Shown: one piece after another, positions 1 through 64,000 of the stretch | Layout of the letters: the number at the start of each line of letters is the position of its first letter | Position numbering within the stretch: position 1 is the first letter of the stretch | Source of the DNA: Allofranklinella schreckenbergeri | GTDB lineage: Bacteria > Pseudomonadota > Gammaproteobacteria > Burkholderiales > Burkholderiaceae_C | Direction: 5' to 3' | NCBI RefSeq assembly: GCF_003703475.1 | Contig: NZ_RDQM01000001.1 | Coordinates: 147,044-211,043, forward strand | DNA length: 64,000 nt | Position numbers and translations under genes: made by a program | Notes under the pieces: model-generated | What the model saw: only the letters and a program-made list of their open reading frames with translations | Database searches by the model: none | What the model was told of the DNA's origin: nothing

Positions 1-339
1 GATTTCCTGAACTTCCTCTCCAAAACCGAAGTGCAAGCGGCCAGCCACCAGCGCACCGGCTACCTGCCCGTGACTACCGCCGCGTTTGAGCTGACCGAGC
101 AATCGGGCTTCTACAAGGAAAAACCCGGCACCGACGTGGCCGTGACGCAGATGATCCGCAAGACCACCGACAAATCGCGCGGCATCCGCCTGGGCAACTT
201 CGTGCAAATCCGCACCATCGCCGACGAGGAAACCGAGCAAATCTGGGCCGGCAAGAAATCGCCCAAAGACGCGCTGGACGCCATCGTCAAACGCGGCAAC
301 GAGGAGCTGGAGCGCTTCGAGAAAGCCAACAACCGCTAA
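1..339 (+). CDS. C-terminal fragment of an ABC transporter periplasmic solute-binding protein (family 1, UgpB-like); 5' end lies outside the window
   Basis: The ORF is open from base 1. Its C-terminal sequence (..IWAGKKSPKDALDAIVKRGNEELERF) is typical of family-1 extracellular solute-binding proteins. A rho-independent terminator follows. Confidence 0.55.
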   Translation, partial: DFLNFLSKTEVQAASHQRTGYLPVTTAAFELTEQSGFYKEKPGTDVAVTQMIRKTTDKSRGIRLGNFVQIRTIADEETEQIWAGKKSPKDALDAIVKRGNEELERFEKANNR

Positions 340-383
340 GCCGCCATTGCATCACTTGCCATGCCTGCTGGGCATGGCAATCC

Positions 384-418
384 ACGCGCCAGGGACTGCC
401 CCTCGGCGCGTTTTTTTG
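384..418 (+). terminator. Rho-independent terminator (GCGCC..GGCGC stem followed by a T7 run)
   Basis: GC-rich inverted repeat followed by TTTTTTT, directly downstream of the stop codon at 339. Confidence 0.6.
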
Positions 419-446
419 TGCCATTTCACAGCCAATCTTTGCCCCA

Positions 447-461
447 AATTGGTATGACCAA
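447..461 (+). promoter_or_regulatory. Candidate LldR (FadR-subfamily GntR) operator O1: AATTGGTATGACCAA
   Basis: TTGGT-N3-ACCAA inverted repeat. An identical copy lies about 116 bp downstream. The spacing and motif resemble the E. coli lldP O1/O2 arrangement. Confidence 0.55.
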
Positions 462-562
462 AATGCGATTCGATTCAGACCGATAGGCATTTTCAAGGGT
501 TTCCCCCAATTCGCTTCGGCCGATCGATCTCCAGAATCACGCCGCGTTTTCGCGCAAGGCAA

Positions 563-578
563 AATTGGTATGACCAAT
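563..578 (+). promoter_or_regulatory. Candidate LldR operator O2: AATTGGTATGACCAAT
   Basis: Second copy of the same 15-bp inverted-repeat site, about 105 bp upstream of the lldP start. Confidence 0.55.
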
Positions 579-681
579 AGTGGGCTCCACCAATTCCCAC
601 CCAGCCCGATGCGCAGGCCGCAACCCAGCCAGTGGCGCGCGCACTGCCGCCGCTGCGGCTGGTTGTTCATTTTTTTATGAC

Positions 682-2382
682 ATGGAGCTTCGGGCTATGG
701 ATCCCACCATCTGGCAACAAAACTACGACCCGGCGGGCAACGTCTGGGTCTCGGCGCTGGTTGCGCTCATCCCCATCATCTTTTTCTTCCTGGCGCTGAC
801 CAAGCTGCGCCTCAAAGGCTATGTGGCCGGCACCATCACGGTGCTGCTGGCGCTGGCTGTGGCGCTGCTGTTTTATCGCATGCCAGTTTCGGCGGCGCTG
901 GCCTCGGGCGTGTACGGCTTTTTCTACGGGCTGTGGCCGATTGCCTGGATCATCGTCGCCGCCGTGTTTCTCTACAAAGTCTCGGTCAAGACGGGGCAGT
1001 TCGATGTGATCCGCTCCTCGATCCTGTCCATCACGCCCGATCAGCGGCTGCAATTGATTCTGGTGGGCTTTTGCTTTGGCGCGTTTCTGGAAGGCGCGGC
1101 GGGCTTTGGCGCGCCGGTGGCCATCACGGCGGCGCTGCTGGTGGGCCTGGGCTTCAAGCCGCTGTATGCCGCGGGCCTGTGCCTGATTGGCAATACCGCG
1201 CCGGTGGCCTTTGGCGCCATGGGCATTCCCATCATCGTGGCCGGGCAGGTCTCGGGCGTGGATGCGATGGCCATCAGCCAGATGGCCGGGCGGCAATTGC
1301 CCTTCATGACCATCATCGTGCTGTTCTGGCTGATGGCCATCATGGACGGCTGGCGCGGCATCAAGGAGACCTGGCCCGCCGTGCTGGTGGGCGGCGGCAG
1401 CTTTGCCATCGTGCAGTTTCTCACCGCCAACTACATCGGGCCGGAGCTGCCGGACATCACCTCGGCCATCGTCTCGCTGGTGGCGCTGACGCTGTTTCTC
1501 AAGGTCTGGCAACCCAAGCGCATCTTCCGCTTCGAAACCGAAGGCGGCGCCCAGGCCGTGGCCGCCCAGCAGGCCCAGGCGCAGAAAGAGGCCGAAGTGC
1601 AGCTGACCCTGGGCAAGGTGCTCAAGGCCTGGTCGCCCTTCATCATCCTCACGGCGATGGTGACGATCTGGAGCCTCAAGCCCTTCAAGGATTTGTTCGC
1701 CAAGGGCGGCGCGCTGGCCGATTGGGTGATTGCCATCCCCGTGCCCATGCTGCACAACCTGGTGGAAAAAATGCCGCCCGTGGTCGCCAGCGCCTCGCCC
1801 TATGGCGCGGTGTATTCCTTTAACTGGTTCTCCGCCACCGGCACGGCCATCATGATTGGAGCGCTGCTGACCATCCTGTATTTGCGCATGCGCCCGGCCC
1901 AGGCCGCCTGCACGCTGGCGGAAACCTTCAAGGAATTGGCCCTGCCCATCTACTCCATCGGCATGGTGCTGGCCTTTGCCTTCATCGCCAATTACTCGGG
2001 CCTGTCGGCCACGTTGGCGCTGGCCTTGGCGCACACGGGCGATGCGTTCACCTTCTTCTCGCCCTTTTTGGGCTGGATTGGCGTGTTCCTCACCGGCTCG
2101 GATACTTCGGCAAACGCCCTGTTTGGCGCGCTGCAAGCCACCACGGCCCAGCAGTTGGGCCTGCCCGAGGTGCTGACGGTGGCGGCCAACACCACCGGCG
2201 GCGTGACGGGCAAGATGATCTCGCCCCAATCGATTGCCATTGCCTGCGCGGCCGTGGGGCTGGCCGGGCGCGAATCCGATCTGTTCCGCTTCACCGTCAA
2301 GCACAGCCTGATCTTTGCGGTCATCATCGGCGCCATGACCACGCTGCAAGCCTATGTGCTGCCGTGGATGATTCCGCACTGA
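682..2382 (+). CDS. lldP: L-lactate permease (LctP family)
   Basis: Near full-length similarity to E. coli LldP (QQNYDPAGN.., [44 protein letters not shown]). Likely start at ATG 682 (MELRAMDP) or 697. Confidence 0.9.
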
Positions 2383-2463
2383 AATCCGCCGTCGCCCCCA
2401 TGCGGTTCGGCGGCAGGCCCCGCGCCTTCGCCGCACCGCCCGTCTGAAAGAAAGATTCGCCCC

Positions 2464-3198
2464 ATGCGCTTAGCCGAACAAGTCGCCCAGCGGCTGCAAG
2501 AATGGATCGGGCAAGGCCAATGGCAGCCCGGCCAGCGCCTGCCCGCCGAGCGCGCGCTGGCGCAGCAATTGGGCGTTTCGCGCCCTTCACTGCGCGAGGC
2601 CATCGGGCTGCTGGCCAGCCAGGGCATTCTCAGCACCCGCCGGGGTGACGGCACTTATGTGCAAGCGCCCAGCAACGCCTTTTTGCTGCCCGGCCAGATC
2701 GAACCCAAAGCGCCCATCCTCAGCGATCCGGAATACTCCTTCGATGTGCTGGAGGCGCGCGCCGCGCTGGAGAGCAGCACCGCCTGGCTGGCCGCCCAGC
2801 GCGCCACCACGGTGGACAAGGAGCGCATCCGCCGCTGTTTCGACGCGATGGTGCGCCACCAGCAAAGCGGCCAAAGCCAGCTCTCGGCGCAAGCCGATGT
2901 GCAGTTTCACCTGGCCATTGCCGAGGCTTCGCACAACGTGGTGCTGCTGCGCGTCATGCACAGCCTGTTCGAGCTGCTCTCCAGCACCGTGCTGCAAAGT
3001 CGCCGCGCCATTTTTGCCATGAGCGAAGCGCAAACCGCCGAGGCCCTCACCCAGCAGCACTACGCGCTGATGCAGGCCATCATCGAGGGCGATGCCGACG
3101 GCGCGCGCCAAGCCATCGAGCAGCACCTGGGCTATGTGCGCGACAGCGTGCACCAGTTGCACGGCAAGACCCGCACCTTGCAGCCCCAACCCGCGTGA
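2464..3198 (+). CDS. lldR: GntR/FadR-family transcriptional regulator of the lactate operon
   Basis: N-terminal GntR wHTH ([24 protein letters not shown]) plus a FadR-type C-terminal domain. Sits between lldP and lldD, as in E. coli lldPRD. Confidence 0.85.
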
Positions 3199-3299
3199 GG
3201 CCCCGCAGACGCTTCCAGACGCCCCCCTCATACGGCCCCTATTGCTCAGCCCCTATTGACTTTCCCTTCACCCCCTTTAACCCAGAAAGCGAGCGAGCC

Positions 3300-4475
3300 A
3301 TGATCATCTCCTCCGCCAGCGACTACCGCGCCGCTGCCCAGCGCCGCCTGCCGCCCTTTTTGTTCCACTACATCGACGGCGGCGCCTACGCCGAGAAAAC
3401 CCTGCGCCGCAACGTCGAAGACCTGGCCGACATCGCCTTGCGCCAGCGCGTGCTCAAGGACATGAGCGAGCTGGACACCCGCATCGAGCTGTTCGGCGAG
3501 CAGCTCGCCCTGCCCGTGGCCCTCTCGCCCGTGGGCCTGACGGGCATGTACGCGCGGCGCGGCGAAGTGCAGGCGGCCAAGGCGGCCTACAACAAAGGCG
3601 TGCCCTTTTGCCTCTCCAGCGTCTCCGTCTGCCCCATCGAGGAAGTCACCCCCGCCATCGGGCGGCCCATGTGGTTCCAGCTCTATGTGCTCAAGGATCG
3701 CGGCTTCATGAAAAACGCGCTGGAGCGCGCCAAGGCTGCGGGCTGCTCCACGCTGGTTTTCACCGTGGACATGCCCGTGCCCGGCGCGCGCTACCGCGAC
3801 GCCCACTCCGGCATGAGCGGCCCCAACGCCAAGTGGCGCCGCTACCTGCAAGCCGCGCTGCACCCGCAATGGGCCTGGGACGTGGGCCTGCACGGCAAGC
3901 CGCACGATCTGGGCAACATCTCCAAATACACCGGCCGCGTCATCGGCCTGGAGGACTACATCGGCTACCTGGGCGCGAACTTCGACCCCTCCATCTCCTG
4001 GAAAGACCTGGAATGGATTCGCGACTTCTGGACGGGGCCGATGGTCATCAAAGGCATTCTCGACCCCGAGGACGCCAAGGACGCCGTGCGCTTTGGCGCG
4101 GACGGCATCGTCGTCTCCAACCACGGCGGGCGCCAGCTCGACGGCGTGCTCTCCTCGGCGCGCGCGCTGCCGCCCATTGCCGATGCCGTCAAGGGCCAGA
4201 TCAAAATCCTGGCCGATTCGGGCATCCGCAACGGCCTGGACGTGGTGCGCATGCTGGCGCTGGGCGCGGACTGCACCATGATCGGCCGCGCCTTCGTCTA
4301 TGCCCTGGCCGCGCGCGGCCAGGCTGGCGTGGAAAACCTGCTGGACTTGATGCTCAAGGAAATGCGCGTGGCCATGACGCTGACCAGCGTGAAAAACGTG
4401 GGCGAAATCACCAGCGACCTGCTGGCGCGCGACGTGGACGCACTGGCGTCAGCGCACACCCCGCAAGCCTCATAA
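3300..4475 (+). CDS. lldD: FMN-dependent L-lactate dehydrogenase
   Basis: Strong collinear match to E. coli LldD from [24 protein letters not shown] through the FMN/active-site regions. The start was refined to ATG 3300 inside the longer ORF 3195..4475. Confidence 0.93.
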
Positions 4476-4480
4476 ATTTA

Positions 4481-4552
4481 CAATTCAAAGTAAATTCAAA
4501 ATAACCACCATCATGCCGAAACAAGGCAGTTTTTTATCCTATTGATTTATAA
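4481..4552. repeat. AT-rich nested-palindromic intergenic repeat, copy A (core CATGCCGAAACAAGGCAG)
   Basis: Left arm ttcaaagtaaa, central hairpin, right arm ttttatcctattgattt. Member of the 16-copy family. Confidence 0.6.
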
Positions 4553-4788
4553 ATAAAACAACCCAAGCCTGCGCAGCACAGCGCGCCAGCCAAGGCGCTA
4601 CACTGCGCACCTTTTGCCGCACTGCCCGCCCCGTGAAGGACAGCCCTTTGCCGGGCGGGCAGCGCTTCATTTGTCCTTGGAGCCTGTCCTCAAAATCCAC
4701 GCGCCGCGCTCATCCCCGGGATTGGGCGCCCTGCCACGGTTTTGGGGACAAGCGCTTTCTGGCCATCGCACCTTGCAGGAGTGCCCTC

Positions 4789-7122
4789 ATGAAATTTCGC
4801 TTCCCCATCGTCATCATTGACGAGGACTACCGCTCCGACAACACCTCCGGCCTGGGCATTCGCGCGCTGGCCGAAGCCATCGAGAAAGAAGGCTTTGAAG
4901 TCGTCGGCGCCACCAGCTACGGCGATTTGCGCCAGTTTGCCCAGCAGCAAAGCCGCGCCAGCGCCTTCGTGCTCTCCATCGACGACGAGGAACTGGCCGA
5001 AAGCGAAGGCGACCAGGAGGCCGAAGTCATCGCCAAGCTGCGCGACTTCATCGGCGAAGTGCGCCGCCGCAACGACGAAGTGCCCATCTACATCCACGGC
5101 GAAACCAAAACCAGCCAGCACCTGCCCAACGACATCCTGCGCGAGCTGCACGGCTTCATCCACATGTTCGAGGACACGCCCGAATTCGTCGCGCGCCACC
5201 TCATCCGCGAGGCCAAAAGCTATCTGGAGAGCATCCAGCCGCCGTTTTTCAAGGCCCTGCTCGATTACGCCGACGACGGCTCCTACTCCTGGCACTGCCC
5301 CGGCCACTCCGGCGGCGTGGCCTTCCTCAAAAGCCCCATCGGCCAGATGTACCACCAGTTCTACGGCGAAAACATGCTGCGCGCCGACGTGTGCAACGCC
5401 GTGGAGGAGCTGGGCCAACTGCTGGACCACAACGGCGCCATTGGCGAGAGCGAGCGCAACGCCGCGCGCATCTTCAATGCCGACCACTGCTTTTTCGTCA
5501 CCAACGGCACCAGCACGTCCAACAAAATCGTCTGGCACCACAACGTGGCGCCGGGCGACGTGGTGGTGGTGGACCGCAACTGCCACAAGTCCATCCTGCA
5601 CAGCATCATCATGACCGGGGCGATTCCCGTCTTTCTCAAGCCCACGCGCAACCACTACGGCATCATCGGCCCCATCCCCAAGGATGAGTTCGAGCCCGCC
5701 ACCATCCGCAAGAAAATCCGCGCCAACCCGCTGCTCCAGGGCGTGGACGCGAAAAAGGTCAAACCCCGCGTGCTGACGCTGACGCAATCGACCTACGACG
5801 GTGTGCTCTACAACACCGAAACCATCAAGCAAATGCTCGACGGCTACGTGGACAACCTGCACTTTGACGAAGCCTGGCTGCCCCACGCCGCCTTCAACCC
5901 CTTCTATGGCACCTACCACGCCATGGGCCGCAAGCGCCCCCGCCCCAAGACCAGCGTGGTCTATTCCACCCAATCCATCCACAAACTGCTGGCAGGCATC
6001 AGCCAGGCCAGCCACGTGCTGGTGCAGGACTCGCAAAAGCAAAAGCTCGACCGGGCCTTGTTCAACGAAGCCTATCTGATGCACACCAGCACCAGCCCGC
6101 AATACAGCATCATCGCCAGTTGCGACGTCGCCGCCGCCATGATGGAGCTGCCCGGCGGCCAGGCGCTGGTGGAAGAAAGCCTGCTGGAGGCGCTGGACTT
6201 TCGCCGCGCCATGCGCAAGGTGGAAGAAGACTTCGGCAAAAACGACTGGTGGTTCAAAGTCTGGGGGCCGGAAAAACTCGCCGAACACGGCGTGGGCCGC
6301 TCGGACGACTGGATCATCCGCGGCAGCGATGACAGCAGCAGCGCCAGCGAAGCCGCGCCCGCCAAGGGCCGCAGCCGCAAAGCCCGCAAGGCTTCGAGCA
6401 ACTGGCACGGCTTTGGCGACCTGGCCGACGGCTTCAACATGCTCGACCCCATCAAGGCCACCATCGTCACGCCCGGGCTGGATCTGGACGGGCACTTTGC
6501 CGACACCGGCATCCCCGCCGCCATCGTCACCAAATTCCTGGCCGAGCACGGCGTGGTGGTGGAGAAAACGGGCCTGTACAGCTTCTTCGTCATGTTCACC
6601 ATCGGCATCACCAAGGGCCGCTGGAACACGCTGCTGACGGCCCTGCAGCAGTTCAAGGACGACTACGACAAAAACCAGCCGCTGTGGCGCATCATGCCCG
6701 AGTTCAGCCACCAGCACCCGCGCTACGAGCGCATGGGCCTGCGCGACTTGTGCCAGCACGTGCACGCGCTCTACGCCAAGTACGACATTGCGCGGCTGAC
6801 CACGGAGATTTACCTCTCCGACCTCACCCCCGCCATGCGCCCGGCCGATGCCTACGCCCACATCGCGCGCCGCCAGACCGAGCGCGTGCCCATTGACGAG
6901 CTGGAAGGGCGCATCACCGTCGGCCTGGTCACCCCCTACCCGCCGGGCATCCCGCTGCTCATCCCCGGCGAAGTGTTCAACCGCAAGATCGTGGACTACC
7001 TCAAGTTCGCGCGCGAGTTCGCCACCCAGTTGCCCGGCTTTGAAACCGACATCCACGGCCTGGTAGTGGAAGTGGCGCCCGACGGCAGCAAGCGCTTTTT
7101 TGCTGACTGCGTGGCGCAGTAA
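4789..7122 (+). CDS. Orn/Lys/Arg decarboxylase, PLP fold-type I (biodegradative lysine/ornithine/arginine decarboxylase family)
   Basis: N-terminal wing domain plus major PLP domain (SIHKLLAGISQASHVLV with the PLP-lysine context) and a C-terminal domain. Start refined to ATG 4789 (MKFRFPIVII). Confidence 0.85.
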   Translation: MKFRFPIVIIDEDYRSDNTSGLGIRALAEAIEKEGFEVVGATSYGDLRQFAQQQSRASAFVLSIDDEELAESEGDQEAEVIAKLRDFIGEVRRRNDEVPIYIHGETKTSQHLPNDILRELHGFIHMFEDTPEFVARHLIREAKSYLESIQPPFFKALLDYADDGSYSWHCPGHSGGVAFLKSPIGQMYHQFYGENMLRADVCNAVEELGQLLDHNGAIGESERNAARIFNADHCFFVTNGTSTSNKIVWHHNVAPGDVVVVDRNCHKSILHSIIMTGAIPVFLKPTRNHYGIIGPIPKDEFEPATIRKKIRANPLLQGVDAKKVKPRVLTLTQSTYDGVLYNTETIKQMLDGYVDNLHFDEAWLPHAAFNPFYGTYHAMGRKRPRPKTSVVYSTQSIHKLLAGISQASHVLVQDSQKQKLDRALFNEAYLMHTSTSPQYSIIASCDVAAAMMELPGGQALVEESLLEALDFRRAMRKVEEDFGKNDWWFKVWGPEKLAEHGVGRSDDWIIRGSDDSSSASEAAPAKGRSRKARKASSNWHGFGDLADGFNMLDPIKATIVTPGLDLDGHFADTGIPAAIVTKFLAEHGVVVEKTGLYSFFVMFTIGITKGRWNTLLTALQQFKDDYDKNQPLWRIMPEFSHQHPRYERMGLRDLCQHVHALYAKYDIARLTTEIYLSDLTPAMRPADAYAHIARRQTERVPIDELEGRITVGLVTPYPPGIPLLIPGEVFNRKIVDYLKFAREFATQLPGFETDIHGLVVEVAPDGSKRFFADCVAQ

Positions 7123-7242
7123 CAGCCTGCCCAAGGTCGTTGGCCCCAAATGCGCCAGACAGCCTGGCGCACCCGGCACTCTCACCCGTCGCGCCCTGCG
7201 CAAAGCCTGCCTCACGCAACGCCGCAGGCAGGCACTTCTATC

Positions 7243-7306
7243 ATTCAAAAGTAAAAAAATCACCGAATTTCGGCATGATATGCATAAAATCATTTTTCTT
7301 TTGATG
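7243..7306. repeat. AT-rich palindromic intergenic repeat, copy B (TTCGGCATG core, opposite orientation)
   Basis: ttcaaaagtaaaaaaatc .. accgaatttcggcatg .. tttttcttttgatg. Confidence 0.55.
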
Positions 7307-7359
7307 TAGAAAATACTCCACCTCAAGCGCCGCCACACCGCCCAAAGTTTCCCCCCGCA

Positions 7360-9354
7360 TTGCCCCTCTCGCCCATGCCCCCTGTGGATTTGCAACCCTT
7401 TGCCCAAAGCCCCGACTTTCCCACCGCCTTGCAGCACCTGGTGCGCTACCTGCGCGCCCACGCCACGCGGGCCGACGAGGCCATGCGCGATTTCATCGAG
7501 GCGCTCAAGGCCGATGAAGCCGCCTGCGCCCATCTGGCCGTGCTCTACCACCAATGGCTGCAAGGCTGCCGCCTCTCCAACGGGCTGATCCGCACCGGCA
7601 TCTACTCGCGCCAGGACTTCATGCGCGAACTCAAGCGCCGCATTTACGACCGCCTCAACCCGCCGCCGCACCAGTTGGAGCTGTTCGAGGACGTGCTGCA
7701 AACCGTGCTGCGCCCCAGCGATCTGGACTGGCTCAACCAAATCACCCCACGCCAGTGGCTGCGGCTGCACGAGCAGCTGGGCCATGACGAACTCGGCCCG
7801 CAAAGCCAGCGCTATGTGCGCGAGCAACTGCTGCGCGGCGCGGAAATGCTGGCGCTGTGGGTGGCAGGCGAAGACCTCAACCCCGATCTGATCCGCCTCA
7901 ACCCGCGCCTGCTGGAGGTCGATTCCGCCTTTCTCAGCCTGCAACGCGAGGTGCAAAACCTCGTCGAAGCCGTGCGCGCGGGCCAGCCCCTGCCCGATAC
8001 CGCGCCGCTGGAAGTCATGCTCGACCAAAGCCGCCAACAAGTGGCCCACCTGCGCCGCCTGGGCAACCAAAGCGGCGCCTCGCTGACCACCGCCCACTTG
8101 CTGGAGCGGCTGGAGCAAAGCCTGGACCGGCTCGAAGGCATCCTCACCATCCTCACCGGCGAGCGCGAAGAAAGCAGCGCCCGCGCCTGGCTGGTGCAAC
8201 TGGGGCAAATGCTCAACAGCGGCCTGGAGCAGCGCAGCATCCGCGCCTTCGTGCGCGCCAGCGCGGGCATGCTCAGCAAAAGCATCAGCTCCAGCAAAAG
8301 CGCGCATGGCGAGCACTACATCACCACCACCGCCAAAGAGTGGTGGCACATGCTGCGCTCAGCCGCCGGCGCGGGCATCGTCATCGCCCTGATGGCGCTG
8401 CTGAAAATCGAGATTGCCCGCTGGCAGCTCGCCCCCCTGTGGAGCACGTTGCTCATCAGCCTGAACTACGGCCTGGGCTTTGTCATCGTCCACCTGCTGG
8501 GCTGCACCATCGCCACCAAACAACCGGCCATGACCGCCGCCAGCATGGCCGAGAGCGTGCAGCAAGGCCAAAACAGCCGCAACCTGCCCAAGCATCTGGC
8601 AGAGCTGCTCATCAGCGTCAACCGCTCGCAAAGCGTGGCCGTGCTAGGCAACATCAGCCTGGCCATGCTCACCGCCGCGGCGCTGGCCTGGCTGTACCAG
8701 CGCCACACCGGCGGCGCTTTGCTCAGCGCTGACGAAGTGGCCTATCAGCTCAAGGCACTGCAACCCATCGCCGCGCTGTGGTATGCCGCCATCGCCGCGC
8801 TGTGGCTGTTTTGCGCCGGCATCATCTCCGGCTACTACGACAACCGCGCCGACTACCTGCGCCTGCGCGAGCGCCTGGCCGCCCACCCGGCGCTGCGCTG
8901 GCTGGGCCAAGCGCGCCAGCAACGCCTGGCCGATTACCTGCACGCGCACTTTGGCGCGCTGCACGGCAACTTCTACTTCGGCGTGCTGCTGGGCGTCACG
9001 CCCTACATCGGCCACCTGCTGCACCTGCCGCTGGACATCCGCCACATCGCCTTCTCCTCGGCCAACCTCAGCTACGCCGCCGGCAGCGCCTCACTGGGCT
9101 GGCAGGCGCTGGCGCTGGGCCTGCTGTATGTGCTGATGATTGGCATGGTCAACCTGTGGCTGAGCTTTTTCCTGGCCCTGCGCGTAGCCCTGCGCGCCCG
9201 CGAAACCAGCCTGCCCACCCCCAGCCGCCTGCTCGCCGCCCTGGCCCGCCAAATCCGCGCCCAGCCCCGGGCGCTGTTTTTGCCCGTGGCCGCCAAACCA
9301 GCCGCGACCAAAGACGCCAAAGAGCCAGTCAGCAAGGAGGCGGAAGAGACTTAG
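7360..9354 (+). CDS. Large conserved protein with C-terminal transmembrane helices; resembles the family annotated as 'site-specific recombinase' (PF10136-like); function unknown
   Basis: 664-aa ORF with good codon usage. Soluble N-terminal about 320 aa, then at least six hydrophobic helices. The family assignment is from memory only. Confidence 0.45.
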   Translation: MPLSPMPPVDLQPFAQSPDFPTALQHLVRYLRAHATRADEAMRDFIEALKADEAACAHLAVLYHQWLQGCRLSNGLIRTGIYSRQDFMRELKRRIYDRLNPPPHQLELFEDVLQTVLRPSDLDWLNQITPRQWLRLHEQLGHDELGPQSQRYVREQLLRGAEMLALWVAGEDLNPDLIRLNPRLLEVDSAFLSLQREVQNLVEAVRAGQPLPDTAPLEVMLDQSRQQVAHLRRLGNQSGASLTTAHLLERLEQSLDRLEGILTILTGEREESSARAWLVQLGQMLNSGLEQRSIRAFVRASAGMLSKSISSSKSAHGEHYITTTAKEWWHMLRSAAGAGIVIALMALLKIEIARWQLAPLWSTLLISLNYGLGFVIVHLLGCTIATKQPAMTAASMAESVQQGQNSRNLPKHLAELLISVNRSQSVAVLGNISLAMLTAAALAWLYQRHTGGALLSADEVAYQLKALQPIAALWYAAIAALWLFCAGIISGYYDNRADYLRLRERLAAHPALRWLGQARQQRLADYLHAHFGALHGNFYFGVLLGVTPYIGHLLHLPLDIRHIAFSSANLSYAAGSASLGWQALALGLLYVLMIGMVNLWLSFFLALRVALRARETSLPTPSRLLAALARQIRAQPRALFLPVAAKPAATKDAKEPVSKEAEET

Positions 9355-9363
9355 GCATGCCAA

Positions 9364-9446
9364 TTTACCATTCAAAAAGCAAAAAAATTACCTTGTTTTG
9401 GCAATTTCAGCATCAAATCAATTTCACTCTGATTTGTAAATTCAAG
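9364..9446. repeat. AT-rich palindromic intergenic repeat, copy C
   Basis: ttcaaaaagcaaaaaaatt .. ccttgttttggcaa .. atcaaatcaatttc. Confidence 0.55.
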
Positions 9447-9585
9447 CACCTGGAAGCGACCCCAACGACGTGAAGGTGCGGCGGTATTGCGGTTATCGGG
9501 AGTGCCGCCGCAGACCAGCCCGTTCTGGCGCTGCACACGAACCAGCTTGGCCAAGCGCAGACGCGCTTGGCCAACACTTTTTTGA

Positions 9586-13590
<4,005 letters not shown>

Positions 13591-13726
13591 CCGCCTTTTC
13601 GTCACCTGTTCGCGCGCCAGACAAAACCAGCCACTGATGCATGGATAGGGACGACGGGCGCTGACGCAACAACAGGCGGGTGGTACATTGCCAGCCCTTT
13701 TTTTGGCTCCCCCCTGCTGCACATCC

Positions 13727-14806
13727 ATGAAACAAGTGATGGAATCCTTCTGGCGCGCGCTACTCGACAGTTTCAGCCCGCGCGTAGTGGCCCTGTCCCT
13801 TTTGCCCCTGGGCGTCATCATCGTCAGCGCCCTGTTGCTGGGCTATTTTTATTGGCACACCGCAGTAGCAGGCGTCGGCGCCTGGATGGAAGCCAGCCGC
13901 GTGTGGCTCTGGATCAATGGCCAGCTCTCCCAACTCGGCCTGCCCCCCACCAGCGATTGGCTGGCGCCGGTTTTGGTGGTGGCCATGGTCACACCTGTGC
14001 TTATCATCACCAGCCTCCTGCTGGTGACCATGTTCATGACCCCGGCCATGGCCAAGGACGTCGCCCGGCGGCGCTTTCCCGAGCTGGAGAGCCGGGGCCG
14101 CCCCTCTTTTCTGCATAGCCTGGCCTGGTCTTGTATCTCCACGGCCTTGGCCGTACTGGCACTGATTGCCAGCTCGCCGCTGTGGCTCATCCCCCCGCTG
14201 GCACTGGTATTGCCGCCGCTGATTTGGGGTTGGTTGGCCTATCGCGTGCTCAGCTTCGATGTGCTGGCCCAGCACGCCAACGCCAGCGAACGCCAGTGGA
14301 TCCTGCAGCAACACCGCTGGCCGCTATTGCTGCTGGGGGTGCTGTGCGGCTTTCTGGGCGCAGCGCCTAGCGTGCTGTGGGCTTCCGGCGTGCTGTTTGC
14401 CGTCGCCTTCCCGGTTCTGGTGCCTGTGGCCGTGTGGCTATTCACTTGGGTCTTTGCCTTGACTTCACTGTGGTATGCCCATTACTGCCTGGAAGCCCTC
14501 GCCCGCCTGCGCGGCGGGCAAGCGGGGGCAGCGCCTGTTTCGCCGCTACCACTGCCTCAGCCGCCTGCCTCTCCCGCAGAATCTGCCAGTCCTGTCGCGG
14601 CCCTGCCCCATAGCGCGGTGAATGGGGCTTCAGTGGCCCCCCAGCCACCATGCACCAACAAGTCAGACCCCTCGGCGTTGCCATCCTGCATGACGAAAGA
14701 TGGCGCACCGTCTGCAACAGACAACACCTCCCCGGCGGCGAACCCATCGTCACCTTCCTCCGATAGCAGCTCCTCCTCGGATTCAGGCTCGTCTTCCAGC
14801 GATTGA
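13727..14806 (+). CDS. Integral membrane protein with a Ser/Pro-rich low-complexity C-terminal tail; function unknown (possibly EI24/CysZ-like)
   Basis: Multiple hydrophobic helices. The C-terminal 90 aa are P/S/A-rich (..SSPSSDSSSSSDSGSSSSD). Start taken at MKQVMESFW. Confidence 0.45.
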   Translation: MKQVMESFWRALLDSFSPRVVALSLLPLGVIIVSALLLGYFYWHTAVAGVGAWMEASRVWLWINGQLSQLGLPPTSDWLAPVLVVAMVTPVLIITSLLLVTMFMTPAMAKDVARRRFPELESRGRPSFLHSLAWSCISTALAVLALIASSPLWLIPPLALVLPPLIWGWLAYRVLSFDVLAQHANASERQWILQQHRWPLLLLGVLCGFLGAAPSVLWASGVLFAVAFPVLVPVAVWLFTWVFALTSLWYAHYCLEALARLRGGQAGAAPVSPLPLPQPPASPAESASPVAALPHSAVNGASVAPQPPCTNKSDPSALPSCMTKDGAPSATDNTSPAANPSSPSSDSSSSSDSGSSSSD

Positions 14807-14848
14807 GGGCCGCCGCAGGGGGGGTGGCCCTAGATAGAATCCGCCCCC

Positions 14849-16531
14849 ATGCAAAACATCAAACAAGAACTATTGGCCGGACTGGCCAGCGTGCTCGAAA
14901 ACCTTTCCTCGGGCGCAGGCGCCAAAGCGGCCTTTGAGCTGCCGCGCCAAAGCGAACATGGCGATTGGGCCATTACCGCCGCCATGCAATTGGCCAAGCC
15001 CCTGAAGCAAAACCCGCGCGCCTTGGGCGAACAGATCAAGGCCGCTCTGGAGGCGCTGCCGCCCTACCAGCAATGGGTGGCTGCCATTGAGCTGGCAGGC
15101 CCGGGCTTTTTGAACCTGCGCCTCAAGCCCGAAGCCAAGCAACAAGTCGTGCGCGACGTTCTGCAAGCGGGCGCATCGTTTGGCTCCCAGCCCGCCCGCG
15201 CAGACAAGGTGATGGTGGAATTCGTCTCGGCCAATCCCACCGGCCCTCTGCACGTCGGTCATGGCCGCCAGGCGGCGCTGGGCGACGCCATTTGCAACCT
15301 GCTCGCCACACAGGGCTGGCAAGTGCACCGGGAGTTTTATTACAACGATGCCGGCGTGCAAATCGCCACCCTGGCTCAATCGGTGCAAGCGCGCGCCAAG
15401 GGCCTGAAGCCCGGCGATGCCGATTGGCCCGAGGCCGCCTACAACGGCGACTACATTGCCGACATCGCCCAGGACTTTCTGGATCGAAAAACCGTCCACG
15501 CCGATGACCGCGCCTTCACGGCCAGCGGCGACATGCAAGACCTGGACAACATCCGCCAGTTCGCCGTGGCCTATCTGCGCAACGAGCAGGACAAGGACTT
15601 GCAGGCCTTCCGCCTGAAATTCGACCACTACTACCTGGAAAGCAGCCTGTACGCCGACGGCCGCGTAGCACGCACCGTGCAGCGCCTGATCGACCAAGGC
15701 CACACCTACGAGGAAGGCGGCGCGCTGTGGCTGCGCACCACCGATTTCGGCGACGACAAAGACCGCGTCATGCGCAAGCAAGACGGCGGCTACACCTACT
15801 TCGTGCCCGACGTGGCCTACCACCAGGCCAAGTGGGAGCGCGGCTTTACCAAGGCCATCAACATCCAGGGCACCGACCACCACGGCACCATCGCCCGCGT
15901 GCGCGCCGGCCTGCAGGGGCTGGAGGCCGGCATCCCCAAAGGCTACCCCGACTACGTGCTGCACACCATGGTGCGCGTGGTGCGCGGCGGCGAGGAGGTC
16001 AAGATCAGCAAGCGCGCCGGCAGCTACGTCACGCTGCGCGACTTGATCGAGTGGACGAGTGCCGATGCCGTGCGCTTTTTCCTGCTCTCGCGCAAGCCCG
16101 ATACCGAATACACCTTCGATGTCGATCTGGCCGTACAGAAAAACAACGACAACCCCGTGTACTACGTGCAATACGCGCACGCGCGCATTTGCTCCGTGCT
16201 GGCCGCCTGGGCCGAGCAAGGCGGCGATGTGGCCACCCTCAAGGACGTGAGCCTGGCCGCGCTGGACACCCCCGCCGCCCAAGCCCTGCTGCTGCAACTG
16301 GCCAAATACCCCGACATGCTCAGCGCCGCAGCGCGCGACTTCGCCCCGCACGACGTCAGCTTCTACCTGCGCGATCTGGCCGCCAGCTACCACAGCTATT
16401 ACGACGCCGAGCGCATTTTGGTGGAAGACGAAGCGGTTAAACTGGCCCGGCTTGCGCTCATCGCAGCCACCGCCCAGGTGCTGCGCAACGGCTTGGCCGT
16501 GCTGGGCGTCTCGGCCCCCGAGCGCATGTAA
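14849..16531 (+). CDS. argS: Arginyl-tRNA synthetase
   Basis: Class I HIGH motif ([11 protein letters not shown]) and a collinear ArgS domain architecture. Confidence 0.95.
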
Positions 16532-16567
16532 CCCACGCCCCCGAGAGAGAACCCCCTTCACCTGACC

Positions 16568-17284
16568 ATGAACACCATGCGCCCCCCCAGCACCGCTCCA
16601 ACAGGCATCGGCAGGCAGCGCGGCGGCACCATCGCCGGCATCCTGATCGGGCTGACCATCGGCTTTGCCATCGCCATTGGTGTGGCGCTGTACATCTCGC
16701 GCATGCCCCTGCCCTTCATCAACACCAGCGCCAATACCCGGCCCTCGGCACTGGACTCGACCGAGCAAGAGCGCAATCGCACCTGGAACCCCAACGCCTC
16801 CCTGAGCAGCCGCACCGGCGCGGCATCCGCGCCTGCTGCCCCCGCGCCAAGCACGGCGCGCCCCAAGCGCCCGCCCGAGCCGGAAGCCCCGCCCGTCGAG
16901 CCAGAGCCCCCCTCCGAAGTCGTCGCCGTGGCGCCACCGCGCGCCACCCCGTCCGACCCGCTGGGCGAGCTGGCCGCCAAAGTCGGCAACCGCCCGGCGC
17001 CCACCGAGCCGACCCAAGCGCCTGCCGCCCCGCCCGCTTCGACTGACACCTACCAATACTTCGTGCAAGCGGGCGCCTACCGCTCGCGCGCCGACGCCGA
17101 CGCGCAACGCGCCCGTCTGGCGATGAACGGTTGGGACGCCCGCATCACCAGCCGCGAGCAACAAGGCCAAACCATTTACCGCGTGCGCGTAGGCCCCTTC
17201 GGCAAAAGCCAGGATGCCGCCAACATCAAACGGCAGTTTGACCTGCAAGGCTTTGACTCCGCCGTTGTGCGCCAATCGCGCTGA
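16568..17284 (+). CDS. SPOR domain-containing cell-division protein (FtsN/DedD-like)
   Basis: N-terminal TM segment, Pro/Ala-rich linker, C-terminal SPOR domain (YFVQAGAYRSRADADAQRARLAMNGWDARI..YRVRVGPF). The argS-SPOR pairing is conserved in Betaproteobacteria. Confidence 0.8.
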   Translation: MNTMRPPSTAPTGIGRQRGGTIAGILIGLTIGFAIAIGVALYISRMPLPFINTSANTRPSALDSTEQERNRTWNPNASLSSRTGAASAPAAPAPSTARPKRPPEPEAPPVEPEPPSEVVAVAPPRATPSDPLGELAAKVGNRPAPTEPTQAPAAPPASTDTYQYFVQAGAYRSRADADAQRARLAMNGWDARITSREQQGQTIYRVRVGPFGKSQDAANIKRQFDLQGFDSAVVRQSR

Positions 17285-17379
17285 GCGCCTCGGCCCCCAG
17301 GCGCTACGCAATCCGGCGATGGTTTTACGCTGAGGTTTTGAAATTCGGTCGTCTTTTCTCAACCTGAAAGGAGCACTTC

Positions 17380-17763
17380 ATGACTGCCATCCGTCACGTT
17401 TTTGCCGCTGCAAGCGCCGTATGCGCCTTCGCGTTCGCCGCTGGCCTGCCCTTGGCCCAGGCCCAGGCCCAAGCTCAAAACAGACATGCAGCCAGCGCCT
17501 ATGCCGTCTGTGAAGACGGGCAGCAAGACCGCGCCGCCTGCCGCCGCGAAATCGGCGCTGTGCGCCAGCGCGCTCCGCAAGACCCCGCCTCCGCCGACTT
17601 CCAGCAAAACGCCCTGCGCCGCTGCCAGGCCCACGGCCACCACAGCGAAGCCCGCCAGGCCTGCGAGGAGCGCGTGCGCCGTGGCCAGCACACCCATATG
17701 CACGGCAGCGTCATGGGCGGGGGCGTGCTGTATGAGCACCAATCCGGCCCTGGCGCGCAGTAA
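17380..17763 (+). CDS. Small secreted hypothetical protein (signal peptide, 4 Cys)
   Basis: Strong RBS (gaaaggag). N-terminal signal peptide ending AQAQAQA. No recognisable domain. Confidence 0.5.
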   Translation: MTAIRHVFAAASAVCAFAFAAGLPLAQAQAQAQNRHAASAYAVCEDGQQDRAACRREIGAVRQRAPQDPASADFQQNALRRCQAHGHHSEARQACEERVRRGQHTHMHGSVMGGGVLYEHQSGPGAQ

Positions 17764-17843
17764 ACGCCTGCTCAAAGGCCCTTAGCGGTTTTGGTGTTCC
17801 GCGCCGTCGTGCAATGCATTGCCCAAGCGCATCCCAACCAATC

Positions 17844-17869
17844 GGCAGGCCCGCAAAAAGCGGCCTGCC
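17844..17869. other. GC-rich hairpin GGCAGGCCCGC-aaaaa-GCGGCCTGCC (possible terminator or attenuator; no T-run)
   Basis: Perfect 11-bp inverted repeat in the intergenic region. Confidence 0.35.
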
Positions 17870-18005
17870 CCTGCGCCGGGCAGAATGCGCGCGGCGCTTC
17901 TCCCTTTCCTTATTTCGTTTCCCCATTTCCTTTCCCCACGCCTGAACGGCTGGCCGCCTGCGCTGGCCCTGCCGTTTCAGCCCCTCTCCTGCATGGATTT
18001 GTCAC

Positions 18006-18197
18006 GTGATCGACTCCAAACTCCTTGAACTGTTGGTCTGCCCCGTCACCAAAGGCAGCCTGCGCTACGACCGCGAGCGCCAAGAGCTGATCTCCCTCAG
18101 CGCCCGCCTGGCCTATCCCATCCGCGACGGCATCCCCATCCTGCTGGAAAACGAAGCCCGCCCGCTGGAGGAGCGGGAGTTGGAGCAGCAGACTTGA
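18006..18197 (+). CDS. ycaR: Trm112-family protein (YcaR/UPF0434)
   Basis: [26 protein letters not shown] matches the Trm112/YcaR family. GTG start. Typical position upstream of kdsB. Confidence 0.85.
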
Positions 18198-18227
18198 ATC
18201 CCTTACCCCGCCTCAACGAAAAGCACA

Positions 18228-18308
18228 TTATTTACAAATCAAAAAGAAACAAAATATCCTTTTTTCGGCATAATTCGAATCAAATCAATTTTCCAATTGA
18301 TCGATAAG
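18228..18308. repeat. AT-rich palindromic intergenic repeat, copy D
   Basis: atttacaaatcaaaaagaaacaaaat .. ttttttcggcat .. atcaaatcaattttccaattgat. Confidence 0.6.
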
Positions 18309-18324
18309 TAAACACACCCACCCC

Positions 18325-19101
18325 ATGCCCTTTACGGTTCTCATCCCCGCCCGCATGGCTTCTGGCCGCCTGCCGGACAAACCCCTGGCCGACATCGGCG
18401 GCCTGCCCATGGTGGTGCGCGTGGCGCGCCAGGCCCAGCAAAGCCAGGCGCAAACCGTCGTTGTCGCCGCCGATGACGAGCGCATCGCGCGCGCCTGTGC
18501 GCACTACGACATCGCCTGCGTGATGACCCGGCCAGAGCATCCCAGCGGCAGCGATCGCCTGGCCGAAGCCGTCGACATCCTGGGCCTGGACGACCAAGCC
18601 CTGGTGGTCAACGTGCAAGGCGATGAGCCATTCATCCCGCCCGCGCTGATTGACGCGACGGCGCACGCGCTGGCCACCCACGCCCACGCCGTCATGGGCA
18701 CTGCCGCCCACCCCATTGAGCGGCTGGAGGAGTTCACCAGCCCGCACGTCGTCAAACTCGTGCTCAACGGCCAAGGCGATGCGCAGTATTTCAGCCGCGC
18801 GCCCATCCCCTGCTACCGCGACGCGCAGCAGGGCAACTGGTGGCAAGGCGAGGACGTGCAGCCGCTGCACCGCCCCCTGCGCCACATCGGCATTTACAGC
18901 TACCGCGCGGGCTTTTTGCGCCGTTTTCCCACGCTGGCCGCCGCCCCGACCGAGCGCACCGAATCGCTGGAGCAACTCAGAGCGCTCTGGCACGGCTACC
19001 GCATTGCCGTGCATCTTGCGCAGCAAGCGCCCCCGGCCGGGGTAGATACCCCGGAAGATTTGCAGCGGGCACGCCAATGGGCGGCCACGCGCTCGCCTTG
19101 A
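18325..19101 (+). CDS. kdsB: 3-deoxy-manno-octulosonate cytidylyltransferase (CMP-KDO synthetase)
   Basis: [25 protein letters not shown] motifs. 258 aa. Confidence 0.93.
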
Positions 19102-19117
19102 AGGCTTTGGTTGGCAT

Positions 19118-19196
19118 ATTTACCAACCAAAGACAAGAAAATACCCCTACTTCGGCAATCCTCTATTCAATACGAATTTTCTTTGAAATGGAATTA
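19118..19196. repeat. AT-rich palindromic intergenic repeat, copy E (with an extra CTTTGGTTGG/CCAACCAAAG hairpin)
   Basis: ccaaccaaagacaagaaaatacccc .. ttcggcaa .. ttttctttgaaatgg. Confidence 0.55.
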
Positions 19197-19667
19197 TTCG
19201 CGATGATAGGGATGATTCATCAGCAGCGACCAGGCGCGGTAAAGCTGCTCGGCCAGCAGCACGCGCACCAGCGGATGGGGCAAGGTCAAATCCGATAGCC
19301 GCAAGCGCTCATGCGCCTGATCACGCAACGCGCCATCGAGCCCATCAGGCCCGCCGATCAGAAACACCACATCGCTGCCCCGCTCGCGCCAGCCGCGCAG
19401 GCGCTGGGCCAACTGCATGCTCGTGCCCTGCTGGCCACGCTCATCCAGCGCCACCACATGCGCTTGCGGCGGAATCTGCGCCTGCATGCGCTGCGCTTCC
19501 GCAGCCATCATTTGCTGCGCCGTTTTACCGCTGGTGCGCGGTTCGGCTTTGACGGCGCGCAACTCCAGCCGCATATCGGGCGGAAAGCGCTTGGCGTAAT
19601 CTTCATACCCCGCCTGCGCCCAGGCAGGCATCTTTTGCCCCACGGCCACAATCATCAGTTTTCGCAT
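19194..19667 (-). CDS. rlmH: 23S rRNA (pseudouridine1915-N3)-methyltransferase
   Basis: Collinear with E. coli RlmH/YbeA ([51 protein letters not shown]). The start could be the MRKLMIV or the MKLMIV ATG. Confidence 0.88.
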
Positions 19668-19787
19668 GGGCGGCGATGGTACAAGCTCCCCAAGCAGCAA
19701 AAGCCCACACCCCAAACCGTCCGTTTGTCAGGTTTTTGCCTGGCGCGCGACTGATGCAGTCATCCATCGACTGCAAAGGAGAAAACC

Positions 19788-21401
19788 ATGCCCTTATCAA
19801 CGATACGCCAGCGTGGCTGGCTGGCGCTATGGATTGCGGCCTGCGCACTGGCCATCGCTGCGCTGCTGCACTGGATCCCGCCCGCACGCGCCGACAAGCC
19901 CGCCGCCCTGTCGGCCACCCAACCCGCCCCGGCCTGGGCCATGCTGGCCGCACTCAAAGACGTGCACGGCCAAGACGCCCGCACGCATCTGCACGCCGAC
20001 CGCCCCACGCTGGTCAAATTCTGGGCCAGTTGGTGCCCCCTGTGCCTGGCTGAACTGCAACAAACCAACGATTGGGCGCGTGAGCAGACGCTGGGCCGCG
20101 TCAACCTCGTCAGCCTGGCCTCGCCCGGCCATTTGGGTGAGAAAGCCAGCGGCGCTTTCGAGCATTGGTATGCCCGCCTGAACTACCCCGCCCTGCCCGT
20201 GCTGCTCGATCATGGCGGCCGTATCGGGCAGATGCTGCAAATTCGCGGCTATCCATCCTGGGCGCTGTTCGACGCCAACGGGCAGCTCGTGCGCACCATC
20301 AGCGGCAGCCTGGAGGCCGCCCAACTGCAAGCCCTGCTGGCCAATCCAGCCGCCCCACTTTCTTCATCCACCCCATCGTCCCCCCCTACATCAAAGGAGA
20401 CTCCCAGCATGAACCCCAAAACCATTTACCTGGCCGGCGGCTGCTTCTGGGGCCTGGAAGCGTACTTCCAGCGCGTGCCCGGCGTGATCGATGCCGTTTC
20501 CGGCTACGCCAATGGCAAGACCGACAAACCCAGCTATGAGGACGTGATCTACCGCGGCACCGGCCACGCCGAAACCGTCCGTGTGGATTACGACGCCGCT
20601 CGCCTCAGCCTGGAGGACGTGCTGGAGTACTACTTCCGCGTGATCGACCCCACCAGCCTGAACCAGCAAGGCAACGACCGCGGCACGCAATACCGCACCG
20701 GCATTTACTACACCGACCCCGCCGAACAACCCGTGATTGCCGCCGCCCTCGCCGCCGAGCAGAAACAATACGGCCAACCCTTGGTAGTAGAAAACCTGCC
20801 GCTGCGCCAATTCCACCCCGCCGAGGACTACCACCAGGACTACCTGCTGAAAAACCCCGGCGGCTATTGCCACATCGACATCCGCAAAGCCGATGAACCT
20901 TTGCGCGGGCGACGCCAGGAGCCATCGCAGCCCCCCGCTGCCGCTTTCGATGCCGCCAGCTGGCGCAAGCCCGACGATGCGACGCTGCGCAGCCAGCTCA
21001 CCGCCGAGCAATACCGCATCACCCAGCAAAGCGGCACCGAGCGCGCCTTCAGCCACGCCTACGACCATTTGTTCGAGCCGGGCATTTACGTGGACGTCGT
21101 CAGCGGCGAGCCGCTGTTCAGCTCAGCCGACAAATACGACTCCGGCTGCGGCTGGCCCAGCTTCACCCGCCCCATCGAAGCCATCGCCGTGACCGAGCAT
21201 GAAGACTTGAGCTACAACATGCGCCGCGTCGAAGTGCGCAGCCGCGCCGCTCATTCGCACCTGGGCCACGTCTTCCCCGACGGCCCGCGCGACAAAGGCG
21301 GCCTGCGCTACTGCATCAACGGCGCCAGCTTGCGCTTCATCCCCCTCGATCAAATGGATGCGCAGGGCTATGGCGCTTACAAAGCGCAAGTGCTGCGTTA
21401 A
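19788..21401 (+). CDS. msrAB: Trifunctional thioredoxin-like / methionine sulfoxide reductase A / methionine sulfoxide reductase B (Neisseria PilB/MsrAB-type)
   Basis: Signal peptide or anchor; Trx-fold WCPLC; MsrA GCFWG motif; MsrB CGWPSF and RYCINGASL motifs, all in one 537-aa ORF. Good RBS (aaaggagaaaacc). Confidence 0.9.
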
Positions 21402-21448
21402 ACGCCAGCGGGCCAGCGCCGCACAAGCGATGGCCCGCCACCCCCTTT

Positions 21449-21522
21449 TATTTCAATCAAAGGAAATCAATCATCAATAAATACATGCCAAAACACCGGC
21501 ATTTTTTTGCTTTTGATTGAAA
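21449..21522. repeat. AT-rich palindromic intergenic repeat, copy F
   Basis: caatcaaaggaaatcaatcatc .. catgccaaaacaccggcat .. ttttttgcttttgattg. Confidence 0.6.
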
Positions 21523-21526
21523 AGAA

Positions 21527-21561
21527 AGAGGCTCCTTGTCACCAAGGAGCCTCTTTATTTT
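21527..21561. terminator. Bidirectional rho-independent terminator (AGAGGCTCCTTG-tcac-CAAGGAGCCTCT, T-rich on both flanks)
   Basis: 12-bp perfect stem with ctttc upstream and TTATTTT downstream. Lies between convergent msrAB (+) and pilE (-). Confidence 0.8.
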
Positions 21562-21629
21562 CAGGGCCCGATCACGAGCTCAACAAGGCCAGCAAGCAAG
21601 GCGCTTGACCATAACCTGCCGCAGCCCCA

Positions 21630-22034
21630 TCACCGGCCCCAACAATCGCCAATGATGCTGCCCGTAGTGACCCCATTGGCGCCGCGCAAGCCCGTATTGG
21701 TCAGGGTATAGGCGCCGCACTTATCACCTGACTGGCTGCCCTGCGGGGTTGCGGTCAATGTGAACGTCGCCCCATCCGATTGCAACGCAATGGTGTAGCG
21801 CCCATTGGGCACCGTCGTCAAACCGGACGGGAATTGATTGGTCAGTGGATACGTGCCCTGCGCCGTGGCCGCGCGCTCCAGCCACTGCGCGCCTTGCAGC
21901 AAGGCCGAGCGGGCTTCAGCACGATGCCCCCGGCGCACGAACTCCTGATAGCTAGGGTACGCGATTGCCGCAAGAATGGCCACGATCACCACCGTAATCA
22001 TGACTTCGATCAAGGTAAACCCTTGGGCGCGCAT
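21630..22034 (-). CDS. pilE: Type IV pilin-like protein (PilE/minor pilin) with prepilin leader
   Basis: Classic G|FTLIEVMI prepilin cleavage site and N-methylation motif. The last gene of the minor-pilin operon, as in Pseudomonas fimU-pilVWXY1E. Start refined to MRAQGFTLIE. Confidence 0.8.
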   Translation of the reverse strand: MRAQGFTLIEVMITVVIVAILAAIAYPSYQEFVRRGHRAEARSALLQGAQWLERAATAQGTYPLTNQFPSGLTTVPNGRYTIALQSDGATFTLTATPQGSQSGDKCGAYTLTNTGLRGANGVTTGSIIGDCWGR

Positions 22035-22102
22035 CGCCGCAAACTGACGCGAAGCGTGCGCGGGAGTATGTGTCAATACCATGCAGATCTCCTTGGCTTG
22101 GA

Positions 22103-25100
22103 TTATTGAAGCTGGCGCCAGCTAGGACGCATCGCCTGAATGGGCATCAAGGCCAGCTTGTTGTCCTTGGTCTTGCCGCTGCCAGAGCTGGTCACCACGG
22201 TGCGGTCGCCTGACTTGATGGATGTCATGCTGTCTGGCAGCAAAGACATGCGCGAAACGCCACGATCATCCCCGTTATACAGGCCATCGCCATTCAAATC
22301 CATCAGCTGCACAGAAGGCGGCTTGCCCGTCATGATGTTCAGCATGGTCATGTAGCGCTTGCCCGCCTCGGGCACGGCCGAGCAGGTTTCATCCTCCAAA
22401 TCGCCCGAGCCGCGCGCAGGCACCTGGGAGTTCACCGTCAGGATATTGCTTCCATCGTAAAAACCCATGGTCTGCAACAAACGCTCACCGCTTGCGGGCA
22501 AGTTGAGGAACCAACCCTTCGTATTGGCATCGCTCCAGTCCACTGCGTTGCCGCTGGTAGCCCAAAAATCGGTGCCCGCACTTTCGCCAGAGCCGCCCTC
22601 TGTCGTGCTGCTGACCGTCTGGGAGACCAGGCTGGTTGAAGCGGACAGGGCCTGCGGCGCGGCAATACCATCTGCGTCGCTTCCTGGATGCACTTGCAAC
22701 AAGGTCTTGGCTGTATTGCGGAACTTGTATCGCGTGTTATCCAACACCGAGTAAATCGCCTGCGTATCCGTGGTCGAGCGATCAGGCATCGTCACGTTAC
22801 GCCCCGTTCCAAACGCCACCATCATGCCCCTGCCCGCCGGGTGGGCGCGCACGGTCGGCGCCACGGTAATGGGCTGGCGCACGCAAGAGGATGGGCTGAC
22901 CTGACCACTATTGGAGCGGCGGCATGCCGTGAACAACGGCTGACCGCCAAAGGCGACACCCCAGTCGCTTGGCGAACTGCTGGAGACATCGAACTTCCAC
23001 AGATTGCCTTTGAGGTCACCCGCGTAAATGACATCGGGCCTGTCGTCACCATTGATATCCACCAGGCGCGGGGCGGACAAGCCGTTCTCGCTCTTGTTCT
23101 CACCCGAGGTGGTAGCTGCCGTGATGGCCTCGATCTTGCGTACGCTCTTGTCGCCATCCAGGTACTGGATGTAAAGCACCGGCTGCTCATTGGCGCTGTT
23201 ATACCCATTGCCCAGCACCACCGCCCAGCGGCCGTTATTCATTTGCGCCACTTGCGCTGCGCGCATGGGATAGGTTTCATGCGGCACTGGCGCGCCGAAA
23301 ATGTGACCTAAGTCGGGATCCAGACCCACAGGATCGGGTGCGCCAGTCAGGCTGCGCGGGATCTGCGTTTTGTCCATCATCACCAGGCTGCTGGCGTTGC
23401 TGGCCGAGAAGTTGTCGGGATTGGTCACATCCAGCACAAAGTAGCCGCGCCCACCTGCGCCCAAAGTGCCTACCAGCACGGTTTTCCAGTTGCCATCAAT
23501 TTCAGCATCGCCAGCGAATGGCGAGCCATCGACGTAGAACTTGTGCCCATAGGTAGGCAGCGTCAGCTCACGCAAGCCCGGGATAACGCCCTTGGGGACG
23601 TAAGCAATCCGCTCTTGGCCGTTATGCGCAGAAAATCCGTGCAACATGCCGTCGTTACCGCCCACGTAAATCATGGCATCTTCAGCGTCTTGACGGGTGG
23701 TGTTGGCAAAGCGCAAGTAATCCTCTACGCCATAACCACTGGCGGGCTTTCCAACATACCAAATACTGGAGTTCACAATATCGCCCTGGCGCGATTGGCG
23801 CACACGGAAGTCAGCATTTACCCCTTCAAGCAATCGACTCCCACGCAAAAAATTAACGCGGTTTTCCCCTTCAGGATCAGCCAAGTTACCGGATAACGCC
23901 GAACGTTGAGCATTACTCAATGGGTACGTATTTCCGATACTCCAGATAAACGGCACTCCCACCCCCGTCGCATCATTGGTGGTGAGAATCACTCGATTAG
24001 CAATAGCCCCCTCCGCCAATTCATCTAATATGTCTGCGGTATTCTTAGGATTACTTCCATTCATCCCCCAAGAGCCATTGGGGTTTCGACGCCCCTCTGT
24101 ATCCATAACCCAAGACTCAACATGCCCCCTCCATGCTCTTGCTGAATCGAAGGTGGAAGTAAATAAACCGACATCGGTATAAACATTATTACTACCACTA
24201 GCTGCAATGGCAGTCGTCCCTGGCTGAGTATCCGCGCTAATACGTTTGAAAATTTCTGTAAAAGCTGCCGTCAAACGTTCCCCACTATCAACGGGATAGA
24301 ACTTTCCTCGGCTATTCAAGGCCATATGCCATAAATCCGAAGGCCGAGTCGCAGACCTGTCTCCTGGCTGATTGACCTCCAGATTAGGCCAGCTCTGGTT
24401 GGTCGTATACAGCCGTTCGAAGTCCCCTGCGTAGTTATCAGCCAATACAGTAGGACCGGCTGTGACCCAAGATTGATCAAATTGTGGGAACGGTCTCCAC
24501 GCATAGGCTGATGCACTATAGCCAATAGAAAATGTCGTCAAATGTTGCCAAGTAGCCGGATTGAAGCGCGGGTTCCAAAATTTTGGAACTGTCACGCTGC
24601 CCACAATTGTGGTGTTAGGAGCATTGAGATAGTCAGGCAAAAGCGAAACTTCATTCGGGATGTCTTCCTGCAAGTCAGTCACCCAGCTCTTGAATGCCCA
24701 ATCAGCCAACGTCCCCGACTCTATCCCACGGAATACCTTGGCATAACCTGCATTAGGATTGTACGATTCACCACTCCCCCCAACATTCCCGATGCTATCT
24801 TGATCCAGGTTTCCATGAGGTAACATGGCCCTAGTTTGGCTATTCCAAGAGCCATCCGTCAAAAAAATATGATAAGCACGGCGACACCCCAAGTAAGGCT
24901 TTTCAGTTACACCGGGATCTTTAGCCCATGGGCTATTTTTTCCAGCTCCGCTAGACATGTAATCATGGGCCTGCTGCATCATCCGATGCGAAGGCGTTCC
25001 ATTAGTAGGCCTGAGAGAGTTAAGGTAGGCTTGAAAAGTGCTGCGATGAGCTCCTTCAAACAACCTCATGGAGTTTCTAGCCCCCTGCGTCAAGTTTCTA

Positions 25101-25618
25101 GCATCAAAAATTTCGCGATTATTATGCATTGACTGCCACGCCAACCGTATGGAACCATCCGTCACCACATTATCCATGGCTGTCGCCAATGAATGCTTCA
25201 GCGTGCGCATGCGTGACTGACCGGGATCTGCCTTGAAAAACCTCTGCGATCCCTGATCAGAAAAAGTGTACAGTTTGAACTGCCCCCAGCCACCAACTTG
25301 ATTCCTAGTAGCATAACCGCCAGACCACAATTCATAACGACATTGAGCCTCGCCCGCATTATTCCGAATATAAACCTCTCCATTACGAACAATCCCCCCT
25401 CCATAAATCGGAATAGAGTCAGGAGTACGACAGCCATCAATATCCCATGACATGCTCCCAGAATTATCCAGAGACAAAATAACATTAGGCTTCGGCGGTT
25501 TATATCCAGTTCCTGGCGGCGTATCTGCCAACTCCAAAGGCGCAGCCATAACTTGCGTGGCCCCAGCTACAGCCAGAAGAGCAAGAACAGCTTGATAAAG
25601 GGCGGATTTTTTAAACAT
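22103..25618 (-). CDS. pilY1: Type IV pilus tip-associated adhesin PilY1/PilC family (N-terminal vWA-like domain, C-terminal beta-propeller)
   Basis: 1171 aa with signal peptide. DNSGSMSW MIDAS-like motif. Size and position between pilX and pilE match PilY1. Confidence 0.8.
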   Translation of the reverse strand: MFKKSALYQAVLALLAVAGATQVMAAPLELADTPPGTGYKPPKPNVILSLDNSGSMSWDIDGCRTPDSIPIYGGGIVRNGEVYIRNNAGEAQCRYELWSGGYATRNQVGGWGQFKLYTFSDQGSQRFFKADPGQSRMRTLKHSLATAMDNVVTDGSIRLAWQSMHNNREIFDARNLTQGARNSMRLFEGAHRSTFQAYLNSLRPTNGTPSHRMMQQAHDYMSSGAGKNSPWAKDPGVTEKPYLGCRRAYHIFLTDGSWNSQTRAMLPHGNLDQDSIGNVGGSGESYNPNAGYAKVFRGIESGTLADWAFKSWVTDLQEDIPNEVSLLPDYLNAPNTTIVGSVTVPKFWNPRFNPATWQHLTTFSIGYSASAYAWRPFPQFDQSWVTAGPTVLADNYAGDFERLYTTNQSWPNLEVNQPGDRSATRPSDLWHMALNSRGKFYPVDSGERLTAAFTEIFKRISADTQPGTTAIAASGSNNVYTDVGLFTSTFDSARAWRGHVESWVMDTEGRRNPNGSWGMNGSNPKNTADILDELAEGAIANRVILTTNDATGVGVPFIWSIGNTYPLSNAQRSALSGNLADPEGENRVNFLRGSRLLEGVNADFRVRQSRQGDIVNSSIWYVGKPASGYGVEDYLRFANTTRQDAEDAMIYVGGNDGMLHGFSAHNGQERIAYVPKGVIPGLRELTLPTYGHKFYVDGSPFAGDAEIDGNWKTVLVGTLGAGGRGYFVLDVTNPDNFSASNASSLVMMDKTQIPRSLTGAPDPVGLDPDLGHIFGAPVPHETYPMRAAQVAQMNNGRWAVVLGNGYNSANEQPVLYIQYLDGDKSVRKIEAITAATTSGENKSENGLSAPRLVDINGDDRPDVIYAGDLKGNLWKFDVSSSSPSDWGVAFGGQPLFTACRRSNSGQVSPSSCVRQPITVAPTVRAHPAGRGMMVAFGTGRNVTMPDRSTTDTQAIYSVLDNTRYKFRNTAKTLLQVHPGSDADGIAAPQALSASTSLVSQTVSSTTEGGSGESAGTDFWATSGNAVDWSDANTKGWFLNLPASGERLLQTMGFYDGSNILTVNSQVPARGSGDLEDETCSAVPEAGKRYMTMLNIMTGKPPSVQLMDLNGDGLYNGDDRGVSRMSLLPDSMTSIKSGDRTVVTSSGSGKTKDNKLALMPIQAMRPSWRQLQ

Positions 25619-25641
25619 GGGAGTCCTCCTCGTACATCATC

Positions 25642-26418
25642 TCAGTCTTTGAGTTTTTGGGGCACAAAGGTTTGTTGCAAAACAACACGCGTGCCATCCT
25701 TGCGGCCATAAGCAATAGCCGTCACACGATAAACCACCAGCGGGTCAACGCTCAAGGGCAAAAGGTCTGTGGCGCCGCCCACAATCAGCCCCGTGCTTTG
25801 CGCCGTATCCGAATAGGGCAACACCTCAATCCAATACCAGGCGCCAATATTGCCATCACCTGTCTGGTTAAGAATCGCGCTACCACTTGAGCCCAATTCA
25901 TCCGTATTGGATCCACTCGCAGCACCGGTGTATTGACCATAACGCGCACCCACATTGGCTCGCTGCATGGCATTCAACAAAGTTGCATTATTCCAAAAAT
26001 CCTGACCAGGATTATTTATATCAGCGCCACGTTTGGTGCATAAAGCATGGCGACATTTGGTGAGATTCACCGCATTAAGCTGCGCCAAAAGCGGCGTGAT
26101 CTCTTCCGCACCCTGGGGAAAATACAAGGTATTGATCGCCCGGCAGCGGCTAGGGTTGCCTGCGCTTTTCACGCAAACAGTTCCATTAGGCCCTTGGCGC
26201 AAAATATCCAGCTCTGCATCCTGCAACATGGCTTGGGCGGCTGAAAATGCACGCTGGTAATCGGCGTCATTGCTAATAACCATTTGATTGAACAGCGCCG
26301 AGCGCGAAGCCCACAACGCCAAAAGCATGCCCAGCAAAACCATCACCAATACGATGAACAATGCAACGCCGCGCTGGCGCGCTGCCGGGGGTGAATAAGG
26401 GGTGTAATGCGTAATCAT
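25642..26418 (-). CDS. pilX: Type IV pilus minor pilin PilX
   Basis: Hydrophobic N-terminal segment (GVALFIVLVMVLLGMLLALW) typical of PilX; operon position. Confidence 0.7.
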   Translation of the reverse strand: MITHYTPYSPPAARQRGVALFIVLVMVLLGMLLALWASRSALFNQMVISNDADYQRAFSAAQAMLQDAELDILRQGPNGTVCVKSAGNPSRCRAINTLYFPQGAEEITPLLAQLNAVNLTKCRHALCTKRGADINNPGQDFWNNATLLNAMQRANVGARYGQYTGAASGSNTDELGSSGSAILNQTGDGNIGAWYWIEVLPYSDTAQSTGLIVGGATDLLPLSVDPLVVYRVTAIAYGRKDGTRVVLQQTFVPQKLKD

Positions 26419-26457
26419 GGCTACGACGATTGAAATGGTTTGAACCCAGTGCTGTTA

Positions 26458-27336
26458 TCAGCCCAAAACGCCTTGGCTGCGTAGCTGGAAAACGTTGCGG
26501 TACACCTGATGCAGGCGATTTCCATAGTTTACTTGCGTATTCTGGCAGTTCATGTACCGAGAAGCTGCAGGCACATCCACAGGGCGCGAACCCACCATAT
26601 CCAGACAGACCTCCACCGCAATCACATCAGCCCAATTGGTCACTTCAGAGGCTAAAGCCCGCTGAATCGTGGGTGTGCCGCTGGCTGCACCAGCCTGAAC
26701 GTAATAGCGAACCTGAAAATCCGCGACATCCTGAATAATGGCTTGAGGCTGCCCCCCCACGCCACTGCAAACCAACTCGTTACCGCGCAAAGCAAAGCGG
26801 CTGATAATTCGAGGGAAATTGGCGCCACCGGAAGAAGTGGCGCCCCCTCCTTCTCCAAGGCAATCTCTAAATAAGCTCCCTGGAGCAGAAGCGCCTGTTA
26901 ATCGTTCTGCATAGTTTTGGTGCCCTACACTCAACGCAAATTCAGTGGCATTAGGCGCATCTATGCCATTAATGATTTGGCTCCATTGGTTATAGCCAAC
27001 CTGAAACGCCACCTTCGTATTCGGCGATAAACTAGCGCTGGTCCCTTGGCCGGTTTCCACATCCAAATTCAGCTCCAACGAACCTGCTTGGCGGATTTGC
27101 TGCCCCAGCACACGGAAAGCATACGAAGCCTGCTGCTGAAGCTGGGCCGCCTCGCTCACCGTAGTGGTCGCCCCACGGGACACTATGACTGCACCCATTG
27201 CCACCGCCACAATCAGCATCCCGATGGTGATACCCACCATCAATTCCACAAGCGTCACGCCAGCTTGATGCCTCACAAAAGCTATTTCAGAATGCTCTCT
27301 TGGCAGGCCCGAAGTTATCAAGGATTTTCGCAACAT
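26458..27336 (-). CDS. pilW: Type IV pilus assembly protein PilW (minor pilin)
   Basis: Prepilin-type N-terminus (GVTLVELMVGITIGMLIVA); size and operon context. Confidence 0.75.
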   Translation of the reverse strand: MLRKSLITSGLPREHSEIAFVRHQAGVTLVELMVGITIGMLIVAVAMGAVIVSRGATTTVSEAAQLQQQASYAFRVLGQQIRQAGSLELNLDVETGQGTSASLSPNTKVAFQVGYNQWSQIINGIDAPNATEFALSVGHQNYAERLTGASAPGSLFRDCLGEGGGATSSGGANFPRIISRFALRGNELVCSGVGGQPQAIIQDVADFQVRYYVQAGAASGTPTIQRALASEVTNWADVIAVEVCLDMVGSRPVDVPAASRYMNCQNTQVNYGNRLHQVYRNVFQLRSQGVLG

Positions 27337-27366
27337 ATCAATCCCCCACCAATAAAAAACTCGATT

Positions 27367-28032
27367 TCAGGAGTTGTTAATCTGTTTCACGCTGCCATCT
27401 GCACAGTAAGGCCGTGCAACGCCTGAGTTTGAGTTGGCAGTGCAGCGCGCCGCCAATTGAATGAATTGAAGATAGCAGGTGCGCCCTGCAGGGCAGGCAA
27501 CGACAGCCCCGCTTGCATTCCGACTGGAAAGCCGAAAATATTTATTGAAATTGGTTTCCTCAGAGACACCAGCAGATTCATTTTCTCTCCAGGAAATCAT
27601 GACGCCAAGCTGGCGATTATTTCCGGCAGATGTCCCGCTTTCATCATTCACAAAAAATACATTTGCATCCGCCAAAGGCAAAATTTCCGTCACATTTTTT
27701 TTCCATTGCTCAATATCCCATTGAGCCAAGGTTGCAGAATCGCACCCATTCGTGCAATTGACCTGCGTCCCATTATCTCCCCAGCCAACCAGATACTTGG
27801 ATGCTGTGCCAGAGGAAAAAGAATTGGGATTCATGCGCAAACGCTCACTCAGGTTTTCAACCAACCGAATAGCTTGCGCTTGCCGCACCGCAGCCTGCGT
27901 ATTGTTCATGGTGCGCATCTGCATACCCAGTATGCCCAGAATGCCTAAAGCCGTCACCAAAACGGCAACCAGGGCCTCAATCAGAGAAACACCGTTTTGG
28001 CGTGCAATGGAGGGGAAATTTGGCTGTTTCAT
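27367..28032 (-). CDS. pilV: Type IV pilus modification protein PilV (minor pilin)
   Basis: Prepilin-type N-terminus (NGVSLIEALVAVLVTALGIL). Start refined to MKQPNFPS. Confidence 0.78.
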   Translation of the reverse strand: MKQPNFPSIARQNGVSLIEALVAVLVTALGILGILGMQMRTMNNTQAAVRQAQAIRLVENLSERLRMNPNSFSSGTASKYLVGWGDNGTQVNCTNGCDSATLAQWDIEQWKKNVTEILPLADANVFFVNDESGTSAGNNRQLGVMISWRENESAGVSEETNFNKYFRLSSRNASGAVVACPAGRTCYLQFIQLAARCTANSNSGVARPYCADGSVKQINNS

Positions 28033-28058
28033 AAATGACTCACCCAATAAGTAGCCAA

Positions 28059-28613
28059 TTAACAAGTCGACCCTGCCGAAGGATGGACGCGAACAGTGCC
28101 GCCTGGGCTGATACAAATATTCATCGCAGAAGGATCGCTCACCGTCTTGCCCGCCGGCGTCACGCTAAAACCAAATGCAGCGCCAAAAGTTCCACGGGAA
28201 TCCACTCTGATCTTTCCGGTATCCGTACCAGTACGCGTAATCGCCACTTTGGCGGGAGCGTCGTAGCGCTGCAAAATGGGCACGCCGCTGTCACAGGCTT
28301 CATCGCCATTGGTATCGACGCAAACCTGCCACCCGCAATTCCATCCATTTGCACTACACGAACCGCTTGGCAAGCTCTCGATCACGGCCCCACCGCGCTT
28401 GATGGCTTCGGAGCGAGCGAAATACAGCGTGGACTGAAAAATTTCGCTGGCTTGACGAACGCGCCAGCGCTCCATCAAGGGAGTGAAGTTGGGCGCTGCA
28501 ATTGCAGCCAGTATTGCGAGAATGGAGATCACCGTCAGCAACTCCACCAGCGTGAAACCTGCTGGCGACTGGATACGGCGAGGCGACAAGTGAAATAAGA
28601 CAGTGGGACGCAT
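28059..28613 (-). CDS. fimT: Type IV minor pilin FimT/FimU (GspH family)
   Basis: Prepilin leader with G|FTLVELLTVISILAILAAIAAP; first gene of the minor-pilin operon. Confidence 0.75.
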   Translation of the reverse strand: MRPTVLFHLSPRRIQSPAGFTLVELLTVISILAILAAIAAPNFTPLMERWRVRQASEIFQSTLYFARSEAIKRGGAVIESLPSGSCSANGWNCGWQVCVDTNGDEACDSGVPILQRYDAPAKVAITRTGTDTGKIRVDSRGTFGAAFGFSVTPAGKTVSDPSAMNICISPGGTVRVHPSAGSTC

Positions 28614-28789
28614 GGCAATAACTCTCTATATCCCGAGCATTCTCCCTACAAACCGCCTTGGCTAGCCATGCCCCACCGACTAGCGGTAGGGCCTGTGTGA
28701 TGAGTGGGCATATGCGCTTTTGGTGCCCCTGCAAAAAATGCCCACCACTCAAAACACAGCACAGCCGCATTTGCCATAGGGCTTCACGA

Positions 28790-30469
28790 TCAAGACTCGT
28801 GACGTTGAAAGCCCTCTTGCAGCGCCGCCCAGCTCAGCCCAAAGCGGGCCAGGTATTTGCGCAGGCGGTCGCTGTCGTTGGCGGTGCTGCGCCGGGTGCG
28901 CGAGTGGTTGAAGAGCTGGCGGCCGGCGTCGGCCAGGCTGGCGCTGCGCTGGCACAGGGCGATAACGGCGCGCAGTTGCAGGCGGTCGAACAGGTCCAGC
29001 GCGGCCAGCCGTTCGGGCCCGAGCAGGGCGTTCAGGCGTGCGTCCAGCGCATCTTCGCCGCTGCCGTGGTTGGTGGCAGTGCTATCGGCGTCATTGCCAG
29101 CGGGCGCAGCGCCGACCCCGGCCTTGCCGTGCCACAGCCATTCGAGGCGGGCGATTTCGGCTTCGACCAGGGCGCTGCCGATGCGGCCGCCTTCGGCCAG
29201 AGTGGCCAGGCGGGTGATGCTGGCGGCCAGGTCGCGGAAGTTGCCGCGCCAGGGCGCCCTGGACGATTGGGCAAAGGCGAGATAGCGCGCCCGCGCCTCG
29301 CTGCTCAAGCGCGCCAGGCGGCCGTCTTCGCTGGCGTGGCGCGCGAGCAGGTGGTCGATGTTGGGCTCGATGTCCTCGGGCCGCTCGGCCAGGCCGGGCA
29401 GGTGGTAGGTCCAGAGGTTGATGCGCGCGAACAAGTCTTCGCGAAAACGCCCGGCGGCTACCTCGGCGCGCAGGTCGCGGTGGGTGCCAGCGATGAGCTG
29501 GAAGTCGCTTTCCACTTCCTGGTCGCTGCCCATCGGGTAGAAGCGTTTTTCTTCCACGGCCTTGAGCAGCATGGCCTGCTCGTCCAGGCCCAGCTCGCCG
29601 ATTTCGTCGAGAAACAGCACCCCGCCATTGGCGCTGCGCAGCAGCCCGGCGCGGTCGGCGGCGGCGCCGGTGAAGGCGCCTTTTTTGTGGCCGAACAGGG
29701 TGGAGGCGGCGCCATCGCCGCGCAGGGTGGCGCAGTTGACTTCGACAAAGGCGCCTTGCACCTGGTGGCGGGCTTTTTTCAGCTCGTACATGCGCCGCGC
29801 CAGATGCGATTTGCCCGCGCCAGTGGGGCCAGCCAGCAGGATGGGCGCGCGCGAGCGCACCGCCACGCGCTCGATTTCGTCGATCAGCGCATTGAAGCGC
29901 GCATTGCGCGTGGCAATGCCGCTTTTGAGGTGCGTGCGCGCCTCGTGCCGGGCCTGACGAAAGCGCTGGGCCAGGGCGTCGTAGCGCGAAAGATCCAGGT
30001 CGATCAGGGTGAAGCTGCCGGGCAGCTGGCCGTTTTGCCGCCGGGGCGGGCTGGTTTGCAGCAGCACGCCGGGGATGAAGCGCGCCTCCACCAGCAGGAA
30101 CAGGCAGATCTGCGCCACGTGGGTGCCGGTGGTGATGTGTACTCGGTAGTCTTCGCGCGCGCTGTCGAAGGGGTAGCTGCGCGCCCAGTCGTACAGGCCG
30201 GCATAGACCTCGCCGAAGTCCCAGGGGTCGCTCACCTCCATCGGGACGAGCTTGACCTGGGTCGCGGGCGACAGCTCGGCAATGTCGGCCAGCACGCGGT
30301 CGGCCAGGCGCTGATAGCGGCTGGCGTAGAACAACTCCAGACGGTCCACCGGCCAGGCCGTTTGCTGCACCAGCGACACCGTGGGCCGCCATTTCTCCCA
30401 CCGGCCCCGGCCGCCGCCTGCATCAAGCTGTGTGCCTAGGTAGCCGATGACGACGTTTTTCTTGCGCAT
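28790..30469 (-). CDS. rtcR: Sigma-54-dependent transcriptional activator RtcR (N-terminal CARF-like sensor domain, AAA+ domain, C-terminal HTH)
   Basis: Collinear with E. coli RtcR over the full length (MRKKNVVIGYLGTQLDAGGGRGRWEKWRPT.., GPTGAGKSHLARR, GAFTGA, ESDFQLIAGT, C-terminal DRLRKYLARFGL). Divergent from a sigma-54 promoter. Confidence 0.9.
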   Translation of the reverse strand: MRKKNVVIGYLGTQLDAGGGRGRWEKWRPTVSLVQQTAWPVDRLELFYASRYQRLADRVLADIAELSPATQVKLVPMEVSDPWDFGEVYAGLYDWARSYPFDSAREDYRVHITTGTHVAQICLFLLVEARFIPGVLLQTSPPRRQNGQLPGSFTLIDLDLSRYDALAQRFRQARHEARTHLKSGIATRNARFNALIDEIERVAVRSRAPILLAGPTGAGKSHLARRMYELKKARHQVQGAFVEVNCATLRGDGAASTLFGHKKGAFTGAAADRAGLLRSANGGVLFLDEIGELGLDEQAMLLKAVEEKRFYPMGSDQEVESDFQLIAGTHRDLRAEVAAGRFREDLFARINLWTYHLPGLAERPEDIEPNIDHLLARHASEDGRLARLSSEARARYLAFAQSSRAPWRGNFRDLAASITRLATLAEGGRIGSALVEAEIARLEWLWHGKAGVGAAPAGNDADSTATNHGSGEDALDARLNALLGPERLAALDLFDRLQLRAVIALCQRSASLADAGRQLFNHSRTRRSTANDSDRLRKYLARFGLSWAALQEGFQRHES

Positions 30470-30591
30470 ATCGAATCTAGATTAAAAGATAGAAATGATG
30501 AATTGATTCGCCAATATTCTATTTTCAGCCATGCAGCCCATCACCCTTGCGCCCTTTCCCGCTTCGGGTCATAAAAATAATTTCTCTTTCA

Positions 30592-30604
30592 AATCAATGG
30601 GTTG
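30592..30604 (+). promoter_or_regulatory. Candidate IHF site (AATCAAtgggTTG) between the rtcR upstream region and the sigma-54 promoter
   Basis: Fits WATCAA-N4-TTR. An AT-rich bend region about 30 bp upstream of -24 is typical of sigma-54 promoters. Confidence 0.4.
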
Positions 30605-30633
30605 AAGATGATTTGCACCCGTTTGGGGCGACC

Positions 30634-30649
30634 TGGCACGGCCTTTGCA
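30634..30649 (+). promoter_or_regulatory. Sigma-54 (-24/-12) promoter TGGCACG-N4-TTGCA, divergent from rtcR
   Basis: Near-perfect match to the TGGCACG-N4-TTGCW consensus, oriented rightward. Predicted TSS near 30660, directly upstream of the tRNA-like elements. Confidence 0.75.
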
Positions 30650-30805
30650 ATTCACCAGAGCGTCAGGCGTATGCACCAGTCGCTCGCAGGCCAGGGTTGG
30701 GGCCAAAGGCCCGCCCTGCCGGTGCCGGTGGCCGCCCGCTGAGGCTGATGAGGCCGACATGGGCGTTGCGCATCCGGTATGCCGCGCGGCGTAGGCGTCT
30801 GACAC

Positions 30806-30861
30806 GGCATGGGCCGTTTGGGGCCACCTTCGTGTCCGGTTCGACTCCGGGCATGCCTCCA
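30806..30861 (+). ncRNA. tRNA-like mini-element: 6-bp acceptor-like stem (GGCATG../..CATGCC), 24-nt connector, perfect T-arm (CCGG-TTCGACT-CCGG), discriminator and CCA; no D or anticodon arms (candidate Y-RNA-like / YrlA-like module)
   Basis: Read directly from the sequence, about 150 nt downstream of the sigma-54 TSS. Too short to be a tRNA. Confidence 0.5.
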
Positions 30862-30932
30862 CTGGTAGCTCAGTTGGATAGAGCAACGTGCTGATAACAC
30901 GTGTGTCGCGGGTTCGACTCCCGCCCATCCTT
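30859..30932 (+). ncRNA. Pseudo-tRNA (tRNA-Ile-GAU-like) with intact D-arm, anticodon arm, variable loop and T-arm (GCGGG-TTCGACT-CCCGC) but a non-pairing acceptor stem and no CCA
   Basis: TAGCTCAGTTGGATAGAGC D-arm, ACGTG-CTGATAA-CACGT anticodon arm, and GGTTCGACTCC T-arm all found. The 5' CCACTGG cannot pair with the 3' CCATCCT, so the element cannot be aminoacylated. Confidence 0.55.
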
Positions 30933-31426
30933 CCCCAGCTGCAAGGCTGGCTACAAGTGAAACGGTCGCAAGACCACCCGCCGAACCGTGGCGGGCCGGG
31001 CAGAGCAGGGCCTTTGGGCCTTGAGCTGCACCGGCCAGCCACACGCCCTGGCGGCTTTGCGCTGGCGGCGTCCGGTTACGTGCTTACACGCAACCGGGCG
31101 CAGGCCGCGGGGCCGCGGCGGCATGGCCAGCCGGGCCGGATGCGCGTGTTTTGTCGCGCCATCCCACCCCGGCCCGCCATGCCCCGCGCCCGCGCCACGC
31201 CAGCCCGTCGCCAGAGCCTGCTCAGCGTCTCGGAGCGAGTGGGCAAGAAGCGGTTTGGGATGGGCTGCAAGGCGCAAAACGCAGCCGGGCCGGTTGGCCC
31301 GGCGAGGCTTTGCAACGCAGCAGATCGCCCAAATCCGCTTCATGGCCCGCCGTGCAGAGACGTTGAACAGGCTCTCGGGCGAGGTTCGGCACCCTTTGAC
31401 GTTGTTGTTGCGAGAGAGAAGAAAAC

Positions 31427-32573
31427 CATGAAAACCTACGGCTACAAAACCTTCCAGGTGAACAAAAACGAGCGCGGCCTGTTGCTGCGCGGCGGCGACT
31501 TCGCGCGCGTGCTGGGCCCCGGCAAGCACCGCATCTGGGCCTTGGGCGAGGCGCTGCAGGTGCAGCGCTTCGGGCAGGACGCGCCAGCCTTCACCCACCC
31601 GCTGGCCGACTACCTGATGGCGCACGAGCCCGAGGTGCTGGCCCAGCACTTCGTGCGCGCCGAGCTGGGCGAATCGGAAGTGGGCTTGCGCTACGAGGAC
31701 GGCCTGCTGGCCGAAGTGCTGCCTCCCGGCACCCGCCGCCTGTACTGGAAGCACCTGCACGAAGTGCGCGTGGAGGTGCTGCCACTGCCGGCTGACGCCC
31801 GCATCGCGCCCGAGCTGGCCGCGCGCCTGCAACAAATGGCCGAGCGCCGCGGCCCGGCCAGCCTGGCCGGCGGCGTGCTGCTGACGCAGGTGCCGCAGTT
31901 CCACACCGGCCTGCTGTGGCTGGACGGTCAGTTGCAGGCCGCGCTGGCGCCCGGCGTGCACGGCTTCTGGCGCTTTGGCCGCAGCCTGGCGGTGGAGGTG
32001 GTGGACCTGCGCGCCCAAACCGCCGAGGTCGCCGGGCAAGACATCCTCACCCGCGACAAAGTCGGCCTGCGCCTGAACCTGGCCGCCGTGTGGCGCTATG
32101 CCGACGTGCAGGCCGCCTTCGCACAACTGCCCAAGCCGGCCGAGCACGTTTACCGCGAGCTGCAATTCGCGCTGCGCGCCGCCGTCGGCCAGCGCACGCT
32201 CGATGTCCTGCTGGACGACAAGGCCGCCATCGACAGCGCCGTGCTGCAAGCCGTGCGCGCCAAGCTCGCCGACTGCGGCATCGCGCTGGAGAGCGTGGGC
32301 GTCAAAGACATCATCCTGCCCGGTGAGATGCGCAGCATCCTGGCGCAAGTGGTCGAGGCCGAAAAGGCCGCCCAGGCCAACGTCATCCGCCGCCGCGAGG
32401 AAACGGCGGCCACCCGCTCCCTGCTCAACACCGCCAAGGTCATGGAAGACAACCCCGTGGCCCTGCGCATGAAAGAGCTGGAAACCCTGGAGCGCGTGGC
32501 CGAGCGCATCGACAAGATCTCCGTCGTGGGCGGGCTGGATCAGGTCTTGAACGGGCTGGTCAAGCTGCGTTGA
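31427..32573 (+). CDS. Cytoplasmic SPFH/band-7 domain protein (stomatin/prohibitin-like C-terminal half, about 190-aa N-terminal extension, no TM helix)
   Basis: RBS agagaag-N6-ATG. The C-terminal half has SPFH features (ILTRDKVGLRLNLAAVWRY..IALESVGVKDIILPGEMRSILAQVVEAEKAAQANVIRRREETAATRSLL). The track ORF 30888..32573 is a 5' over-extension. Confidence 0.75.
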
Positions 32574-32851
32574 AGGGAGGTTGAACGTTGAACGTTCGGC
32601 GTTCAACCTGCCCCGACAGTTTTTTTGACACACAAAGGATTTCAGGGCGCGCTGGCACAGAAGGGAGCGCCACTGCCAAAAATGTTTGTGAACAACCGGC
32701 AGTCCGGGTAACACCGGGTGCGGCAGGCAAGTTGGTTGGCGAGCAAGGTTGAGGATGCAGGTGCTGGCTCCGATGACGGGTCTGTCACTGGCGCGCGTTT
32801 CCAATCGCCGACTGGGCCAGTGGATTCGAACACCCTGGTTGCTGCACTGAT

Positions 32852-32879
32852 GCGGGTTCGAATCCCGTCGCGTCCACCA
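32852..32879 (+). ncRNA. tRNA 3'-end fragment (T-arm GCGGG-TTCGAAT-CCCGT, acceptor 3' strand CGCGTCC, discriminator A, CCA); no matching 5' half
   Basis: A perfect T-loop plus CCA end, but no complementary acceptor 5' strand. A second inverted T-loop-like piece (TGGATTCGAACACC) lies at 32821..32834. Confidence 0.45.
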
Positions 32880-32912
32880 ACACCCACAAGAAAAACACCA
32901 TGAGGCACGCCC

Positions 32913-33683
32913 ATGAAAAGCGCACGTAAACCCAAGCGTACCACAGCGCCAGACTGGACGCCACAGGCCATGGGTCTGGCAGAAGACAAATACCAGGCAG
33001 CCTTGCGCTACCTGTTCGACCGACCTGTGCCTGCCCGGCATGGGCAAGAGTGGTACTGGAACTGGGATGGAACGGAGGCCCCGTTCGACGCCACCCCGCT
33101 GGAGTGGACGCGCATCCAGACGGTGCTGTTTGCCAACGCGGGGCGCGACTTGGCGCCCTACAGCGACGAGCAAGTCGGCATGGGCCTGCACCATGTCATG
33201 AGCAACGATGCGGGCGATATTCCACTGGCCGCCATCGACCCCAGCGTACCGCTGGCCGAAGCCATGCGCATGATGCAGGCCTTCCCCAGGCTCTGGCAGG
33301 ACTGCATCGGCCCGCGCCTGGCGCATGCGCGCACCGCCATCGGCCATGAGCCAGGGCGGCTGGGCTTTGTCTGCTACATGTGGTTCGACGTCTGGCCCAC
33401 TTTCTACCTTGCCAGGCAGCGGTTCGAGAACCTGTCCGCGGTCTCGGCGCGAGAGGGCAAGGTATGGCGCGATGCGATGTGGCACGTGCTCTCGGCCATG
33501 CTGGACATGCCTTGCCGCGCCGTGCAAATCGCCGCCTTGCATGGACTGGGGCATGAGGGAGAGCATCTGCAACGCGAGCGGGAAATCCATGCGCGCATCG
33601 ACGGCTTCATTCAATCACTGCGCGGCCAGGACCAGGAACTGGCCGACTACGCCCGCGCCGCCCGGTGTGGGCAAGTGCTGTGA
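32913..33683 (+). CDS. Hypothetical protein (no recognisable domain)
   Basis: 256-aa ORF in the same orientation as the sigma-54 transcript. Codon usage consistent with the genome. Weak RBS. Confidence 0.4.
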   Translation: MKSARKPKRTTAPDWTPQAMGLAEDKYQAALRYLFDRPVPARHGQEWYWNWDGTEAPFDATPLEWTRIQTVLFANAGRDLAPYSDEQVGMGLHHVMSNDAGDIPLAAIDPSVPLAEAMRMMQAFPRLWQDCIGPRLAHARTAIGHEPGRLGFVCYMWFDVWPTFYLARQRFENLSAVSAREGKVWRDAMWHVLSAMLDMPCRAVQIAALHGLGHEGEHLQREREIHARIDGFIQSLRGQDQELADYARAARCGQVL

Positions 33684-33786
33684 GTACTTGAAGTCGACCA
33701 GCCGTCATGACACTGGGCATGCTTCCTCCGCAACAACAAGCCCGGGCCGGCTTTTGCGGGCGGCGAACAGAGCGTGTGCGGCTTTT

Positions 33787-34086
33787 TCAGGGCGCTTCGC
33801 GCGCCAGCACCGCAGCGGCCCGGGTTTGCCAGCCCTTGCCGGAGGCGCGCCAGCGCGCCAGCGCGTCGGGATCGAGCCGCAGCGTGACGGGCGTTTTGTG
33901 CACGGCCGCCACGCTGCCGACCGGGCGGCCTGCCTTGCGGCGCGCGGCAATGGCCTCGGGCGTGTGCACGGCGGCGGCCTCGCCGCGCGCGGCCTGGGCC
34001 AGCCCGCGCTCCAGCGAAGCCAGCAAGGCGGCGGTGTCGGCGTCCATGCCTTCTTCAATGGCAGGGGAGGTCGGTGTTTTAGACAT
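33787..34086 (-). CDS. Type II antitoxin, BrnA/DUF4415-like (RHH-type)
   Basis: C-terminal motif RLDPDALARWRASGKGWQTRAAAVL matches the GKGYQTRIN signature of BrnA-type antitoxins. Overlaps the upstream toxin gene by 8 nt. Start taken at MSKTPTSP. Confidence 0.6.
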   Translation of the reverse strand: MSKTPTSPAIEEGMDADTAALLASLERGLAQAARGEAAAVHTPEAIAARRKAGRPVGSVAAVHKTPVTLRLDPDALARWRASGKGWQTRAAAVLAREAP

Positions 34087-34405
34087 CGTATTTCTCCGCA
34101 AGGGCGCGCAGCAGGTGCGCGGGAATGTTTTCAATGCGGCCCTTGGTATAAGCCGTGATCAGCACCAGCTCGCCACGGGCATTGCGCACGTAGTAGATCA
34201 CGCGCGCGCCGCCGCGTTTGCCCTGCCCCTTGGCCGCCCAGCGCAGTTTGCGCAGGCCCTTGCTGTGCGGGATCAGATCGCCCGCATCGGGATGGCAGGA
34301 CAACCAGTCAATCAGCGCCCAACGGTCTTGTTCGCTCCAGATGCTGGCGGCGCTGACCTGGAATTCGGGGCTTTCAATGACGGTGAGCATAAATTGATTG
34401 TACAT
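34079..34405 (-). CDS. Type II toxin, RelE/ParE superfamily (HigB-like)
   Basis: 108 aa. Motif ..GGARVIYYVRNARGELVLITAYTKG is typical of RelE/HigB-fold toxins. The toxin precedes the antitoxin (higBA-like order). Confidence 0.65.
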   Translation of the reverse strand: MYNQFMLTVIESPEFQVSAASIWSEQDRWALIDWLSCHPDAGDLIPHSKGLRKLRWAAKGQGKRGGARVIYYVRNARGELVLITAYTKGRIENIPAHLLRALAEKYDV

Positions 34406-34412
34406 TCAATTA

Positions 34413-34432
34413 ATATGAATCGTGAACCGGCG
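34413..34432. promoter_or_regulatory. Imperfect palindrome TTGATTGTACATTCAATTAA in the toxin-antitoxin promoter region (candidate autoregulatory operator)
   Basis: Near-palindrome centred on GTAC, directly upstream of the toxin start on the minus strand. Confidence 0.4.
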
Positions 34433-34556
34433 AAACGGCCCATCCGTTTGACGGTTAAGCCTTCAAGCTGGAAAAACAGCGCCGCGCCCAACGACGCCGC
34501 CCATGGCGTGCGCAGGTGCGTTGCTTTATTGAAGAACGAGAAGCCAATCAACAGCC

Positions 34557-35399
34557 ATGAACGCCATGTCTTCCGCCTTGGCAGCTGCCATTGAGCACGC
34601 CTACCGTGTTTTCAGCGCCTGCCCGCCGCCTGCCGGGCTGCTGGACGTGTGCACGCGCTGCTGCGTCGATCCGGAGGTGGAACTGCAAATGCGTACCCTG
34701 CCGCTGCGGCAACTGGGGCGCGAGCATTTCTTTGACTACAACTTCTCGGCCAAGAGCGAGGTGCAGCCCGCAGCCGAAATCCGGTACCTGCTGCCGCGCA
34801 TGCTGGAGCTGATCGCCCAAGGGGTGGACATTCACCACTCGATAGAGCTTTACTTGGAACGGCTGGGCCGCTGTCCCAGAGGCAGCCTCAGCCCTACGCA
34901 ATGGCTGGCCGTGCAAGCCGTGGCACAGGCATTGTTTGCCGATTGCCTGGCCCGCTATCCGTGGGAGCGCGGCGGGCCTTGGAACGGTTGCACGCTGTTT
35001 GACGTGCTGCGCATGCTGCACATCGGCGGGCTTGACATCCAGCCCTTGCTGGATCTTTGGCTGCGCACCGCCACGCCCCAAGCCACGCTGCATTACGCCA
35101 ACGCGGCCTGGTTCGACTACTGGCTGGACGGGGGGCGCGTCAACAACGCTTTTGTTAAGGATCGGCCCGACTACATCACCTGCGTGGACAAATGGATGCG
35201 CCATGAAGCGCACCGCCTGATCTTCGCGCAACGATTGCTGGCGCTGGAGACGGCGCGCATCCCGCATTTCGATCAATGGAAATGCGGCTGTCGATTCACC
35301 CCCGCACAAGTCATCCAGAACTGCATCGACGCCATGCGCCTGGATGGGCCCGAAAGCGCCCGCCAACAGCGACCGAGCGATGAAAAAAGAAGACCATGA
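34557..35399 (+). CDS. Hypothetical protein, translationally coupled to rtcB (ATGA overlap)
   Basis: 280-aa ORF with no recognised domain. Cys-rich N-terminus (CPPPAGLLDVCTRCC). Its stop overlaps the rtcB start codon. Confidence 0.45.
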   Translation: MNAMSSALAAAIEHAYRVFSACPPPAGLLDVCTRCCVDPEVELQMRTLPLRQLGREHFFDYNFSAKSEVQPAAEIRYLLPRMLELIAQGVDIHHSIELYLERLGRCPRGSLSPTQWLAVQAVAQALFADCLARYPWERGGPWNGCTLFDVLRMLHIGGLDIQPLLDLWLRTATPQATLHYANAAWFDYWLDGGRVNNAFVKDRPDYITCVDKWMRHEAHRLIFAQRLLALETARIPHFDQWKCGCRFTPAQVIQNCIDAMRLDGPESARQQRPSDEKRRP

Positions 35400-36751
35400 A
35401 AAACCAAGAAAACCTGAACCCCGAAGCCATCCGGCAAGAGCGCCTCGCCCGCCGCCTGGCCTCCGCGCAATCGCGCCATGCGCCTGCTGAAGAAAAGCCG
35501 CAGCCCGAGATCGTGGAAATCCAGGGCGAACACGGCCAGCACCTGCAAATGCAGCAAGGCAGTGGCGCGCCCGTGAAGATGTGGACGCAAGGCGTGCCCG
35601 TGGAAGACGAAGCGCGCAAGCAGCTGCTCAACGTGGCCAGCCTGCCCATCGTGTTCAAGCACGTGGCGGTGATGCCCGATGTGCACTACGGCATTGGGGC
35701 AACCATCGGCTCGGTGGTGCCCACGCTCAAAGCCATCATCCCCGCCGCCGTGGGCGTGGACATCGGCTGCGGCATGATGGCCTGCAAGACCACGCTGACG
35801 GCCAGCGACCTGCCCGACAACCTCGCCCCTTTGCGCGCGGCCATCGAAAAAGCCGTGCCGCACGGCATGACGCCCAAAAAATACGGCCGCGACAAGGGCG
35901 GCTGGGAAACCCCGCCCGAGGAAATCGACGCCGCCTGGGCGCGGCTGGTGGATGAGTTCAACGCCATCTGCGACAAGCACCCGCGCATCCGCAGCACCAA
36001 CAACTACAAGCACCTGGGCACGCTGGGCGGCGGCAACCACTTCATCGAAATCTGCCTGGACGAGGCGCAAAGCGTGTGGATCATGCTGCACAGCGGCTCG
36101 CGCGGCGTGGGCAATGCCATCGGCACCCACTTCATCGAGCTGGCCAAGAAAGACGCCGAGCTGCACCAACGCAACCTGCCCGACGCCAATCTGGCCTACT
36201 TCGAGGAAGGCGCGCAGTACTTTGGCGACTACGTGCAGGCCGTGGGCTGGGCGCAAAAGTTTGCCTCCGCCAACCGCGAGGTGATGATGACGCGCGTCAT
36301 CCACGCGCTGCGCAACGTCATCGCCAAGCCCTTCGACACGCATGTGGAAGCGGTCAACTGCCACCACAACTACGTGCAGAAAGAAACGCACTTCGGGCAA
36401 GACGTGTTCGTCACCCGCAAGGGCGCGGTCAACGCCGAAAAGGGGCGGCTGGGCATCATCCCGGGGAGCATGGGCGCCAAAAGCTACATCGTGCGCGGCA
36501 AGGGCAACCCCGACAGCTTCAACAGCTGCAGCCACGGCGCAGGCCGCACCATGAGCCGCACCCAGGCCAAAAAGCAATTCACCGTGGCCGACCAGATCGC
36601 CGCCACCGAAGGCGTGGAATGCCGCAAGGACGAAGCCGTGATCGACGAAATCCCGATGGCCTACAAAGACATCGACGCCGTGATGGCCGCCCAGCGCGAC
36701 CTGGTGGATGTGGTGCACACGCTCAAGCAGGTGCTGTGCGTGAAGGGGTAA
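35396..36751 (+). CDS. rtcB: RNA 3'-phosphate/2',3'-cyclic phosphate ligase RtcB
   Basis: Full-length RtcB (GGGNHFIEI, SHGAGRTMSR, HNYV motifs). No rtcA downstream. Confidence 0.95.
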   Translation: MKNQENLNPEAIRQERLARRLASAQSRHAPAEEKPQPEIVEIQGEHGQHLQMQQGSGAPVKMWTQGVPVEDEARKQLLNVASLPIVFKHVAVMPDVHYGIGATIGSVVPTLKAIIPAAVGVDIGCGMMACKTTLTASDLPDNLAPLRAAIEKAVPHGMTPKKYGRDKGGWETPPEEIDAAWARLVDEFNAICDKHPRIRSTNNYKHLGTLGGGNHFIEICLDEAQSVWIMLHSGSRGVGNAIGTHFIELAKKDAELHQRNLPDANLAYFEEGAQYFGDYVQAVGWAQKFASANREVMMTRVIHALRNVIAKPFDTHVEAVNCHHNYVQKETHFGQDVFVTRKGAVNAEKGRLGIIPGSMGAKSYIVRGKGNPDSFNSCSHGAGRTMSRTQAKKQFTVADQIAATEGVECRKDEAVIDEIPMAYKDIDAVMAAQRDLVDVVHTLKQVLCVKG

Positions 36752-36859
36752 AGCAGCGCGCCGCTGCCGCTGTTGTTTGGCAGGGCCAACATGCCTGTTT
36801 TGGAGCGAGTGGCCACAGAGCTGCAACTGGTTCAGTAACCCGCCTGCAACCCACTTTAA

Positions 36860-36936
36860 ATTCCAATTCAAAGGATAAAAAAATACCTTGCTACGGCAAG
36901 GTATTCATTGATTCCATTTTCCTTATTGGAAAACAC
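36860..36936. repeat. AT-rich palindromic intergenic repeat, copy G
   Basis: ttccaattcaaaggataaaaaaat .. accttgctacggcaaggtat .. tccattttccttattggaa. Confidence 0.6.
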
Positions 36937-36948
36937 TAGACCACACGC

Positions 36949-37461
36949 CTATAAGCCCAGCATCCTGGCAAGCCAGCCCTTCTGCGGCGCCTCAACGGCG
37001 GCGGGCGCAACCGCCACTGGCTCGGGCTGTGGGGCGGGCGCCAGCCCTTGCTTGATGAGCGCTTTGCGCTGGTAGGCCAGCACCGCCTCCACATAGCCGT
37101 GGTCTTCGTTGCGGATGTGGTTGAACAGCCAGCGCGAGAGCATGCCATGCAGCTCCTCGCTCACATCCTCGCCGCTGTCAAAGCGGCTTTGCATCTCGGC
37201 CACCCTGCGCGTGAACAGCTCGTGCACCTTTTTATGCGGGCCGCTGAAGACGTAGCCTGCCTCCTCGATCAGCGCCTCCTCAAAAGCGAAGTGGGAAATG
37301 GTGTAGTCCACCATCTCCGCAATCACTTCGCCCAGGCGCTGGCGATCGGGCGTTTGCCGCACCTCGTGCAGCATGTTGATGTATTCGACAATGCGCCGAT
37401 GCTGGCCGTCGATTTCGGCAATGCCGGTATCCATATCCGGCGTCCATTCAAGAGTACTCAT
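36949..37461 (-). CDS. Bacteriohemerythrin
   Basis: Hemerythrin HHE cation-binding motifs (IDGQHRRIVEYIN, H..FAFEE, HIRNED). Start refined to MSTLEWTPD; the longer ORF 36949..37821 is an over-extension. Confidence 0.8.
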   Translation of the reverse strand: MSTLEWTPDMDTGIAEIDGQHRRIVEYINMLHEVRQTPDRQRLGEVIAEMVDYTISHFAFEEALIEEAGYVFSGPHKKVHELFTRRVAEMQSRFDSGEDVSEELHGMLSRWLFNHIRNEDHGYVEAVLAYQRKALIKQGLAPAPQPEPVAVAPAAVEAPQKGWLARMLGL

Positions 37462-37633
37462 GACAATGCTGTGGTGAAAACAAAAAGCGCGCACACGCAC
37501 GCATCGGCATGCCACTTTGTGTCGCGGCGCGGATTTTCTTACATTTTTTTGACGTTCTTGCCAATGGCATACCTCGCTGCTCGGAGACTGCCAGCCAGCC
37601 ATCGTGCAGTTGTGGTATGGGATAGCCCCCATC

Positions 37634-38659
37634 ATGCTCAAGCTCACTTTTCTTGGCACATCCGCAGGCGTGCCCACACGCACGCGCAATGTCTCCGCCC
37701 TGGCCGTACATGTCCCCATGACCGGGCCAGGCTGGTACCTGGTCGATTGCGGCGAAGGCACGCAACAGCAATTGCAACGCGCCCATTTATCGCTGCACCA
37801 TCTGGCCGCCGTGTGCATCACCCACGTGCACGGCGACCATTGCTATGGCCTGCCTGGCCTGCTGGCCAGCGCCGGGCTGGGCCAGCGCCAGCGGCCCTTG
37901 CACCTGATTGCCCCGCCGCCCGTGTGGCAGTGGTTGCAGGCCACCCAGCAATGCACGGACTTGCATTTGCCCTATGCCCTGACCTTCACCGACATCGTCA
38001 CGCTGCGCGAGCAGCCCTTGCATCTGGCCGCCAGCGGGCCAACATCACTGCGCCTGAGCGCCCACCCGCAACGGCACCGCTCGCCCAGCCACGCCTTTCG
38101 TTTTGAACTGCAACAGCGCCAGGCCAAGCTCGACGCCGCCGCGCTGCACGCCATCGGCCTGCCCCCAGGCCCCGCGTGGCGCGCGTTGCAAAGCGGGCAG
38201 AGCGTGATGCACCAGGGCCGCCCGTTGCACAGCCACGATTTCGTGCACACCCACACGCGCCACCTGGCTGCCGTGCTGGGCGGCGACAACGCCCAGCCCG
38301 ATGTGCTGCGCAGCGCCTGCCAAGGTGCGCAACTGCTGGTGCATGAGGCCACCTACAGCCAGGCCGCGCTGCAAAAAGCCGGGCCAAACCCCATGCACAG
38401 CAGCGCGCACGCGGCTGCCAGCTTCGCCCAGTCGGCCAACCTGCCCAATCTCATCCTCACCCACTTCAGCCCACGTCACCACAGCCAGGCCGAGCAACGC
38501 CTGCTCATGCAAGAGGTACGCGCTGCCTACGGTGGCAACGCCTTTTTGGCACAAGACTTTGATCAGTTCACGCTGGATTTCGATGGCGGCCTGCACCGAC
38601 ACACCCTGCCGGCGCAACCGGGCACGCAGCCCACAAGCGCCTGCGCACAACCGCGATAG
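37634..38659 (+). CDS. rnz: Ribonuclease Z / RNase BN (metallo-beta-lactamase fold, tRNA 3'-processing endonuclease)
   Basis: MLKLTFLGTSAGVPTRTRNVSA N-terminus and HVHGDH zinc motif. About 340 aa, short-form RNase Z. Confidence 0.8.
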   Translation: MLKLTFLGTSAGVPTRTRNVSALAVHVPMTGPGWYLVDCGEGTQQQLQRAHLSLHHLAAVCITHVHGDHCYGLPGLLASAGLGQRQRPLHLIAPPPVWQWLQATQQCTDLHLPYALTFTDIVTLREQPLHLAASGPTSLRLSAHPQRHRSPSHAFRFELQQRQAKLDAAALHAIGLPPGPAWRALQSGQSVMHQGRPLHSHDFVHTHTRHLAAVLGGDNAQPDVLRSACQGAQLLVHEATYSQAALQKAGPNPMHSSAHAAASFAQSANLPNLILTHFSPRHHSQAEQRLLMQEVRAAYGGNAFLAQDFDQFTLDFDGGLHRHTLPAQPGTQPTSACAQPR

Positions 38660-38739
38660 CGCAACGCCCCATCGGTTTTTGGCAGGGCGGGCACAATGGC
38701 GGTTTTTTTCAATTTTTCCCCTCTCATTTCAAGCCTGTC

Positions 38740-39447
38740 ATGAGCCAAAACCACGATACCCCCACACGCCCGGCAGCCTCGCCCATCCCCGCAACCGCGC
38801 CAAGCGCATTCCCCGCCGACATCTACACCGAGCCACGCGGGGATGTGGACACACTGGCCAATCTGGGGCCGCTGGCACGCATGGCCGGCGTCTGGCAAGG
38901 CACGCGCGGGGTGGATGTCAAGCCCAAAGCGCAGGGGCCGAAAACCCAAGACTATGTTGAGCGCATCGAGCTGCAACCCATCGACGCACAAACCAATGGC
39001 CCGCAGTTGTTCTACGGTTTGCGCTACCACACCCACATCACCAAGCCCGATCAAGTCAAGACCTACCACGACCAAACCGGCCATTGGCTGTGGGAACCTG
39101 CCACGCACACCGTCATCCACACCTTGAGTATTCCGCGTGGCATGGTGGTGATGGCGGGCGGCATCGTCGCCCCCGATGCCGATGAGTTCGAGCTGGTTGC
39201 GCGCCTGGGCGACCCGGTCTTTGGCATCTGCTCCAACCCGTTTCTGGACCACGCCTTCAAAACCGTGGAGTTCCGCATCCAAGTCGGCTTCAACGCCGAC
39301 GGCTCCTGGTGGTACGACGAAGATACGGTGATGCAAATCCTGGGGCAAAGCGAGCTGTTTCACCACACCGACCGCAACCACCTGACCAAAATCGCCGATG
39401 CCACCCCCAACCCCCTGGCGTTGGCGGCACAGCAAGGTGCGCAATAA
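38740..39447 (+). CDS. Heme-binding beta-barrel (nitrobindin/THAP4-like, DUF1794) domain protein
   Basis: LGPLARMAGVWQGTRG motif and an overall length consistent with the nitrobindin-like lipocalin fold. Pro/Ala-rich N-terminus. Confidence 0.5.
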   Translation: MSQNHDTPTRPAASPIPATAPSAFPADIYTEPRGDVDTLANLGPLARMAGVWQGTRGVDVKPKAQGPKTQDYVERIELQPIDAQTNGPQLFYGLRYHTHITKPDQVKTYHDQTGHWLWEPATHTVIHTLSIPRGMVVMAGGIVAPDADEFELVARLGDPVFGICSNPFLDHAFKTVEFRIQVGFNADGSWWYDEDTVMQILGQSELFHHTDRNHLTKIADATPNPLALAAQQGAQ

Positions 39448-39520
39448 AACAAATCAAAGGAAATAATCATCCTTTATTAAAATACCGAAACAAGGATGTT
39501 TTATTTCCTTTGATATAGAA
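39448..39520. repeat. AT-rich palindromic intergenic repeat, copy H
   Basis: aaatcaaaggaaataatcatcc .. ataccgaaacaaggatg .. ttttatttcctttgatatag. Confidence 0.6.
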
Positions 39521-39538
39521 ATACCTGAGCAAAACGCC

Positions 39539-40384
39539 ATGCAGCCCTCCCTGCTGTGCGAACACCGCGTCGATCCTGAGCAACGCCAGCGCATTCTCGA
39601 GGCCCTGGCGCAGATTGAGCGCACGCACGACGTGCGCGTACTGTTTGCATGCGAGTCCGGTAGCCGCGCCTGGGGCTTTGCCTCGCCCGACAGCGACTAC
39701 GACGTGCGCTTTATCTACGTGCACCGCCTGCCCTGGTACGTCAGCGTAATGGCGCAGCGCGATGTGATTGAGCTGCCCATGGACGCTGTGCTGGATGTCA
39801 ACGGCTGGGATTTGCGCAAAGCCCTGGGCTTGCTGCACCAATCCAACCCCACGCTGCTGGAGTGGTTGCGCTCGCCCATCGTCTATCGGCAGGACGAGGC
39901 CGCCATGGCCGATTTGCACGCGCTGGCGCACACGCATTTCTCGCGCGTGCGCGGCTGGTACCACTACGCCAGCATGGCGAAAAAGAACTTCCGCGAATAC
40001 CTGCAAGGCCCGCAGGTGCGCACCAAGAAATACCTGTACGTGCTGCGCCCGCTGCTGGCCGCGCGCTGGATTGAGCAGCACGCGACAGGCACGCCGCCCA
40101 TGGTGTTTGCCGAGCTGGCGCGCCAGACGCTGGATGCGCAGCGCGACGCCGCGCTGCTGGAGGCGATCAACGATTTGCTGGCCCTCAAGATGCGCGCTGG
40201 CGAAGCGGCTTTAGGCCCGCGCCGCCCGGCGCTGCACGCCTTCATCACCCAAGAGCTGGAGCGCCACGCCGCCCATGCGCTGCAAGCGCCGGCTCCGAGC
40301 GGCGACGCTTCGGCTTTGGACGCCTTTCTCTATCGCCATGCTTGCCGCTTTGAAGCCCAGGCGACGACGCATGACAGCCCCTGA
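39539..40384 (+). CDS. Predicted nucleotidyltransferase (Pol-beta superfamily, PF10127-like)
   Basis: GSRAWGFASPDSDYDVRFIY matches the GS..(D/E)xD nucleotidyltransferase motif. 281 aa. Confidence 0.55.
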   Translation: MQPSLLCEHRVDPEQRQRILEALAQIERTHDVRVLFACESGSRAWGFASPDSDYDVRFIYVHRLPWYVSVMAQRDVIELPMDAVLDVNGWDLRKALGLLHQSNPTLLEWLRSPIVYRQDEAAMADLHALAHTHFSRVRGWYHYASMAKKNFREYLQGPQVRTKKYLYVLRPLLAARWIEQHATGTPPMVFAELARQTLDAQRDAALLEAINDLLALKMRAGEAALGPRRPALHAFITQELERHAAHALQAPAPSGDASALDAFLYRHACRFEAQATTHDSP

Positions 40385-40385
40385 A

Positions 40386-40466
40386 TTTTACAAAACAATA
40401 TAAAAACTATTTGAATACAGAATTGCCTAAATAAGGCAATTTTTTGTATTTTTGATATAGAAAATA
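40386..40466. repeat. AT-rich palindromic intergenic repeat, copy I (diverged)
   Basis: tttacaaaacaatataaaaac .. aattgcctaaataaggcaatt .. ttttgtatttttgatatag. Confidence 0.5.
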
Positions 40467-40570
40467 ACCCGGGAATGCACCTCGCACCCTGGCGGGCACG
40501 GTGCGCGATGGCGCCATGAGTCGGCAAGGGCGGCCAAAGTTTGGCTACAGCCACTTCGCGCCAGCCAACG

Positions 40571-42073
40571 CTACGCCCCCTGCCCTCTTTCAACCAAGTG
40601 CAGCGCCAGGCCGTACTTCTCCCACACCAGCGCCTCTTCTTGCAGCAGAAAGTGCGAGCGGGGGTGCTGCTGCGCCCAGGCCGCGTCCACATGCACTTCC
40701 AGGCGGTTTTTGCCCAGACGCCAGCCGATGGCGTCCAGCTCGGGCATGCGGCGCGCGTGGCACAGCAGCACGGCCAGGCGCAGGCACAGCAGTTGGCGGG
40801 CAAACACGGCATCGGCGGCGATGTCCTGCGCCACTTTTTTCAGCTTGCCGCGGTGGCCCACGATCAGGCTGGCCATGCGCTCGCGCTCGGAGGGCAAAAA
40901 GCCGGGGCAGTCGCCAAAGCGCAGGATGTAGGCGCCGTGGTGGTGAAAGCGCTCGTGCGCGATGCTGATGCCGATTTCGTGCAGTTGGCTGACCCAGCGC
41001 AGCAGTTGCAAATCGTCCGCCCGGCCCTGGCCGTCGTCCACTGCCAGCCAGATGGCCTCAGCCACTTCGGCCACGCGCTCGCCCTGGGCTTTGTCGTAGC
41101 CAAAGCGCTGGATCAGGCTGGCTACGGAGTTGTGGCGGATGTCGCGCTGTTTGGCGTCGTGGTCGTCGCGCTGCACCAAATCGAGCAGCGCGCCCTGGCG
41201 CAGCGCGCCGTCGGAGGCTTGCATGGCCTGGATGCCGAACATGCGCATGAGCGCCAGCAGCAGGGAGATGCCCCCGCCTATCACCGGCTTGCGGTCTTCG
41301 CGCAGCCCTTCAAATTGCAGGCGATCGACGTGCTGGGCTTCGATCAGCAGGCTTTTCAGGCGCTCCACGCCCGCGAGGGTGAGGCCCGGCTCACCCAGCG
41401 ATTGCAGCACCTGGTTGACCGCGCCCATGGTGCCCGAAGCGCCATAGACGTGCTGGCGGGGATAGGGGTCAAAGCGCTCCAGGTATTCCTCGATCACCGC
41501 GCTGGCGGCCACTTCGGCTTTGGCAAAAGCTTTGGCGCTGAGCTTGCCCTCGGCGAAAAAACGCTGCGACCAGGAGACGCTGCCAAAGGGCAGCGAGACG
41601 GCCTCCAGCGAGCGCTGGCCCACGCCAGCGATGACTTCGGTAGAGCGCCCGCCAATGTCGATCACCAGGCGCTGCTCGTGCACGTTGCGCGGCAGCAGAT
41701 AGGACACGCCCTGGTAGATCAGGCGCGCCTCCTCCTGCCCGGAGATGACTTCGATGGGATGGCCCAGCAATTGCTGGCCGCGGGCGATGAATTCGGCGCG
41801 GTTTCTGGCCTCGCGCAAGGTTTGCGTGGCCAGCGCGCTGACTTGCTCGGGCCGAAAGCCGCGCAGCCGCTCGCCAAAGCGGGCCAGGCACTGCCAGCCG
41901 CGCTCCATGGCCTCGCGGCTGAGGTAGTTGTCACCATCCAGGCCAGCGCCTTGGCGCACCGTCTCCTTCAAATACTCCACGCGCTGCAAATGGCCGTTGT
42001 GCAAGATGCTGATTTCAAGGCGGAAGCTGTTGGAGCCCAAGTCCACCGCCGCCAGGCGTTCGCCGTCTTTCAT
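40571..42073 (-). CDS. ppx: Exopolyphosphatase / guanosine pentaphosphate phosphohydrolase (Ppx/GppA family)
   Basis: N-terminal actin-like ATPase fold (AAVDLGSNSFRLEI..) plus a C-terminal HD-like domain; 500 aa. Confidence 0.88.
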   Translation of the reverse strand: MKDGERLAAVDLGSNSFRLEISILHNGHLQRVEYLKETVRQGAGLDGDNYLSREAMERGWQCLARFGERLRGFRPEQVSALATQTLREARNRAEFIARGQQLLGHPIEVISGQEEARLIYQGVSYLLPRNVHEQRLVIDIGGRSTEVIAGVGQRSLEAVSLPFGSVSWSQRFFAEGKLSAKAFAKAEVAASAVIEEYLERFDPYPRQHVYGASGTMGAVNQVLQSLGEPGLTLAGVERLKSLLIEAQHVDRLQFEGLREDRKPVIGGGISLLLALMRMFGIQAMQASDGALRQGALLDLVQRDDHDAKQRDIRHNSVASLIQRFGYDKAQGERVAEVAEAIWLAVDDGQGRADDLQLLRWVSQLHEIGISIAHERFHHHGAYILRFGDCPGFLPSERERMASLIVGHRGKLKKVAQDIAADAVFARQLLCLRLAVLLCHARRMPELDAIGWRLGKNRLEVHVDAAWAQQHPRSHFLLQEEALVWEKYGLALHLVERGQGA

Positions 42074-42307
42074 GGCTTTTCAAGGGGCAAAAGCGGCCGA
42101 TTCTAGAGCGTGTTATGAACTTTGCGCCCCCCGAGAAAACGCCCAGCCGCGCCCGGGGCGATTTGCCCACATTCGCGGTGCAAAAAGCTGTGGATAAGGG
42201 GTTGGTAGCGCTGGGATGGCCCTATGAGCGCAGTTGGCGTGCCGCTTTTTTAGGCAGGGCTTGCGCAAGCGCTGCCTGCCTGGGCCAGCCTTGGGCGCCT
42301 TGACCGT

Positions 42308-43759
42308 TCAGCGCCCTTGCAGCAGGCGCTCTTTGCGCTGGCGCTCGGCCTCGGCTTCGGCCAGGGCGGCGGGCGTCATCAGGCGCGTGGAGGGCAAATC
42401 GATTTGAAAGCACGAACCTTCGCCGACGGTGCTCTGGATGCGCAAATCCCCGCCGTGGCGCTGGGCCACGTGTTTGACGATGGCCAACCCCAGGCCGGTG
42501 CCGCCGGTTTCGCGCGAGCGGCTGCGATCCACCCGGTAAAACCGCTCGGCCAGGCGCGGCAGGTGCTCGGGCGCGATGCCCGGGCCGGTGTCGCGCACGG
42601 CAAAGCTGGCGCTGCCGTCGGGCCGCCAACGCCAGAGCAGCTCGATCACGCCGCCCGCAGGCGTGTAGCGCACGGCGTTGGCCACCAGATTGGCAAATGC
42701 GCTGTGCAGCTCTTTTTCCACGCCTGCCAGTTGGCCCATGACGGGCCAGGCCTGCGGCTGGGCGGCATCCAGCGCGCTCAGGTCGTGGCGCTGGCCGCGC
42801 TCATCTTCGTAGTACAGGTGCACGGCGTGCACGGGGGCATCGGCCTCGGGCGCAAGCGCGCACGAGAGGGCCTGCGCCTCGTCACGGCAACCGCGCAGCA
42901 GCGCGGTCATGTCCACGCATTCGCTCAAATCGGGCAGCGGGCTGCCTTCCAGGCGAGAGAGCATGAGCAAGTCTTCCACCAGCAGTTGCATGCGCCGCGC
43001 TTGCTGCTGCATGCGCGCGTAGTACTGCTCGCGCTCGGCCTGCTCCAGCGGCAGGGTTTGCAGGGTTTCAACGTAACCGGCAAAAATCGTCAGCGGGGTG
43101 CGGATTTCGTGCGAGACGTTGGCGATGAAGTCGCGCCGCATGGCATCGGCGTGCTGCAAGTGGGTGATGTCGCTGGAGAGCAGCAGGCGCTTGCCGCCTT
43201 CGCCATAGGGGAAGATCTGGATCGCCAAGCGCCTGCGGCCCATGTCCGAGAGGCTGACGCTGCGCCCGTCCATCCTGAGCACTTCGCGAAAGTCGCCCAC
43301 CGCGCAGTAGCTGGCCAATTCGGGGTCGCGCACCAGCGTCAGCAGGTTTTGGCCTTCATCCCTGGGGTTGAGGCCAAAGTGCTCGCAACTCATGCGGTTG
43401 AGCCATGCGATGTGCCAATCGGCTTCGAGCAGCACCACGCCGTTGGGCGAGGCTTGCACTGCCATGCGCAGCTCATCAAGGCTGGAGCTCAGGCGCTCCA
43501 GGCGCACTTGCTGCTTGCGCTGTTGCTTGCGCCAAAAGTATTGCAAATCGGCCCACAGGCCCACGAAGCGGCGCGGCGCGGCGCCCTCCTCCCTGGCCCA
43601 GCGGTGAAAGTGCATGCCCTGCCACAGCCAGCCCAGCCACCACAGCCACGCCGCCGCCAGCGCCGCCGCCAGAAGGTGCAGCCAGGAGGGCGACCACCAC
43701 AGCGTCGCCAGCACGGCAACGATTTGCAGGATTACGAAGTTCATCCACATCATGGGCAC
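42308..43759 (-). CDS. phoR: PhoR-like phosphate-sensing histidine kinase (TM, PAS, HisKA, HATPase)
   Basis: DFIANVSHEIRTPL H-box, PAS region, N/G1/G2 boxes. Immediately upstream of ppx. No response regulator adjacent. Confidence 0.75.
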   Translation of the reverse strand: MPMMWMNFVILQIVAVLATLWWSPSWLHLLAAALAAAWLWWLGWLWQGMHFHRWAREEGAAPRRFVGLWADLQYFWRKQQRKQQVRLERLSSSLDELRMAVQASPNGVVLLEADWHIAWLNRMSCEHFGLNPRDEGQNLLTLVRDPELASYCAVGDFREVLRMDGRSVSLSDMGRRRLAIQIFPYGEGGKRLLLSSDITHLQHADAMRRDFIANVSHEIRTPLTIFAGYVETLQTLPLEQAEREQYYARMQQQARRMQLLVEDLLMLSRLEGSPLPDLSECVDMTALLRGCRDEAQALSCALAPEADAPVHAVHLYYEDERGQRHDLSALDAAQPQAWPVMGQLAGVEKELHSAFANLVANAVRYTPAGGVIELLWRWRPDGSASFAVRDTGPGIAPEHLPRLAERFYRVDRSRSRETGGTGLGLAIVKHVAQRHGGDLRIQSTVGEGSCFQIDLPSTRLMTPAALAEAEAERQRKERLLQGR

Positions 43760-43861
43760 ATCCTAATCGCGCCAGGCCCGGCCCCGGGGCGCGCCAGGGC
43801 GTGCAGCGCGCCAAATGGGCGCACATAGCCTGCCAACGCCACAGCCCGCCAGGGCTCTTAT

Positions 43862-43940
43862 TTTACAAATCAAAGGAATAATAATCACCCTGTTTTGGCA
43901 ACATGGCAATCAAGTTGAATTCACTTTGTTTTGCAATCAT
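43862..43940. repeat. AT-rich palindromic intergenic repeat, copy J (partial right arm)
   Basis: tttacaaatcaaaggaataataatcaccc .. tgttttggcaa. Confidence 0.5.
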
Positions 43941-45328
43941 TACAACTCCAGGCCACCCTGCTGGGCCGGGGGCGTTTTGCGGCGCACGGCGCGGGGTTTG
44001 GGCACCTGTAGCGCCACTTGCCCTTGCGCCAGGCGCGCTTGCACCGTCTGCCCGGGCTGCAAGGCGGCCGCATCGCGCACCACCTGGCCTGTGGTTGTGG
44101 TCAGGATGGCATAGCCTCGCTCGAGTACCTGCTGCGGGTCGAGCATGCGCAGGCGCAGGGCGGCTTGCTCCAGCGCCCGGGCCTCTTGCAGCACGCGCTG
44201 CTGCGCGCCCGCCTGCCAGCGCTGGGCCAGCGCCTGCAAGGCCTGGCTGTGCTGTTGCCCCTGGCGTTGCACCTGCCATTGCAGGCGCTGGGCGGCGCTG
44301 GCCAGCGCGCTTTGGTGGCGCAGCAATGCCAGCGAGGGGCGCGCCAGGGTGCGGGCGGCTTGCTGCAAGCGCTGGCTGTGGCGCTGCAAAGGCTCGTCCA
44401 CCGCCTGCGCCAGCCGGTCGTGCGCCTGCTGGCAGGCTGCCAGGGCCTGGGCCTGTGGGATGGCCGCCAGCTCGGCGGCGGCTGTGGGCGTGGGCGCGCG
44501 CACATCGGCGCACCAGTCGGCGATGGTGACATCGCTCTCATGCCCCACGCCGGCGATCACGGGCACCGGGCTTTGCACGATCAGCCGCGCCAGCGCGGGG
44601 TCATTGAAGGCCCACAAATCTTCCATTGAGCCGCCGCCGCGCACCAGCAAGATGGTGTCCACCTCCACCACGCCGCCGTCTTGCCGGGGCCAGCGCCGCT
44701 GCGCGTACAAGGTGCGCAGCGCCTGGCACAGCGATTGCGGCGCCCCCGCGCCCTGCACCAGCGCGGGGGCCAGCAGCACGGGCACGTGGGGGGCGCGGCG
44801 GCGCAAGGCGCTGATGACGTCGCGCAGCGCCGCCGCGTTGGGCGAGGTGACCACGGCCACGCCGCGCGGCACGGCGACCGGGGTACGCTTGCGGGCGGTG
44901 TCGAACAAGCCCTCTTGCTGCAAGGCGTCTTTCAGGCGCAAAAACTGCTCGTACAACTGCCCCAGCCCGGCGCGGCGCATGTGCTCGACCACCAACTGCA
45001 AATCGCCGCGCGCGCCATACACGCCCACCCGGCCCTGCACGACGACGCGCTCGCCCTCGCGCGGAGTAAAGCCCAGCAGGCTGGCCGCGCGCCGGAACAT
45101 GGCGCAGCGCAACTGGCCTTGCGCATCTTTGAGGGTGAAGTACCAGTGGCCGCTGCCCGCTTGCGTCAGGGAGCTGATTTCGCCCTCCACCGCCACGGCG
45201 CCAAAGCGCGCCTGCAAGGCATCGCCAATGGCCAGGCACAGCGCGCCCACGGGCCAGATGTGGGGCGCGCCTCGCGCGGCGGTGGCGGCGGTGGCACCCT
45301 CGCCCGGGCCCCAAGGGTTATGCATCAT
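43940..45328 (-). CDS. xseA: Exodeoxyribonuclease VII large subunit
   Basis: OB-fold N-terminus (GEISSLTQAGSGHWYFTLKD..RCAMF) and catalytic domain. Its 5' end overlaps the xerC stop by about 10 nt, so the true start may be a few codons downstream. Confidence 0.88.
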   Translation of the reverse strand: MMHNPWGPGEGATAATAARGAPHIWPVGALCLAIGDALQARFGAVAVEGEISSLTQAGSGHWYFTLKDAQGQLRCAMFRRAASLLGFTPREGERVVVQGRVGVYGARGDLQLVVEHMRRAGLGQLYEQFLRLKDALQQEGLFDTARKRTPVAVPRGVAVVTSPNAAALRDVISALRRRAPHVPVLLAPALVQGAGAPQSLCQALRTLYAQRRWPRQDGGVVEVDTILLVRGGGSMEDLWAFNDPALARLIVQSPVPVIAGVGHESDVTIADWCADVRAPTPTAAAELAAIPQAQALAACQQAHDRLAQAVDEPLQRHSQRLQQAARTLARPSLALLRHQSALASAAQRLQWQVQRQGQQHSQALQALAQRWQAGAQQRVLQEARALEQAALRLRMLDPQQVLERGYAILTTTTGQVVRDAAALQPGQTVQARLAQGQVALQVPKPRAVRRKTPPAQQGGLEL

Positions 45329-46448
45329 CTTGGGTTTCGTCCTTGTTCAAGCTTGGTGCGGCCGCCCGCCCTTCGGGCAAGTCACCGGGCAGATCTCCAG
45401 GCAAGTGGGCGCGCGGGTGGGCGGCGTCGTAGATTTTGGCCAGATGTTGAAAGTCCAAACGGGTATAGACCTGGGTGGTGCCGATGTTGGCGTGGCCCAG
45501 CAGCTCCTGCACGCCGCGCAAGTCGCCGCTCGATTGCAGCACGTGGCTGGCAAACGAGTGGCGCAGCATGTGCGGGTGCACGGGCGCGCTCAGGCCCGCC
45601 CGCTGGCTGCGCTGGCGCAGGCGCTTCCAGGCGTTTTGCGCGCTCAGGCGCTGGCCGCGGCGGCCGATGAACAGGGCTGGCTCGTCCGCACTGCCAGGGG
45701 CCAGCAGCAGCGCCCGCGCCGCGCGCCAGGCCTGCAACGCCTGCATGGCCGCGCGACCAATGGGCACGCTGCGGCGCTTGCTGCCTTTGCCGATGACGTG
45801 GGCTTGCGCATCGTGCCAATCCACCCAGCCGCGCCCCTGCTGCTCAGCCGCTGCGCTGGCTTGCACATCCAAGCCCAGCAGCTCGCCAATGCGCAAGCCG
45901 CTGCTGTAGAGCAGCTCGGTCAGCGCCGCATCGCGCAGCTCCAGCGCCTGTTCCTCTGCGCTGGCTGCCGCGCTTGCATCGCCGCCCGCACTTGTTCCTG
46001 CACCTGTAGCCGCAGGGCTGCGCCAGGCGGCCAGTTGCACCGCCTCATCCACCCCCAGCGCCTTGGGCAAAGGCCGCGGGGCTTTGGGCGCGCGCACATC
46101 TTGCACCGGGTTGGCTTGCAACCAGCCCTGCCGCACCGCCCAACGGTAAAACCCGCGCCAGCCGCTCAAGATGAGCGCAATGCCGCGCGCACTGCGCCCC
46201 TGGCTGTGCATGGCCGCCACCTGCTGGCGGATGTGAAAGGGCTGCAAGTGCAAAACATCCACCCCGACGGCATTGGCTGCCTGCTGCAAGCGCAGCAAAT
46301 CGCCGTGGTAGAGCGTGACGGTGCGCGCGGCCAGGCGTTTGTCCACACGCACATAGTCCAGGTATTGCCGAAGCTGCGGCGCCAGCGGCGGGGGGGACGG
46401 GGGCGGTTGGTCGTGGCGCTGGGGCGCCCGGGAGAGGCGGTTTTTCAT
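45318..46448 (-). CDS. xerC: Tyrosine recombinase XerC (with a low-complexity Ala/Ser/Gly insert)
   Basis: R..HxxR..Y catalytic residues (LRHSFASHVL, GHANIGTTQVYT). Start refined to MKNRLSRAP. Confidence 0.82.
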   Translation of the reverse strand: MKNRLSRAPQRHDQPPPSPPPLAPQLRQYLDYVRVDKRLAARTVTLYHGDLLRLQQAANAVGVDVLHLQPFHIRQQVAAMHSQGRSARGIALILSGWRGFYRWAVRQGWLQANPVQDVRAPKAPRPLPKALGVDEAVQLAAWRSPAATGAGTSAGGDASAAASAEEQALELRDAALTELLYSSGLRIGELLGLDVQASAAAEQQGRGWVDWHDAQAHVIGKGSKRRSVPIGRAAMQALQAWRAARALLLAPGSADEPALFIGRRGQRLSAQNAWKRLRQRSQRAGLSAPVHPHMLRHSFASHVLQSSGDLRGVQELLGHANIGTTQVYTRLDFQHLAKIYDAAHPRAHLPGDLPGDLPEGRAAAPSLNKDETQDDA

Positions 46449-46604
46449 GGTCGGGCATCTTGCCATTGATGCTGGCCCTGAAACGCTCAACGGTGATGTC
46501 GGCAGTGCGGCCCCTTTCGCACCCGCACCAGGATGTCGGCCTTGGCAGGCACGGCAAAAACAGCCCGCTTATGCCCAATACCTTTGCGCTAGCATCGCGC
46601 CCCT

Positions 46605-47270
46605 ATGTTGTTCACCTCACCCCCTCCCCTCTCCCGCCGAGCCCTGCTGGTTGCGGGCGCAGCCTGGCCTTTCATCCCCGCCACCGCGCAACACGCGCCA
46701 GGCCCCAACGCGCAGGGCGCACAGCCGCAGCGCCTGAGCCTGCACGAACTCACCCACGATGCGCTGCTGCCCACGCTGGGCAACCCACAAGGGGACGCCA
46801 CCATCGTCAAGTTCTCCGACTTTCAATGCGCTTACTGCAAGCGCAGCTACGCCAGCCTCCAGACGCTGCTGGAGCAGGACGCCAAGCTGCGCGTGGTGAT
46901 ACGCGATTTGTTTGTGTATGGCGAAAGCTCCCGCCATGCCGCCCGCATGGCGCTGGCCAGCGCCCAGCAAGGCCGCTATGCCCAGGTGGTCAAGGCGTTG
47001 TTCTCGCATTCGGGCCGTTTGAATGAGGAGCGTGTCGAGGCTTTACTCACCGCGCAGGGCGTGAACGTGCCCGCCGCCAACCAGTGGGTGGCCAGCCAGC
47101 GCGACCGGCTGGATGCCTTGTTTGATCGCAATGTGGAGCTGGCGCGCACGCTGGGCTTCAGGGGCACGCCCAGCTATGTGATTGGCCGCGTGACGGTGCC
47201 CGGTGGCATCCCGCAAGACAAAATGCGCGAGCTGGTGGCGCAGGCGCGCACAGAGCTGGCGGCGCGATAA
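46605..47270 (+). CDS. DsbA-family thiol:disulfide oxidoreductase (Tat or Sec signal, CxxC = CAYC)
   Basis: RRALLVAGAAW signal, FSDFQCAYCK active site, thioredoxin-fold length. Confidence 0.7.
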   Translation: MLFTSPPPLSRRALLVAGAAWPFIPATAQHAPGPNAQGAQPQRLSLHELTHDALLPTLGNPQGDATIVKFSDFQCAYCKRSYASLQTLLEQDAKLRVVIRDLFVYGESSRHAARMALASAQQGRYAQVVKALFSHSGRLNEERVEALLTAQGVNVPAANQWVASQRDRLDALFDRNVELARTLGFRGTPSYVIGRVTVPGGIPQDKMRELVAQARTELAAR

Positions 47271-47418
47271 AACACGCCCTTGCCCCTGCCTGCGCTCCAA
47301 GGGCACGGGATTGTTGAGCAGCCCGCCCGGACTGCACCGAACAAGCGCGGGTTTTGCTCCACAATCGCGCCCTTTTTCTGTAGAAAACTGTCAACCTGGG
47401 CCGCCCCAGGCCCACAAA

Positions 47419-47449
47419 GGCGGGCATCGCATTAGGATGCCCGCCTTGT
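47419..47449 (+). other. GC-rich hairpin GGCGGGCATC-gcattag-GATGCCCGCC just upstream of the dynamin-like gene (terminator or leader structure)
   Basis: Perfect 10-bp inverted repeat followed by TTGTTCGCTT. Confidence 0.4.
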
Positions 47450-47479
47450 TCGCTTCATCTTCCCCAAAAGAGACCAGCC

Positions 47480-49504
47480 GTGAATAGCGAGAGCCGCGAA
47501 AGCCAGACCTTCAACCAGCGTTTTGACCAGTACGGGCAGTGGCGTGCCTCATTCGGGCAGGAGCTGGCAGGCTTTGCCGGCTGGCTGGAAACCCAGGGCC
47601 TGCTCAACAGCGCCACCCAGGAGCGCCTGAGCCGCCTGCAAGAGCAAGCGGCGGCAGACAAAATCACCGTCGCCTTCGTGGCCGAATACTCGCGCGGCAA
47701 GTCGGAGATGATCAACGCGCTGTTTTTTGCCAGCTACGGTCGGCGCATCATGCCCGCCAGCGCCGGGCGCACGACGATGTGCCCCGTGGAGCTGACCTGG
47801 GACGCCTCCTATCCCCCCGGCGTGCGCCTGCTGCCCATCGAAACGCGCAAGCTCAGCGCCAGCCTGGCCGACTGGAAACTCAAGCCCAGCGCCTGGGACA
47901 ACGTGGCGCTGGATGCGCGCTCGGCCGACAGCGTGGCCGACGCCTTGCAGCGCGTCACCGAAGTCATCGAAGTCAACCAGGACGAAGCCCGCCGCCTGGG
48001 GTTCTGGAACGATGAGGACGCATCGGACAACCCGCCCGTCAACGCCGCAGGCGCCGTCGAAGTGCCCAAATGGCGCCACGCTGTCATCAACTTCCCCCAT
48101 CCGCTGCTCAAGCGCGGCATGGTGATTTTGGACACCCCCGGCCTGAACGCCATCGGCGCCGAGCCGGAGCTGACCGTCAACCTGCTGCCCCAGGCGCAAG
48201 CGGTCATCTTCATCCTGGGCACGGACACGGGCGTGACCCGCTCGGATCAGCAAATCTGGCAAGAGCACCTCTCGCGCCATGTGGACTCGCTGGGCCTGCG
48301 CCTGATCGTGCTCAACAAAATCGACATGCTGTGGGACGGCCTGACCTCGCCCCAGGAGCAGGCCGAGCAAATCAAGCGCCAGCGCCGCAGCGTGGCGCAA
48401 ACGCTGGGCGTGCCGCCCAACCACGTCATCGCCGTCTCGGCGCAAAAAGCGCTGCTGGCCAAGATCAACAAAGACGAGCAACTGCTGCGCGCCAGCTCCA
48501 TCCGCCAGCTTGAATCCATCCTGGTGGACACCCTGCTTGGCCAGCGCCACGTCATCCTCTACCGCGCGCTGCTGCGCGGGCTGAGCGACATCCGCAACGA
48601 AGCCAAGCAACTGCTGGGCTTTCGCCTGCGCGATTTGACCGAGCGCATCCAGGAGCTGGGCAGCCTGCAAGGCAAGAACAACAGCGCGCGGCGCAGCATC
48701 CGCATGCGCATCGCGCGCGAGCGCAAAGAGTTCGACAACAGCGTCAGCAAAATCCTCAGCCTGCGCGCCGCGCAAAACAAACTGCTCAACGACGCCTTCC
48801 ACCAACTGGGCGCCAAAACCATCAAAAACGAACTCAACCAGCTTGGCGAAGCCCTGCAAGGCAAGATCCTCACACTGGGCTTTCAAAAGCGCTTTCTGGA
48901 GACGTTTGCCAACCTCAAGGAAGTGATCGAGAGCTGCCAGGCCATTGCCGACCAGATGCAGCGCATGCTGGCCGACTCCTACGACAGCCTCAATACCGAA
49001 TTCGGCTTTGCGCTGCAACCGCCCACGGAAGTGGATTTGCGCCAGTTCATGCTGGACCTGGACAAAATCGCCGACGGCAACAAGCACCACTTCAGCGTCA
49101 CCAACGCGCTGAAGTTTTCCTCCAGCGAATTCAGCGCACGGCTGGTTTCGGCCATCTCCATGCGGCTGCGCTCGGTGTTTGAAGCCGCCTCCAGCGAGCT
49201 GGAGCTGTGGAGCAAGACCGCCACCGCGCCGCTGGATGTGCAGCTCAAAGAGCGACGCCACAACTTCATCAACCGCAGCGAAACCATTGAGCGCATCGAA
49301 AAGGCCGACCTCGATTTGACCGAGCGCCTCAAGGAATTGCACGAAGAAGCAGGCGGACTCAAACACATCGCCGACCAATTGCAGCAGCGCTGCGAGCAGC
49401 TCGAACTCTCGCTGCACACCATCACCCGCACGCTCAACATCGAAACCGGCGCCAGCGCAGCGCAGCCCGCCCCAGCACAGCCGCGGCCACCAGCAGAGGC
49501 ATAG
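47480..49504 (+). CDS. Bacterial dynamin-like GTPase (CrfC/YjdA/LeoA-like)
   Basis: G1 motif AEYSRGKSEMINALF, G2/G3 region DTPGLNA. Long coiled-coil C-terminal region. GTG start. Confidence 0.72.
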   Translation: MNSESRESQTFNQRFDQYGQWRASFGQELAGFAGWLETQGLLNSATQERLSRLQEQAAADKITVAFVAEYSRGKSEMINALFFASYGRRIMPASAGRTTMCPVELTWDASYPPGVRLLPIETRKLSASLADWKLKPSAWDNVALDARSADSVADALQRVTEVIEVNQDEARRLGFWNDEDASDNPPVNAAGAVEVPKWRHAVINFPHPLLKRGMVILDTPGLNAIGAEPELTVNLLPQAQAVIFILGTDTGVTRSDQQIWQEHLSRHVDSLGLRLIVLNKIDMLWDGLTSPQEQAEQIKRQRRSVAQTLGVPPNHVIAVSAQKALLAKINKDEQLLRASSIRQLESILVDTLLGQRHVILYRALLRGLSDIRNEAKQLLGFRLRDLTERIQELGSLQGKNNSARRSIRMRIARERKEFDNSVSKILSLRAAQNKLLNDAFHQLGAKTIKNELNQLGEALQGKILTLGFQKRFLETFANLKEVIESCQAIADQMQRMLADSYDSLNTEFGFALQPPTEVDLRQFMLDLDKIADGNKHHFSVTNALKFSSSEFSARLVSAISMRLRSVFEAASSELELWSKTATAPLDVQLKERRHNFINRSETIERIEKADLDLTERLKELHEEAGGLKHIADQLQQRCEQLELSLHTITRTLNIETGASAAQPAPAQPRPPAEA

Positions 49505-49515
49505 CGCACGATATC

Positions 49516-49604
49516 CAAATTTACAAATCAAAAAGACACAAAATCACCCAATTTCGGCAACGCGGCATTAAAATCAAATTTCCAATGAAATGGAATTGAT
49601 GCAC
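49516..49604. repeat. AT-rich palindromic intergenic repeat, copy K
   Basis: tttacaaatcaaaaagacacaaaatcaccc .. aatttcggcaa .. aaatcaaatttccaatgaaatgg. Confidence 0.6.
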
Positions 49605-49624
49605 CCGATGCCGCGCCACGCCCC

Positions 49625-50839
49625 TTGCCCATGCCCCCCGCGCCCCTGCCCTCTTTTGCCACCCGCCTGATCGACTGGCAACGCACGCACGGCCGCCACG
49701 GCCTGCCCTGGCAAGGCACACGCGATCCCTATCGCGTCTGGCTCTCGGAGATCATGCTCCAGCAAACCCAGGTGCAAACCGTGCTGGCGTACTTCCCGCG
49801 CTTTATCCAGCGCTTTGCCGATGTGCAAGCGCTGGCCGCCGCCAGCGCCGATGAAGTCATGCAACTGTGGAGCGGCCTGGGCTACTACAGCCGCGCGCGC
49901 AACCTGCACCGCGCCGCCGGGCAAGTCGTGGCGCAGTTTGGCGGGCAATTTCCCACCCAAGTCCAGGCCCTGCAAAGCCTGCCAGGCATTGGCCGCTCCA
50001 CCGCCCACGCCATCGCCGCCTTTTGCGCGGGCGAGCGCGTCTCCATCTTCGATGCCAACGTCCAGCGCGTCGTCGCCCGCTACCTCGCCTTTGAGGGCGA
50101 CCTGGCGCAAGCAGCCCATGTGCGCCAGCTCTGGGCCTTGGCCGATGGCCTGCTGCCCGCGCCCGATACCGATTTGCGCCAGGCCATGCCCGCCTACACC
50201 CAGGGCCTGATGGATCTGGGCGCCACCACATGCACACCCCGCCGCCCGCAGTGCCCGCGCTGCCCCGTGGCGCAAGACTGCCGCGCGCTGCGCACCGAGC
50301 GCGTGCTGAGCTACCCCGTCAAAACCCGCAAACTCAAACGCAGCAGCGAGACCTGGTACTGGCTGGTGCTGGCCGACGGCCCATTGCACGCGCCCGGCAC
50401 GCATGTGCTGCTGGAAAAGCGCCCCGAGCGCGGCATTTGGGCGGGGCTGCATTGCTTTGCCGTGCTGCCCAGCCAAGAGGCGCTGCTGGCCCGCCTGACC
50501 CATTACACCGAAGCCGCTGCCCTGGCCGGTTGGCCTGGTTGTGCCGGTGGCGCCGATCAGGCGGCGCGCCCGGCCCCTGCGGTGCAATGGCACAGCGGCT
50601 TTCGGCATGTGCTCACGCACAAGGATTTGCTGCTCATCCCCGCCCTGGCCCGCCTGCCGCACGCTGGCGCACAGCCCCGCCCCGCGCTCTGCGTCGGGCC
50701 GCAAGAGAATGGCGCGCCGCTGCGCTGGGTGGCCGTGGGCAACATCCTCAGCGGCGCTGTGGCCACGCCCGCGCCTTTGCTGGCCTGGCTGAAGGCGCAG
50801 CAGAGCTGCACCAGCAGCAGAATTACCAATCAAATTTGA
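49625..50839 (+). CDS. mutY: A/G-specific adenine DNA glycosylase
   Basis: HhH-GPD region (LPGIGRSTAHAIAA), [4Fe-4S] cluster loop C-x6-C-x2-C-x5-C, C-terminal NUDIX-like domain. Confidence 0.9.
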   Translation: MPMPPAPLPSFATRLIDWQRTHGRHGLPWQGTRDPYRVWLSEIMLQQTQVQTVLAYFPRFIQRFADVQALAAASADEVMQLWSGLGYYSRARNLHRAAGQVVAQFGGQFPTQVQALQSLPGIGRSTAHAIAAFCAGERVSIFDANVQRVVARYLAFEGDLAQAAHVRQLWALADGLLPAPDTDLRQAMPAYTQGLMDLGATTCTPRRPQCPRCPVAQDCRALRTERVLSYPVKTRKLKRSSETWYWLVLADGPLHAPGTHVLLEKRPERGIWAGLHCFAVLPSQEALLARLTHYTEAAALAGWPGCAGGADQAARPAPAVQWHSGFRHVLTHKDLLLIPALARLPHAGAQPRPALCVGPQENGAPLRWVAVGNILSGAVATPAPLLAWLKAQQSCTSSRITNQI

Positions 50840-50904
50840 ATAAAAAAACCGGGAATTTCAATACCATATTGCCAAAGCAATGATTGAACATTTCCTTTGA
50901 TCGG
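50824..50904. repeat. AT-rich palindromic intergenic repeat, copy L (diverged core)
   Basis: ccaatcaaatttgaataaaaaaacc .. gggaatttcaataccatattgccaaa .. tttcctttgatcgg. Confidence 0.5.
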
Positions 50905-50923
50905 GAAAGCAGCGCCACCAGAA

Positions 50924-52390
50924 TCAACGCCGCCAGAACGAAGGCATGAGCAGCACCATCATGCTGAGAATCTCCAGCCGCCCCAGCAGCATGGCGAACG
51001 AGCAGACGGTGAGCTGGAAGCTGTTCATCACCGCATACGTCGAGGATGGCCCCACCAGCCCCAGCCCAGGGCCGGTGCAGTTGATGCTGGCGATCACGGC
51101 GGAAAAGGCGGTGACCAAATCCAGATCGGTAAACACCAGCACCAGCCCCAGCAGCACGATGGCAGTGATGTAGAACATCATGAACGCCAGCACGGAGAAA
51201 ATCACCTTGCTCTCCACGATGTTCTGGTTGAGGCGCACGGGATTGAGCACGGTAGGATGCACCAGGCGCGTCAGCTCCCGCGCCGCCTGCTGCACCAGAA
51301 TCAGCACGCGCAGCATTTTCACTCCCCCGCCCGTCGAACCTGCGCTGCTGGCCACCCCCGAGAGCAGCAGCATCAGCAGCGGCGCAAACGCGGGCCAGCT
51401 CAAATAATCCGTGGTGGCATAACCCGTGGTCGTCGCCAGCGAAATGGTATTGAACATGCCAAACCGCAGCGCATCGGCAAACGCATAGGTATTCTTCGAC
51501 CACAAAAACAAGCTCACCAGCAGGCCCGAGCCGACCAGCGCCAGCAGCGTCGCGCGCAGCTCCGCATTGCGCCAGGCCCCGCGCAGGCTGCGCTTGCGCA
51601 CCGCCACGAAATACAACGCGAAGTTGCAGCTTGCAATGAGCATGAAACCTACCGCAATGGCCTCCAGCAGGGGCGAGTCGAAATAGCCAAAGCTCGTGTC
51701 GTGCGGCGACAGCCCGCCCAGGCTGACGGTGGTGAACATGTGCATCAGCGCATCGGCCGCATCCATGCCGCCAGCCCAGAACGCCACGAAACACGCCAGC
51801 GACAGCCCCAGATACACCGACCACAAGCCCTTGGCCGTGTGGGTAATGCGCGGGGTGAGCTTGGTGTCCTTGATCGGGCCGGCCACCTCGGCCTTGAACA
51901 CCTGGCTGCCGCCCACGCCCAGCATGGGCAGAATCGCCACCGCCAAAATCAGAATCCCCATGCCGCCGAGCCACTGCATGAAGGTGCGCCACAGGTTGAG
52001 CGACAACGGCAGCGACTGCAAGCTGCTGAGCACCGTGGCGCCACTGGTGGTCAAGCCGGAAACGCCCTCGAAAAATGCGCCCGCAAAGCCCGGGTCCTGC
52101 CCCACCTGCCGCAAGGCCAGCCAAATCGGCACGCTGGCAAACAGCGGCAGCAGCAGCCACACGCAAGTCACCAACAGCACGCCGTGGCGCGGCTGCAATT
52201 CCTGCCGGTGCCGGCGCAGCTTGTAAAAAACCACCCCCCCAATGGCGCAACCGCCCAGCAAACTGCCCGCGTAATCCAGCCACAAGCCATCTTGCTGCCA
52301 AAGCGATACGGCCAGGGGTGCACTCAGGCACAGGGAAAAAATCACCAGCAAACCAGCAAACAGGCGGGCTACGGGTTTGACATCACTCAT
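50924..52390 (-). CDS. trkH: Trk-type potassium uptake protein, membrane component
   Basis: Multiple M1-P-M2 repeats with GLTTSG/TTTGYAT selectivity-filter-like loops; 488 aa. Confidence 0.9.
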   Translation of the reverse strand: MSDVKPVARLFAGLLVIFSLCLSAPLAVSLWQQDGLWLDYAGSLLGGCAIGGVVFYKLRRHRQELQPRHGVLLVTCVWLLLPLFASVPIWLALRQVGQDPGFAGAFFEGVSGLTTSGATVLSSLQSLPLSLNLWRTFMQWLGGMGILILAVAILPMLGVGGSQVFKAEVAGPIKDTKLTPRITHTAKGLWSVYLGLSLACFVAFWAGGMDAADALMHMFTTVSLGGLSPHDTSFGYFDSPLLEAIAVGFMLIASCNFALYFVAVRKRSLRGAWRNAELRATLLALVGSGLLVSLFLWSKNTYAFADALRFGMFNTISLATTTGYATTDYLSWPAFAPLLMLLLSGVASSAGSTGGGVKMLRVLILVQQAARELTRLVHPTVLNPVRLNQNIVESKVIFSVLAFMMFYITAIVLLGLVLVFTDLDLVTAFSAVIASINCTGPGLGLVGPSSTYAVMNSFQLTVCSFAMLLGRLEILSMMVLLMPSFWRR

Positions 52391-52476
52391 GAAAGACCAC
52401 TATTTCTATAGCAAGCGCAACGGCGCTGGATTGTCGCCGCTGCCAGGGCTTTGCCGGAGCAAAGCTGCCCCATCCG

Positions 52477-53604
52477 TCACAACGGCGCGCCAGGCGCTGC
52501 AAAAGGCTGTAGCGGGGACGATGACGGGGATGCTTGCAGGCAGGAGGCGTGCAGCCCGCCTGCGAACGCGCTTGGGTAACGCCATTGCAGGCCCAGCTCG
52601 CGCTTGATGCGGGTGTTGGGCAGGCGGCGCGATTCGCGCAAAAAGCTCATGCGGTTTGCGCCCAGCGCCTGCTCGGCCTCGGCCAACGAAAGGCGCGGCG
52701 GGCGCGGCAGGCCCAGCACGTCTGCGGCCTGATCGAAAAACTCGCCCAGCTTCATCACGGCATCGTCCACCGCGTTAAACACCCGCATGGCGCGCACACG
52801 CCAGACGGCCAGCCAGCAGGCACGGGCCAGGTCGTCGGCGTGGATGCGGCTGATATACACATCCTCGCGCGCATGCAGCACCGGCGCGCCGCTGCGCAGG
52901 CGTTGTGCGGGCGAGCCGAGGGCGCGATCGGGGGCGTAAATACCAGGCGCGCGCAAGATGGCCACAGCCACGCCACGGCGGGCCAGCGCACGCATGCGGC
53001 GCTCGGCATCGACGCGGCGCACCGCCCGCGCGCTGCCGGGGGCCACGGGGCGGGTTTCGGGCGCCCAGTCGCCGCCGCAATCGCCATACACGCCGGTGGT
53101 GGAGACATAGGCCAGCGCACGCAAGCCTGCGGCCACAGGCGCGCCAGAGCGTGTGTGACGGGCAGAGGCAGAGGCAGAGGCAGAGGCAGAAGCGGCAGAG
53201 GCAGCGCGGTAGCGACGCCATTGGCGCACGAAGTGGGTGGCGCGCTGGTCCGTCACGCCCGTAGGCTGCGGCGGCGCCAAATAAAGCACGCGGGTGGCCC
53301 ATGCGGCCACGCGGCGCAGTGAGGCGGGTTGGTCCAGATTGCCCAGCACCGGAGTGATGCCCGCCGCACGCAGCAGGGGCTGGCGCGCAGCCTGGGAGGT
53401 CAGCGCCAGCCAATGCGGGCGGGCGGGCGCGGCAGATTGGGCAAACTGGCGCACGGCGCGCAGGCCCACATCGCCGCACCCAATCACCAGCACCCGCTCG
53501 CGCCGAAAACGCGCGGGCAGGCCGCGCCTGGGCCGGGTGCCTGGGGCGGAGCGAACAGCAGCGGAGCGGGCAAACCGGCGAGTCAAACGGCCAGAGGCAG
53601 GCAT
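52477..53604 (-). CDS. NAD(P)-binding Rossmann-fold protein (NAD-dependent epimerase/dehydratase / SDR-like) with an internal poly-(Ala-Ser) tract
   Basis: ERVLVIGCGDVGLRA dinucleotide-binding motif. Internal ASASASASASA is encoded by a (GCAGAG)n tandem repeat. The N-terminal 35 aa may be an over-extension. Confidence 0.55.
   Translation of the reverse strand: MPASGRLTRRFARSAAVRSAPGTRPRRGLPARFRRERVLVIGCGDVGLRAVRQFAQSAAPARPHWLALTSQAARQPLLRAAGITPVLGNLDQPASLRRVAAWATRVLYLAPPQPTGVTDQRATHFVRQWRRYRAASAASASASASASARHTRSGAPVAAGLRALAYVSTTGVYGDCGGDWAPETRPVAPGSARAVRRVDAERRMRALARRGVAVAILRAPGIYAPDRALGSPAQRLRSGAPVLHAREDVYISRIHADDLARACWLAVWRVRAMRVFNAVDDAVMKLGEFFDQAADVLGLPRPPRLSLAEAEQALGANRMSFLRESRRLPNTRIKRELGLQWRYPSAFAGGLHASCLQASPSSSPLQPFAAPGAPL
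53155..53205. repeat. Hexanucleotide tandem repeat (GCAGAG)n, about 7 imperfect units, inside the NAD-binding gene
   Basis: ggcagaggcagaggcagaggcagaggcagaagcggcagaggcagc; in-frame, encodes Ala-Ser repeats on the minus strand. Confidence 0.7.
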
Positions 53605-53693
53605 GGCAAGACGTGCAAAAGGGCGGCAAAAAGGGGCAAAGGGAGGGGTTGAGCCAAAAGCCTGTTCAAAGGCAGGGCCTGCGGCGACAAATA

Positions 53694-53780
53694 CCCATCA
53701 ATCAAATCAAAGGAAAATCAAACTCAACACCATCATGCCGAAATAGGCATGAATTTTTTCCTTTTGATTGATAAAAAATC
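53694..53780. repeat. AT-rich nested-palindromic intergenic repeat, copy M (best-preserved copy)
   Basis: atcaatcaaatcaaaggaaaa .. CATGCCGAAATAGGCATG .. ttttttccttttgattgat. The outer arms and the inner hairpin are both perfect inverted repeats. Confidence 0.7.
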
Positions 53781-53840
53781 ACACTCAAAGGCACTCCAAG
53801 CCTGCAAAAGGCTGAACGGGCGCCCGCCCCTCCTTGCGCC

Positions 53841-54614
53841 TTATTTCTCGGCAAAGGCGCGTTCGACCACGAAATCGCCCGGCGTGGAGGTGTTGCCCTC
53901 CACAAAGCCGCGCTGTTCGAACAGCTCTTTCAAATCCGCCAGCATGGCCGGGCTGCCGCAAATCATGACGCGGTCTTCCTCGCGGCTGATCTCGGGCAGG
54001 CCCAGATCGGCAAACAGCTTGCCGTTTTCGATCAGCGTGGTGATGCGCCCCTGGTTGCGAAACGGCTCGCGCGTGACGGTGGGGTAGTACAGCAGCTTGC
54101 CCTTGATGTATTCGCCCAGCAGTTCATGCTCGGGCAGGGTGTGGCAAATCAGCTCCTGATACGCCAGCTCGTTCACAAAGCGCGTGCCGTGCACCAGGAT
54201 GACTTGCTCAAAACGTTCGTAGGTTTCCGGATCGCGGATGGTGCTGAGAAACGGCGCCAGGCCGGTGCCGGTGGAGAGCAAATACAAACGCTTGCCCGGG
54301 CGCAGGTAGTTGAGCAGCAGCGTGCCCGTGGGCTTGCGCCCCACCAGCAGGGTGTCGCCGGGCTGGATGTGTTGCAGGCGCGAAGTCAACGGGCCGTCGG
54401 GCACTTTGATGCTGAAAAACTCCAGATGGTCTTCGTAATTGGCGCTGGCAATGCTGTAGGCGCGCAACAAGGGCTTGCCATCGACGCGCAGGCCGATCAT
54501 GGTGAAGTGCCCGTTGGAAAAACGCAGCGACGGATCGCGCGTGGTGGTGAAACTGAACAGCGTGTCGTTCCAGTGGTGGATGGAGAGGACTTTTTCTTCG
54601 TTGAATGCGCTCAT
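53841..54614 (-). CDS. fpr: Ferredoxin-NADP+ reductase
   Basis: Collinear with E. coli Fpr (QRAYS FAD-binding, GTGLAPFLS, MICGSP NADP-binding motifs). Confidence 0.9.
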   Translation of the reverse strand: MSAFNEEKVLSIHHWNDTLFSFTTTRDPSLRFSNGHFTMIGLRVDGKPLLRAYSIASANYEDHLEFFSIKVPDGPLTSRLQHIQPGDTLLVGRKPTGTLLLNYLRPGKRLYLLSTGTGLAPFLSTIRDPETYERFEQVILVHGTRFVNELAYQELICHTLPEHELLGEYIKGKLLYYPTVTREPFRNQGRITTLIENGKLFADLGLPEISREEDRVMICGSPAMLADLKELFEQRGFVEGNTSTPGDFVVERAFAEK

Positions 54615-54798
54615 TGGTCAGGCTTTCGGAAGGGACGCCACGGGCGTCAAAACAGGCGCGGATTCTCCCCGTTTTTAGGTGTTCTTTTGCCAGAGAGCGC
54701 ATTCGCGCCGTGGTCTTTCCCTCCCCCTGGCGCAGCCATGAAAAACGGCGTGTTTCAGGCACGCCGATCAGGCCAAAAATGAGCGCCTGCGCAAAGGC

Positions 54799-55584
54799 TC
54801 ACTTCAAGTTGCCAGACAGGAAGCGCGCCAGGCGCTCGCTGCGCGGGTTGCTCAGCACATCCCGCGGGCAGCCCTGCTCTTCCACCAAGCCCTGGTGCAA
54901 AAAGACCAAGTGGTTGGAGACTTCACGCGCAAAGCCCATTTCATGGGTGACGATGATCATGGTGCGCCCTTGCTGCGCCAGCAATTGCATGATGCGCAAC
55001 ACCTCGCCCACCAGCTCGGGGTCCAGCGCGCTGGTAGGTTCGTCAAACAGCATGACCTCCGGCTCCACCGCCAGTGCGCGGGCGATGGCCACGCGCTGCT
55101 GCTGCCCGCCCGAGAGTTGGCTGGGGTATTTGTCTTCATGCCCTTTGAGGCCGACCATGTCCAGGTAACGCCGCGCGGTTTCGATGGCGGCGGCCTTGGG
55201 CTGCTTGAGCACATGCACGGGCGCTTCGATGATGTTTTGCAGCACCGTCATGTGCGCCCACAAGTTGAAGTGCTGGAACACCATCGTGAGCTTGGTGCGA
55301 AAACGCTGGAGCTGGGCAATATCGGCCGCGTGCAGCTCGCCATCGCGGGCATCGCGCTGGAGGGCCAGCTCCTCGCCAGTGAGCACGATGCGCCCTTCAT
55401 TGGGGCGCTCCAGCAGGTTCATGCAACGCAAAAACGTGCTTTTGCCCGAACCGGAACTGCCAATGATGCTGATGACATCGCCCGCCCTGGCGGCCAGCGA
55501 CACGCCTTTGAGCACTTCGTTGGCGCCGTATCGCTTGTGGATGTTCTCCACCTGGAGCTTGATGTCTTTGGGGGATGGGGTCAT
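54799..55584 (-). CDS. hisP: Polar amino acid (His/Arg/Lys/ornithine-type) ABC transporter ATP-binding protein
   Basis: Walker [10 protein letters not shown], signature [15 protein letters not shown], Walker [12 protein letters not shown]. Confidence 0.88.
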
Positions 55585-55594
55585 ATGCAGGTGC

Positions 55595-56299
55595 TCAATG
55601 CTCCAGATAAGAGGTGTAGCGTTTTTCCGCCAGACGGAACAAGGCCATCATGGCAAAGGTAATCGCGAGGTACAGGCCCGCCGCCACGAGGAAGGCTTCG
55701 AACGTCAGATAGTAGTCGCTGTTGATCGTCTTGGCCGCGGCGGTGATTTCCAGCAGGGCGGGCACGGTGCTGGCCAGGCTGGTGCCATGCATCATCTGCA
55801 TCACTTCATTGCTGTAGGGTGGCAGCGCGCGGCGCATGGCGCTGGGCAGGATGATGCGGCGCATGGCTTGCCAGCGCCCCATGCCCATGGCGTAGGCAGC
55901 CTCCACCTCGCCACGGCGCGTGTCGCGAATGGCGCCGGCGAGGATTTCCGCCAGATAGCCGCCGTGGTTGAGGCTGAAGGCCAGCATGGCGCAGAACACG
56001 GAGCTTTTGAACAGGCCGAAAATCCACCAGTCGTCCCACAGCGCCTGCACCCAGGCCAGTTGGGCAATGCCGTAATAAATCAGGTAAATCTGGATCAGCA
56101 GCGGCGTGCCGCGGATGACGTAGGTAAAGCTCGACGCCACGGCCTTGAGCGCCCGCGAGCGCGACACCAGCATCAGCGCCCCCGCCACACCCAGCACGCC
56201 GCCAAACACCAGCAGGCCCGCCAGCATGGCGAACGTGCCCCACATGCCGCGCAAATAAAGCTGCCAGGTGGCGCCTTCGGAAAAAATGCTCCAGTCCAT
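55595..56299 (-). CDS. hisM: Polar amino acid ABC transporter permease (HisM-like)
   Basis: EAA-loop-containing permease, 234 aa, in an operon with the ATPase. Confidence 0.82.
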
Positions 56300-56311
56300 G
56301 AACGGCTCTCC

Positions 56312-57004
56312 TTACAGGCGCACTTCTTCCGTGCCCAGGCTGTAGCGCGCGTGGATTTTGCGCAGCGCCCAGAGCGAGACGGTCGTCATCAGCAAATACA
56401 GCACCGCCGTCATCAGCACAAAGCTGAAAGGCTCGCGCGTGGCCGCGCCGGCTTTGTTGGCCAGATAGGTCATGTCGTGCAGGTTGATCAGGCTCACCAG
56501 CGCCGTGGCCTTGAGCAGCGCCATCCAGCTATTGGTGAAGCCGGGCACGACGTAGCGAATCATTTGCGGCAAGGTGATGCGGAAAAACACCTGCCAGCGC
56601 CCCATGCCAAAGGCCAGCCCGGCCTCGCGCTGGCCTATGGGGATGGCCTTGATGGCGCCACGGAAGTTCTCCGTCATGTAAGCGCCGTAAATAAAACCAA
56701 TGGTCAGCACCCCCGCCAGCATCGGGTTGATGCGCACGCCGGCGCTGTAGCCCAGCTTTTCCAGCGTCAGATTCAGCACGGTGCTGCCGCCGTAGAACAC
56801 CAGCAGCATCAAGATCAGCTCCGGAATGCCGCGCACCACCGTGGTGTAGAGCTGGCCCAGCAGCATCAGCGGACGATTGCGCGAGAGCTTGGCCGCTGCC
56901 CCCAGCAGCCCCAGCACAATGGCGACGGCCAGCGACAGCAAGGCCACCTCCACGGTCACGAGCGCGCCTTTGAGGATGGAGAGGTAATAAGCGGAATGGA
57001 TCAC
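56312..57004 (-). CDS. hisQ: Polar amino acid ABC transporter permease (HisQ-like)
   Basis: Second EAA-loop permease, 230 aa. Confidence 0.82.
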   Translation of the reverse strand: MIHSAYYLSILKGALVTVEVALLSLAVAIVLGLLGAAAKLSRNRPLMLLGQLYTTVVRGIPELILMLLVFYGGSTVLNLTLEKLGYSAGVRINPMLAGVLTIGFIYGAYMTENFRGAIKAIPIGQREAGLAFGMGRWQVFFRITLPQMIRYVVPGFTNSWMALLKATALVSLINLHDMTYLANKAGAATREPFSFVLMTAVLYLLMTTVSLWALRKIHARYSLGTEEVRL

Positions 57005-57120
57005 GGCAAGGCCATCTAAGTCAGGGCGCCAAGTCTGAAAAAGGAAAAAGGGCGGGCATAGGCACCCGCCCAGAGCAAGCGCTTACGCGCGCACCGGCAA
57101 GGTTTCAACCCGTAAAGGGC

Positions 57121-57897
57121 TTAATCCGTGCCGTAGGGGTCGAAGTCGAAGTATTTTTTCGCAATTTCGGCGTATTGGCCGTTTTCGCGCAGCTTTTTGA
57201 TGGTTTGGTTGAGCTGCTCTTTCAGCTCCGGCTGGCCTTTGCGCAGGGCGATGCCCATGCCGGCGCCGAAGTATTTGTCGTCGAACAGGTCATTGCCCAC
57301 GGTGGTGTAGCCCTGCCCTTCGGGCTTGCGCAGGAAAGCGCCGGTGACTTCCACCTTGTCGGCCACCGTGCCGTCGAGGCGGCCGGCGTTGATGTCCAGA
57401 TAAACCTGGTCTTGCGCTTCGTAGGAAACGATCTTCACGCCTTTGGGCGCCAGCTCGCCGTTGGCGTAGCGCTCTTGCGTGCTGCCTTTGAGCACGCCCA
57501 TGGACAGGCCCTTGAGCGATTCATGACCTTTGTAGTCCAGCGTTTTCTTGACCACGATGGCGCTGGGCGTTTTGTAGTAACGGTCGGTGAAGTCCACCAC
57601 GCGCTGGCGCTCCTTGGTGATGGACATGTCGCTGATGATGACGTCGTAGTGACGGCTTTGCAGGCCGGGGATCATGCTGTCCCAGACCTGTTCGACGAAG
57701 ACGCATTTGCGCTTGAGTTCGGCGCACACGGCTTCGGAGAAATCGATGTTGAAGCCGACCAGCTTGCCTTGCCCGTCCTTGTACACGAAAGGCTCATAGG
57801 TGGGATCGACGGCGACGCGCAAATCCTGCGCGGCAGCGCCCAGCGATACCGCAGAGAGTGCGCCCAGCAAGACGGCCTGGATGATGTGCTTTGTCAT
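57121..57897 (-). CDS. Lysine/arginine/ornithine/histidine-binding periplasmic protein (LAO/HisJ family)
   Basis: Signal peptide plus type-2 periplasmic binding fold (LRVAVDPTYEPFVYKDGQGKLVGFNIDF..). Confidence 0.88.
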   Translation of the reverse strand: MTKHIIQAVLLGALSAVSLGAAAQDLRVAVDPTYEPFVYKDGQGKLVGFNIDFSEAVCAELKRKCVFVEQVWDSMIPGLQSRHYDVIISDMSITKERQRVVDFTDRYYKTPSAIVVKKTLDYKGHESLKGLSMGVLKGSTQERYANGELAPKGVKIVSYEAQDQVYLDINAGRLDGTVADKVEVTGAFLRKPEGQGYTTVGNDLFDDKYFGAGMGIALRKGQPELKEQLNQTIKKLRENGQYAEIAKKYFDFDPYGTD

Positions 57898-57930
57898 GAA
57901 AACTCCTGTGGGAGGGTTGCGTAATAAGCC

Positions 57931-57978
57931 GGCGATTCTAGTGCGAGCGCGACACGCCCTGGCCCGGGGAAAACCGCT
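57931..57978. repeat. Shared 5'-leader motif GGCGATTCTAG[TGCGAGCGCGACACGCCCTGGCCCGGGGAAAACCG]CTAGAGCGTGTT; related copies upstream of ppx (about 42095-42120) and parC (about 60740-60790)
   Basis: The ppx copy reads gattCTAGagcgtgtt with nothing between the CTAG repeats; the hisJ copy carries a 36-bp insert; the parC copy shares GGCGATTgTAGTGACACGCCCTGCCGGGCC. Confidence 0.45.
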
Positions 57979-58085
57979 AGAGCGTGTTCGGCGTCTTGGC
58001 GCGCAAGCTCAGCGGCCAAATGGGCCATGCGGCCATGCGGCGCAGCGCCTGGCCACTTGCTCCAGGCGTGGCAAGCCGTACATTT

Positions 58086-58160
58086 CATCTATCAAAAGGA
58101 AAACAAATGCCCTGTTTTCGGCAAGATAGGCAAGCACCCTCTTTTCCTTTGATTGAAATT
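58086..58160. repeat. AT-rich palindromic intergenic repeat, copy N (inverted core orientation)
   Basis: atcaaaaggaaaacaa .. atgccctgttttcggca .. ctcttttcctttgattgaaat. Confidence 0.65.
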
Positions 58161-58167
58161 TCAGAAT

Positions 58168-58240
58168 AACCAATCAAAGGAAAACCAGCTTCAATCACAA
58201 CATGCCGAAAACGGGCGGTTTACTTTCCTGATGATCTGGA
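58168..58240. repeat. AT-rich palindromic intergenic repeat, copy O (tandem to N; degenerate right arm)
   Basis: caatcaaaggaaaacc .. acatgccgaaaacgggcgg .. tttactttcctgatgat. Confidence 0.6.
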
Positions 58241-58255
58241 ATAAGAAACGGATTT

Positions 58256-60676
58256 TCAAACCTGGCGAAGCACTTGCGCGGGCTTGAAGCCGAAGTCGCC
58301 CTTCTTGCCCTTTTGGCCGCGCTTGCCCTGGGCATTGGCGAGGCTGCGCAGCTCCAGCGTTTCCTCGCGCTCCTTGCCGCCGCGGCCCACGCCAGCGATG
58401 CGCACGCTGCGCGCGTAGGCGGCGGCGCCGGCCAGGCGGTCTTGCGCCTCCAGCGACAGCAGCAGCAGGCCGCGCCCGCCTTTGGGCTGGTGTTTCAACT
58501 CGGTCAGCGCAAAGGTCAGGATGCGCCCGGCGGTGGAGACGGCGCACACGCTGCTGGCTGGTTCGGCCTGGCCGGGACTGCCCGCCAGCGAGGGGGCGCA
58601 CAGGCTTTCGCCTTCGGCCAGGGTGACAAAGACTTTGCCCGCTTTCTGGCGCGAAACCATGTCGCCCACTTTGGCCAAAAAGCCGTAGCCGCCCGAGCTG
58701 CACAGCAGCAGTTGGGCCTCGGCCGGGCCGGCGAAGTAGTGCTGCACGGCGCTTCCAGGCTCCAGCTCGATGAAGGCGGTCAGGGGCTGGCCGTCGCCGC
58801 GCGCGCCGGGCAGCGCGGCCACGGGCACGGAGTACACGCGGCCATTGCCGCCAAAGGCGAGCAGCACGTCCACCGTGCGGCATTCGAAGGTGCCGTAAAG
58901 CGCGTCGCCCGCCTTGAAGTGAAAGCCTTGCGGATCATGGCCGTGGCCGCTGCGCGCGCGCACCCAGCCTTTGCGCGAGACGACGACGGTGACGGGCTCG
59001 TCGATGATTTTGATCTCGGCCACGCTGCGCTTTTCTTCCTGGATCAGGGTGCGGCGCGCGTCGGCGAATTCTTTGGCATCGGCCTCGATTTCCCTGACCA
59101 TCAGGCGCTTGAGGCTGGCGGGGTTGGCCAGCACGTCCTCCAGCTTGGCTTGCTCGGCGCGCAGCTCGGCCAGTTCCTGCTCGATCTTGATGGCTTCCAG
59201 CCGCGCCAGTTGGCGCAGGCGGATTTCCAGGATGTCCTCAGCCTGGCGCTCGGTCAGCGCAAAGTGCGCCATCAGGGCGGCTTTGGGCTCGTCGCTGTGG
59301 CGGATGATGGCGATGACTTCATCGATGTTGAGCAGAACGAGCTGGCGCCCTTCGAGCACGTGGATGCGATCGCGCACCTTGCCCAGCCGGTGCTGGCTGC
59401 GCCGCTCGATGGTGCGCTGGCGAAAGGCAATCCACTCCTGCAACACCTGGCGCAGCGATTTTTGCGCGGGCTTGCCATCCAGGCCCACCATCGTGAGGTT
59501 GATGCTGCATGAGCTCTCCAGGCTGGTGTGCGCCAGCAGCGTGCCGATCAGCTCCTGCGCGCTGGTGCGGCTGGATTTGGGTTCGATGACGATGCGCACG
59601 GGCGCATCCTTGTTGGATTCGTCGCGCACGCCATCGAGCACGGCCTGCACCGTGGCCTTGAGCTGAAGCTGCTCTTGCGTCAGCGACTTTTTGCCCGCCT
59701 TGAGCTTGGGGTTCATCAGCTCCTCGATTTCTTCGAGGATGCGCCGCGCGCTCACATTGGGCGGCAGCTCGGTGACCACCATTTGCCACTGGCCGCGCGC
59801 CAATTCCTCCATCACCCAGCGCGCGCGCACCTTGAGCGAGCCGCGCCCGCTTTGGTAGGCGGCGGCGATCTCGCTGGCGGCGCTGATGATGTGGCCGCCG
59901 CCGGGGAAATCCGGCCCGGGCAGCAGCGCCAGCAGGGCCTCGTCGCTCACATCGGGCGTTTTGATCAGGGCCACGGCCGCATCGGCCACTTCGCGCAAGT
60001 TGTGGCTGGGGATTTCGGTTGCCATGCCCACGGCAATGCCGCTGGCGCCGTTGAGCAGCGTAAAGGGCAGGCGCGCGGGCAGTTGGCTGGGCTCCTCAAA
60101 CGCGCCGTCGTAATTGGGGGTGAAATCCACCGTGCCCTGGTCGATCTCCTGCAACAGCAGGCGCGCGATTTTGCTCAGCCGCGCCTCGGTGTAGCGCATG
60201 GCGGCTGCGCCATCGCCATCGCGGCTACCGAAGTTGCCCTGGCCGTCGATGAGCGGGTAACGCTGGCTGAAATCCTGCGCCATGCGCACCAGCGCGTCGT
60301 AGGCGGCGCTGTCGCCATGCGGGTGGTATTTGCCCAGCACATCGCCCACCACGCGCGCGCTCTTGACCGGCTTGGCCGCCGTATTGCCGCCATAGGCCAG
60401 GCCCATTTGCTCCATCGTGTAGAGAATGCGCCGCTGCACCGGCTTTTGCCCGTCGGCCACATCGGGCAAGGCGCGGCCCTTGACCACCGAGAGCGCATAT
60501 TCCAGATACGCCCGCTGGGCATAGGCGGCCAGGGAGCTGTCATCGCCATCGCCCACGCGCGGCGGCTGCGCCGCAGCGGGCGGCCCGGCGGCATCGCGCT
60601 CGCTTTCAGCCAAAAAAACAGGCGCATCCTCGGCGCCCAGGGCCTGCGCGGCCTGATCGGTATTCATCGTTTGCAT
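58256..60676 (-). CDS. parC: DNA topoisomerase IV subunit A
   Basis: Collinear with E. coli ParC ([31 protein letters not shown] active-site Tyr region, [14 protein letters not shown]). About 807 aa from ATG 60676; no GyrA box. Confidence 0.88.
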
Positions 60677-61015
60677 GCAATAGGGGGAAATCCGCCGCCC
60701 GCTGGCGCAGCCAGCCTGGGCATGAATTGAACGCGGCAATTGAAGTGCGGCGATTGTAGTGACACGCCCTGCCGGGCCAGACGCCCCGCGCCAGCGCAAC
60801 CAGAAAACCCCTTTCAACGCATTTTGATGCTGCTTGACCATGAGGCGGCGTCAACCTCTGGCGCGGCTTTTGCGTTTTTTTGCACTGCAACATATATTTG
60901 TATTTTGCAAAAGCGCCAGGGAGGGACTGGCCGCTTTTTTGCCCTTCAGCAGGCCATTGGCCACAAGCCATTCAATGCCTGCGCAAGGTTCACCGTTCTG
61001 ACCCCATAACGCACT

Positions 61016-61786
61016 ATGCCTGAAGTGAAAACACCAACGCCAACCACCAACTCCTCCGCCCCCGCAAGCGCCAAGCAGGCCGCTGCCCCGGCACCCGCGC
61101 AGACCACGCCCGCTGCAACGCTCAAGGAAAAGCCTCAGCCGCTGCACATCCCCATCCGCTCGCTGGGGCCTGTGCATCGCCCGCAAATCCTGGAGCATTT
61201 GCTGAACCTGAGCGACCGCGACCGCTATTTGCGCTTTGGCTACCCGGCCTCCAACACGCAAGTGGAGCGCTACGTGGAAAACTTGGATTTCCAGCGCGAC
61301 GAGATTTACGGCATCCACAACCGCAAGCTGGAGCTGATTGCCATGGCCCACTTGGCCTTTGACCCGCCTGCGGAGGGCAAACCCCGCGCGGCGGAGTTCG
61401 GGGTATCCGTCTCGGGCGCTTACCGTGGCCGCCATCTGGGCAAGCGCCTGTACGACCGCGCCATGATGCACGCCCGCAATGAAGGGGCGGAGATCATGTA
61501 CATCCACGCCCTGAGCGAAAACGCGCCCATGCTCAAGATCGCCCGCAATGCCGGTGCGGTCGTGCAGCGCGAAGGGGGCGAATCCGAAGCCTATCTGCGC
61601 CTGCCGCCTGCCAACCTCAACTCCCGCCTGACGGAAGTGTTCGAGGATCAATTCGGCGAAATGGATTACCGCATGAAAGTGCAGGCCTACCAATTCCAGG
61701 CCTTTCTGGACGGCTTGCAACGCTGGAGCGACCCGGCCCGCCTGGGCAAGAAAAAAGAAGACGAAGCCCCAGACCAAAACCCATAA
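61016..61786 (+). CDS. GNAT-family N-acetyltransferase with a Pro/Ala/Thr-rich N-terminal extension
   Basis: Acetyl-CoA binding motif YRGRHLGKRL (Q/R-x-x-G-x-G/A) and the surrounding GNAT fold. Confidence 0.6.
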   Translation: MPEVKTPTPTTNSSAPASAKQAAAPAPAQTTPAATLKEKPQPLHIPIRSLGPVHRPQILEHLLNLSDRDRYLRFGYPASNTQVERYVENLDFQRDEIYGIHNRKLELIAMAHLAFDPPAEGKPRAAEFGVSVSGAYRGRHLGKRLYDRAMMHARNEGAEIMYIHALSENAPMLKIARNAGAVVQREGGESEAYLRLPPANLNSRLTEVFEDQFGEMDYRMKVQAYQFQAFLDGLQRWSDPARLGKKKEDEAPDQNP

Positions 61787-61889
61787 CGCCTTCGTTCAGC
61801 CTGCCGCCACGCCCGCGCCCAGCGGGCGTTTTTCATGGACGCGCACCATCGCGCCAGCGCTCCGCCCCCGGTTTGCACCGCCTTGGCCG

Positions 61890-62495
61890 GTGCGAAAATC
61901 GCCCCTCATGAAAAACATCGTCATCCTCATCTCCGGCACTGGCTCCAACATGGCAGCCATTGTCCAGGCCCAGCGCCAGCAGCAATGGCGCGAGCGGCAC
62001 CAGGCCGAAGTCGTCGCCGTCATCAGCAACCGCGCCGATGCCGCCGGTTTGCAAAAAGCCCAGGAGGCGGGCCTGGCCACGCAAGTGGTGGAGCACAAGA
62101 GCTTCCCCACCCGCGAAGCCTTCGATGCCGAGCTGGCCCGCGCCGTGCAAGCCTACGACCCCGCCCTGGTGGTGCTGGCGGGCTTCATGCGCGTGCTCAC
62201 GCCCGTGTTCGTGGAGCCGTTCGAGCGGCGGCTGATCAACATCCACCCCTCGCTGCTGCCAGCTTTTCCCGGCCTGCACACCCACCAAAGGGCGCTGGAT
62301 GCAGGCTGCCGCTTCACCGGCGCCACCGTGCATTGGGTCACGCCCGAGCTGGATGCCGGCCCCATCATCGACCAGGTGGCCGTGCCCATCCTGCCCGGCG
62401 ATACGGCCCAAAGCCTCACGGCCCGCGTGCAGACGCAGGAATACCTGCTCTACCCCCGCGCCATTCTTCAGGCGCTCCAGACGATTACAGCCTAA
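61890..62495 (+). CDS. purN: Phosphoribosylglycinamide formyltransferase
   Basis: ILISGTGSNM N-terminus and the HPSLLPAFPG catalytic motif. Confidence 0.9.
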   Translation: MRKSPLMKNIVILISGTGSNMAAIVQAQRQQQWRERHQAEVVAVISNRADAAGLQKAQEAGLATQVVEHKSFPTREAFDAELARAVQAYDPALVVLAGFMRVLTPVFVEPFERRLINIHPSLLPAFPGLHTHQRALDAGCRFTGATVHWVTPELDAGPIIDQVAVPILPGDTAQSLTARVQTQEYLLYPRAILQALQTITA

Positions 62496-62498
62496 CCA

Positions 62499-62578
62499 CC
62501 CAATCAAAGGAAAAACAACTCAATACCCATCATGCCAAAACAGACATCTTTGTTTTCCTTTTGAATTATAAAATCCTT
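62499..62578. repeat. AT-rich palindromic intergenic repeat, copy P
   Basis: caatcaaaggaaaaacaactcaataccc .. atcatgccaaaacagacat .. tttgttttccttttgaatta. Confidence 0.6.
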
Positions 62579-62615
62579 CGCTGCCTGGCGCAGCCATGCC
62601 ACTGTTACTCTTTTT

Positions 62616-63473
62616 ATGATCCCTGCCACACCCACTTTCGTCCTGACCCTCTCCTGCCCCGATCGCAAAGGGCTGGTGCACGCCGTCTCCGGCTTTTTGC
62701 TCGAGCAAGGCGGCAACATCGAAGAAGCCGCCCAGTTCAACGACCACAGCACCGGCCTGTTCTTCATGCGCCTGCAATTTCGCGCCCCCGAGCGCAGCCT
62801 GGAGCAATTGCAGCAAGCCTTGGGCGAATTCGCCCCGCCGCTGCAAATCACCTGGAGCCTGCACGACGCCTGCACACCCGTGCCCACCGTCGTCTTCGTC
62901 AGCCGCGAGGGGCATTGCCTCAACGATTTGCTGTTTCGCTTCAAAAGCGGCCTGCTGCCCATCGACATCCGCGCCATCATCAGCAACCACCGCGATTTCT
63001 ACCAACTGGCGGCCAGCTACAACGTGCCCTTCCACCACATCCCCGTCACCAAGGACAACAAAGCCCAGGCCGAAGCGCGCCAATACGAAATCATCCAGGG
63101 CGAAGGCGCCGAACTGGTGGTGCTGGCGCGCTACATGCAAATCCTCTCGGACGATTTCAGCCAGAAACTCGCCGGCCGCGCCATCAACATCCACCACAGC
63201 TTCCTGCCCAGCTTCAAAGGCGCCAAGCCCTATTACCAGGCGCACGACCGCGGCGTGAAGCTCATTGGCGCCACCGCCCACTACGTCACCGCCGATCTGG
63301 ACGAAGGCCCCATCATCGAGCAGGACGTCGCCCGCGTGGACCACAGCCTGACCGTGGAAGACCTCACCGCCATCGGCCGTGACACCGAAAGCCAGGTGCT
63401 GGCGCGCGCCGTCAAATGGCACAGCGAGCACCGCATCCTCATCAACGGCCAGAAAACCGTGGTATTTCGCTAA
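62616..63473 (+). CDS. purU: Formyltetrahydrofolate deformylase
   Basis: N-terminal ACT domain plus a C-terminal formyltransferase domain (INIHHSFLPSFKGAKPY). Confidence 0.93.
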   Translation: MIPATPTFVLTLSCPDRKGLVHAVSGFLLEQGGNIEEAAQFNDHSTGLFFMRLQFRAPERSLEQLQQALGEFAPPLQITWSLHDACTPVPTVVFVSREGHCLNDLLFRFKSGLLPIDIRAIISNHRDFYQLAASYNVPFHHIPVTKDNKAQAEARQYEIIQGEGAELVVLARYMQILSDDFSQKLAGRAINIHHSFLPSFKGAKPYYQAHDRGVKLIGATAHYVTADLDEGPIIEQDVARVDHSLTVEDLTAIGRDTESQVLARAVKWHSEHRILINGQKTVVFR

Positions 63474-63533
63474 GGCGCATGGGAGCGCAACGCAACGCAT
63501 GGCCCGTAAAATGGCCGATTTTTTCGGCCCGCC

Positions 63534-63794
63534 ATGCCCGCCAAAGCCCGCGCCCCGCTGCCCAGCACCTACGAAGCCGCCCTGGAGGAACTGGAGCAAT
63601 TGCTCGCCCAAATTGAGTCCGGCCAATTGCCGCTGGAGCAGTTGCTGGCCGGCTACCAACGCGGCGCACAATTGCTGGCGTTTTGCCGCAGCCGGCTGCA
63701 AGCGGTGCAACAGCAAATCCAGGTGCTCGATGGCGACATCGCCCGCAGCCTGGACGAAACCGCCATCGCCGCCCCCGATCAAGCCGCTAATTAA
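63534..63794 (+). CDS. xseB: Exodeoxyribonuclease VII small subunit
   Basis: 86 aa. [24 protein letters not shown] matches the XseB helical hairpin. Confidence 0.88.
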
Positions 63795-63944
63795 CCGTTG
63801 ATGAATTAACCGCTTGATTGACCTCTGGTCAACCGCCGCTTCGCCCTGCAGACCGCCGCCGTGCCGCAGCGCCGCCTGCCCGCCACGGGGAAAGGCCGCA
63901 ACTGCCACGCCCCATCACACAGGAACCCCGCTTTGAACCCAGCC

Positions 63945-64000
63945 GCCCCCACGCCACCCGCCCCCGACAACGGCCCGCGCGACTTCGCTGCCTGGATGCA
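63945..64000 (+). CDS. Possible 5' end of the next gene (by synteny xseB-ispA; TTG start?), truncated at the window end
   Basis: Open frame to the end of the window after an aggaa RBS-like element. Too short to assess. Confidence 0.2.

Follow-up and report, generated by a model that had tools for sequence, protein, structure and literature searches.

A dense family of 84-bp AT-rich inverted repeats at gene 3' ends in Allofranklinella schreckenbergeri

What is the short AT-rich repeat that recurs between the genes of Allofranklinella schreckenbergeri, a member of the Comamonadaceae from the mouths of dogs and cats, and how did it come to lie where it does? A preliminary description of the window (the whole 64-kb stretch of DNA analyzed here) had counted at least 16 AT-rich copies of 70-90 bp, all intergenic and in both orientations, and had recognized no known family. 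A profile of the aligned copies, run over the window with nhmmer, gives exactly 16 matches (E = 1e-9 to 2e-16) and nothing further above noise, in agreement with that count. The copies are 83-84 bp long, 16/16 are intergenic, eight lie on the + strand and eight on the - strand, and jointly they account for 2.1% of the window. Their GC content is 29.7% vs. 63.1% for the window (the genome had been put at about 66%; the window measures 63%). The arm motif ATCAAAGGAAAA, with at most one mismatch, occurs 10 times in the window where 0.14 occurrences are expected from shuffles. This 84-bp AT-rich inverted-repeat family is not previously described, as had been suspected: Rfam gave no match on the element copies, either at the gathering cut-off or at E <= 1, a full-text literature search by sequence motifs and genus name returned nothing relevant on the repeat, and blastn of one copy (53694-53777) against plasmids found no match. 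The 16 copies, with their nhmmer E values, are as follows.

4472..4555, +, copy with left end over the lldD stop codon, upstream of a decarboxylase gene, tandem gap (2e-15)
7235..7317, -, copy in the tandem gap between the decarboxylase gene and the PF10136 recombinase gene (3e-14); identical in strain RDQK
9362..9445, -, copy in the convergent gap between the PF10136 gene and pepN (1e-14); separate GC-rich terminator hairpin at 9547-9574 (terminator scan)
18229..18312, -, copy inserted between Trm112 and kdsB (1e-13); empty sites in relatives
19117..19199, -, copy in the convergent gap kdsB/rlmH, over the rlmH stop codon (8e-14)
21444..21526, +, copy in the convergent gap between msrAB and a pilE-like gene (5e-13); abuts a GC-rich bidirectional terminator hairpin at 21525-21556
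36858..36938, -, copy in the convergent gap between rtcB and a hemerythrin gene (2.5e-12); strongest inner hairpin (-14 kcal/mol), then T-run
39441..39523, +, copy over the stop codon of a THAP4-like heme-binding gene, upstream of rlaP (3e-12)
40382..40465, +, copy over the rlaP stop codon, convergent gap with ppx (5e-11); terminator-like hairpin
43860..43942, -, copy over the xseA stop codon, upstream of phoR, tandem gap on the - strand (1e-15)
49518..49601, -, copy in the tandem gap between a dynamin-like gene and mutY (3e-14)
50828..50910, +, most degenerate copy, over the mutY stop codon, convergent gap with trkH (1e-9)
53694..53777, +, copy nearest the consensus, between a ferredoxin-reductase-like gene and an epimerase gene, tandem gap on the - strand (2e-16); strain RDQL differs at 14/84 positions
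58082..58165, -, left copy of a head-to-head pair, between parC and an amino-acid ABC transporter operon (6e-16)
58161..58244, +, right copy of the head-to-head pair, right end 12 bp from the parC stop codon (3e-15)
62491..62574, +, copy over the purN stop codon, upstream of purU (4e-14); filled in all six sequences compared

Placement, anatomy and folding of the element

On the window gene map, each of the 16 copies adjoins at least one gene 3' end, and some provide the stop codon of the adjoining gene. Gaps between convergent genes are occupied throughout (6/6) and those between divergent genes not at all (0/6; Fisher p = 0.002), which upholds the earlier statement that the copies lie mostly in convergent gaps or just 3' of a gene. 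Tandem gaps carry a copy in 9 of about 24 cases and are empty in the other 15, and the orientation of tandem-gap copies relative to the upstream gene is the same in four cases and opposite in four. One copy lies inside the Trm112-kdsB operon. Promoter-like matches overlap elements only twice, which is the chance level.

The element is bounded by inverted arms of ~18-20 bp, with the consensus (A/T)TTTAC-AATCAAAGGAAAA ... TTTTCCTTTTGAT-TTGTAAA(A/T), separated by a spacer of constant length that places the arm centers ~58 bp apart. A conserved TGCC(G/A)AA sits on the dyad axis of the arms and is followed by a T-run. This motif takes the place of the ATGCCGAAA-N-AGGCAT core originally described as conserved, which has one exact match and three with up to two mismatches. 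Similarly, the two sequence subtypes distinguished at first are a single asymmetric element seen in two orientations, 'TTTACAAATCAAAAAGAAAC' being the right arm reverse-complemented, and the "tandem" copies at 58086-58240 are an inverted, head-to-head pair. Among the copies sampled there are one such pair and one tandem pair. The AT/GC boundaries of the copies are sharp, and their length is nearly free of indels in spite of ~40% substitution divergence. Within the arms, conservation is higher in the inner parts than at the outermost termini, the opposite of the pattern in many transposase-recognized ends.

What is conserved in the arms and center is sequence, not structure. The 18 arm column pairs are 72.5% complementary (29 sequences), but this is a property of the consensus that covariation does not maintain: 67.4% of arm cells pair, vs. 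68.4% when partners are shuffled among copies, and the observed count is equalled or exceeded in 433 of 500 shuffles; compensatory changes are thus absent from the arms. In the inner hairpin, the 5' half TGCC is invariant and its 3' pairing partner is variable. The nested palindrome proposed earlier describes the consensus and roughly half of the single copies, and fails for the others; RNAalifold, run on the copies, predicted no pairs and hence no consensus structure. The element does not behave as a structured RNA family, in which compensatory changes would preserve the base pairs, and only the inner hairpin displays a modest effect, its native 5' and 3' halves folding at -5.8 kcal/mol vs. 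-4.56 for chimeras between copies (p = 4e-4). This effect could stem from the shared descent of sub-lineages.

These results bear on the suggestion that the copies are intrinsic terminators or 3'-end RNA-stabilizing hairpins, like pneumococcal SPRITE, in which a TGCC-GAAAC-GGCA hairpin followed by TTTTnTTT would halt transcription of the upstream gene. The position of all copies at gene 3' ends, the conserved T-run, the chimera result, the slightly better folding of the T-run strand than of its complement (p = 0.02) and the five of 16 copies called by a simple terminator scan are consistent with it. However, the inner hairpin averages only -5.7 kcal/mol (range 0 to -14), with several copies near 0, and it is disrupted in the strain alleles at 53.7 and 62.5 kb. 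The even split of orientations in tandem gaps, the copy within an operon, the lack of a consensus fold or arm compensation, and the separate GC-rich terminators that adjoin the copies at 9.5 and 21.5 kb also argue against it. While some copies may act as terminators, we consider it improbable that this defines the family.

Insertion between lineages and divergence of copies

The Trm112-kdsB junction records an insertion. In Corticibacter populi, COT-174 and L161 the two genes share 4 bp, and in the metagenome contig L160 they are separated by 26 bp; in A. schreckenbergeri the gap is 127 bp and contains an 84-bp element. Since the genes overlap in three relatives, copy 18229..18312 is an insertion. 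L160, whose KdsB is 79% identical, has its own element copy over the kdsB stop codon; it points the other way from the copy that follows kdsB in the window, with which it shares only 58% identity, and is therefore an independent insertion. The family occurs in A. schreckenbergeri, where it was seen in the window, in two other strains and in metagenome contigs, as well as in L160 and in the Comamonadaceae MAG S17M_Sa_44_sub, which has 12 copies in 32 kb on four contigs. There are no copies in ~160 kb sampled from Brachymonas, COT-014, COT-174, Corticibacter, Lampropedia and an ENA contig. A pattern scan of genome contigs gave, among the matches listed, chance matches in AT-rich genomes and one informative MAG. 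With a tighter pattern, none of 25 matches in metagenome contigs reached nhmmer E < 1e-4 (the best weak one, L144, has E = 5e-4), and viral contigs had none.

Empty sites, proposed at the outset as a check of mobility, thus exist between lineages at Trm112-kdsB; within the species, none of nine copies compared between the window and two further strains is polymorphic for presence, and the purN-purU copy is filled in 6/6 sequences (the window, one further strain and four metagenome contigs). The accompanying check for target-site duplications was negative in 28 copies at every boundary offset for lengths of 2-9 bp, the best score being a common 2-mer in 6/28 copies vs. 1.6 expected, with thousands of combinations tried. 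Because direct repeats fade in old MITE copies (PMC10969869), the missing duplication argues against recent insertion and not against the MITE class. Neither the window nor the DNA beside copies in the loci examined has a transposase gene, a RAYT gene or a longer element that shares the ends of the repeat. The PF10136 "site-specific recombinase" gene lying between two copies was rejected as the cognate enzyme, since COT-174 has the decarboxylase-recombinase pair without the element.

In pairwise comparisons of 28 copies, identity averages about 60% and does not exceed 78%. Copies within one genome are as similar as copies between two genera, which argues against a recent burst in this sample, which covers little of the genome. 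From strain to strain, the columns that paralogues have in common change by 2.0% and variable columns by 10.8% (Fisher p = 5e-7), but third codon positions change by 2.0-3.4% and other intergenic DNA by 3.3-4.5%. The conserved columns are thus not slower than either, and the contrast is due to unusually fast variable columns. Three element-bearing gaps are short divergence hotspots between strains. As for gene conversion, no sampled paralogue beats the orthologue for three diverged strain alleles (one MAG copy ties, at 81%), among the few of the genome's copies sampled. Outside its conserved columns, the element changes faster than neighboring spacer DNA.

Such hotspots would also be in keeping with a DNA-uptake signal read by the type IV minor pilin encoded at 21630-22082. 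This pilin matches PF16732 (ComP_DUS) at 87.8 bits, and the core of the element starts with ATGCCG, like the Neisseria 12-mer uptake sequence. However, the best match of its globular domain in structure comparison is P. aeruginosa PilE (4noa), not ComP, the top match, PAK pilin (1oqw), is owed largely to the N-terminal helix, and the gene closes a fimU-pilVWXY1E-type cluster. Moreover, TGCCGAAA occurs nine times in the window, 7/9 within elements, and so is not a dispersed short motif; no 10-12-mer reaches about one per kb, and Neisseriaceae uptake-sequence dialects are not enriched. Given also that ~1 copy per 4 kb, in intergenic DNA only, is unlike known uptake sequences, we rejected a DNA uptake sequence (DUS/USS), which is very improbable.

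Mobile element or host function

The best explanation, to which we give a probability of roughly 60%, is that the family is one of MITE-like mobile elements, small and non-autonomous. MITEs are <500 bp long, non-coding and AT-rich, have terminal inverted repeats and lie in AT-rich intergenic DNA (PMC10969869). The present copies are likewise <500 bp, non-coding, multicopy, dispersed in both orientations and bounded by inverted arms, and one of them interrupts the Trm112-kdsB junction; these features support the MITE-like character first proposed for them. A trans-acting enzyme would have inserted copies in the few AT-rich places of a GC-rich chromosome, namely, around the stop codons and terminators with which genes end, and insertions in divergent, promoter-bearing gaps would either not have been tolerated or never have happened. 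The arms and central motif were presumably recognized as sequence by a protein. Apart from the insertion events seen at kdsB, this history is what we infer from the copies, as is their present state: they are probably old and fixed in the species. Those with a strong central hairpin facing the upstream gene could add a weak intrinsic terminator, termination then being a by-product and not a defining property of the family.

It is possible, albeit unlikely, that the element instead serves the host in cis, as a REP/BIME-type sequence and perhaps as a domesticated MITE. The double-stranded arms and TGCC(G/A)AA would be binding sites for a protein such as gyrase, a nucleoid protein or a boundary factor, and the element would mark or relax transcription-unit ends, above all where transcription converges. 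Six of six convergent gaps filled, a size fixed at 83-84 bp with scarcely any indels at about 40% substitution divergence, a motif centered on the dyad axis and arms kept as sequence without covariation all point in this direction, as do the strain contrast between conserved and variable columns and the equal similarity across two genera and inside one genome. The conserved columns are nevertheless no slower than third codon positions or other intergenic DNA, the nearest genera are without the element in the DNA sampled, which is unexpected for a core chromosomal system, 15 of about 24 tandem gaps are empty, and no known protein is a candidate for binding it. More specifically, although this is distinctly unlikely, the element might have been domesticated as a boundary module that a protein binds, a Comamonadaceae counterpart of REP/BIME that is unrelated to it in sequence. 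Selection by a host factor binding at transcription-unit ends would keep the fixed 84-bp geometry, and such a module would account for a copy at every convergent gene boundary and for the same columns being constant among paralogues, strains and two genera.

The element is a candidate influence on transcript ends and local recombination, and a practical marker for Allofranklinella and a few relatives. Stop codons and new C-termini arise from its ends, which makes it a source of annotation artefacts as well. The family is a further case for the question of selfish vs. host-retained high-copy intergenic repeats, which the column-specific conservation between strains makes testable here.

Comparison with known systems

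REP/BIME/REPIN sequences number in the hundreds, lie outside genes, both at their 3' ends and between convergent ones, and form inverted pairs with no target duplication. REPs are GC-rich, palindromic over 20-40 nt and marked on the 5' side by a conserved GTAG-type tetranucleotide, and E. coli BIMEs have gyrase and IHF binding sites. The present family resembles them in location, inverted-pair architecture, lack of target duplication and a possible protein-binding role, but its arms are AT-rich and not self-complementary, its consensus has no GTAG, and the window has no RAYT gene as in REPIN-RAYT systems. Correia elements (CREE/NEMIS) are 100-155 bp long with 26-bp terminal repeats and a TA duplication, and many have an IHF site. 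Those of Neisseria are likewise high-copy intergenic inverted repeats that make up ~2% of DNA, often lie at or over gene ends and have possible transcript effects. In contrast, the present element has 84 bp, an arm sequence unrelated to theirs, no TA duplication, no IHF consensus visible by eye and a host in a different order; membership was rejected on arm sequence, duplication and the Comamonadaceae host. Terminator-like dispersed repeats of the SPRITE kind share a hairpin-like core followed by a T-run at gene ends, but the hairpin of the present element is weak and varies among copies, there is no preferred orientation, and the arms and TGCC, not the stem, are best conserved.

Other candidates were rejected as well. 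An integron attC array, with its sites in a single orientation between cassettes beside intI, does not fit copies that lie in both orientations between housekeeping genes and have a consensus without RYYYAAC/GTTRRRY boxes (judged from the orientations and the consensus), and orientation and anatomy are unfit for an attC or IS200/IS605-derived origin. None of an IHF site, FNR box, parS or dif-like arms fits, as judged by eye against their consensus sequences.

With prokaryotic MITEs (PMC10969869, PMC3184786), the family shares a length of <500 bp, terminal inverted repeats in the range of 4-30 bp, AT-richness, lack of coding capacity and dispersed intergenic location; MITE copies can also overlap gene ends, and some transcripts can fold as a long hairpin. 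It differs in having no detectable target-site duplication or recognized parent insertion sequence, and in the unusual divergence of its copies, which keep a constant length at about 60% pairwise identity. The high density claimed earlier is confirmed for the window, in which 16 copies per 64 kb, or ~250 per Mb, are about twice the maximum of 123.4 per Mb in a MITE census (PMC11602168), although the window may be unrepresentative since the 9.5 kb past its end hold no copies. If it is representative, few small-repeat families reported in bacterial chromosomes are as dense, and this one would form ~2% of the DNA and most of the AT-rich islands of a GC-rich genome. The repeat is unusual in density and ordinary in kind.

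An asymmetric AT-rich element of the intergenic gaps

The window has a GC content of 63%, and most of its short AT-rich islands lie in intergenic gaps. Repeat finding combined with alignment of the AT-rich gaps produced one family, and a profile built from 16 aligned copies returned just those 16 (E = 1e-9 to 2e-16), scoring beyond them in the window only self-palindromic echoes. The repeat family is real. Its copies, 83-84 bp long with a GC content of 29.7%, together make up 2.1% of the window and are split evenly between the strands, eight on (+) and eight on (-). The left arm is AATCAAAGGAAAA and the right arm TTTTCCTTTTGAT-TTGTAAA, with TTTACAAATCAAAGGAAA as arm sequence. What the preliminary description took for two sequence subtypes is a single asymmetric element in its two orientations, TTTACAAATCAAAAAGAAAC being the reverse complement of the right arm. 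Similarly, the supposedly tandem pair at 58082-58244 is head-to-head, and the exact core motif proposed in that description occurs only once, the conserved part being TGCC(G/A)AA.

As revealed by a 28-copy alignment, indels are almost absent despite a mean pairwise identity of only 59-64%, and conservation varies strongly from one part of the element to another. Information reaches 1-2 bits per column in the arms (AATCAAAGgAAA, TTTCCTTTTGAT), in TGCC(G/A)AA and in the T-run that follows it, and is almost nil in the spacers. The dyad centre of the arm pairs falls within TGCC, at column 44 of A4, our alignment of element copies, while the inner hairpin is centred ~6 bp to the right of it. The edges between the element and its GC-rich flanks are abrupt.

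The family is apparently undescribed. The preliminary description did not recognise the sequence as a described family, and Rfam was empty on the elements both at gathering thresholds and at E ≤ 1, and the literature searched for the genus name and the element motifs held no relevant match. Pattern matches in public metagenome contigs were by chance only and viral contigs had none, while one copy (53694-53777) compared to plasmids by blastn returned nothing.

Genomic placement and neighboring loci

On a gene map assembled from family scans and annotated strain loci, the window has a copy in 6/6 convergent gaps and in 0/6 divergent ones (p = 0.002), as well as in 9 of ~24 tandem gaps. Many copies abut the stop codon of the upstream gene or run into it, and those in tandem gaps are oriented four with and four against the upstream gene. 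The occupation of every convergent gap and the fixed geometry of the element both suggest a host-serving role of the REP/BIME type, which we regard as rather unlikely and which is compatible with a mobile origin. Terminator function is more doubtful still, being plausible solely for copies with strong hairpins. Two strong hairpins that lie directly beside an element copy are probably the real terminators of their convergent gaps:

9547-9574: GC-rich terminator hairpin followed by a T-run on the + strand
21525-21556: GC-rich hairpin with T-rich flanks on both strands

Several neighboring loci deserve description in their own right:

347-417 (+): upstream of the lactate permease gene, sub-threshold match to the Burkholderia sRNA ncS54 (29.7 bits, E = 0.01; gathering threshold 43)
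7360-9354 (+): PF10136 "site-specific recombinase" gene (636 bits), with an element copy on either side, both copies pointing the same way
21630-28613 (-): low-GC island (50-56%) with a fimU-pilV-pilW-pilX-pilY1-pilE-type minor-pilin cluster
30804-30927 (+): tRNA-like RNA adjoining rtcR (48.9 bits to the Rfam tRNA model; no ARAGORN call), overlain by a sub-threshold match to YrlA (Y RNA-like; 30.7 bits, E = 0.012)
32814-32879 (+): second tRNA-like fragment (tmRNA model, E = 3e-5)
61890-62495 and 62616-63473: adjacent purN and purU, which share a 63-nt stretch 78% identical (62314-62376, 63262-63324)

The flanking of the PF10136 gene by elements is probably coincidental, since the decarboxylase-PF10136 gene pair is kept in the related genome COT-174, where no elements were found. 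The stretch shared by purN and purU was rejected as a repeat element because a common formyltransferase domain accounts for the likeness. Both tRNA-like RNAs lie within an rtcR ... rtcB-rlaP RNA-repair locus and look like a diverged Y RNA-like module. In the minor-pilin cluster, the pilE-like gene has a GC content of 62%, and strains share only 82% identity in the PilY1/PilC-like gene, compared to 98-99% in neighboring genes. The last pilin is labelled ComP_DUS by Pfam, but the best solved-structure match to its globular domain is PilE (4noa). A role of the element in DNA uptake is very improbable: this "ComP_DUS" pilin resembles Pseudomonas aeruginosa PilE and comes last in a fimU-pilVWXY1E-type cluster, and the core motif is not dispersed by itself.

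Distribution and evidence for insertion

The ArgS and KdsB proteins of the window are 99% and 100% identical, respectively, to those of A. schreckenbergeri, and strains RDQK and RDQL are collinear with parts of it. Each of the nine copies that were compared occurs in these strains, and the purN-purU copy is present too in four metagenome contigs. Outside A. schreckenbergeri, the family appears in two places among the matches listed. The Comamonadaceae MAG S17M_Sa_44_sub, whose Ctp protein is nearest to that of Corticibacter (84%), has 12 copies over four contigs; the other place is L160, a 1-kb contig of a relative encoding a KdsB 79% identical to that of the window. No copy was found in ~160 kb of Brachymonas, an ENA contig, COT-014, COT-174, Corticibacter populi and Lampropedia puyangensis.

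In Corticibacter, COT-174 and L161 (another relative), the Trm112 and kdsB genes share 4 bp; in L160 a gap of 26 bp lies between them, while in A. schreckenbergeri 84 of the 127 bp between them are element. This copy was thus inserted at a junction within an operon. L160 bears a copy of its own, which supplies the kdsB stop codon; it points the other way from the window copy that lies downstream of kdsB and is only 58% identical to it. Of the signs of mobility sought, an empty site exists between lineages at Trm112-kdsB, while none of the nine copies compared among strains is polymorphic, and target-site duplications were looked for and not found. On one MAG contig (L013, 1736-1909), two elements form a direct tandem pair separated by ~7-12 bp of GC-rich DNA which, together with the head-to-head pair of the window, suggests that copies tend to land beside existing copies.

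Folding, strain divergence and nature of the family

The nested hairpin of the preliminary description holds for about half of the single copies; the others do not fold so, and RNAalifold predicted no consensus pairs. When we specified 18 arm pairs and 6 inner pairs and shuffled the 3' partners among copies as a control, 67.4% of cells could pair compared to 68.4% after shuffling, and there is therefore no compensatory evolution. In a chimera test that permits register shifts, native inner hairpins were more stable than chimeric ones (-5.8 vs -4.56 kcal/mol, p = 4e-4), with p = 0.08 for the arms. The effect on the inner hairpin is modest and could be a product of two sub-lineages, one with CATGCC...GGCATG and one with ATTGCC...GGCAAT. 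The mean energy of the inner hairpin is -5.7 kcal/mol, and strain alleles at 62.5 and 53.7 kb break it.

Between strains, element columns conserved among paralogues diverge far less than variable ones (Fisher p = 5e-7).

Table. Divergence between strains
Third codon positions: 2.0-3.4%
Intergenic DNA without element: 3.3-4.5%
Element columns conserved among paralogues: 2.0% (8/393)
Element columns variable among paralogues: 10.8% (39/360)

Most differences fall in three gaps (18.2, 53.7 and 62.5 kb), which are sharp local divergence peaks partly taking in the flanking spacer. These element-bearing hotspots have 6-17 differences per 100 bp, compared to 0-4 in flanking genes:

18200-18400
53500-53900
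62400-62600

In the remaining element-bearing gaps compared, the strains are nearly identical, and none of the divergent alleles matches a sampled paralogue better than its orthologue. This pattern could stem from the import of short tracts by recombination together with constraint acting in place, from conversion by copies outside the sample, or from local hypermutation. Separately, 53100-53200, within an epimerase-like gene, shows 29 differences per 100 bp relative to RDQL (0-4 around it), which could be a recombination tract or indel-driven misalignment.

We favor, with a probability of roughly 60%, a MITE-like non-autonomous element as defined previously (PMC10969869), a reading that fits the insertion evidence, patchy distribution, inverted arms, sharp boundaries, two orientations, adjacent pairs and copies supplying stop codons. 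The label is provisional and the family old or atypical, since it has no target-site duplication, polymorphic site, near-identical pair or known parent element, although close pairs were possibly missed because the window is a small part of the genome. The local density of ~250 per Mb, which may not hold genome-wide since the 9.5 kb past the window end contain no copy, is about twice the 123.4 per Mb that a recent census of MITEs gives as its maximum (PMC11602168).

Follow-up and report, generated by a model that had tools for sequence, protein, structure and literature searches.

Within the window of Allofranklinella schreckenbergeri DNA analysed here (the whole stretch of 64,000 nucleotides), a gene cluster extends from rtcR through rtcB to rlaP. 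A first-pass annotation had described an RtcR- and sigma-54-driven RNA-repair locus with a near-consensus sigma-54 promoter and an IHF-like site, a structured leader carrying two tRNA-like elements, a cytoplasmic SPFH protein, a RelE-like/BrnA-like pair embedded antisense, a 280-residue ORF whose stop overlaps the rtcB start, and RNase Z and Pol-beta nucleotidyltransferase genes just downstream. Every feature it listed is present where it had placed it. The cluster comprises the following features.

28790–30469, minus strand: rtcR, a sigma-54 enhancer-binding activator whose N-terminal sensor domain is of the RtcR (CARF-type) kind (Pfam)
30592–30604, plus strand: IHF-consensus site AATCAATGGGTTG, some 30 nt before the -24 element (consensus match only)
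30634–30649, plus strand: sigma-54 promoter TGGCACGGCCTTTGCA, -24 TGGCAC and -12 TTGCA (read directly from the sequence)
30681–30786, plus strand: leader 5′ domain, a conserved three-way-junction RNA with motifs CCGGUGC and AUGCCGC (alignment A5)
30806–30861, plus strand: tRNA-like module 1, a mini-tRNA with acceptor-like stem GGCAUG/CAUGCC, short hairpin, T arm and UCCA tail
30862–30928, plus strand: tRNA-like module 2, a pseudo-tRNA of cloverleaf form with GAU in its anticodon-like loop (Rfam tRNA)
31428–32573, plus strand: soluble SPFH/Band-7 (slipin-family) protein of 381 aa with an N-terminal domain of about 150 aa (Pfam Band_7)
32645–32879, plus strand: 235-nt 'giant tRNA-like' RNA (covariation in alignment A2)
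32913–33683, plus strand: ORF256, an alpha-solenoid (HEAT/ARM-like) accessory protein of no known family
33787–34405, minus strand: antisense pair of BrnA antitoxin (33787–34134) and RelE-like toxin (34079–34405) (Pfam)
34557–35399, plus strand: ORF280, an all-alpha accessory protein of no known family, with invariant CxxCC and His
35396–36751, plus strand: rtcB, 3′-phosphate/5′-OH RNA ligase (Pfam RtcB, E=6.4e-130)
37604–38659, plus strand: RNase Z-family metallo-beta-lactamase protein (NCBIfam TIGR02651)
39539–40384, plus strand: RlaP, a Pol-beta-fold nucleotidyltransferase of RNA-repair systems (Pfam PF10127, E=1.5e-93)

Promoter and tRNA-like leader

RtcR matched both the RtcR sensor domain (PF06956, E=1.3e-78) and Sigma54_activat (E=1.8e-50), and an equivalent of the promoter, TGGCAC-N5-yyGCA, occupied the same place in all 33 of the 33 related rtcR–SPFH intergenic regions examined. 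The IHF site is an exact match to WATCAANNNNTTR, of which the whole window contains three against 0.62 expected. The RtcR of Salmonella senses tRNA fragments or nicked tRNAs ending in 2′,3′-cyclic phosphate.

The structure of the leader covaries, with 95.5% of cells paired compared with 38–49% in slid controls and compensatory changes in 26 of 44 pairs. Helices 1–3 of its 5′ domain were 92–97% paired, with compensatory changes in 12 of 21 pairs (RNAalifold and pair counts on alignment A5), and Rfam gave no match to 30681–30786 at E<=10. A tRNA T-arm motif was found upstream of SPFH in 78 of 78 loci. In module 1, the T-arm hairpin covaries and the acceptor-like stem changes in a compensatory manner between loci (GGCAAG/CTTGCC, GGCACG/CGTGCC, GGTCTG/CAGACC and GGCGCGG/CCGCGCC); in Pseudomonas loci ARAGORN called this module a full tRNA of undetermined type. 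Module 2 scored 48.9 bits with the Rfam tRNA model at 30863–30927 (gathering score 29) and combines an invariant D arm with covarying anticodon and acceptor stems. Its anticodon is not conserved, as ARAGORN assigned Thr, Ile, Arg or Leu in other loci. At the A. schreckenbergeri locus the module has an acceptor stem of just 3–4 bp and no CCA, and ARAGORN called neither tRNA nor tmRNA over the window. Most probably, this module corresponds to the 'b7a-tRNA' that Burroughs & Aravind described. The Rfam YrlA model scored only 30.7 bits against a gathering score of 69.

Scaffold protein and a 235-nt tRNA-like RNA

The SPFH protein, a family with more than 7,800 homologues found, matched Band_7 at residues 154–325 (E=2.2e-30), and its family profile matched stomatin structures in the PDB (E=1.6e-23, profile positions 185–358). 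Stomatins, which its C-terminal half resembles, have been solved as multi-chain (16-chain) assemblies. No transmembrane helix was predicted in the protein (maximum Kyte-Doolittle 19-residue score 1.15). The two ORFs further downstream, ORF256 and ORF280, encode accessory proteins built of alpha-helical repeats (solenoid-like), which accompany these scaffold-plus-RNA modules.

Downstream of the SPFH gene, the first-pass annotation had noted tRNA 3′-end fragments. These are present, but they belong to a single conserved RNA of 235 nt, which it had missed, and make up its 3′ part. The two ends of this RNA pair over 7 bp to make an acceptor stem. Of 54 sequences, 51 have G3·U70 and three have G3·C70; wherever the available sequence extends far enough, the perfectly complementary 5′ strand is found 206–249 nt before the 3′ end. 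The 5′ part has a D-arm-like hairpin and then a 5-bp stem with a loop of about 29 nt. A structured insert of about 165 nt comes next, closed off by a long-range helix, and after it a T arm and the encoded ACCA. Across the 54 sequences of alignment A2, 96.4% of cells were paired compared with 35–46% in slid controls, and 37 of 64 pairs showed compensatory changes, values reached by 0 of 500 shuffles. The single-sequence folding energy was no better than that of shuffled sequences (z=0.19). Rfam has no family for this RNA, its sole match being a local one to the tmRNA model (22.8 bits; gathering score 47), and it appears not to have been catalogued previously.

The 235-nt RNA is confined to Rtc loci, where it adjoins either SPFH or Ro60 with Y RNAs. 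Among 77 metagenomic members, the upstream neighbour was SPFH in 29, Ro60 in 17 and divergent RtcR in 6, and the downstream neighbour was RtcB in 25, ORF280 in 17, ORF256 in 6 and Ro60 in 6; all homologues flanking it downstream shared its strand. Of the members whose upstream flank spans 1 kb or more, only three lacked a recognised neighbour on that side. In Variovorax paradoxus, Ro60 and a bona fide YrlA (70.6 bits, which reaches the gathering score) come before the RNA, and ORF256-RtcB-zf_Tbcl-RlaP-RtcA come after it. It was present in only 6 of 81 SPFH-type loci and so is not required for SPFH–RtcB function. Judged by these neighbourhoods, it is a separate, portable module found with either scaffold.

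Conserved and variable parts of the locus

To assess synteny, we compared 80 SPFH-anchored genome loci. Where flanks allowed, 52 of 73 had RtcR upstream, in divergent orientation to the SPFH gene, and 55 of 66 had RtcB downstream, which, together with the T-arm motif, bears out the co-localisation of the intervening genes with rtcR and rtcB. SPFH, the leader, the 235-nt RNA, ORF256 and ORF280 recur beside Rtc or Ro60 genes in many genera, including in searches anchored on ORF256 and ORF280 themselves.

The toxin-antitoxin pair behaves differently. BrnA was matched by Pfam at E=2.6e-13 and the RelE-like toxin only at E=0.0025, under the Pfam cut-off. Screening of 200 comparison loci from genomes and metagenomes turned up no homologue of the pair, and the toxin is truncated in another A. 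schreckenbergeri strain; on this comparison, the pair occupies a region of the locus that varies between strains. The pair separates the 235-nt RNA from rtcB and has its own sigma-70-like promoter match (34426–34397, minus strand), which weighs against taking read-through to rtcB for granted. The start of rtcB overlaps the ORF280 stop as ATGA. An N-terminal extension of about 50 aa in RtcB is common to Ottowia homologues, and in another A. schreckenbergeri strain rtcB is annotated from a later start.

The metallo-beta-lactamase gene downstream matched TIGR02651 RNase_Z at E=1e-69, its 235 bits falling under the 293-bit cut-off. Homologues lie 3′ of rtcB in seven related loci (L003, L093, L143, L157, L159, L181 and L183) and inside the slot in Vandammella, and the protein is probably associated with the RNA-repair system. 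RlaP, described in Pfam as 'RNA repair pathway DNA polymerase beta family', is immediately 3′ of rtcB in 26 of the 80 related loci. At the A. schreckenbergeri locus, a convergent hemerythrin gene and terminator-like sites separate both genes from rtcB, which counts against a single unit, and the RNase Z-family gene is probably transcribed separately. The first-pass reading that RtcA and Ro60 are missing agrees with tblastn, which found no homologue of either in the 64-kb window. For RtcA, it does not hold as a trait of the architecture: rtcA stands at the operon end in 33 of the 80 related loci, and because relatives carry it, we regard its absence as a local loss peculiar to this genome.

Operon type and possible roles of its RNAs

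Very probably, the locus is an RNA-repair operon under RtcR/sigma-54 control and belongs to the 'Band-7 / b7a-tRNA / RtcB / RlaP' type. The first-pass annotation had not recognised the gene combination as a described Rtc architecture. It matches, however, the system predicted by Burroughs & Aravind (2016), as quoted in bioRxiv 10.1101/312249, and by that account is not undescribed; the same preprint treats b7a-tRNA as predicted and never validated experimentally. The architecture was found again in hundreds of Burkholderiales, Rhodocyclales and Pseudomonas genomes. In P. aeruginosa PAO1, rtcB, rtcA, PA4582 and PA4584 form an RtcR-regulated operon (PMC8619066), and deletion of trcR in Anabaena derepresses a slipin gene along with rtcB and a tRNA array, derepression of the TrcR regulon being reported under translational stress (PMC10272220).

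Transcription would start near 30660, and the transcript would open with a structured leader of about 270 nt (the three-way-junction domain and the two tRNA-like modules) before continuing through the SPFH gene, the 235-nt RNA, the two helical-repeat protein genes and rtcB. tRNA-processing enzymes may excise the tRNA-like RNAs, with RNase P cutting at the acceptor-stem base and 3′ trimming to the encoded CCA. Together with oligomeric SPFH, these RNAs could form an RNP that helps RtcB, and RlaP, to find or handle broken tRNA-shaped substrates, much as proposed for Ro60 and the YrlA Y RNA in rsr-yrlBA-rtcBA operons. As first suggested from the sequence, SPFH and tRNA-mimic RNAs occupy the place held in Salmonella by Ro60 and Y RNAs. 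Operon type, transcript and RNP together are, on balance, the best explanation of the locus as a whole; the RNP cofactor itself we put forward tentatively.

It is rather unlikely that the tRNA-like RNAs, produced in bulk upon damage sensing, are instead competitive inhibitors or sponges for tRNA-targeting ribotoxins such as anticodon and acceptor-stem nucleases. The anticodon loop is not conserved in module 2 and a tetraloop often stands in its place, so that this module would resist anticodon nucleases, and immunity-type proteins (SUKH and DUF4275) occupy the variable slot of other loci. Such decoys, however, leave unexplained both the strict pairing with a scaffold (SPFH or Ro60) and the conserved non-tRNA domains, namely the leader 5′ junction and the large insert of the 235-nt RNA, and the only toxin gene linked to the loci is that of the strain-variable pair.

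YrlA lacks an acceptor stem of exactly the kind seen in the 235-nt RNA (Chen et al. 2014, PMC4201824), whose 7-bp stem, G3·U70, A73-type discriminator and encoded CCA could direct charging with alanine for ribosome rescue, tagging or signalling in parallel to RtcB repair. A T arm and a long-range helix positioned like tmRNA P2 fit this idea, as does the local Rfam alignment to its tRNA-like part. That alignment is nevertheless below the gathering score, ARAGORN found no tmRNA, and three members have G3·C70. Neither a conserved reading frame nor a conserved stop codon was found in the RNA, the sole invariant stop triplet falling within a hairpin loop and the frame ahead of it being variable, and no SmpB-like gene was noticed among the catalogued locus genes, in a catalogue made with no dedicated search for one. 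We consider a tmRNA-like role improbable.

Equally improbable is a mainly cis-acting role in regulation or processing, in which the leader and inter-genic RNA would set the SPFH:RtcB ratio by attenuation, by stabilising the transcript or by offering RNase P/E an entry site. Both RNAs do fall within the operon transcript and on its coding strand, directly after the promoter and between genes, and tRNA-like structures serve as RNase P processing signals in polycistronic mRNAs. Yet the structure of the 235-nt RNA is kept whether it follows SPFH, Ro60 with Y RNAs, the promoter directly or RtcB; its encoded CCA end and precise acceptor stem mark a released RNA rather than an attenuator; and no intrinsic terminator was found 3′ of the leader. 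Random insertion of unrelated genes between rtcR and rtcB, which the first-pass annotation had named as the alternative, is very improbable: the slot ahead of rtcB is a hot spot for indels and the BrnA/RelE-like pair does fit, but the recurrence across genera refutes it, on synteny, for every other element.

We accordingly retain the reading of an RtcR-controlled operon whose tRNA-like RNAs may work with SPFH to aid RtcB. The gene cluster is of a stress-induced bacterial RNA-repair type, and what it adds to the predicted type is a conserved 235-base 'giant tRNA-like' RNA, apparently uncatalogued.

Gene content, promoter and distribution of the locus

The features around rtcR and rtcB, with their supporting matches, are as follows.

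Features of the locus in window coordinates, with strand or orientation where assigned
28790-30469 (−): rtcR, with a CARF-type N-terminal domain and a sigma-54 AAA+ domain (Pfam RtcR, E=1.3e-78; Sigma54_activat, E=1.8e-50)
30592-30604: exact match to the IHF consensus
30634-30649: predicted sigma-54 promoter (−24/−12), TGGCACGGCCTTTGCA, upstream of the operon
30681-30786: 5' three-way-junction domain of the leader RNA, conserved motifs CCGGUGC and AUGCCGC (RNAalifold, pair counting)
30806-30861: leader module 1, mini tRNA-like, with a T-arm hairpin (RNAalifold, pair counting)
30862-30928: leader module 2, full cloverleaf (RNAalifold, pair counting)
31428-32573 (+): SPFH/Band-7 protein, 381 aa (Band_7, E=2.2e-30)
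32645-32879 (+): 235-nt RNA
32913-33683 (+): ORF256, no family match in Pfam or NCBIfam
33787-34134 (antisense): BrnA antitoxin (BrnA_antitoxin, E=2.6e-13)
34079-34405 (antisense): weak RelE-like ORF (PF06296 RelE, 18.4 bits against a cut-off of 27)
34557-35399 (+): ORF280, no family match in Pfam or NCBIfam
35396-36751 (+): rtcB (Pfam RtcB, E=6.4e-130)
36949-37413 (−): bacteriohemerythrin, convergent with rtcB
37604-38659 (+): RNase Z-family metallo-beta-lactamase protein (Pfam/NCBIfam)
38740-39447 (+): THAP4/nitrobindin-like haem-binding protein, between the RNase Z-like and RlaP genes
39539-40384 (+): RlaP nucleotidyltransferase (PF10127, E=1.5e-93), 2.8 kb past rtcB and beyond the convergent gene

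Searches of Pfam and NCBIfam bore out the identities that the first-pass annotation had given to the protein genes. The SPFH protein has no predicted hydrophobic segment, its C-terminal half matches stomatin structures, and rtcB lies 2.8 kb downstream of its gene. The near-consensus sigma-54 promoter with an IHF-like site claimed in the same annotation is matched in sequence at its proposed position, and all 33 of the related rtcR-SPFH intergenic regions that we examined have an equivalent −24/−12 element at that position. This conservation is strong comparative support for a sigma-54 promoter that is predicted rather than transcript-mapped. The RNase Z and Pol-beta nucleotidyltransferase genes noted downstream of rtcB are both present, but, together with the THAP4-like gene, they probably form a separate transcription unit in the window; downstream of rtcB there is a weak terminator-like site, and the convergent hemerythrin gene parts rtcB from all three. 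Elsewhere, RlaP is encoded directly 3' of rtcB.

We also made several observations on the neighbouring genes. A second Allofranklinella strain (L208) keeps both the bacteriohemerythrin and the THAP4/nitrobindin-like gene. At 26458-28613 (−), rtcR is flanked by type IV minor-pilin genes of GspH/FimT-like and PilV/PilW-like kinds, whose products carry N-terminal methylation motifs, and a minor-pilin neighbour of rtcR is also found in Vandammella and another Allofranklinella strain (L204, L208). The ATGA-coupled rtcB start (35396) gives an N-terminal extension of about 50 aa that is common to Ottowia homologues; the rtcB gene call in L208 begins about 180 nt after ORF280, and this difference makes the true start uncertain.

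To place the locus among its relatives, we turned to the SPFH protein, which has more than 7,800 homologues, annotated as 'slipin family protein'. A scan of one genome per species returned at least 597 loci encoding SPFH relatives, in taxa that include Comamonadaceae, Burkholderia, Ralstonia, Rhodocyclaceae, Thiobacillus and Pseudomonas. Among the best 80 of these, RtcR was encoded divergently upstream in 52 of the 73 with enough flank and RtcB downstream of SPFH in 55 of 66, with RlaP in 26, RtcA in 33 and a small treble-clef zinc protein (PF13451) in 23. The first-pass description of a locus with neither RtcA nor Rsr holds for the 64-kb window, in which tblastn found no homologue of RtcA or of Ro60 (TROVE plus vWA); set against the relatives that encode RtcA, its absence is a peculiarity of this lineage.

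The further claim, that the architecture was undescribed, fails. Wang et al. credit the Band-7/b7a-tRNA/RtcB combination (with RlaP) to Burroughs & Aravind 2016, and give the predicted b7a-tRNA, a tRNA-like ncRNA beside the Band-7 gene, as not detected experimentally as of 2018 (bioRxiv 10.1101/312249). The Pfam description of the RlaP family reads 'RNA repair pathway DNA polymerase beta family', and the RtcR-regulated rtcB operon of P. aeruginosa PAO1 also contains rtcA, PA4582 and PA4584 (PMC8619066). The initial observation is confirmed and its interpretation holds in part, but the core architecture had already been published as a computational prediction. The elements that seem to be new are the 235-nt RNA, the leader 5' domain and the ORF256 and ORF280 families as companions of a scaffold plus RNA, some of which may fall within the 2016 description.

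ORF256 and ORF280, with 260 and 38 homologues, respectively, had no match in Pfam, NCBIfam, PADLOC or PDB sequences, and their AlphaFold2 models are confident (pLDDT 88 and 92). The ORF256 product shares 100% identity with an Allofranklinella schreckenbergeri protein, which places the window in that species or a very close relative within the Comamonadaceae. Homology between the two was rejected (hhalign probability 0.2%). Searches anchored on their own homologues landed again in Rtc or Ro60 loci. An ORF256-anchored locus of Variovorax paradoxus encodes Ro60, Y RNAs, the 235-nt RNA, ORF256 and RtcB; an ORF280-anchored locus of Roseateles encodes Ro60, a Y-like RNA and ORF280; and Vandammella and a second Allofranklinella strain carry SPFH, the RNA, ORF256, further genes, ORF280 and RtcB. 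In other taxa, the slot of ORF256 and ORF280 is occupied by a treble-clef zinc protein, a SUKH protein or DUF4275, and in our reading the slot proteins are accessories particular to each lineage, with an adaptor or immunity-like character. No BrnA or RelE homologue was found in the 200 genome and metagenome comparison loci screened, and the RelE-like ORF had no NCBIfam or PADLOC match. Another A. schreckenbergeri strain has a truncated toxin, extra small ORFs and a HEAT-repeat gene after rtcB, and the Vandammella slot contains an RNase Z-like gene and an ADP-ribosylglycohydrolase. These differences in gene content between strains and genera mark the SPFH-rtcB region as an indel hot spot.

Leader RNA and its tRNA-like modules

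An alignment of related loci revealed conservation across genera from the promoter to about position 30930. In this leader, 95.5% of alignment cells are paired, compared with 38-49% when the partners are slid; 26 of 44 pairs show compensatory changes, and the covariation score is 0.435 (at most 0.11 in controls). The 5' domain (30681-30786) had no Rfam match. A T-arm motif is found upstream of SPFH in all 78 of 78 related loci, and the acceptor-like stem of module 1 varies between loci by compensatory change; in Comamonadaceae, NCCA comes after this stem, with module 2 directly behind it. In Pseudomonas loci, each of the two modules is a full tRNA-like unit.

Against the Rfam tRNA model, module 2 reaches 48.9 bits (30863-30927), and its cloverleaf shows covariation. 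We nevertheless reject it as a canonical tRNA on three counts: the Rfam alignment gives it only 3-4 acceptor pairs in the window rather than the full 7 bp, its 'anticodon' differs between loci or is a tetraloop, and ARAGORN called no tRNA in the window, module 2 included. The YrlA model reaches 30.7 bits in the window (30804-30912), below its gathering score of 69. This sub-threshold match arises because the T arm of module 1 precedes the D arm of module 2, the order found in the permuted YrlA fold.

Two further matches to the T-arm motif, at 5617 and 61575, lie outside the locus and coincide with no ARAGORN or Rfam tRNA, and so look like chance. The very GC-rich spacer between module 2 and SPFH (30940-31427) is about 490 nt long here, compared with about 250 nt in relatives, and the long ORFs on both of its strands look like composition artefacts.

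A 235-nt RNA with tRNA-type topology

Comparison of SPFH-rtcB spacers showed that 32645-32879 is near-identical in Variovorax, Rhizobacter and a Gallionellaceae genome. The first-pass annotation had listed scraps of tRNA 3' ends here; the sequence is indeed tRNA-like, but cross-genus comparison assigns it to one 235-nt RNA. Scanning metagenomes with a sequence pattern brought in about 80 further members, which fall into several sequence types. As these were gathered by an exact 22-base pattern, the true number of members is probably higher, and GGCGCGCGUUUC looks invariant only through ascertainment. The acceptor stem lay outside the search pattern. In every member with enough upstream sequence, a 7-nt strand beginning GGG and perfectly complementary to the 3' strand that follows the T arm is located 206-249 nt upstream, and the two strands vary in a compensatory manner (GGGCGCG/CGCGUCC, GGGCACG/CGUGUCC, GGGCGUG/CACGUCC and GGGGCUG/CAGUCCC).

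In an alignment of 54 sequences (A2), 96.4% of cells pair, compared with 35-46% in slid controls, and 37 of 64 pairs show compensatory changes; any one of the observed measures was reached in 0 of 500 shuffles. The RNA has tRNA topology. Its acceptor stem, 7 bp long and containing G3·U70 in 51 of the 54 sequences, leads through two linker bases to a 5-bp D-arm-like hairpin with a GGG-containing loop, then one base and a 5-bp anticodon-arm-like stem closing a loop of about 29 nt. There follows a structured insert of about 165 nt, closed by an 8-bp long-range helix in which 8 of 8 pairs covary, and a 3' part made up of four bases, a canonical T arm, the acceptor 3' strand and an encoded ACCA. 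Pairing of the acceptor stem and T arm is 100% across the 54 sequences. The folding energy of the single sequence is unremarkable compared with shuffled sequences (z=0.19), so it is covariation that carries the case for this RNA.

The 235-nt RNA resembles tmRNA (SsrA) in having an acceptor stem formed from both ends, G3·U70, A73, CCA and a T arm, and in the long-range helix linking an internal domain with the tRNA-like part. At 206-249 nt it is smaller, however, is encoded inside Rtc operons and has a D-arm-like hairpin and an anticodon-arm-like stem. We found no conserved tag reading frame or stop codon in it, ARAGORN reported no tmRNA in the window, and Rfam assigned no family, the sole hit being a local match to the tmRNA model at 22.8 bits, short of its gathering score of 47. 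We therefore reject tmRNA, despite the tRNA-like domain. A Y RNA is likewise rejected, as the ends form an acceptor stem rather than a Ro-binding stem and a true YrlA co-occurs with the RNA in V. paradoxus. Nor is it a tRNA gene split by a group I intron, as the anticodon-stem-like helix pairs locally (columns 29-33/63-67) and not across the insert, and Rfam at E<=10 gave no other family and hence no intron model. In the literature, we found no RNA like it described for Rtc loci.

Genomic context ties this RNA to Rtc loci. Among 77 metagenomic members, the upstream neighbour was SPFH in 29, Ro60 (identified by Pfam TROVE and vWA_Ro60) in 17 and RtcR in 6, and the downstream neighbour was RtcB in 25, ORF280 in 17, ORF256 in 6 and Ro60 in 6; of the members whose upstream flank extended for at least 1 kb, only three had no recognised neighbour on that side. 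V. paradoxus CP138515 encodes, in this order, RtcR, Ro60, YrlA Y RNAs (70.6 bits, which attains the gathering score), 235-nt RNA, ORF256 homologue, RtcB, zf_Tbcl, RlaP and RtcA, which indicates that the 235-nt RNA is distinct from both the Y RNA and the leader cloverleaf. Rtc loci thus have a third RNA module, and a portable one. Of 81 SPFH-anchored loci, only 6 contain it; Vandammella, a close relative, has it as well. Its occurrence with either scaffold, SPFH or Ro60, argues for a shared RNA-centred step in Rtc repair.

Individual loci showed further arrangements. The V. paradoxus locus (L202) has about four tandem Y-RNA-like units with GCGAAUGC...CUUGUCGC stems between rsr and the 235-nt RNA (5196-5740), one attaining the Rfam YrlA gathering score and another 31 bits. 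One metagenomic locus (L122) combines RtcR, leader, SPFH, 235-nt RNA and Ro60, and so has both scaffolds. Gene order is also unusual in L143 and L176, where RtcR is followed by RtcB and the 235-nt RNA, in either order, and then by leader-like modules and SPFH, with RtcA in L143. The RNA was also found on two IMG/VR 'viral' contigs (L206, 8007-8204; L207, 2984-3215), in L207 with RtcR and Ro60 on an 85-kb contig; each may be a prophage-borne copy or a misclassified contig.

Relation to named systems and possible function

The locus shares with the Band-7/b7a-tRNA/RtcB system a Band-7 gene adjoining RtcB, a tRNA-like ncRNA beside Band-7, RlaP and RtcR/sigma-54 control, a feature set found here and in about 50 of 80 related loci (RlaP counted in 26). 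Relative to that system as quoted second-hand, it adds the 235-nt RNA, the leader 5' domain, a second (mini) module and ORF256/ORF280, and is without RtcA. The Salmonella rsr-yrlB-yrlA-rtcB-rtcA operon, which is induced by damaged tRNA, has in common with it a divergent rtcR, a sigma-54 promoter and a scaffold plus tRNA-mimic RNA upstream of rtcB (PMC7790460). Unlike in Salmonella, there is no Ro60 in the window and YrlA stays below threshold, and the tRNA mimics are unpermuted units arranged in tandem, where Salmonella has a permuted tRNA domain borne by a Ro-binding stem. In the PA4582-rtcB-PA4584-rtcA operon of P. aeruginosa PAO1, PA4582 is presumably an SPFH protein. Other Pseudomonas genomes have the order leader-SPFH-zf_Tbcl-RtcB-RlaP-RtcA and differ from the present locus in their two full tRNA-like modules, the treble-clef zinc protein in the slot, RtcA and the absence of the 235-nt RNA.

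In Anabaena, rtcB shares its regulation with a slipin gene and a tRNA array, and the three are derepressed together in a trcR deletion mutant, the TrcR regulon being reported to respond to translational stress (PMC10272220). The regulator there is a repressor, with no RtcR/sigma-54, and the genes are non-contiguous. Nine of our comparison loci (L005, L008, L009, L011, L012, L022, L037, L038 and L055) contain an array of 2-16 canonical tRNA genes on the same strand directly before a b7a-type leader and SPFH (usually then rtcB), about 1.3-4.3 kb upstream of the SPFH gene and with no rtcR directly upstream.

The signal that activates RtcR is a tRNA fragment or nicked tRNA with a 2',3'-cyclic phosphate end (PMC7790460, PMC10159003). 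We propose that a single RtcR/sigma-54 transcript would cross the locus, that tRNA-processing enzymes may excise the tRNA-like RNAs and that these, with an SPFH oligomer, could form a ribonucleoprotein assisting RtcB, by analogy with the role proposed for Ro60 and YrlA. Alternatively, the tRNA-like RNAs might serve as decoys, have a tmRNA-like aminoacylated role or act purely in cis. For the 235-nt RNA, we put forward a more specific reading that we consider improbable as a whole: an uncatalogued class that is released with a mature acceptor end, is alanylated via G3·U70 or handled by the tRNA machinery and acts in trans together with RtcB and one of the scaffolds, SPFH or Ro60; it might, for example, provide a platform or template on which broken tRNAs are re-joined, or rescue damaged ribosomes.

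The locus and its relatives provide alignable RNA targets in the form of a leader that has two tRNA-like modules plus an additional conserved 5' domain and a 235-nt RNA bearing hallmarks of an alanine acceptor end, and a shared RNA-centred step is testable in culturable organisms such as V. paradoxus. These findings bear on the substrates of bacterial RtcB and on the role of the tRNA-mimic RNAs encoded alongside it. If the 235-nt RNA is aminoacylated or binds RtcB, RNA repair would be linked directly to tRNA and the translation machinery.

Follow-up and report, generated by a model that had tools for sequence, protein, structure and literature searches.

Conserved tandem tRNA mimics upstream of the Band-7 gene in an RtcB operon

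We observed that two adjacent tRNA-like elements, which lie upstream of a Band-7/SPFH gene in the window (the whole 64,000-nucleotide stretch of DNA analysed here), are conserved, non-decoding tRNA mimics and not broken tRNA genes. Taken together, they probably make up the tRNA-like, non-coding part of an RNA-repair operon that encodes Band-7/SPFH and RtcB, and they fit a kind of RNA that was already predicted, b7a-tRNA, which would be the counterpart of YrlA in Band-7 operons. Read alongside its 69 relatives, the present locus shows how such RNAs are built: the D/anticodon/T core is preserved, the acceptor and the anticodon loop can be reduced, and a CCA-ended minihelix often precedes the tRNA core. 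The features of the locus are:

28790-30469, minus strand: rtcR, divergent sigma-54 activator gene with an RtcR/CARF N-terminal domain (Pfam RtcR 1.3e-78, Sigma54_activat 1.8e-50)
30634-30649, plus strand: sigma-54-type promoter motif TGGCACGGCCTTTGCA (TGGCAC-N5-TTGCA), putative promoter of the leader and operon
30687-30785, plus strand: upstream leader domain, two hairpins with near-invariant CCGGUGC and AUGCCGC
30806-30861, plus strand: element 1, acceptor/T-arm minihelix with a D-like hairpin and a U-CCA end
30862-30927, plus strand: element 2, cloverleaf with a 3-bp acceptor and the loop CUGAUAA
30935-30995, plus strand: downstream leader hairpins CCAGC-UGCAAG-GCUGG, GGUC-GCAA-GACC and CCCGCC-GAACCGU-GGCGGG
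31452-32573, plus strand: Band-7/SPFH (slipin) gene (Pfam Band_7 2e-30)
32645-32879, plus strand: E3, a third tRNA-related RNA in the operon, 235 nt, with a 7-bp acceptor formed from both ends and a T-arm at 32852-32868
35396-36751, plus strand: rtcB RNA ligase gene (Pfam RtcB 6.4e-130)

Element 1 is the top half of a tRNA only: its acceptor and T-arm form one coaxial helix, accompanied by a very small D-like hairpin, and a CCA is encoded. Its acceptor has 6 bp (G30806-G30811 with C30852-C30857), and in its T-arm (30835-30851) the strands U30835-G30839 and C30847-G30851 enclose the loop UUCGACU. U30858 is the discriminator, and CCA follows at 30859-30861. The earlier note had described this element as lacking both the D and the anticodon arms. 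The anticodon arm is indeed absent, but the 23 nt that separate the 5' acceptor strand from the T-arm hold a small hairpin, GGCC-GUUUGG-GGCC (30812-30825), with GG in its loop, like a miniature D-arm. GG was found within the first 16 nt of this insert in 62 of 67 orthologues. An acceptor of at least 6 contiguous bp was seen in 48 of 69 loci (12.2 in shuffles). Pairing in the acceptor reached 91%, each position showing several pair types, while slid controls gave 35-45%. T-arm 1 also covaries across loci, and NCCA is encoded at element 1 in about 35 of the 69. A rival fold in the window extends T-arm 1 to a 9-bp hairpin that competes with the element 1 acceptor. Since T-arm 1 has been lost in the three closest relatives, whose Band-7 is about 78-80% identical, and in one further locus (L220), element 1 is dispensable. 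In keeping an acceptor, T-arm, D-loop analogue and CCA with no anticodon arm, it resembles minihelices and the tRNA-like domain of tmRNA.

Element 2 is a cloverleaf whose 5' strand begins after a 1-nt spacer from the element 1 CCA. U8-A9 (30866-30867) are followed by the D-arm (30868-30884, GCUC-AGUUGGAUA-GAGC), the anticodon arm (30886-30902, ACGUG-CUGAUAA-CACGU), the variable loop GUGUC and the T-arm (30908-30924, GCGGG-UUCGACU-CCCGC). The full set of core nucleotides is retained (U8, A14, G18-G19, C48, the T-loop and the Levitt pair G15/C48), as the earlier note had stated, along with the T-loop of element 1. Across orthologues the D-stem GCUC/GAGC is invariant and the T-stem GCGGG/CCCGC near-invariant. 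The acceptor, which had been taken as unpaired, turned out to be a 3-bp helix of U30863-G30864-G30865 with C30925-C30926-A30927. This helix was found by Infernal (model pairs 5-7/64-66) and in the minimum-energy fold of 30862-30932 (71 nt), which is a cloverleaf with a 3-bp acceptor, and covariation between loci was seen for each of its three pairs. In other loci the acceptor is 3-7 bp long, and some relatives have the D/anticodon/T core alone, with the acceptor absent. Element 2 carries neither a discriminator nor a CCA.

All the sequence features previously listed for the two elements were present, and they exceed chance by tRNA score, repeat count and covariation. Element 2 (30863-30927) was matched by the Rfam tRNA model with 48.9 bits, above the cut-off of 29 and with an E-value of 2e-7 over the whole window; the match was local and covered model positions 5-66 only. 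The sequence GGTTCGANTCC occurs in 3 copies in the window, against 0.07 expected. ARAGORN called no tRNA or tmRNA anywhere in the window, and the Rfam YrlA match (see below) fell under its cut-off.

The likeness of element 2 to canonical tRNA (RF00005) thus lies in its passing the Rfam cut-off and keeping the core nucleotides; it differs in its 3-bp acceptor and in a non-conserved anticodon that is often swapped for a tetraloop. The anticodon loop has 7 nt in 36 of the 69 loci and is capped by GAAA, GCAA or UUCG in the others. The 7-nt loops, in about half of the orthologues, are tRNA-like and of the form YU-NNN-RA. ARAGORN assigned at least 12 different tRNA identities to the orthologues of element 2, and even among the three closest relatives the "anticodon" differs, with CAU, GAU and one different loop. 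With such scattered identities, and with tetraloops in about half, the name pseudo-tRNA-Ile(GAU) used in the earlier note has no meaning. Its statement that neither element is a functional tRNA holds: the acceptor is short and no anticodon is conserved. A functional decoding tRNA was rejected on the same grounds, there being no set of 7-bp acceptor, discriminator and CCA.

We further examined the conservation of the tandem unit. It was found upstream of Band-7, on the same strand, in 69 of 81 sources, with covariance-model scores of 68-108 bits, and blastn recovered the region 5' of Band-7 in 57 of 80 loci. The unit is held in place across Beta- and Gammaproteobacteria. Of the alignment cells 96.1% were paired, whereas shuffles gave 78.4% and slid controls 36-51%, and the covariation score was 0.489 versus 0.150. 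Each of the 5 pairs of the anticodon stem, and likewise each of the 5 acceptor pairs, showed compensatory changes. The covariance model (R1) is not specific to the family. As tight phage tRNA arrays reach 60-86 bits with it, the family assignment was based on context and non-tRNA features and not on the score. When viral contigs were scanned for the T-arm-to-D-arm junction, only tight phage tRNA arrays were recovered, with Band-7 in none of them and RtcB in three. Folding z-scores (-1.1 to 0) were no better than those of shuffles and were not used as evidence.

The surroundings of the unit are those of an RNA-repair operon, in the order rtcR, sigma-54 motif, leader, Band_7 and, further downstream, rtcB. 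The position of rtcR is kept in most orthologous Band-7 loci, and RtcB lies downstream of Band-7 in most of them. The Band-7 protein has 7219 homologues; gene callers on near-identical contigs place its start 24 nt earlier, giving 381 aa on one of these (L205). The ORFs between rtcR and rtcB encode Band_7, a BrnA antitoxin and two unassigned proteins (256 and 280 aa). A TGGCAC/T-N5-YYGCW motif was found 155-200 nt 5' of T-arm 1 in about 50 rtcR-bearing loci; strict patterns missed most loci, and a relaxed -12 element (YYGC) was used. We saw no sigma-70-like site and no plus-strand terminator in 30400-31500. These sequence features support the view that the RtcB operon is under RtcR/sigma-54 control, in agreement with the context proposed in the earlier note. 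No RNase Z gene was seen near Band-7 in the short flanks of 80 genome loci.

The RtcR/sigma-54-dependent leader is predicted to be about 790 nt long, and the mimics begin about 150 nt into it. They do not lie immediately downstream of the promoter, as had been suggested, since the roughly 150 nt between the motif and element 1 hold the conserved two-hairpin domain. RNAalifold on 27 loci gave 20 pairs in this domain, 14 of them with compensatory changes, and the domain had no match in Rfam. Downstream of the mimics, leader motifs are also common to orthologues, for example GGTCG(C/A)AAGACC followed by CCCGCCGAACG.

We also compared the elements with b7a-tRNA. This RNA was predicted by Burroughs and Aravind (2016) and is described in Wang et al. 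2018 (bioRxiv 10.1101/312249), whose description gives it as a strongly tRNA-like ncRNA adjoining Band-7 in an RtcB operon, proposed to be functionally redundant with YrlA and lacking experimental validation. Element 2 fits exactly that second-hand description, which is what it was compared with. The Band-7 gene (31452-32573) lies downstream on the same strand, rtcB (35396-36751) is in the operon, and the resemblance to tRNA is strong (48.9 bits, a covarying cloverleaf, and ARAGORN calls on orthologues). The difference is that the description has one tRNA-like RNA, whereas here a mini-tRNA and a cloverleaf stand in tandem among conserved leader domains. There is no b7a-tRNA family in Rfam, and our literature search on b7a-tRNA and on SPFH/RtcB tRNA-like or tmRNA-like RNAs found nothing beyond the Wang/Wolin preprint.

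For the transcription, processing, partners and function of the mimics, we infer the following scheme. RtcR is activated by tRNA fragments ending in a cyclic phosphate, and fragments of damaged tRNAs would lead to the mimics being made along with Band-7 and RtcB. Folded like tRNA, they would probably be handled by tRNA enzymes. RNase P may cut at the 5' end of element 1 (G30806), its 3' end may be trimmed to the encoded CCA (A30861), and TruB/TrmA would modify both T-loops, with pseudouridine 55 predicted. YrlA is modified by TruB and DusA, and in M. smegmatis it is cut by RNase P and has CCA added. The mimics would then be tRNA-shaped, undecodable ligands that are predicted to bind Band-7 or RtcB, most likely serving RtcB and the Band-7 oligomer as a scaffold or cofactor RNA, in the way that YrlA works with Rsr. 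An alternative or added role may be that of a decoy for tRNA-binding nucleases.

The elements might instead work purely in cis, their folds recruiting RNase P and tRNA-processing enzymes to the 5' UTR and so determining where the Band-7-rtcB mRNA begins, how stable it is or how it is translated, with no trans-acting RNA product. This would agree with their position, which is always on the coding strand within the 5' UTR and is not separated from Band-7 by a terminator, and with the conservation of the flanking leader domains. A minimal RNase P substrate consists of an acceptor/T helix and NCCA, and element 1 has this shape (an 11-12-bp acceptor/T helix with NCCA). However, the best RNase P substrate of the unit, element 1, is lost more often than any other part. 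In element 2 all nucleotides that make tertiary contacts in the tRNA core are retained, which is beyond the needs of a processing signal, and free-standing Y RNAs occupy the equivalent place in Rsr-type sister operons. We therefore consider a purely cis-acting leader unlikely.

A decoy or feedback sensor would make the mimics substrates or competitive inhibitors of the tRNA nuclease that triggers RtcR, their 2',3'-cyclic phosphate products acting in feedback on the CARF domain of RtcR until they are rejoined by RtcB. The activation of RtcR by cyclic-phosphate-ended fragments speaks for this, as do the tRNA-like YU-NNN-RA loops of about half of the orthologues, and a competitive-inhibitor role has been suggested in the literature for YrlA. 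However, the other half have stable tetraloops and the "anticodon" varies even among close relatives, so a decoy for a specific anticodon nuclease is not to be expected. YrlA fragments were also not detected in Salmonella (literature). On balance this explanation appears quite improbable.

The likeness to YrlA (RF02553) deserves separate mention, as the earlier note had proposed YrlA-like RNAs. Both stand in RNA-repair operons of the RtcR/sigma-54 type and mimic the elbow of tRNA, and the D-stem and T-stem sequences of element 2 are identical to the Rfam YrlA consensus. In a closely related Rsr-type operon (L238) the order is rtcR, rsr, three YrlA-like RNAs, E3 and rtcB, so that Rsr and the RNAs occupy the position where the leader and Band-7 sit here. 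The analogy thus stands, on the position in L238 and on the proposal in the literature, but membership of the family does not. The Rfam YrlA model matched 30804-30912 at 30.7 bits (cut-off 69, E=2.6e-4 in 1.4 kb), in comparison to 73.9 bits for the authentic YrlA of L238. YrlA itself has the permuted order T-arm, closed acceptor hairpin and D-arm, carries a Ro-binding stem and adjoins Rsr, whereas the tandem unit has the normal order and no Ro-binding stem or motif, and adjoins Band-7.

A true YrlA-type Y RNA could still be imagined as a permuted domain made from T-arm 1 and D-arm 2, with Rsr encoded elsewhere; the weak Rfam match and the identical D- and T-stems would fit it. The linker of 12-22 nt between these arms, however, has no hairpin in 68 of 69 loci, and the fold is therefore tandem and not permuted. 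Its mean folding energy was -0.55 kcal/mol, as against -0.89 in shuffles, with 1 of 69 loci at or below -3, and its two halves pair outward with covariation. The putative Rsr site GNCGAAN0-1G was absent 5' of T-arm 1 (no CGAA in 30660-30835), the nearest similar case being GCCGAACCG at 30980-30988, which is downstream and wrongly spaced. According to Chen et al. 2014, YrlA is encoded on the strand of the Rsr (Ro60/TROVE) gene and within about 4 kb of it. Among the ORFs between rtcR and rtcB there was no Rsr, the interval having too little space for a protein of about 500 aa. Together, the score, the missing Rsr and the unpermuted fold refute this reading as one of family membership, and we regard it as very improbable.

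That the elements are what is left of two ordinary tRNA genes of a tight array, now functionless and decaying, is hardly credible: RtcR-less relatives do carry arrays of 5-13 real tRNA genes just upstream, and tight arrays score well with model R1 (an origin of the unit from such an array is plausible), but the covariation contradicts decay, with the same place kept across Beta- and Gammaproteobacteria, compensatory changes in every variable stem, invariant core nucleotides, and the short acceptor, tetraloops and near-zero spacing themselves conserved. In particular, no orthologue has an ordinary tRNA-Ile at this place, and the acceptor mismatch, which could have been recent decay from one, is a short acceptor under selection.

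We also evaluated E3. It has G3·U70, A73 and an encoded CCA, and sharp conservation borders. In its 31 full-length metagenomic copies G3·U70 was present without exception, and G3·U70, A73 and CCA are fixed while the neighbouring acceptor pairs covary. Of its 63 predicted pairs, 19 showed compensatory changes. E3 belongs to no Rfam family and is present in operons of the Rsr/YrlA type as well; an RNase Z-like gene lies 3' of rtcB in the E3-bearing loci of at least 6 metagenomic relatives. More strikingly than element 1, it keeps the acceptor, T-arm, D-loop analogue and CCA of tmRNA, and its G3·U70 and A73 are shared with tmRNA and tRNA-Ala. The tmRNA model (RF00023) matched its tRNA-like domain only, at 22.8 bits, below the cut-off of 47, and unlike tmRNA it has no conserved tag reading frame. 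A tag-peptide ORF was rejected, since the AUG frames in three homologues (31, 10 and 15 codons) were unrelated.

Tentatively, "b7a-tRNA" may possibly be a modular set of mimics across RtcB operons, made up of element 1, element 2 in its leader domains, and E3 as a candidate alanine-accepting RNA common to repair operons of the Band-7 and the Rsr/YrlA type. Should E3 and the tandem arrangement prove to be undescribed, they would connect RNA repair with aminoacylation or with chemistry like that of ribosome rescue, and E3, as a 235-nt G3·U70 RNA, may if new outrank the mimics as a lead. At E. coli slipin loci, reached by a plasmid search, we saw no RNA feature annotation; a related slipin locus is present in 30% of complete E. 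coli genomes, which offers a tractable host.

We observed that the two tRNA-like elements of the leader are tRNA mimics without decoding identity, arranged as a tandem that is conserved and covaries and is placed upstream of the Band-7 gene in an RtcR-type Band-7-rtcB operon. The operon and its leader have the following features.

Features of the operon and leader (window positions)
28790-30469, minus: rtcR (Pfam)
30634-30649, plus: sigma-54-type motif TGGCACGGCCTTTGCA (from sequence)
30687-30785, plus: upstream leader domain, two hairpins with near-invariant CCGGUGC and AUGCCGC
30806-30811 with 30852-30857, plus: element 1 acceptor, GGCAUG/CAUGCC
30835-30851, plus: element 1 T-arm, UCCGG-UUCGACU-CCGGG
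30858 and 30859-30861, plus: element 1 3' end, U followed by CCA
30935-30995, onward to 31450, plus: conserved downstream hairpins, GGUC-GCAA-GACC, then CCCGCC-GAACCGU-GGCGGG
31452-32573, plus: Band-7/SPFH slipin gene (Pfam)
32645-32879, plus: E3, a 235-nt tRNA-related RNA, between the Band-7 and 256-aa protein genes
32913-33683, plus: 256-aa protein gene, without Pfam or NCBIfam family
33787-34134 and 34079-34405, minus: BrnA antitoxin ORF (Pfam, 2.6e-13) and adjacent 108-aa ORF without assigned family
34557-35399, plus: 280-aa protein gene, without Pfam or NCBIfam family
35396-36751, plus: rtcB (Pfam)
36949-37821, minus: hemerythrin-domain ORF, after rtcB on the opposite strand
37604-38659: RNase Z-like metallo-beta-lactamase gene (Pfam)

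Scanned from the sigma-54-type motif to Band-7, the leader has neither a sigma-70-like site nor a plus-strand terminator, so both elements would be transcribed within a leader of about 790 nt. The earlier note had placed them immediately downstream of the promoter. About 150 nt intervene, including another conserved domain (30687-30785) between the sigma-54 start and element 1, in which 14 of the 20 predicted pairs are compensatory across 27 loci. This domain had no Rfam match, and apart from the generic tRNA model no entry in Rfam 15 represents any portion of the leader. From element 2 to Band-7 the distance is 520 nt, as against 233-440 nt (mostly 245-340) in orthologues. A CCCGCCG(R)NNG motif downstream of element 2 resembles the upstream CCCUGCCGGUGC. 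Inside the operon, the genes for the 256-aa and 280-aa proteins flank the BrnA and 108-aa ORFs, which run antisense and also occur on a 99%-identical contig (L205). Among relatives, the 256-aa and 280-aa proteins alternate between Band-7 and rtcB.

The sequence features reported earlier for both elements are present in the window, with some corrections. The insert of element 1 is not simply 24 nt lacking arms: 23 nt separate the 5' acceptor strand from the T-arm, and they contain a small hairpin, GGCC-GUUUGG-GGCC, with GG in its loop. After one spacer nucleotide, element 2 has U8-A9, a D-arm (GCUC-AGUUGGAUA-GAGC), an anticodon arm (ACGUG-CUGAUAA-CACGU), the variable loop GUGUC and a T-arm (GCGGG-UUCGACU-CCCGC). 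Its acceptor, described as unpaired, does pair (U30863-G30865 with C30925-A30927). The Rfam tRNA model, proposed as a check, did match 30863-30927 (48.9 bits against a cut-off of 29; E=2e-7 for all 64 kb of the window), but only over model positions 5-66, and ARAGORN, also proposed, called no tRNA in the window. Three copies of the T-loop motif GGTTCGANTCC are present in the window, where 0.07 would be expected. Single-sequence folding energies of the elements were no better than those of shuffles.

The window's Band-7 protein has thousands of relatives. An alignment-based scan gave 80 genome loci in Beta- and Gammaproteobacteria. Most have the order rtcR, about 700 nt, Band-7, variable small genes, rtcB. 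With 30800-30940 as query, blastn matched 57 of the 80 at the same place, beginning at the T-arm of element 1, and nearly all carry, upstream of Band-7, a pair of T-arms spaced by 68-79 nt. A covariance model built from this T-arm, the linker and element 2 gave scores of 68-108 bits to the unit, which it detected in 69 of 81 sources. A scan of viral contigs yielded only tight phage tRNA arrays; since these score 60-86 bits with the same model, family assignment rests on context and on conserved non-tRNA features. One further motif, TGGCAC-N5-YYGCW, lies 155-200 nt upstream of the first T-arm in about 50 rtcR-carrying loci.

In Burkholderiales lacking RtcR (L003-L007, L010, L028, L038 and others), rtcR is replaced by an array of 5-13 ordinary tRNA genes ahead of the leader-Band-7-rtcB module and on its strand; L038 has an HNH-motif ORF ahead of the module as well. 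In Anabaena, one repressor is common to a tRNA operon, rtcB and a slipin gene (PMC10272220). In Acidovorax benzenivorans (L012), rtcR is directly followed by an RNase P RNA gene (205 bits; 1277-1616, minus); the window lacks this gene, and the arrangement is possibly a coincidence. An E. coli accessory locus between yjbD and lysC (1632 of 5426 complete genomes; L206/L207) combines a sigma-54 motif and a reduced, single-T-arm leader (about 3674-3990 in L206) with genes for a slipin and an RlaP nucleotidyltransferase; a zeta toxin is encoded on the other strand, and the annotation of the locus includes no RNA feature.

In the 69-sequence alignment of element 2, standard pairs fill 96.1% of cells, against 78.4% in shuffles and 36-51% with partners slid, and the covariation score is 0.489 against 0.150. 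Both-sided changes occur in all five anticodon-stem and all five acceptor pairs, while the D-stem GCUC/GAGC, A14, G18 and the T-loop are invariant. The acceptor has 3 bp in 12 loci (the window's clade), 4 in 23, 5 in 15, 6 in 7 and 7 in 6; one further clade keeps only the D/anticodon/T core, and element 2 of L220 has no acceptor. The anticodon-position loop is 7 nt in 36 of the 69 loci and a GAAA, GCAA or UUCG tetraloop in the remainder. The window's CUGAUAA is CUCAUAA, UUGAUAA and a different loop in its three nearest relatives. Orthologues did not carry the ordinary tRNA-Ile that would make the window's copy a recently decayed gene. Their ARAGORN identities are Thr, Ile, Phe, Glu, Asn, Met, Val, Leu, Lys, Ser, Arg, Tyr or undefined. 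The conserved core, together with the variable loop and acceptor, shows that selection acts on the tRNA core and not on decoding identity or the acceptor end. The short acceptor is UGG(A) with (U)CCA in most Betaproteobacterial loci, so that its 3' strand looks like an NCCA tail set directly on the T-stem; Pseudomonas and Burkholderia have UUCGA/UCGAA instead. The CCA of element 1 ends 1 nt before this UGG in many loci (window 30859-30865, 30925-30927).

For element 1, the 7 nt 3' of the T-arm can pair without interruption over 6 bp or more with an upstream stretch in 48 of 69 loci; shuffles give 12.2. In clade-consistent registers 91% of the helix is paired, and sliding the strands lowers this to 35-45%. 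Each position has several Watson-Crick pair types, and there is a clean compensatory change between the window (GGCAUG/CAUGCC) and Acidovorax (GGCACG/CGUGCC). The smallest size class (43-47 nt) consists of an acceptor, a T-arm and a single hairpin of 3-4 bp whose loop contains UGG; the 50-61-nt class (window 54) adds a second hairpin, often GNRA-capped; the 68-75-nt class, in Pseudomonas and a few others, is a full cloverleaf. NCCA is encoded 3' of the acceptor in about 35 of the 69. The T-arm is lost, leaving a plain hairpin, in the three nearest relatives (L201, L203, L001) and in L220; element 1 is dispensable, and the mimics show graded reduction among these four. The minimal RNase P substrate is an acceptor/T helix with NCCA, a form that element 1 has.

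Judged by these comparisons, both elements are real, conserved and functional-looking. The mimics would be co-induced with the repair proteins and handled by tRNA enzymes, and by analogy with YrlA-Rsr they may serve Band-7 and RtcB as a scaffold or cofactor with the shape of a tRNA. YrlA modification depends on TruB and DusA, and the M. smegmatis YrlA, with a 7-bp acceptor, is cut by RNase P and receives CCA (Chen et al. 2014). One rival to a cofactor or scaffold is a signal for processing or stability that works purely in cis. A role as decoy for a nuclease, or as feedback ligand of RtcR, would accord with the activation of RtcR by tRNA fragments and with the suggestion of YrlA as a possible inhibitor of the nuclease (Hughes et al. 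2020), but is weakened by the tetraloops and variable "anticodons".

The earlier note had likened the elements to YrlA, and the Rfam YrlA model does give 30.7 bits (cut-off 69), because the first T-arm followed by the D-arm of element 2 is the YrlA order and the stem sequences equal the YrlA consensus. YrlA has a permuted fold, whereas the tandem lacks a hairpin between these arms: the 12-22-nt segment averages -0.55 kcal/mol against -0.89 in shuffles, reaches -3 in 1 of 69 loci, and its halves pair outward with covariation. There is also no GNCGAAN0-1G motif upstream of the first T-arm and no Rsr gene nearby, the scan between rtcR and rtcB giving no ORF big enough. True YrlA is thus rejected, and the tandem is instead the counterpart of YrlA. 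Dead tRNA genes are ruled out by the covariation of the stems.

According to Wang et al. (bioRxiv 10.1101/312249), Burroughs and Aravind (2016) predicted that RtcB in some bacteria adjoins a Band-7 protein and an ncRNA, b7a-tRNA. This RNA, so far unvalidated, "strongly resembles an authentic tRNA" and seems to be interchangeable with YrlA. Element 2 fits this second-hand description, by which the elements would belong to an already predicted class. The value of the locus lies in the detailed anatomy of the mimics and in the extra RNA nearby, E3. A sister operon in the metagenomic locus L238 (8353-10661; RtcR 69% and RtcB 82% identical to the window's) contains rtcR, a 517-aa ORF whose sequence reads as Rsr, three YrlA-like RNAs (73.9, 31.5 and 29.9 bits), E3, rtcB and an RNase Z-like gene. 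From L238, Rsr with Y RNAs and the leader with Band-7 appear to be alternative cassettes.

The third GGTTCGANTCC match led to E3. Its ends pair as a 7-bp acceptor (GGGCGCG/CGCGUCC, with G3·U70), followed by A73 and an encoded CCA, and it has a T-arm and a D-like hairpin. E3 has no Rfam family, and our literature search found no paper on it; the only Rfam match is local, to the tmRNA tRNA-like domain and below cut-off (22.8 bits against 47, E=1.7e-7 in 371 nt), and its homologues share no conserved tag ORF. Conservation borders coincide exactly with the E3 ends, and E3 is 88-92% identical in L013 and L025, whose Band-7 proteins are only 62-64% identical. By nhmmer it is in only 4 of the 80 genome loci; a 20-mer scan found it in 40 metagenomic loci, with full-length copies in 31. 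Copies lie upstream of rtcB or of small genes before rtcB, and, on contigs long enough to include these genes, after Band-7 or Rsr; E3 thus occurs in Band-7-type and Rsr/YrlA-type operons alike. The acceptor GGGCACG/CGUGUCC is found in 22 copies and in one more whose discriminator is U, and the other 8 have GGGCGCG/CGCGUCC, so pair 5-68 is compensatory; G3·U70 is retained in 31 of 31. Diverged homologues in L056 and L057 show further compensatory changes, and RNAalifold predicted 63 pairs, 19 with such changes. The RNase Z-like gene did not turn up in the 80 genome loci, which have short flanks. It lies 3' of rtcB in at least six E3-bearing loci (L209, L224, L227, L229, L238, L240), where the proteins are 57-66% identical.
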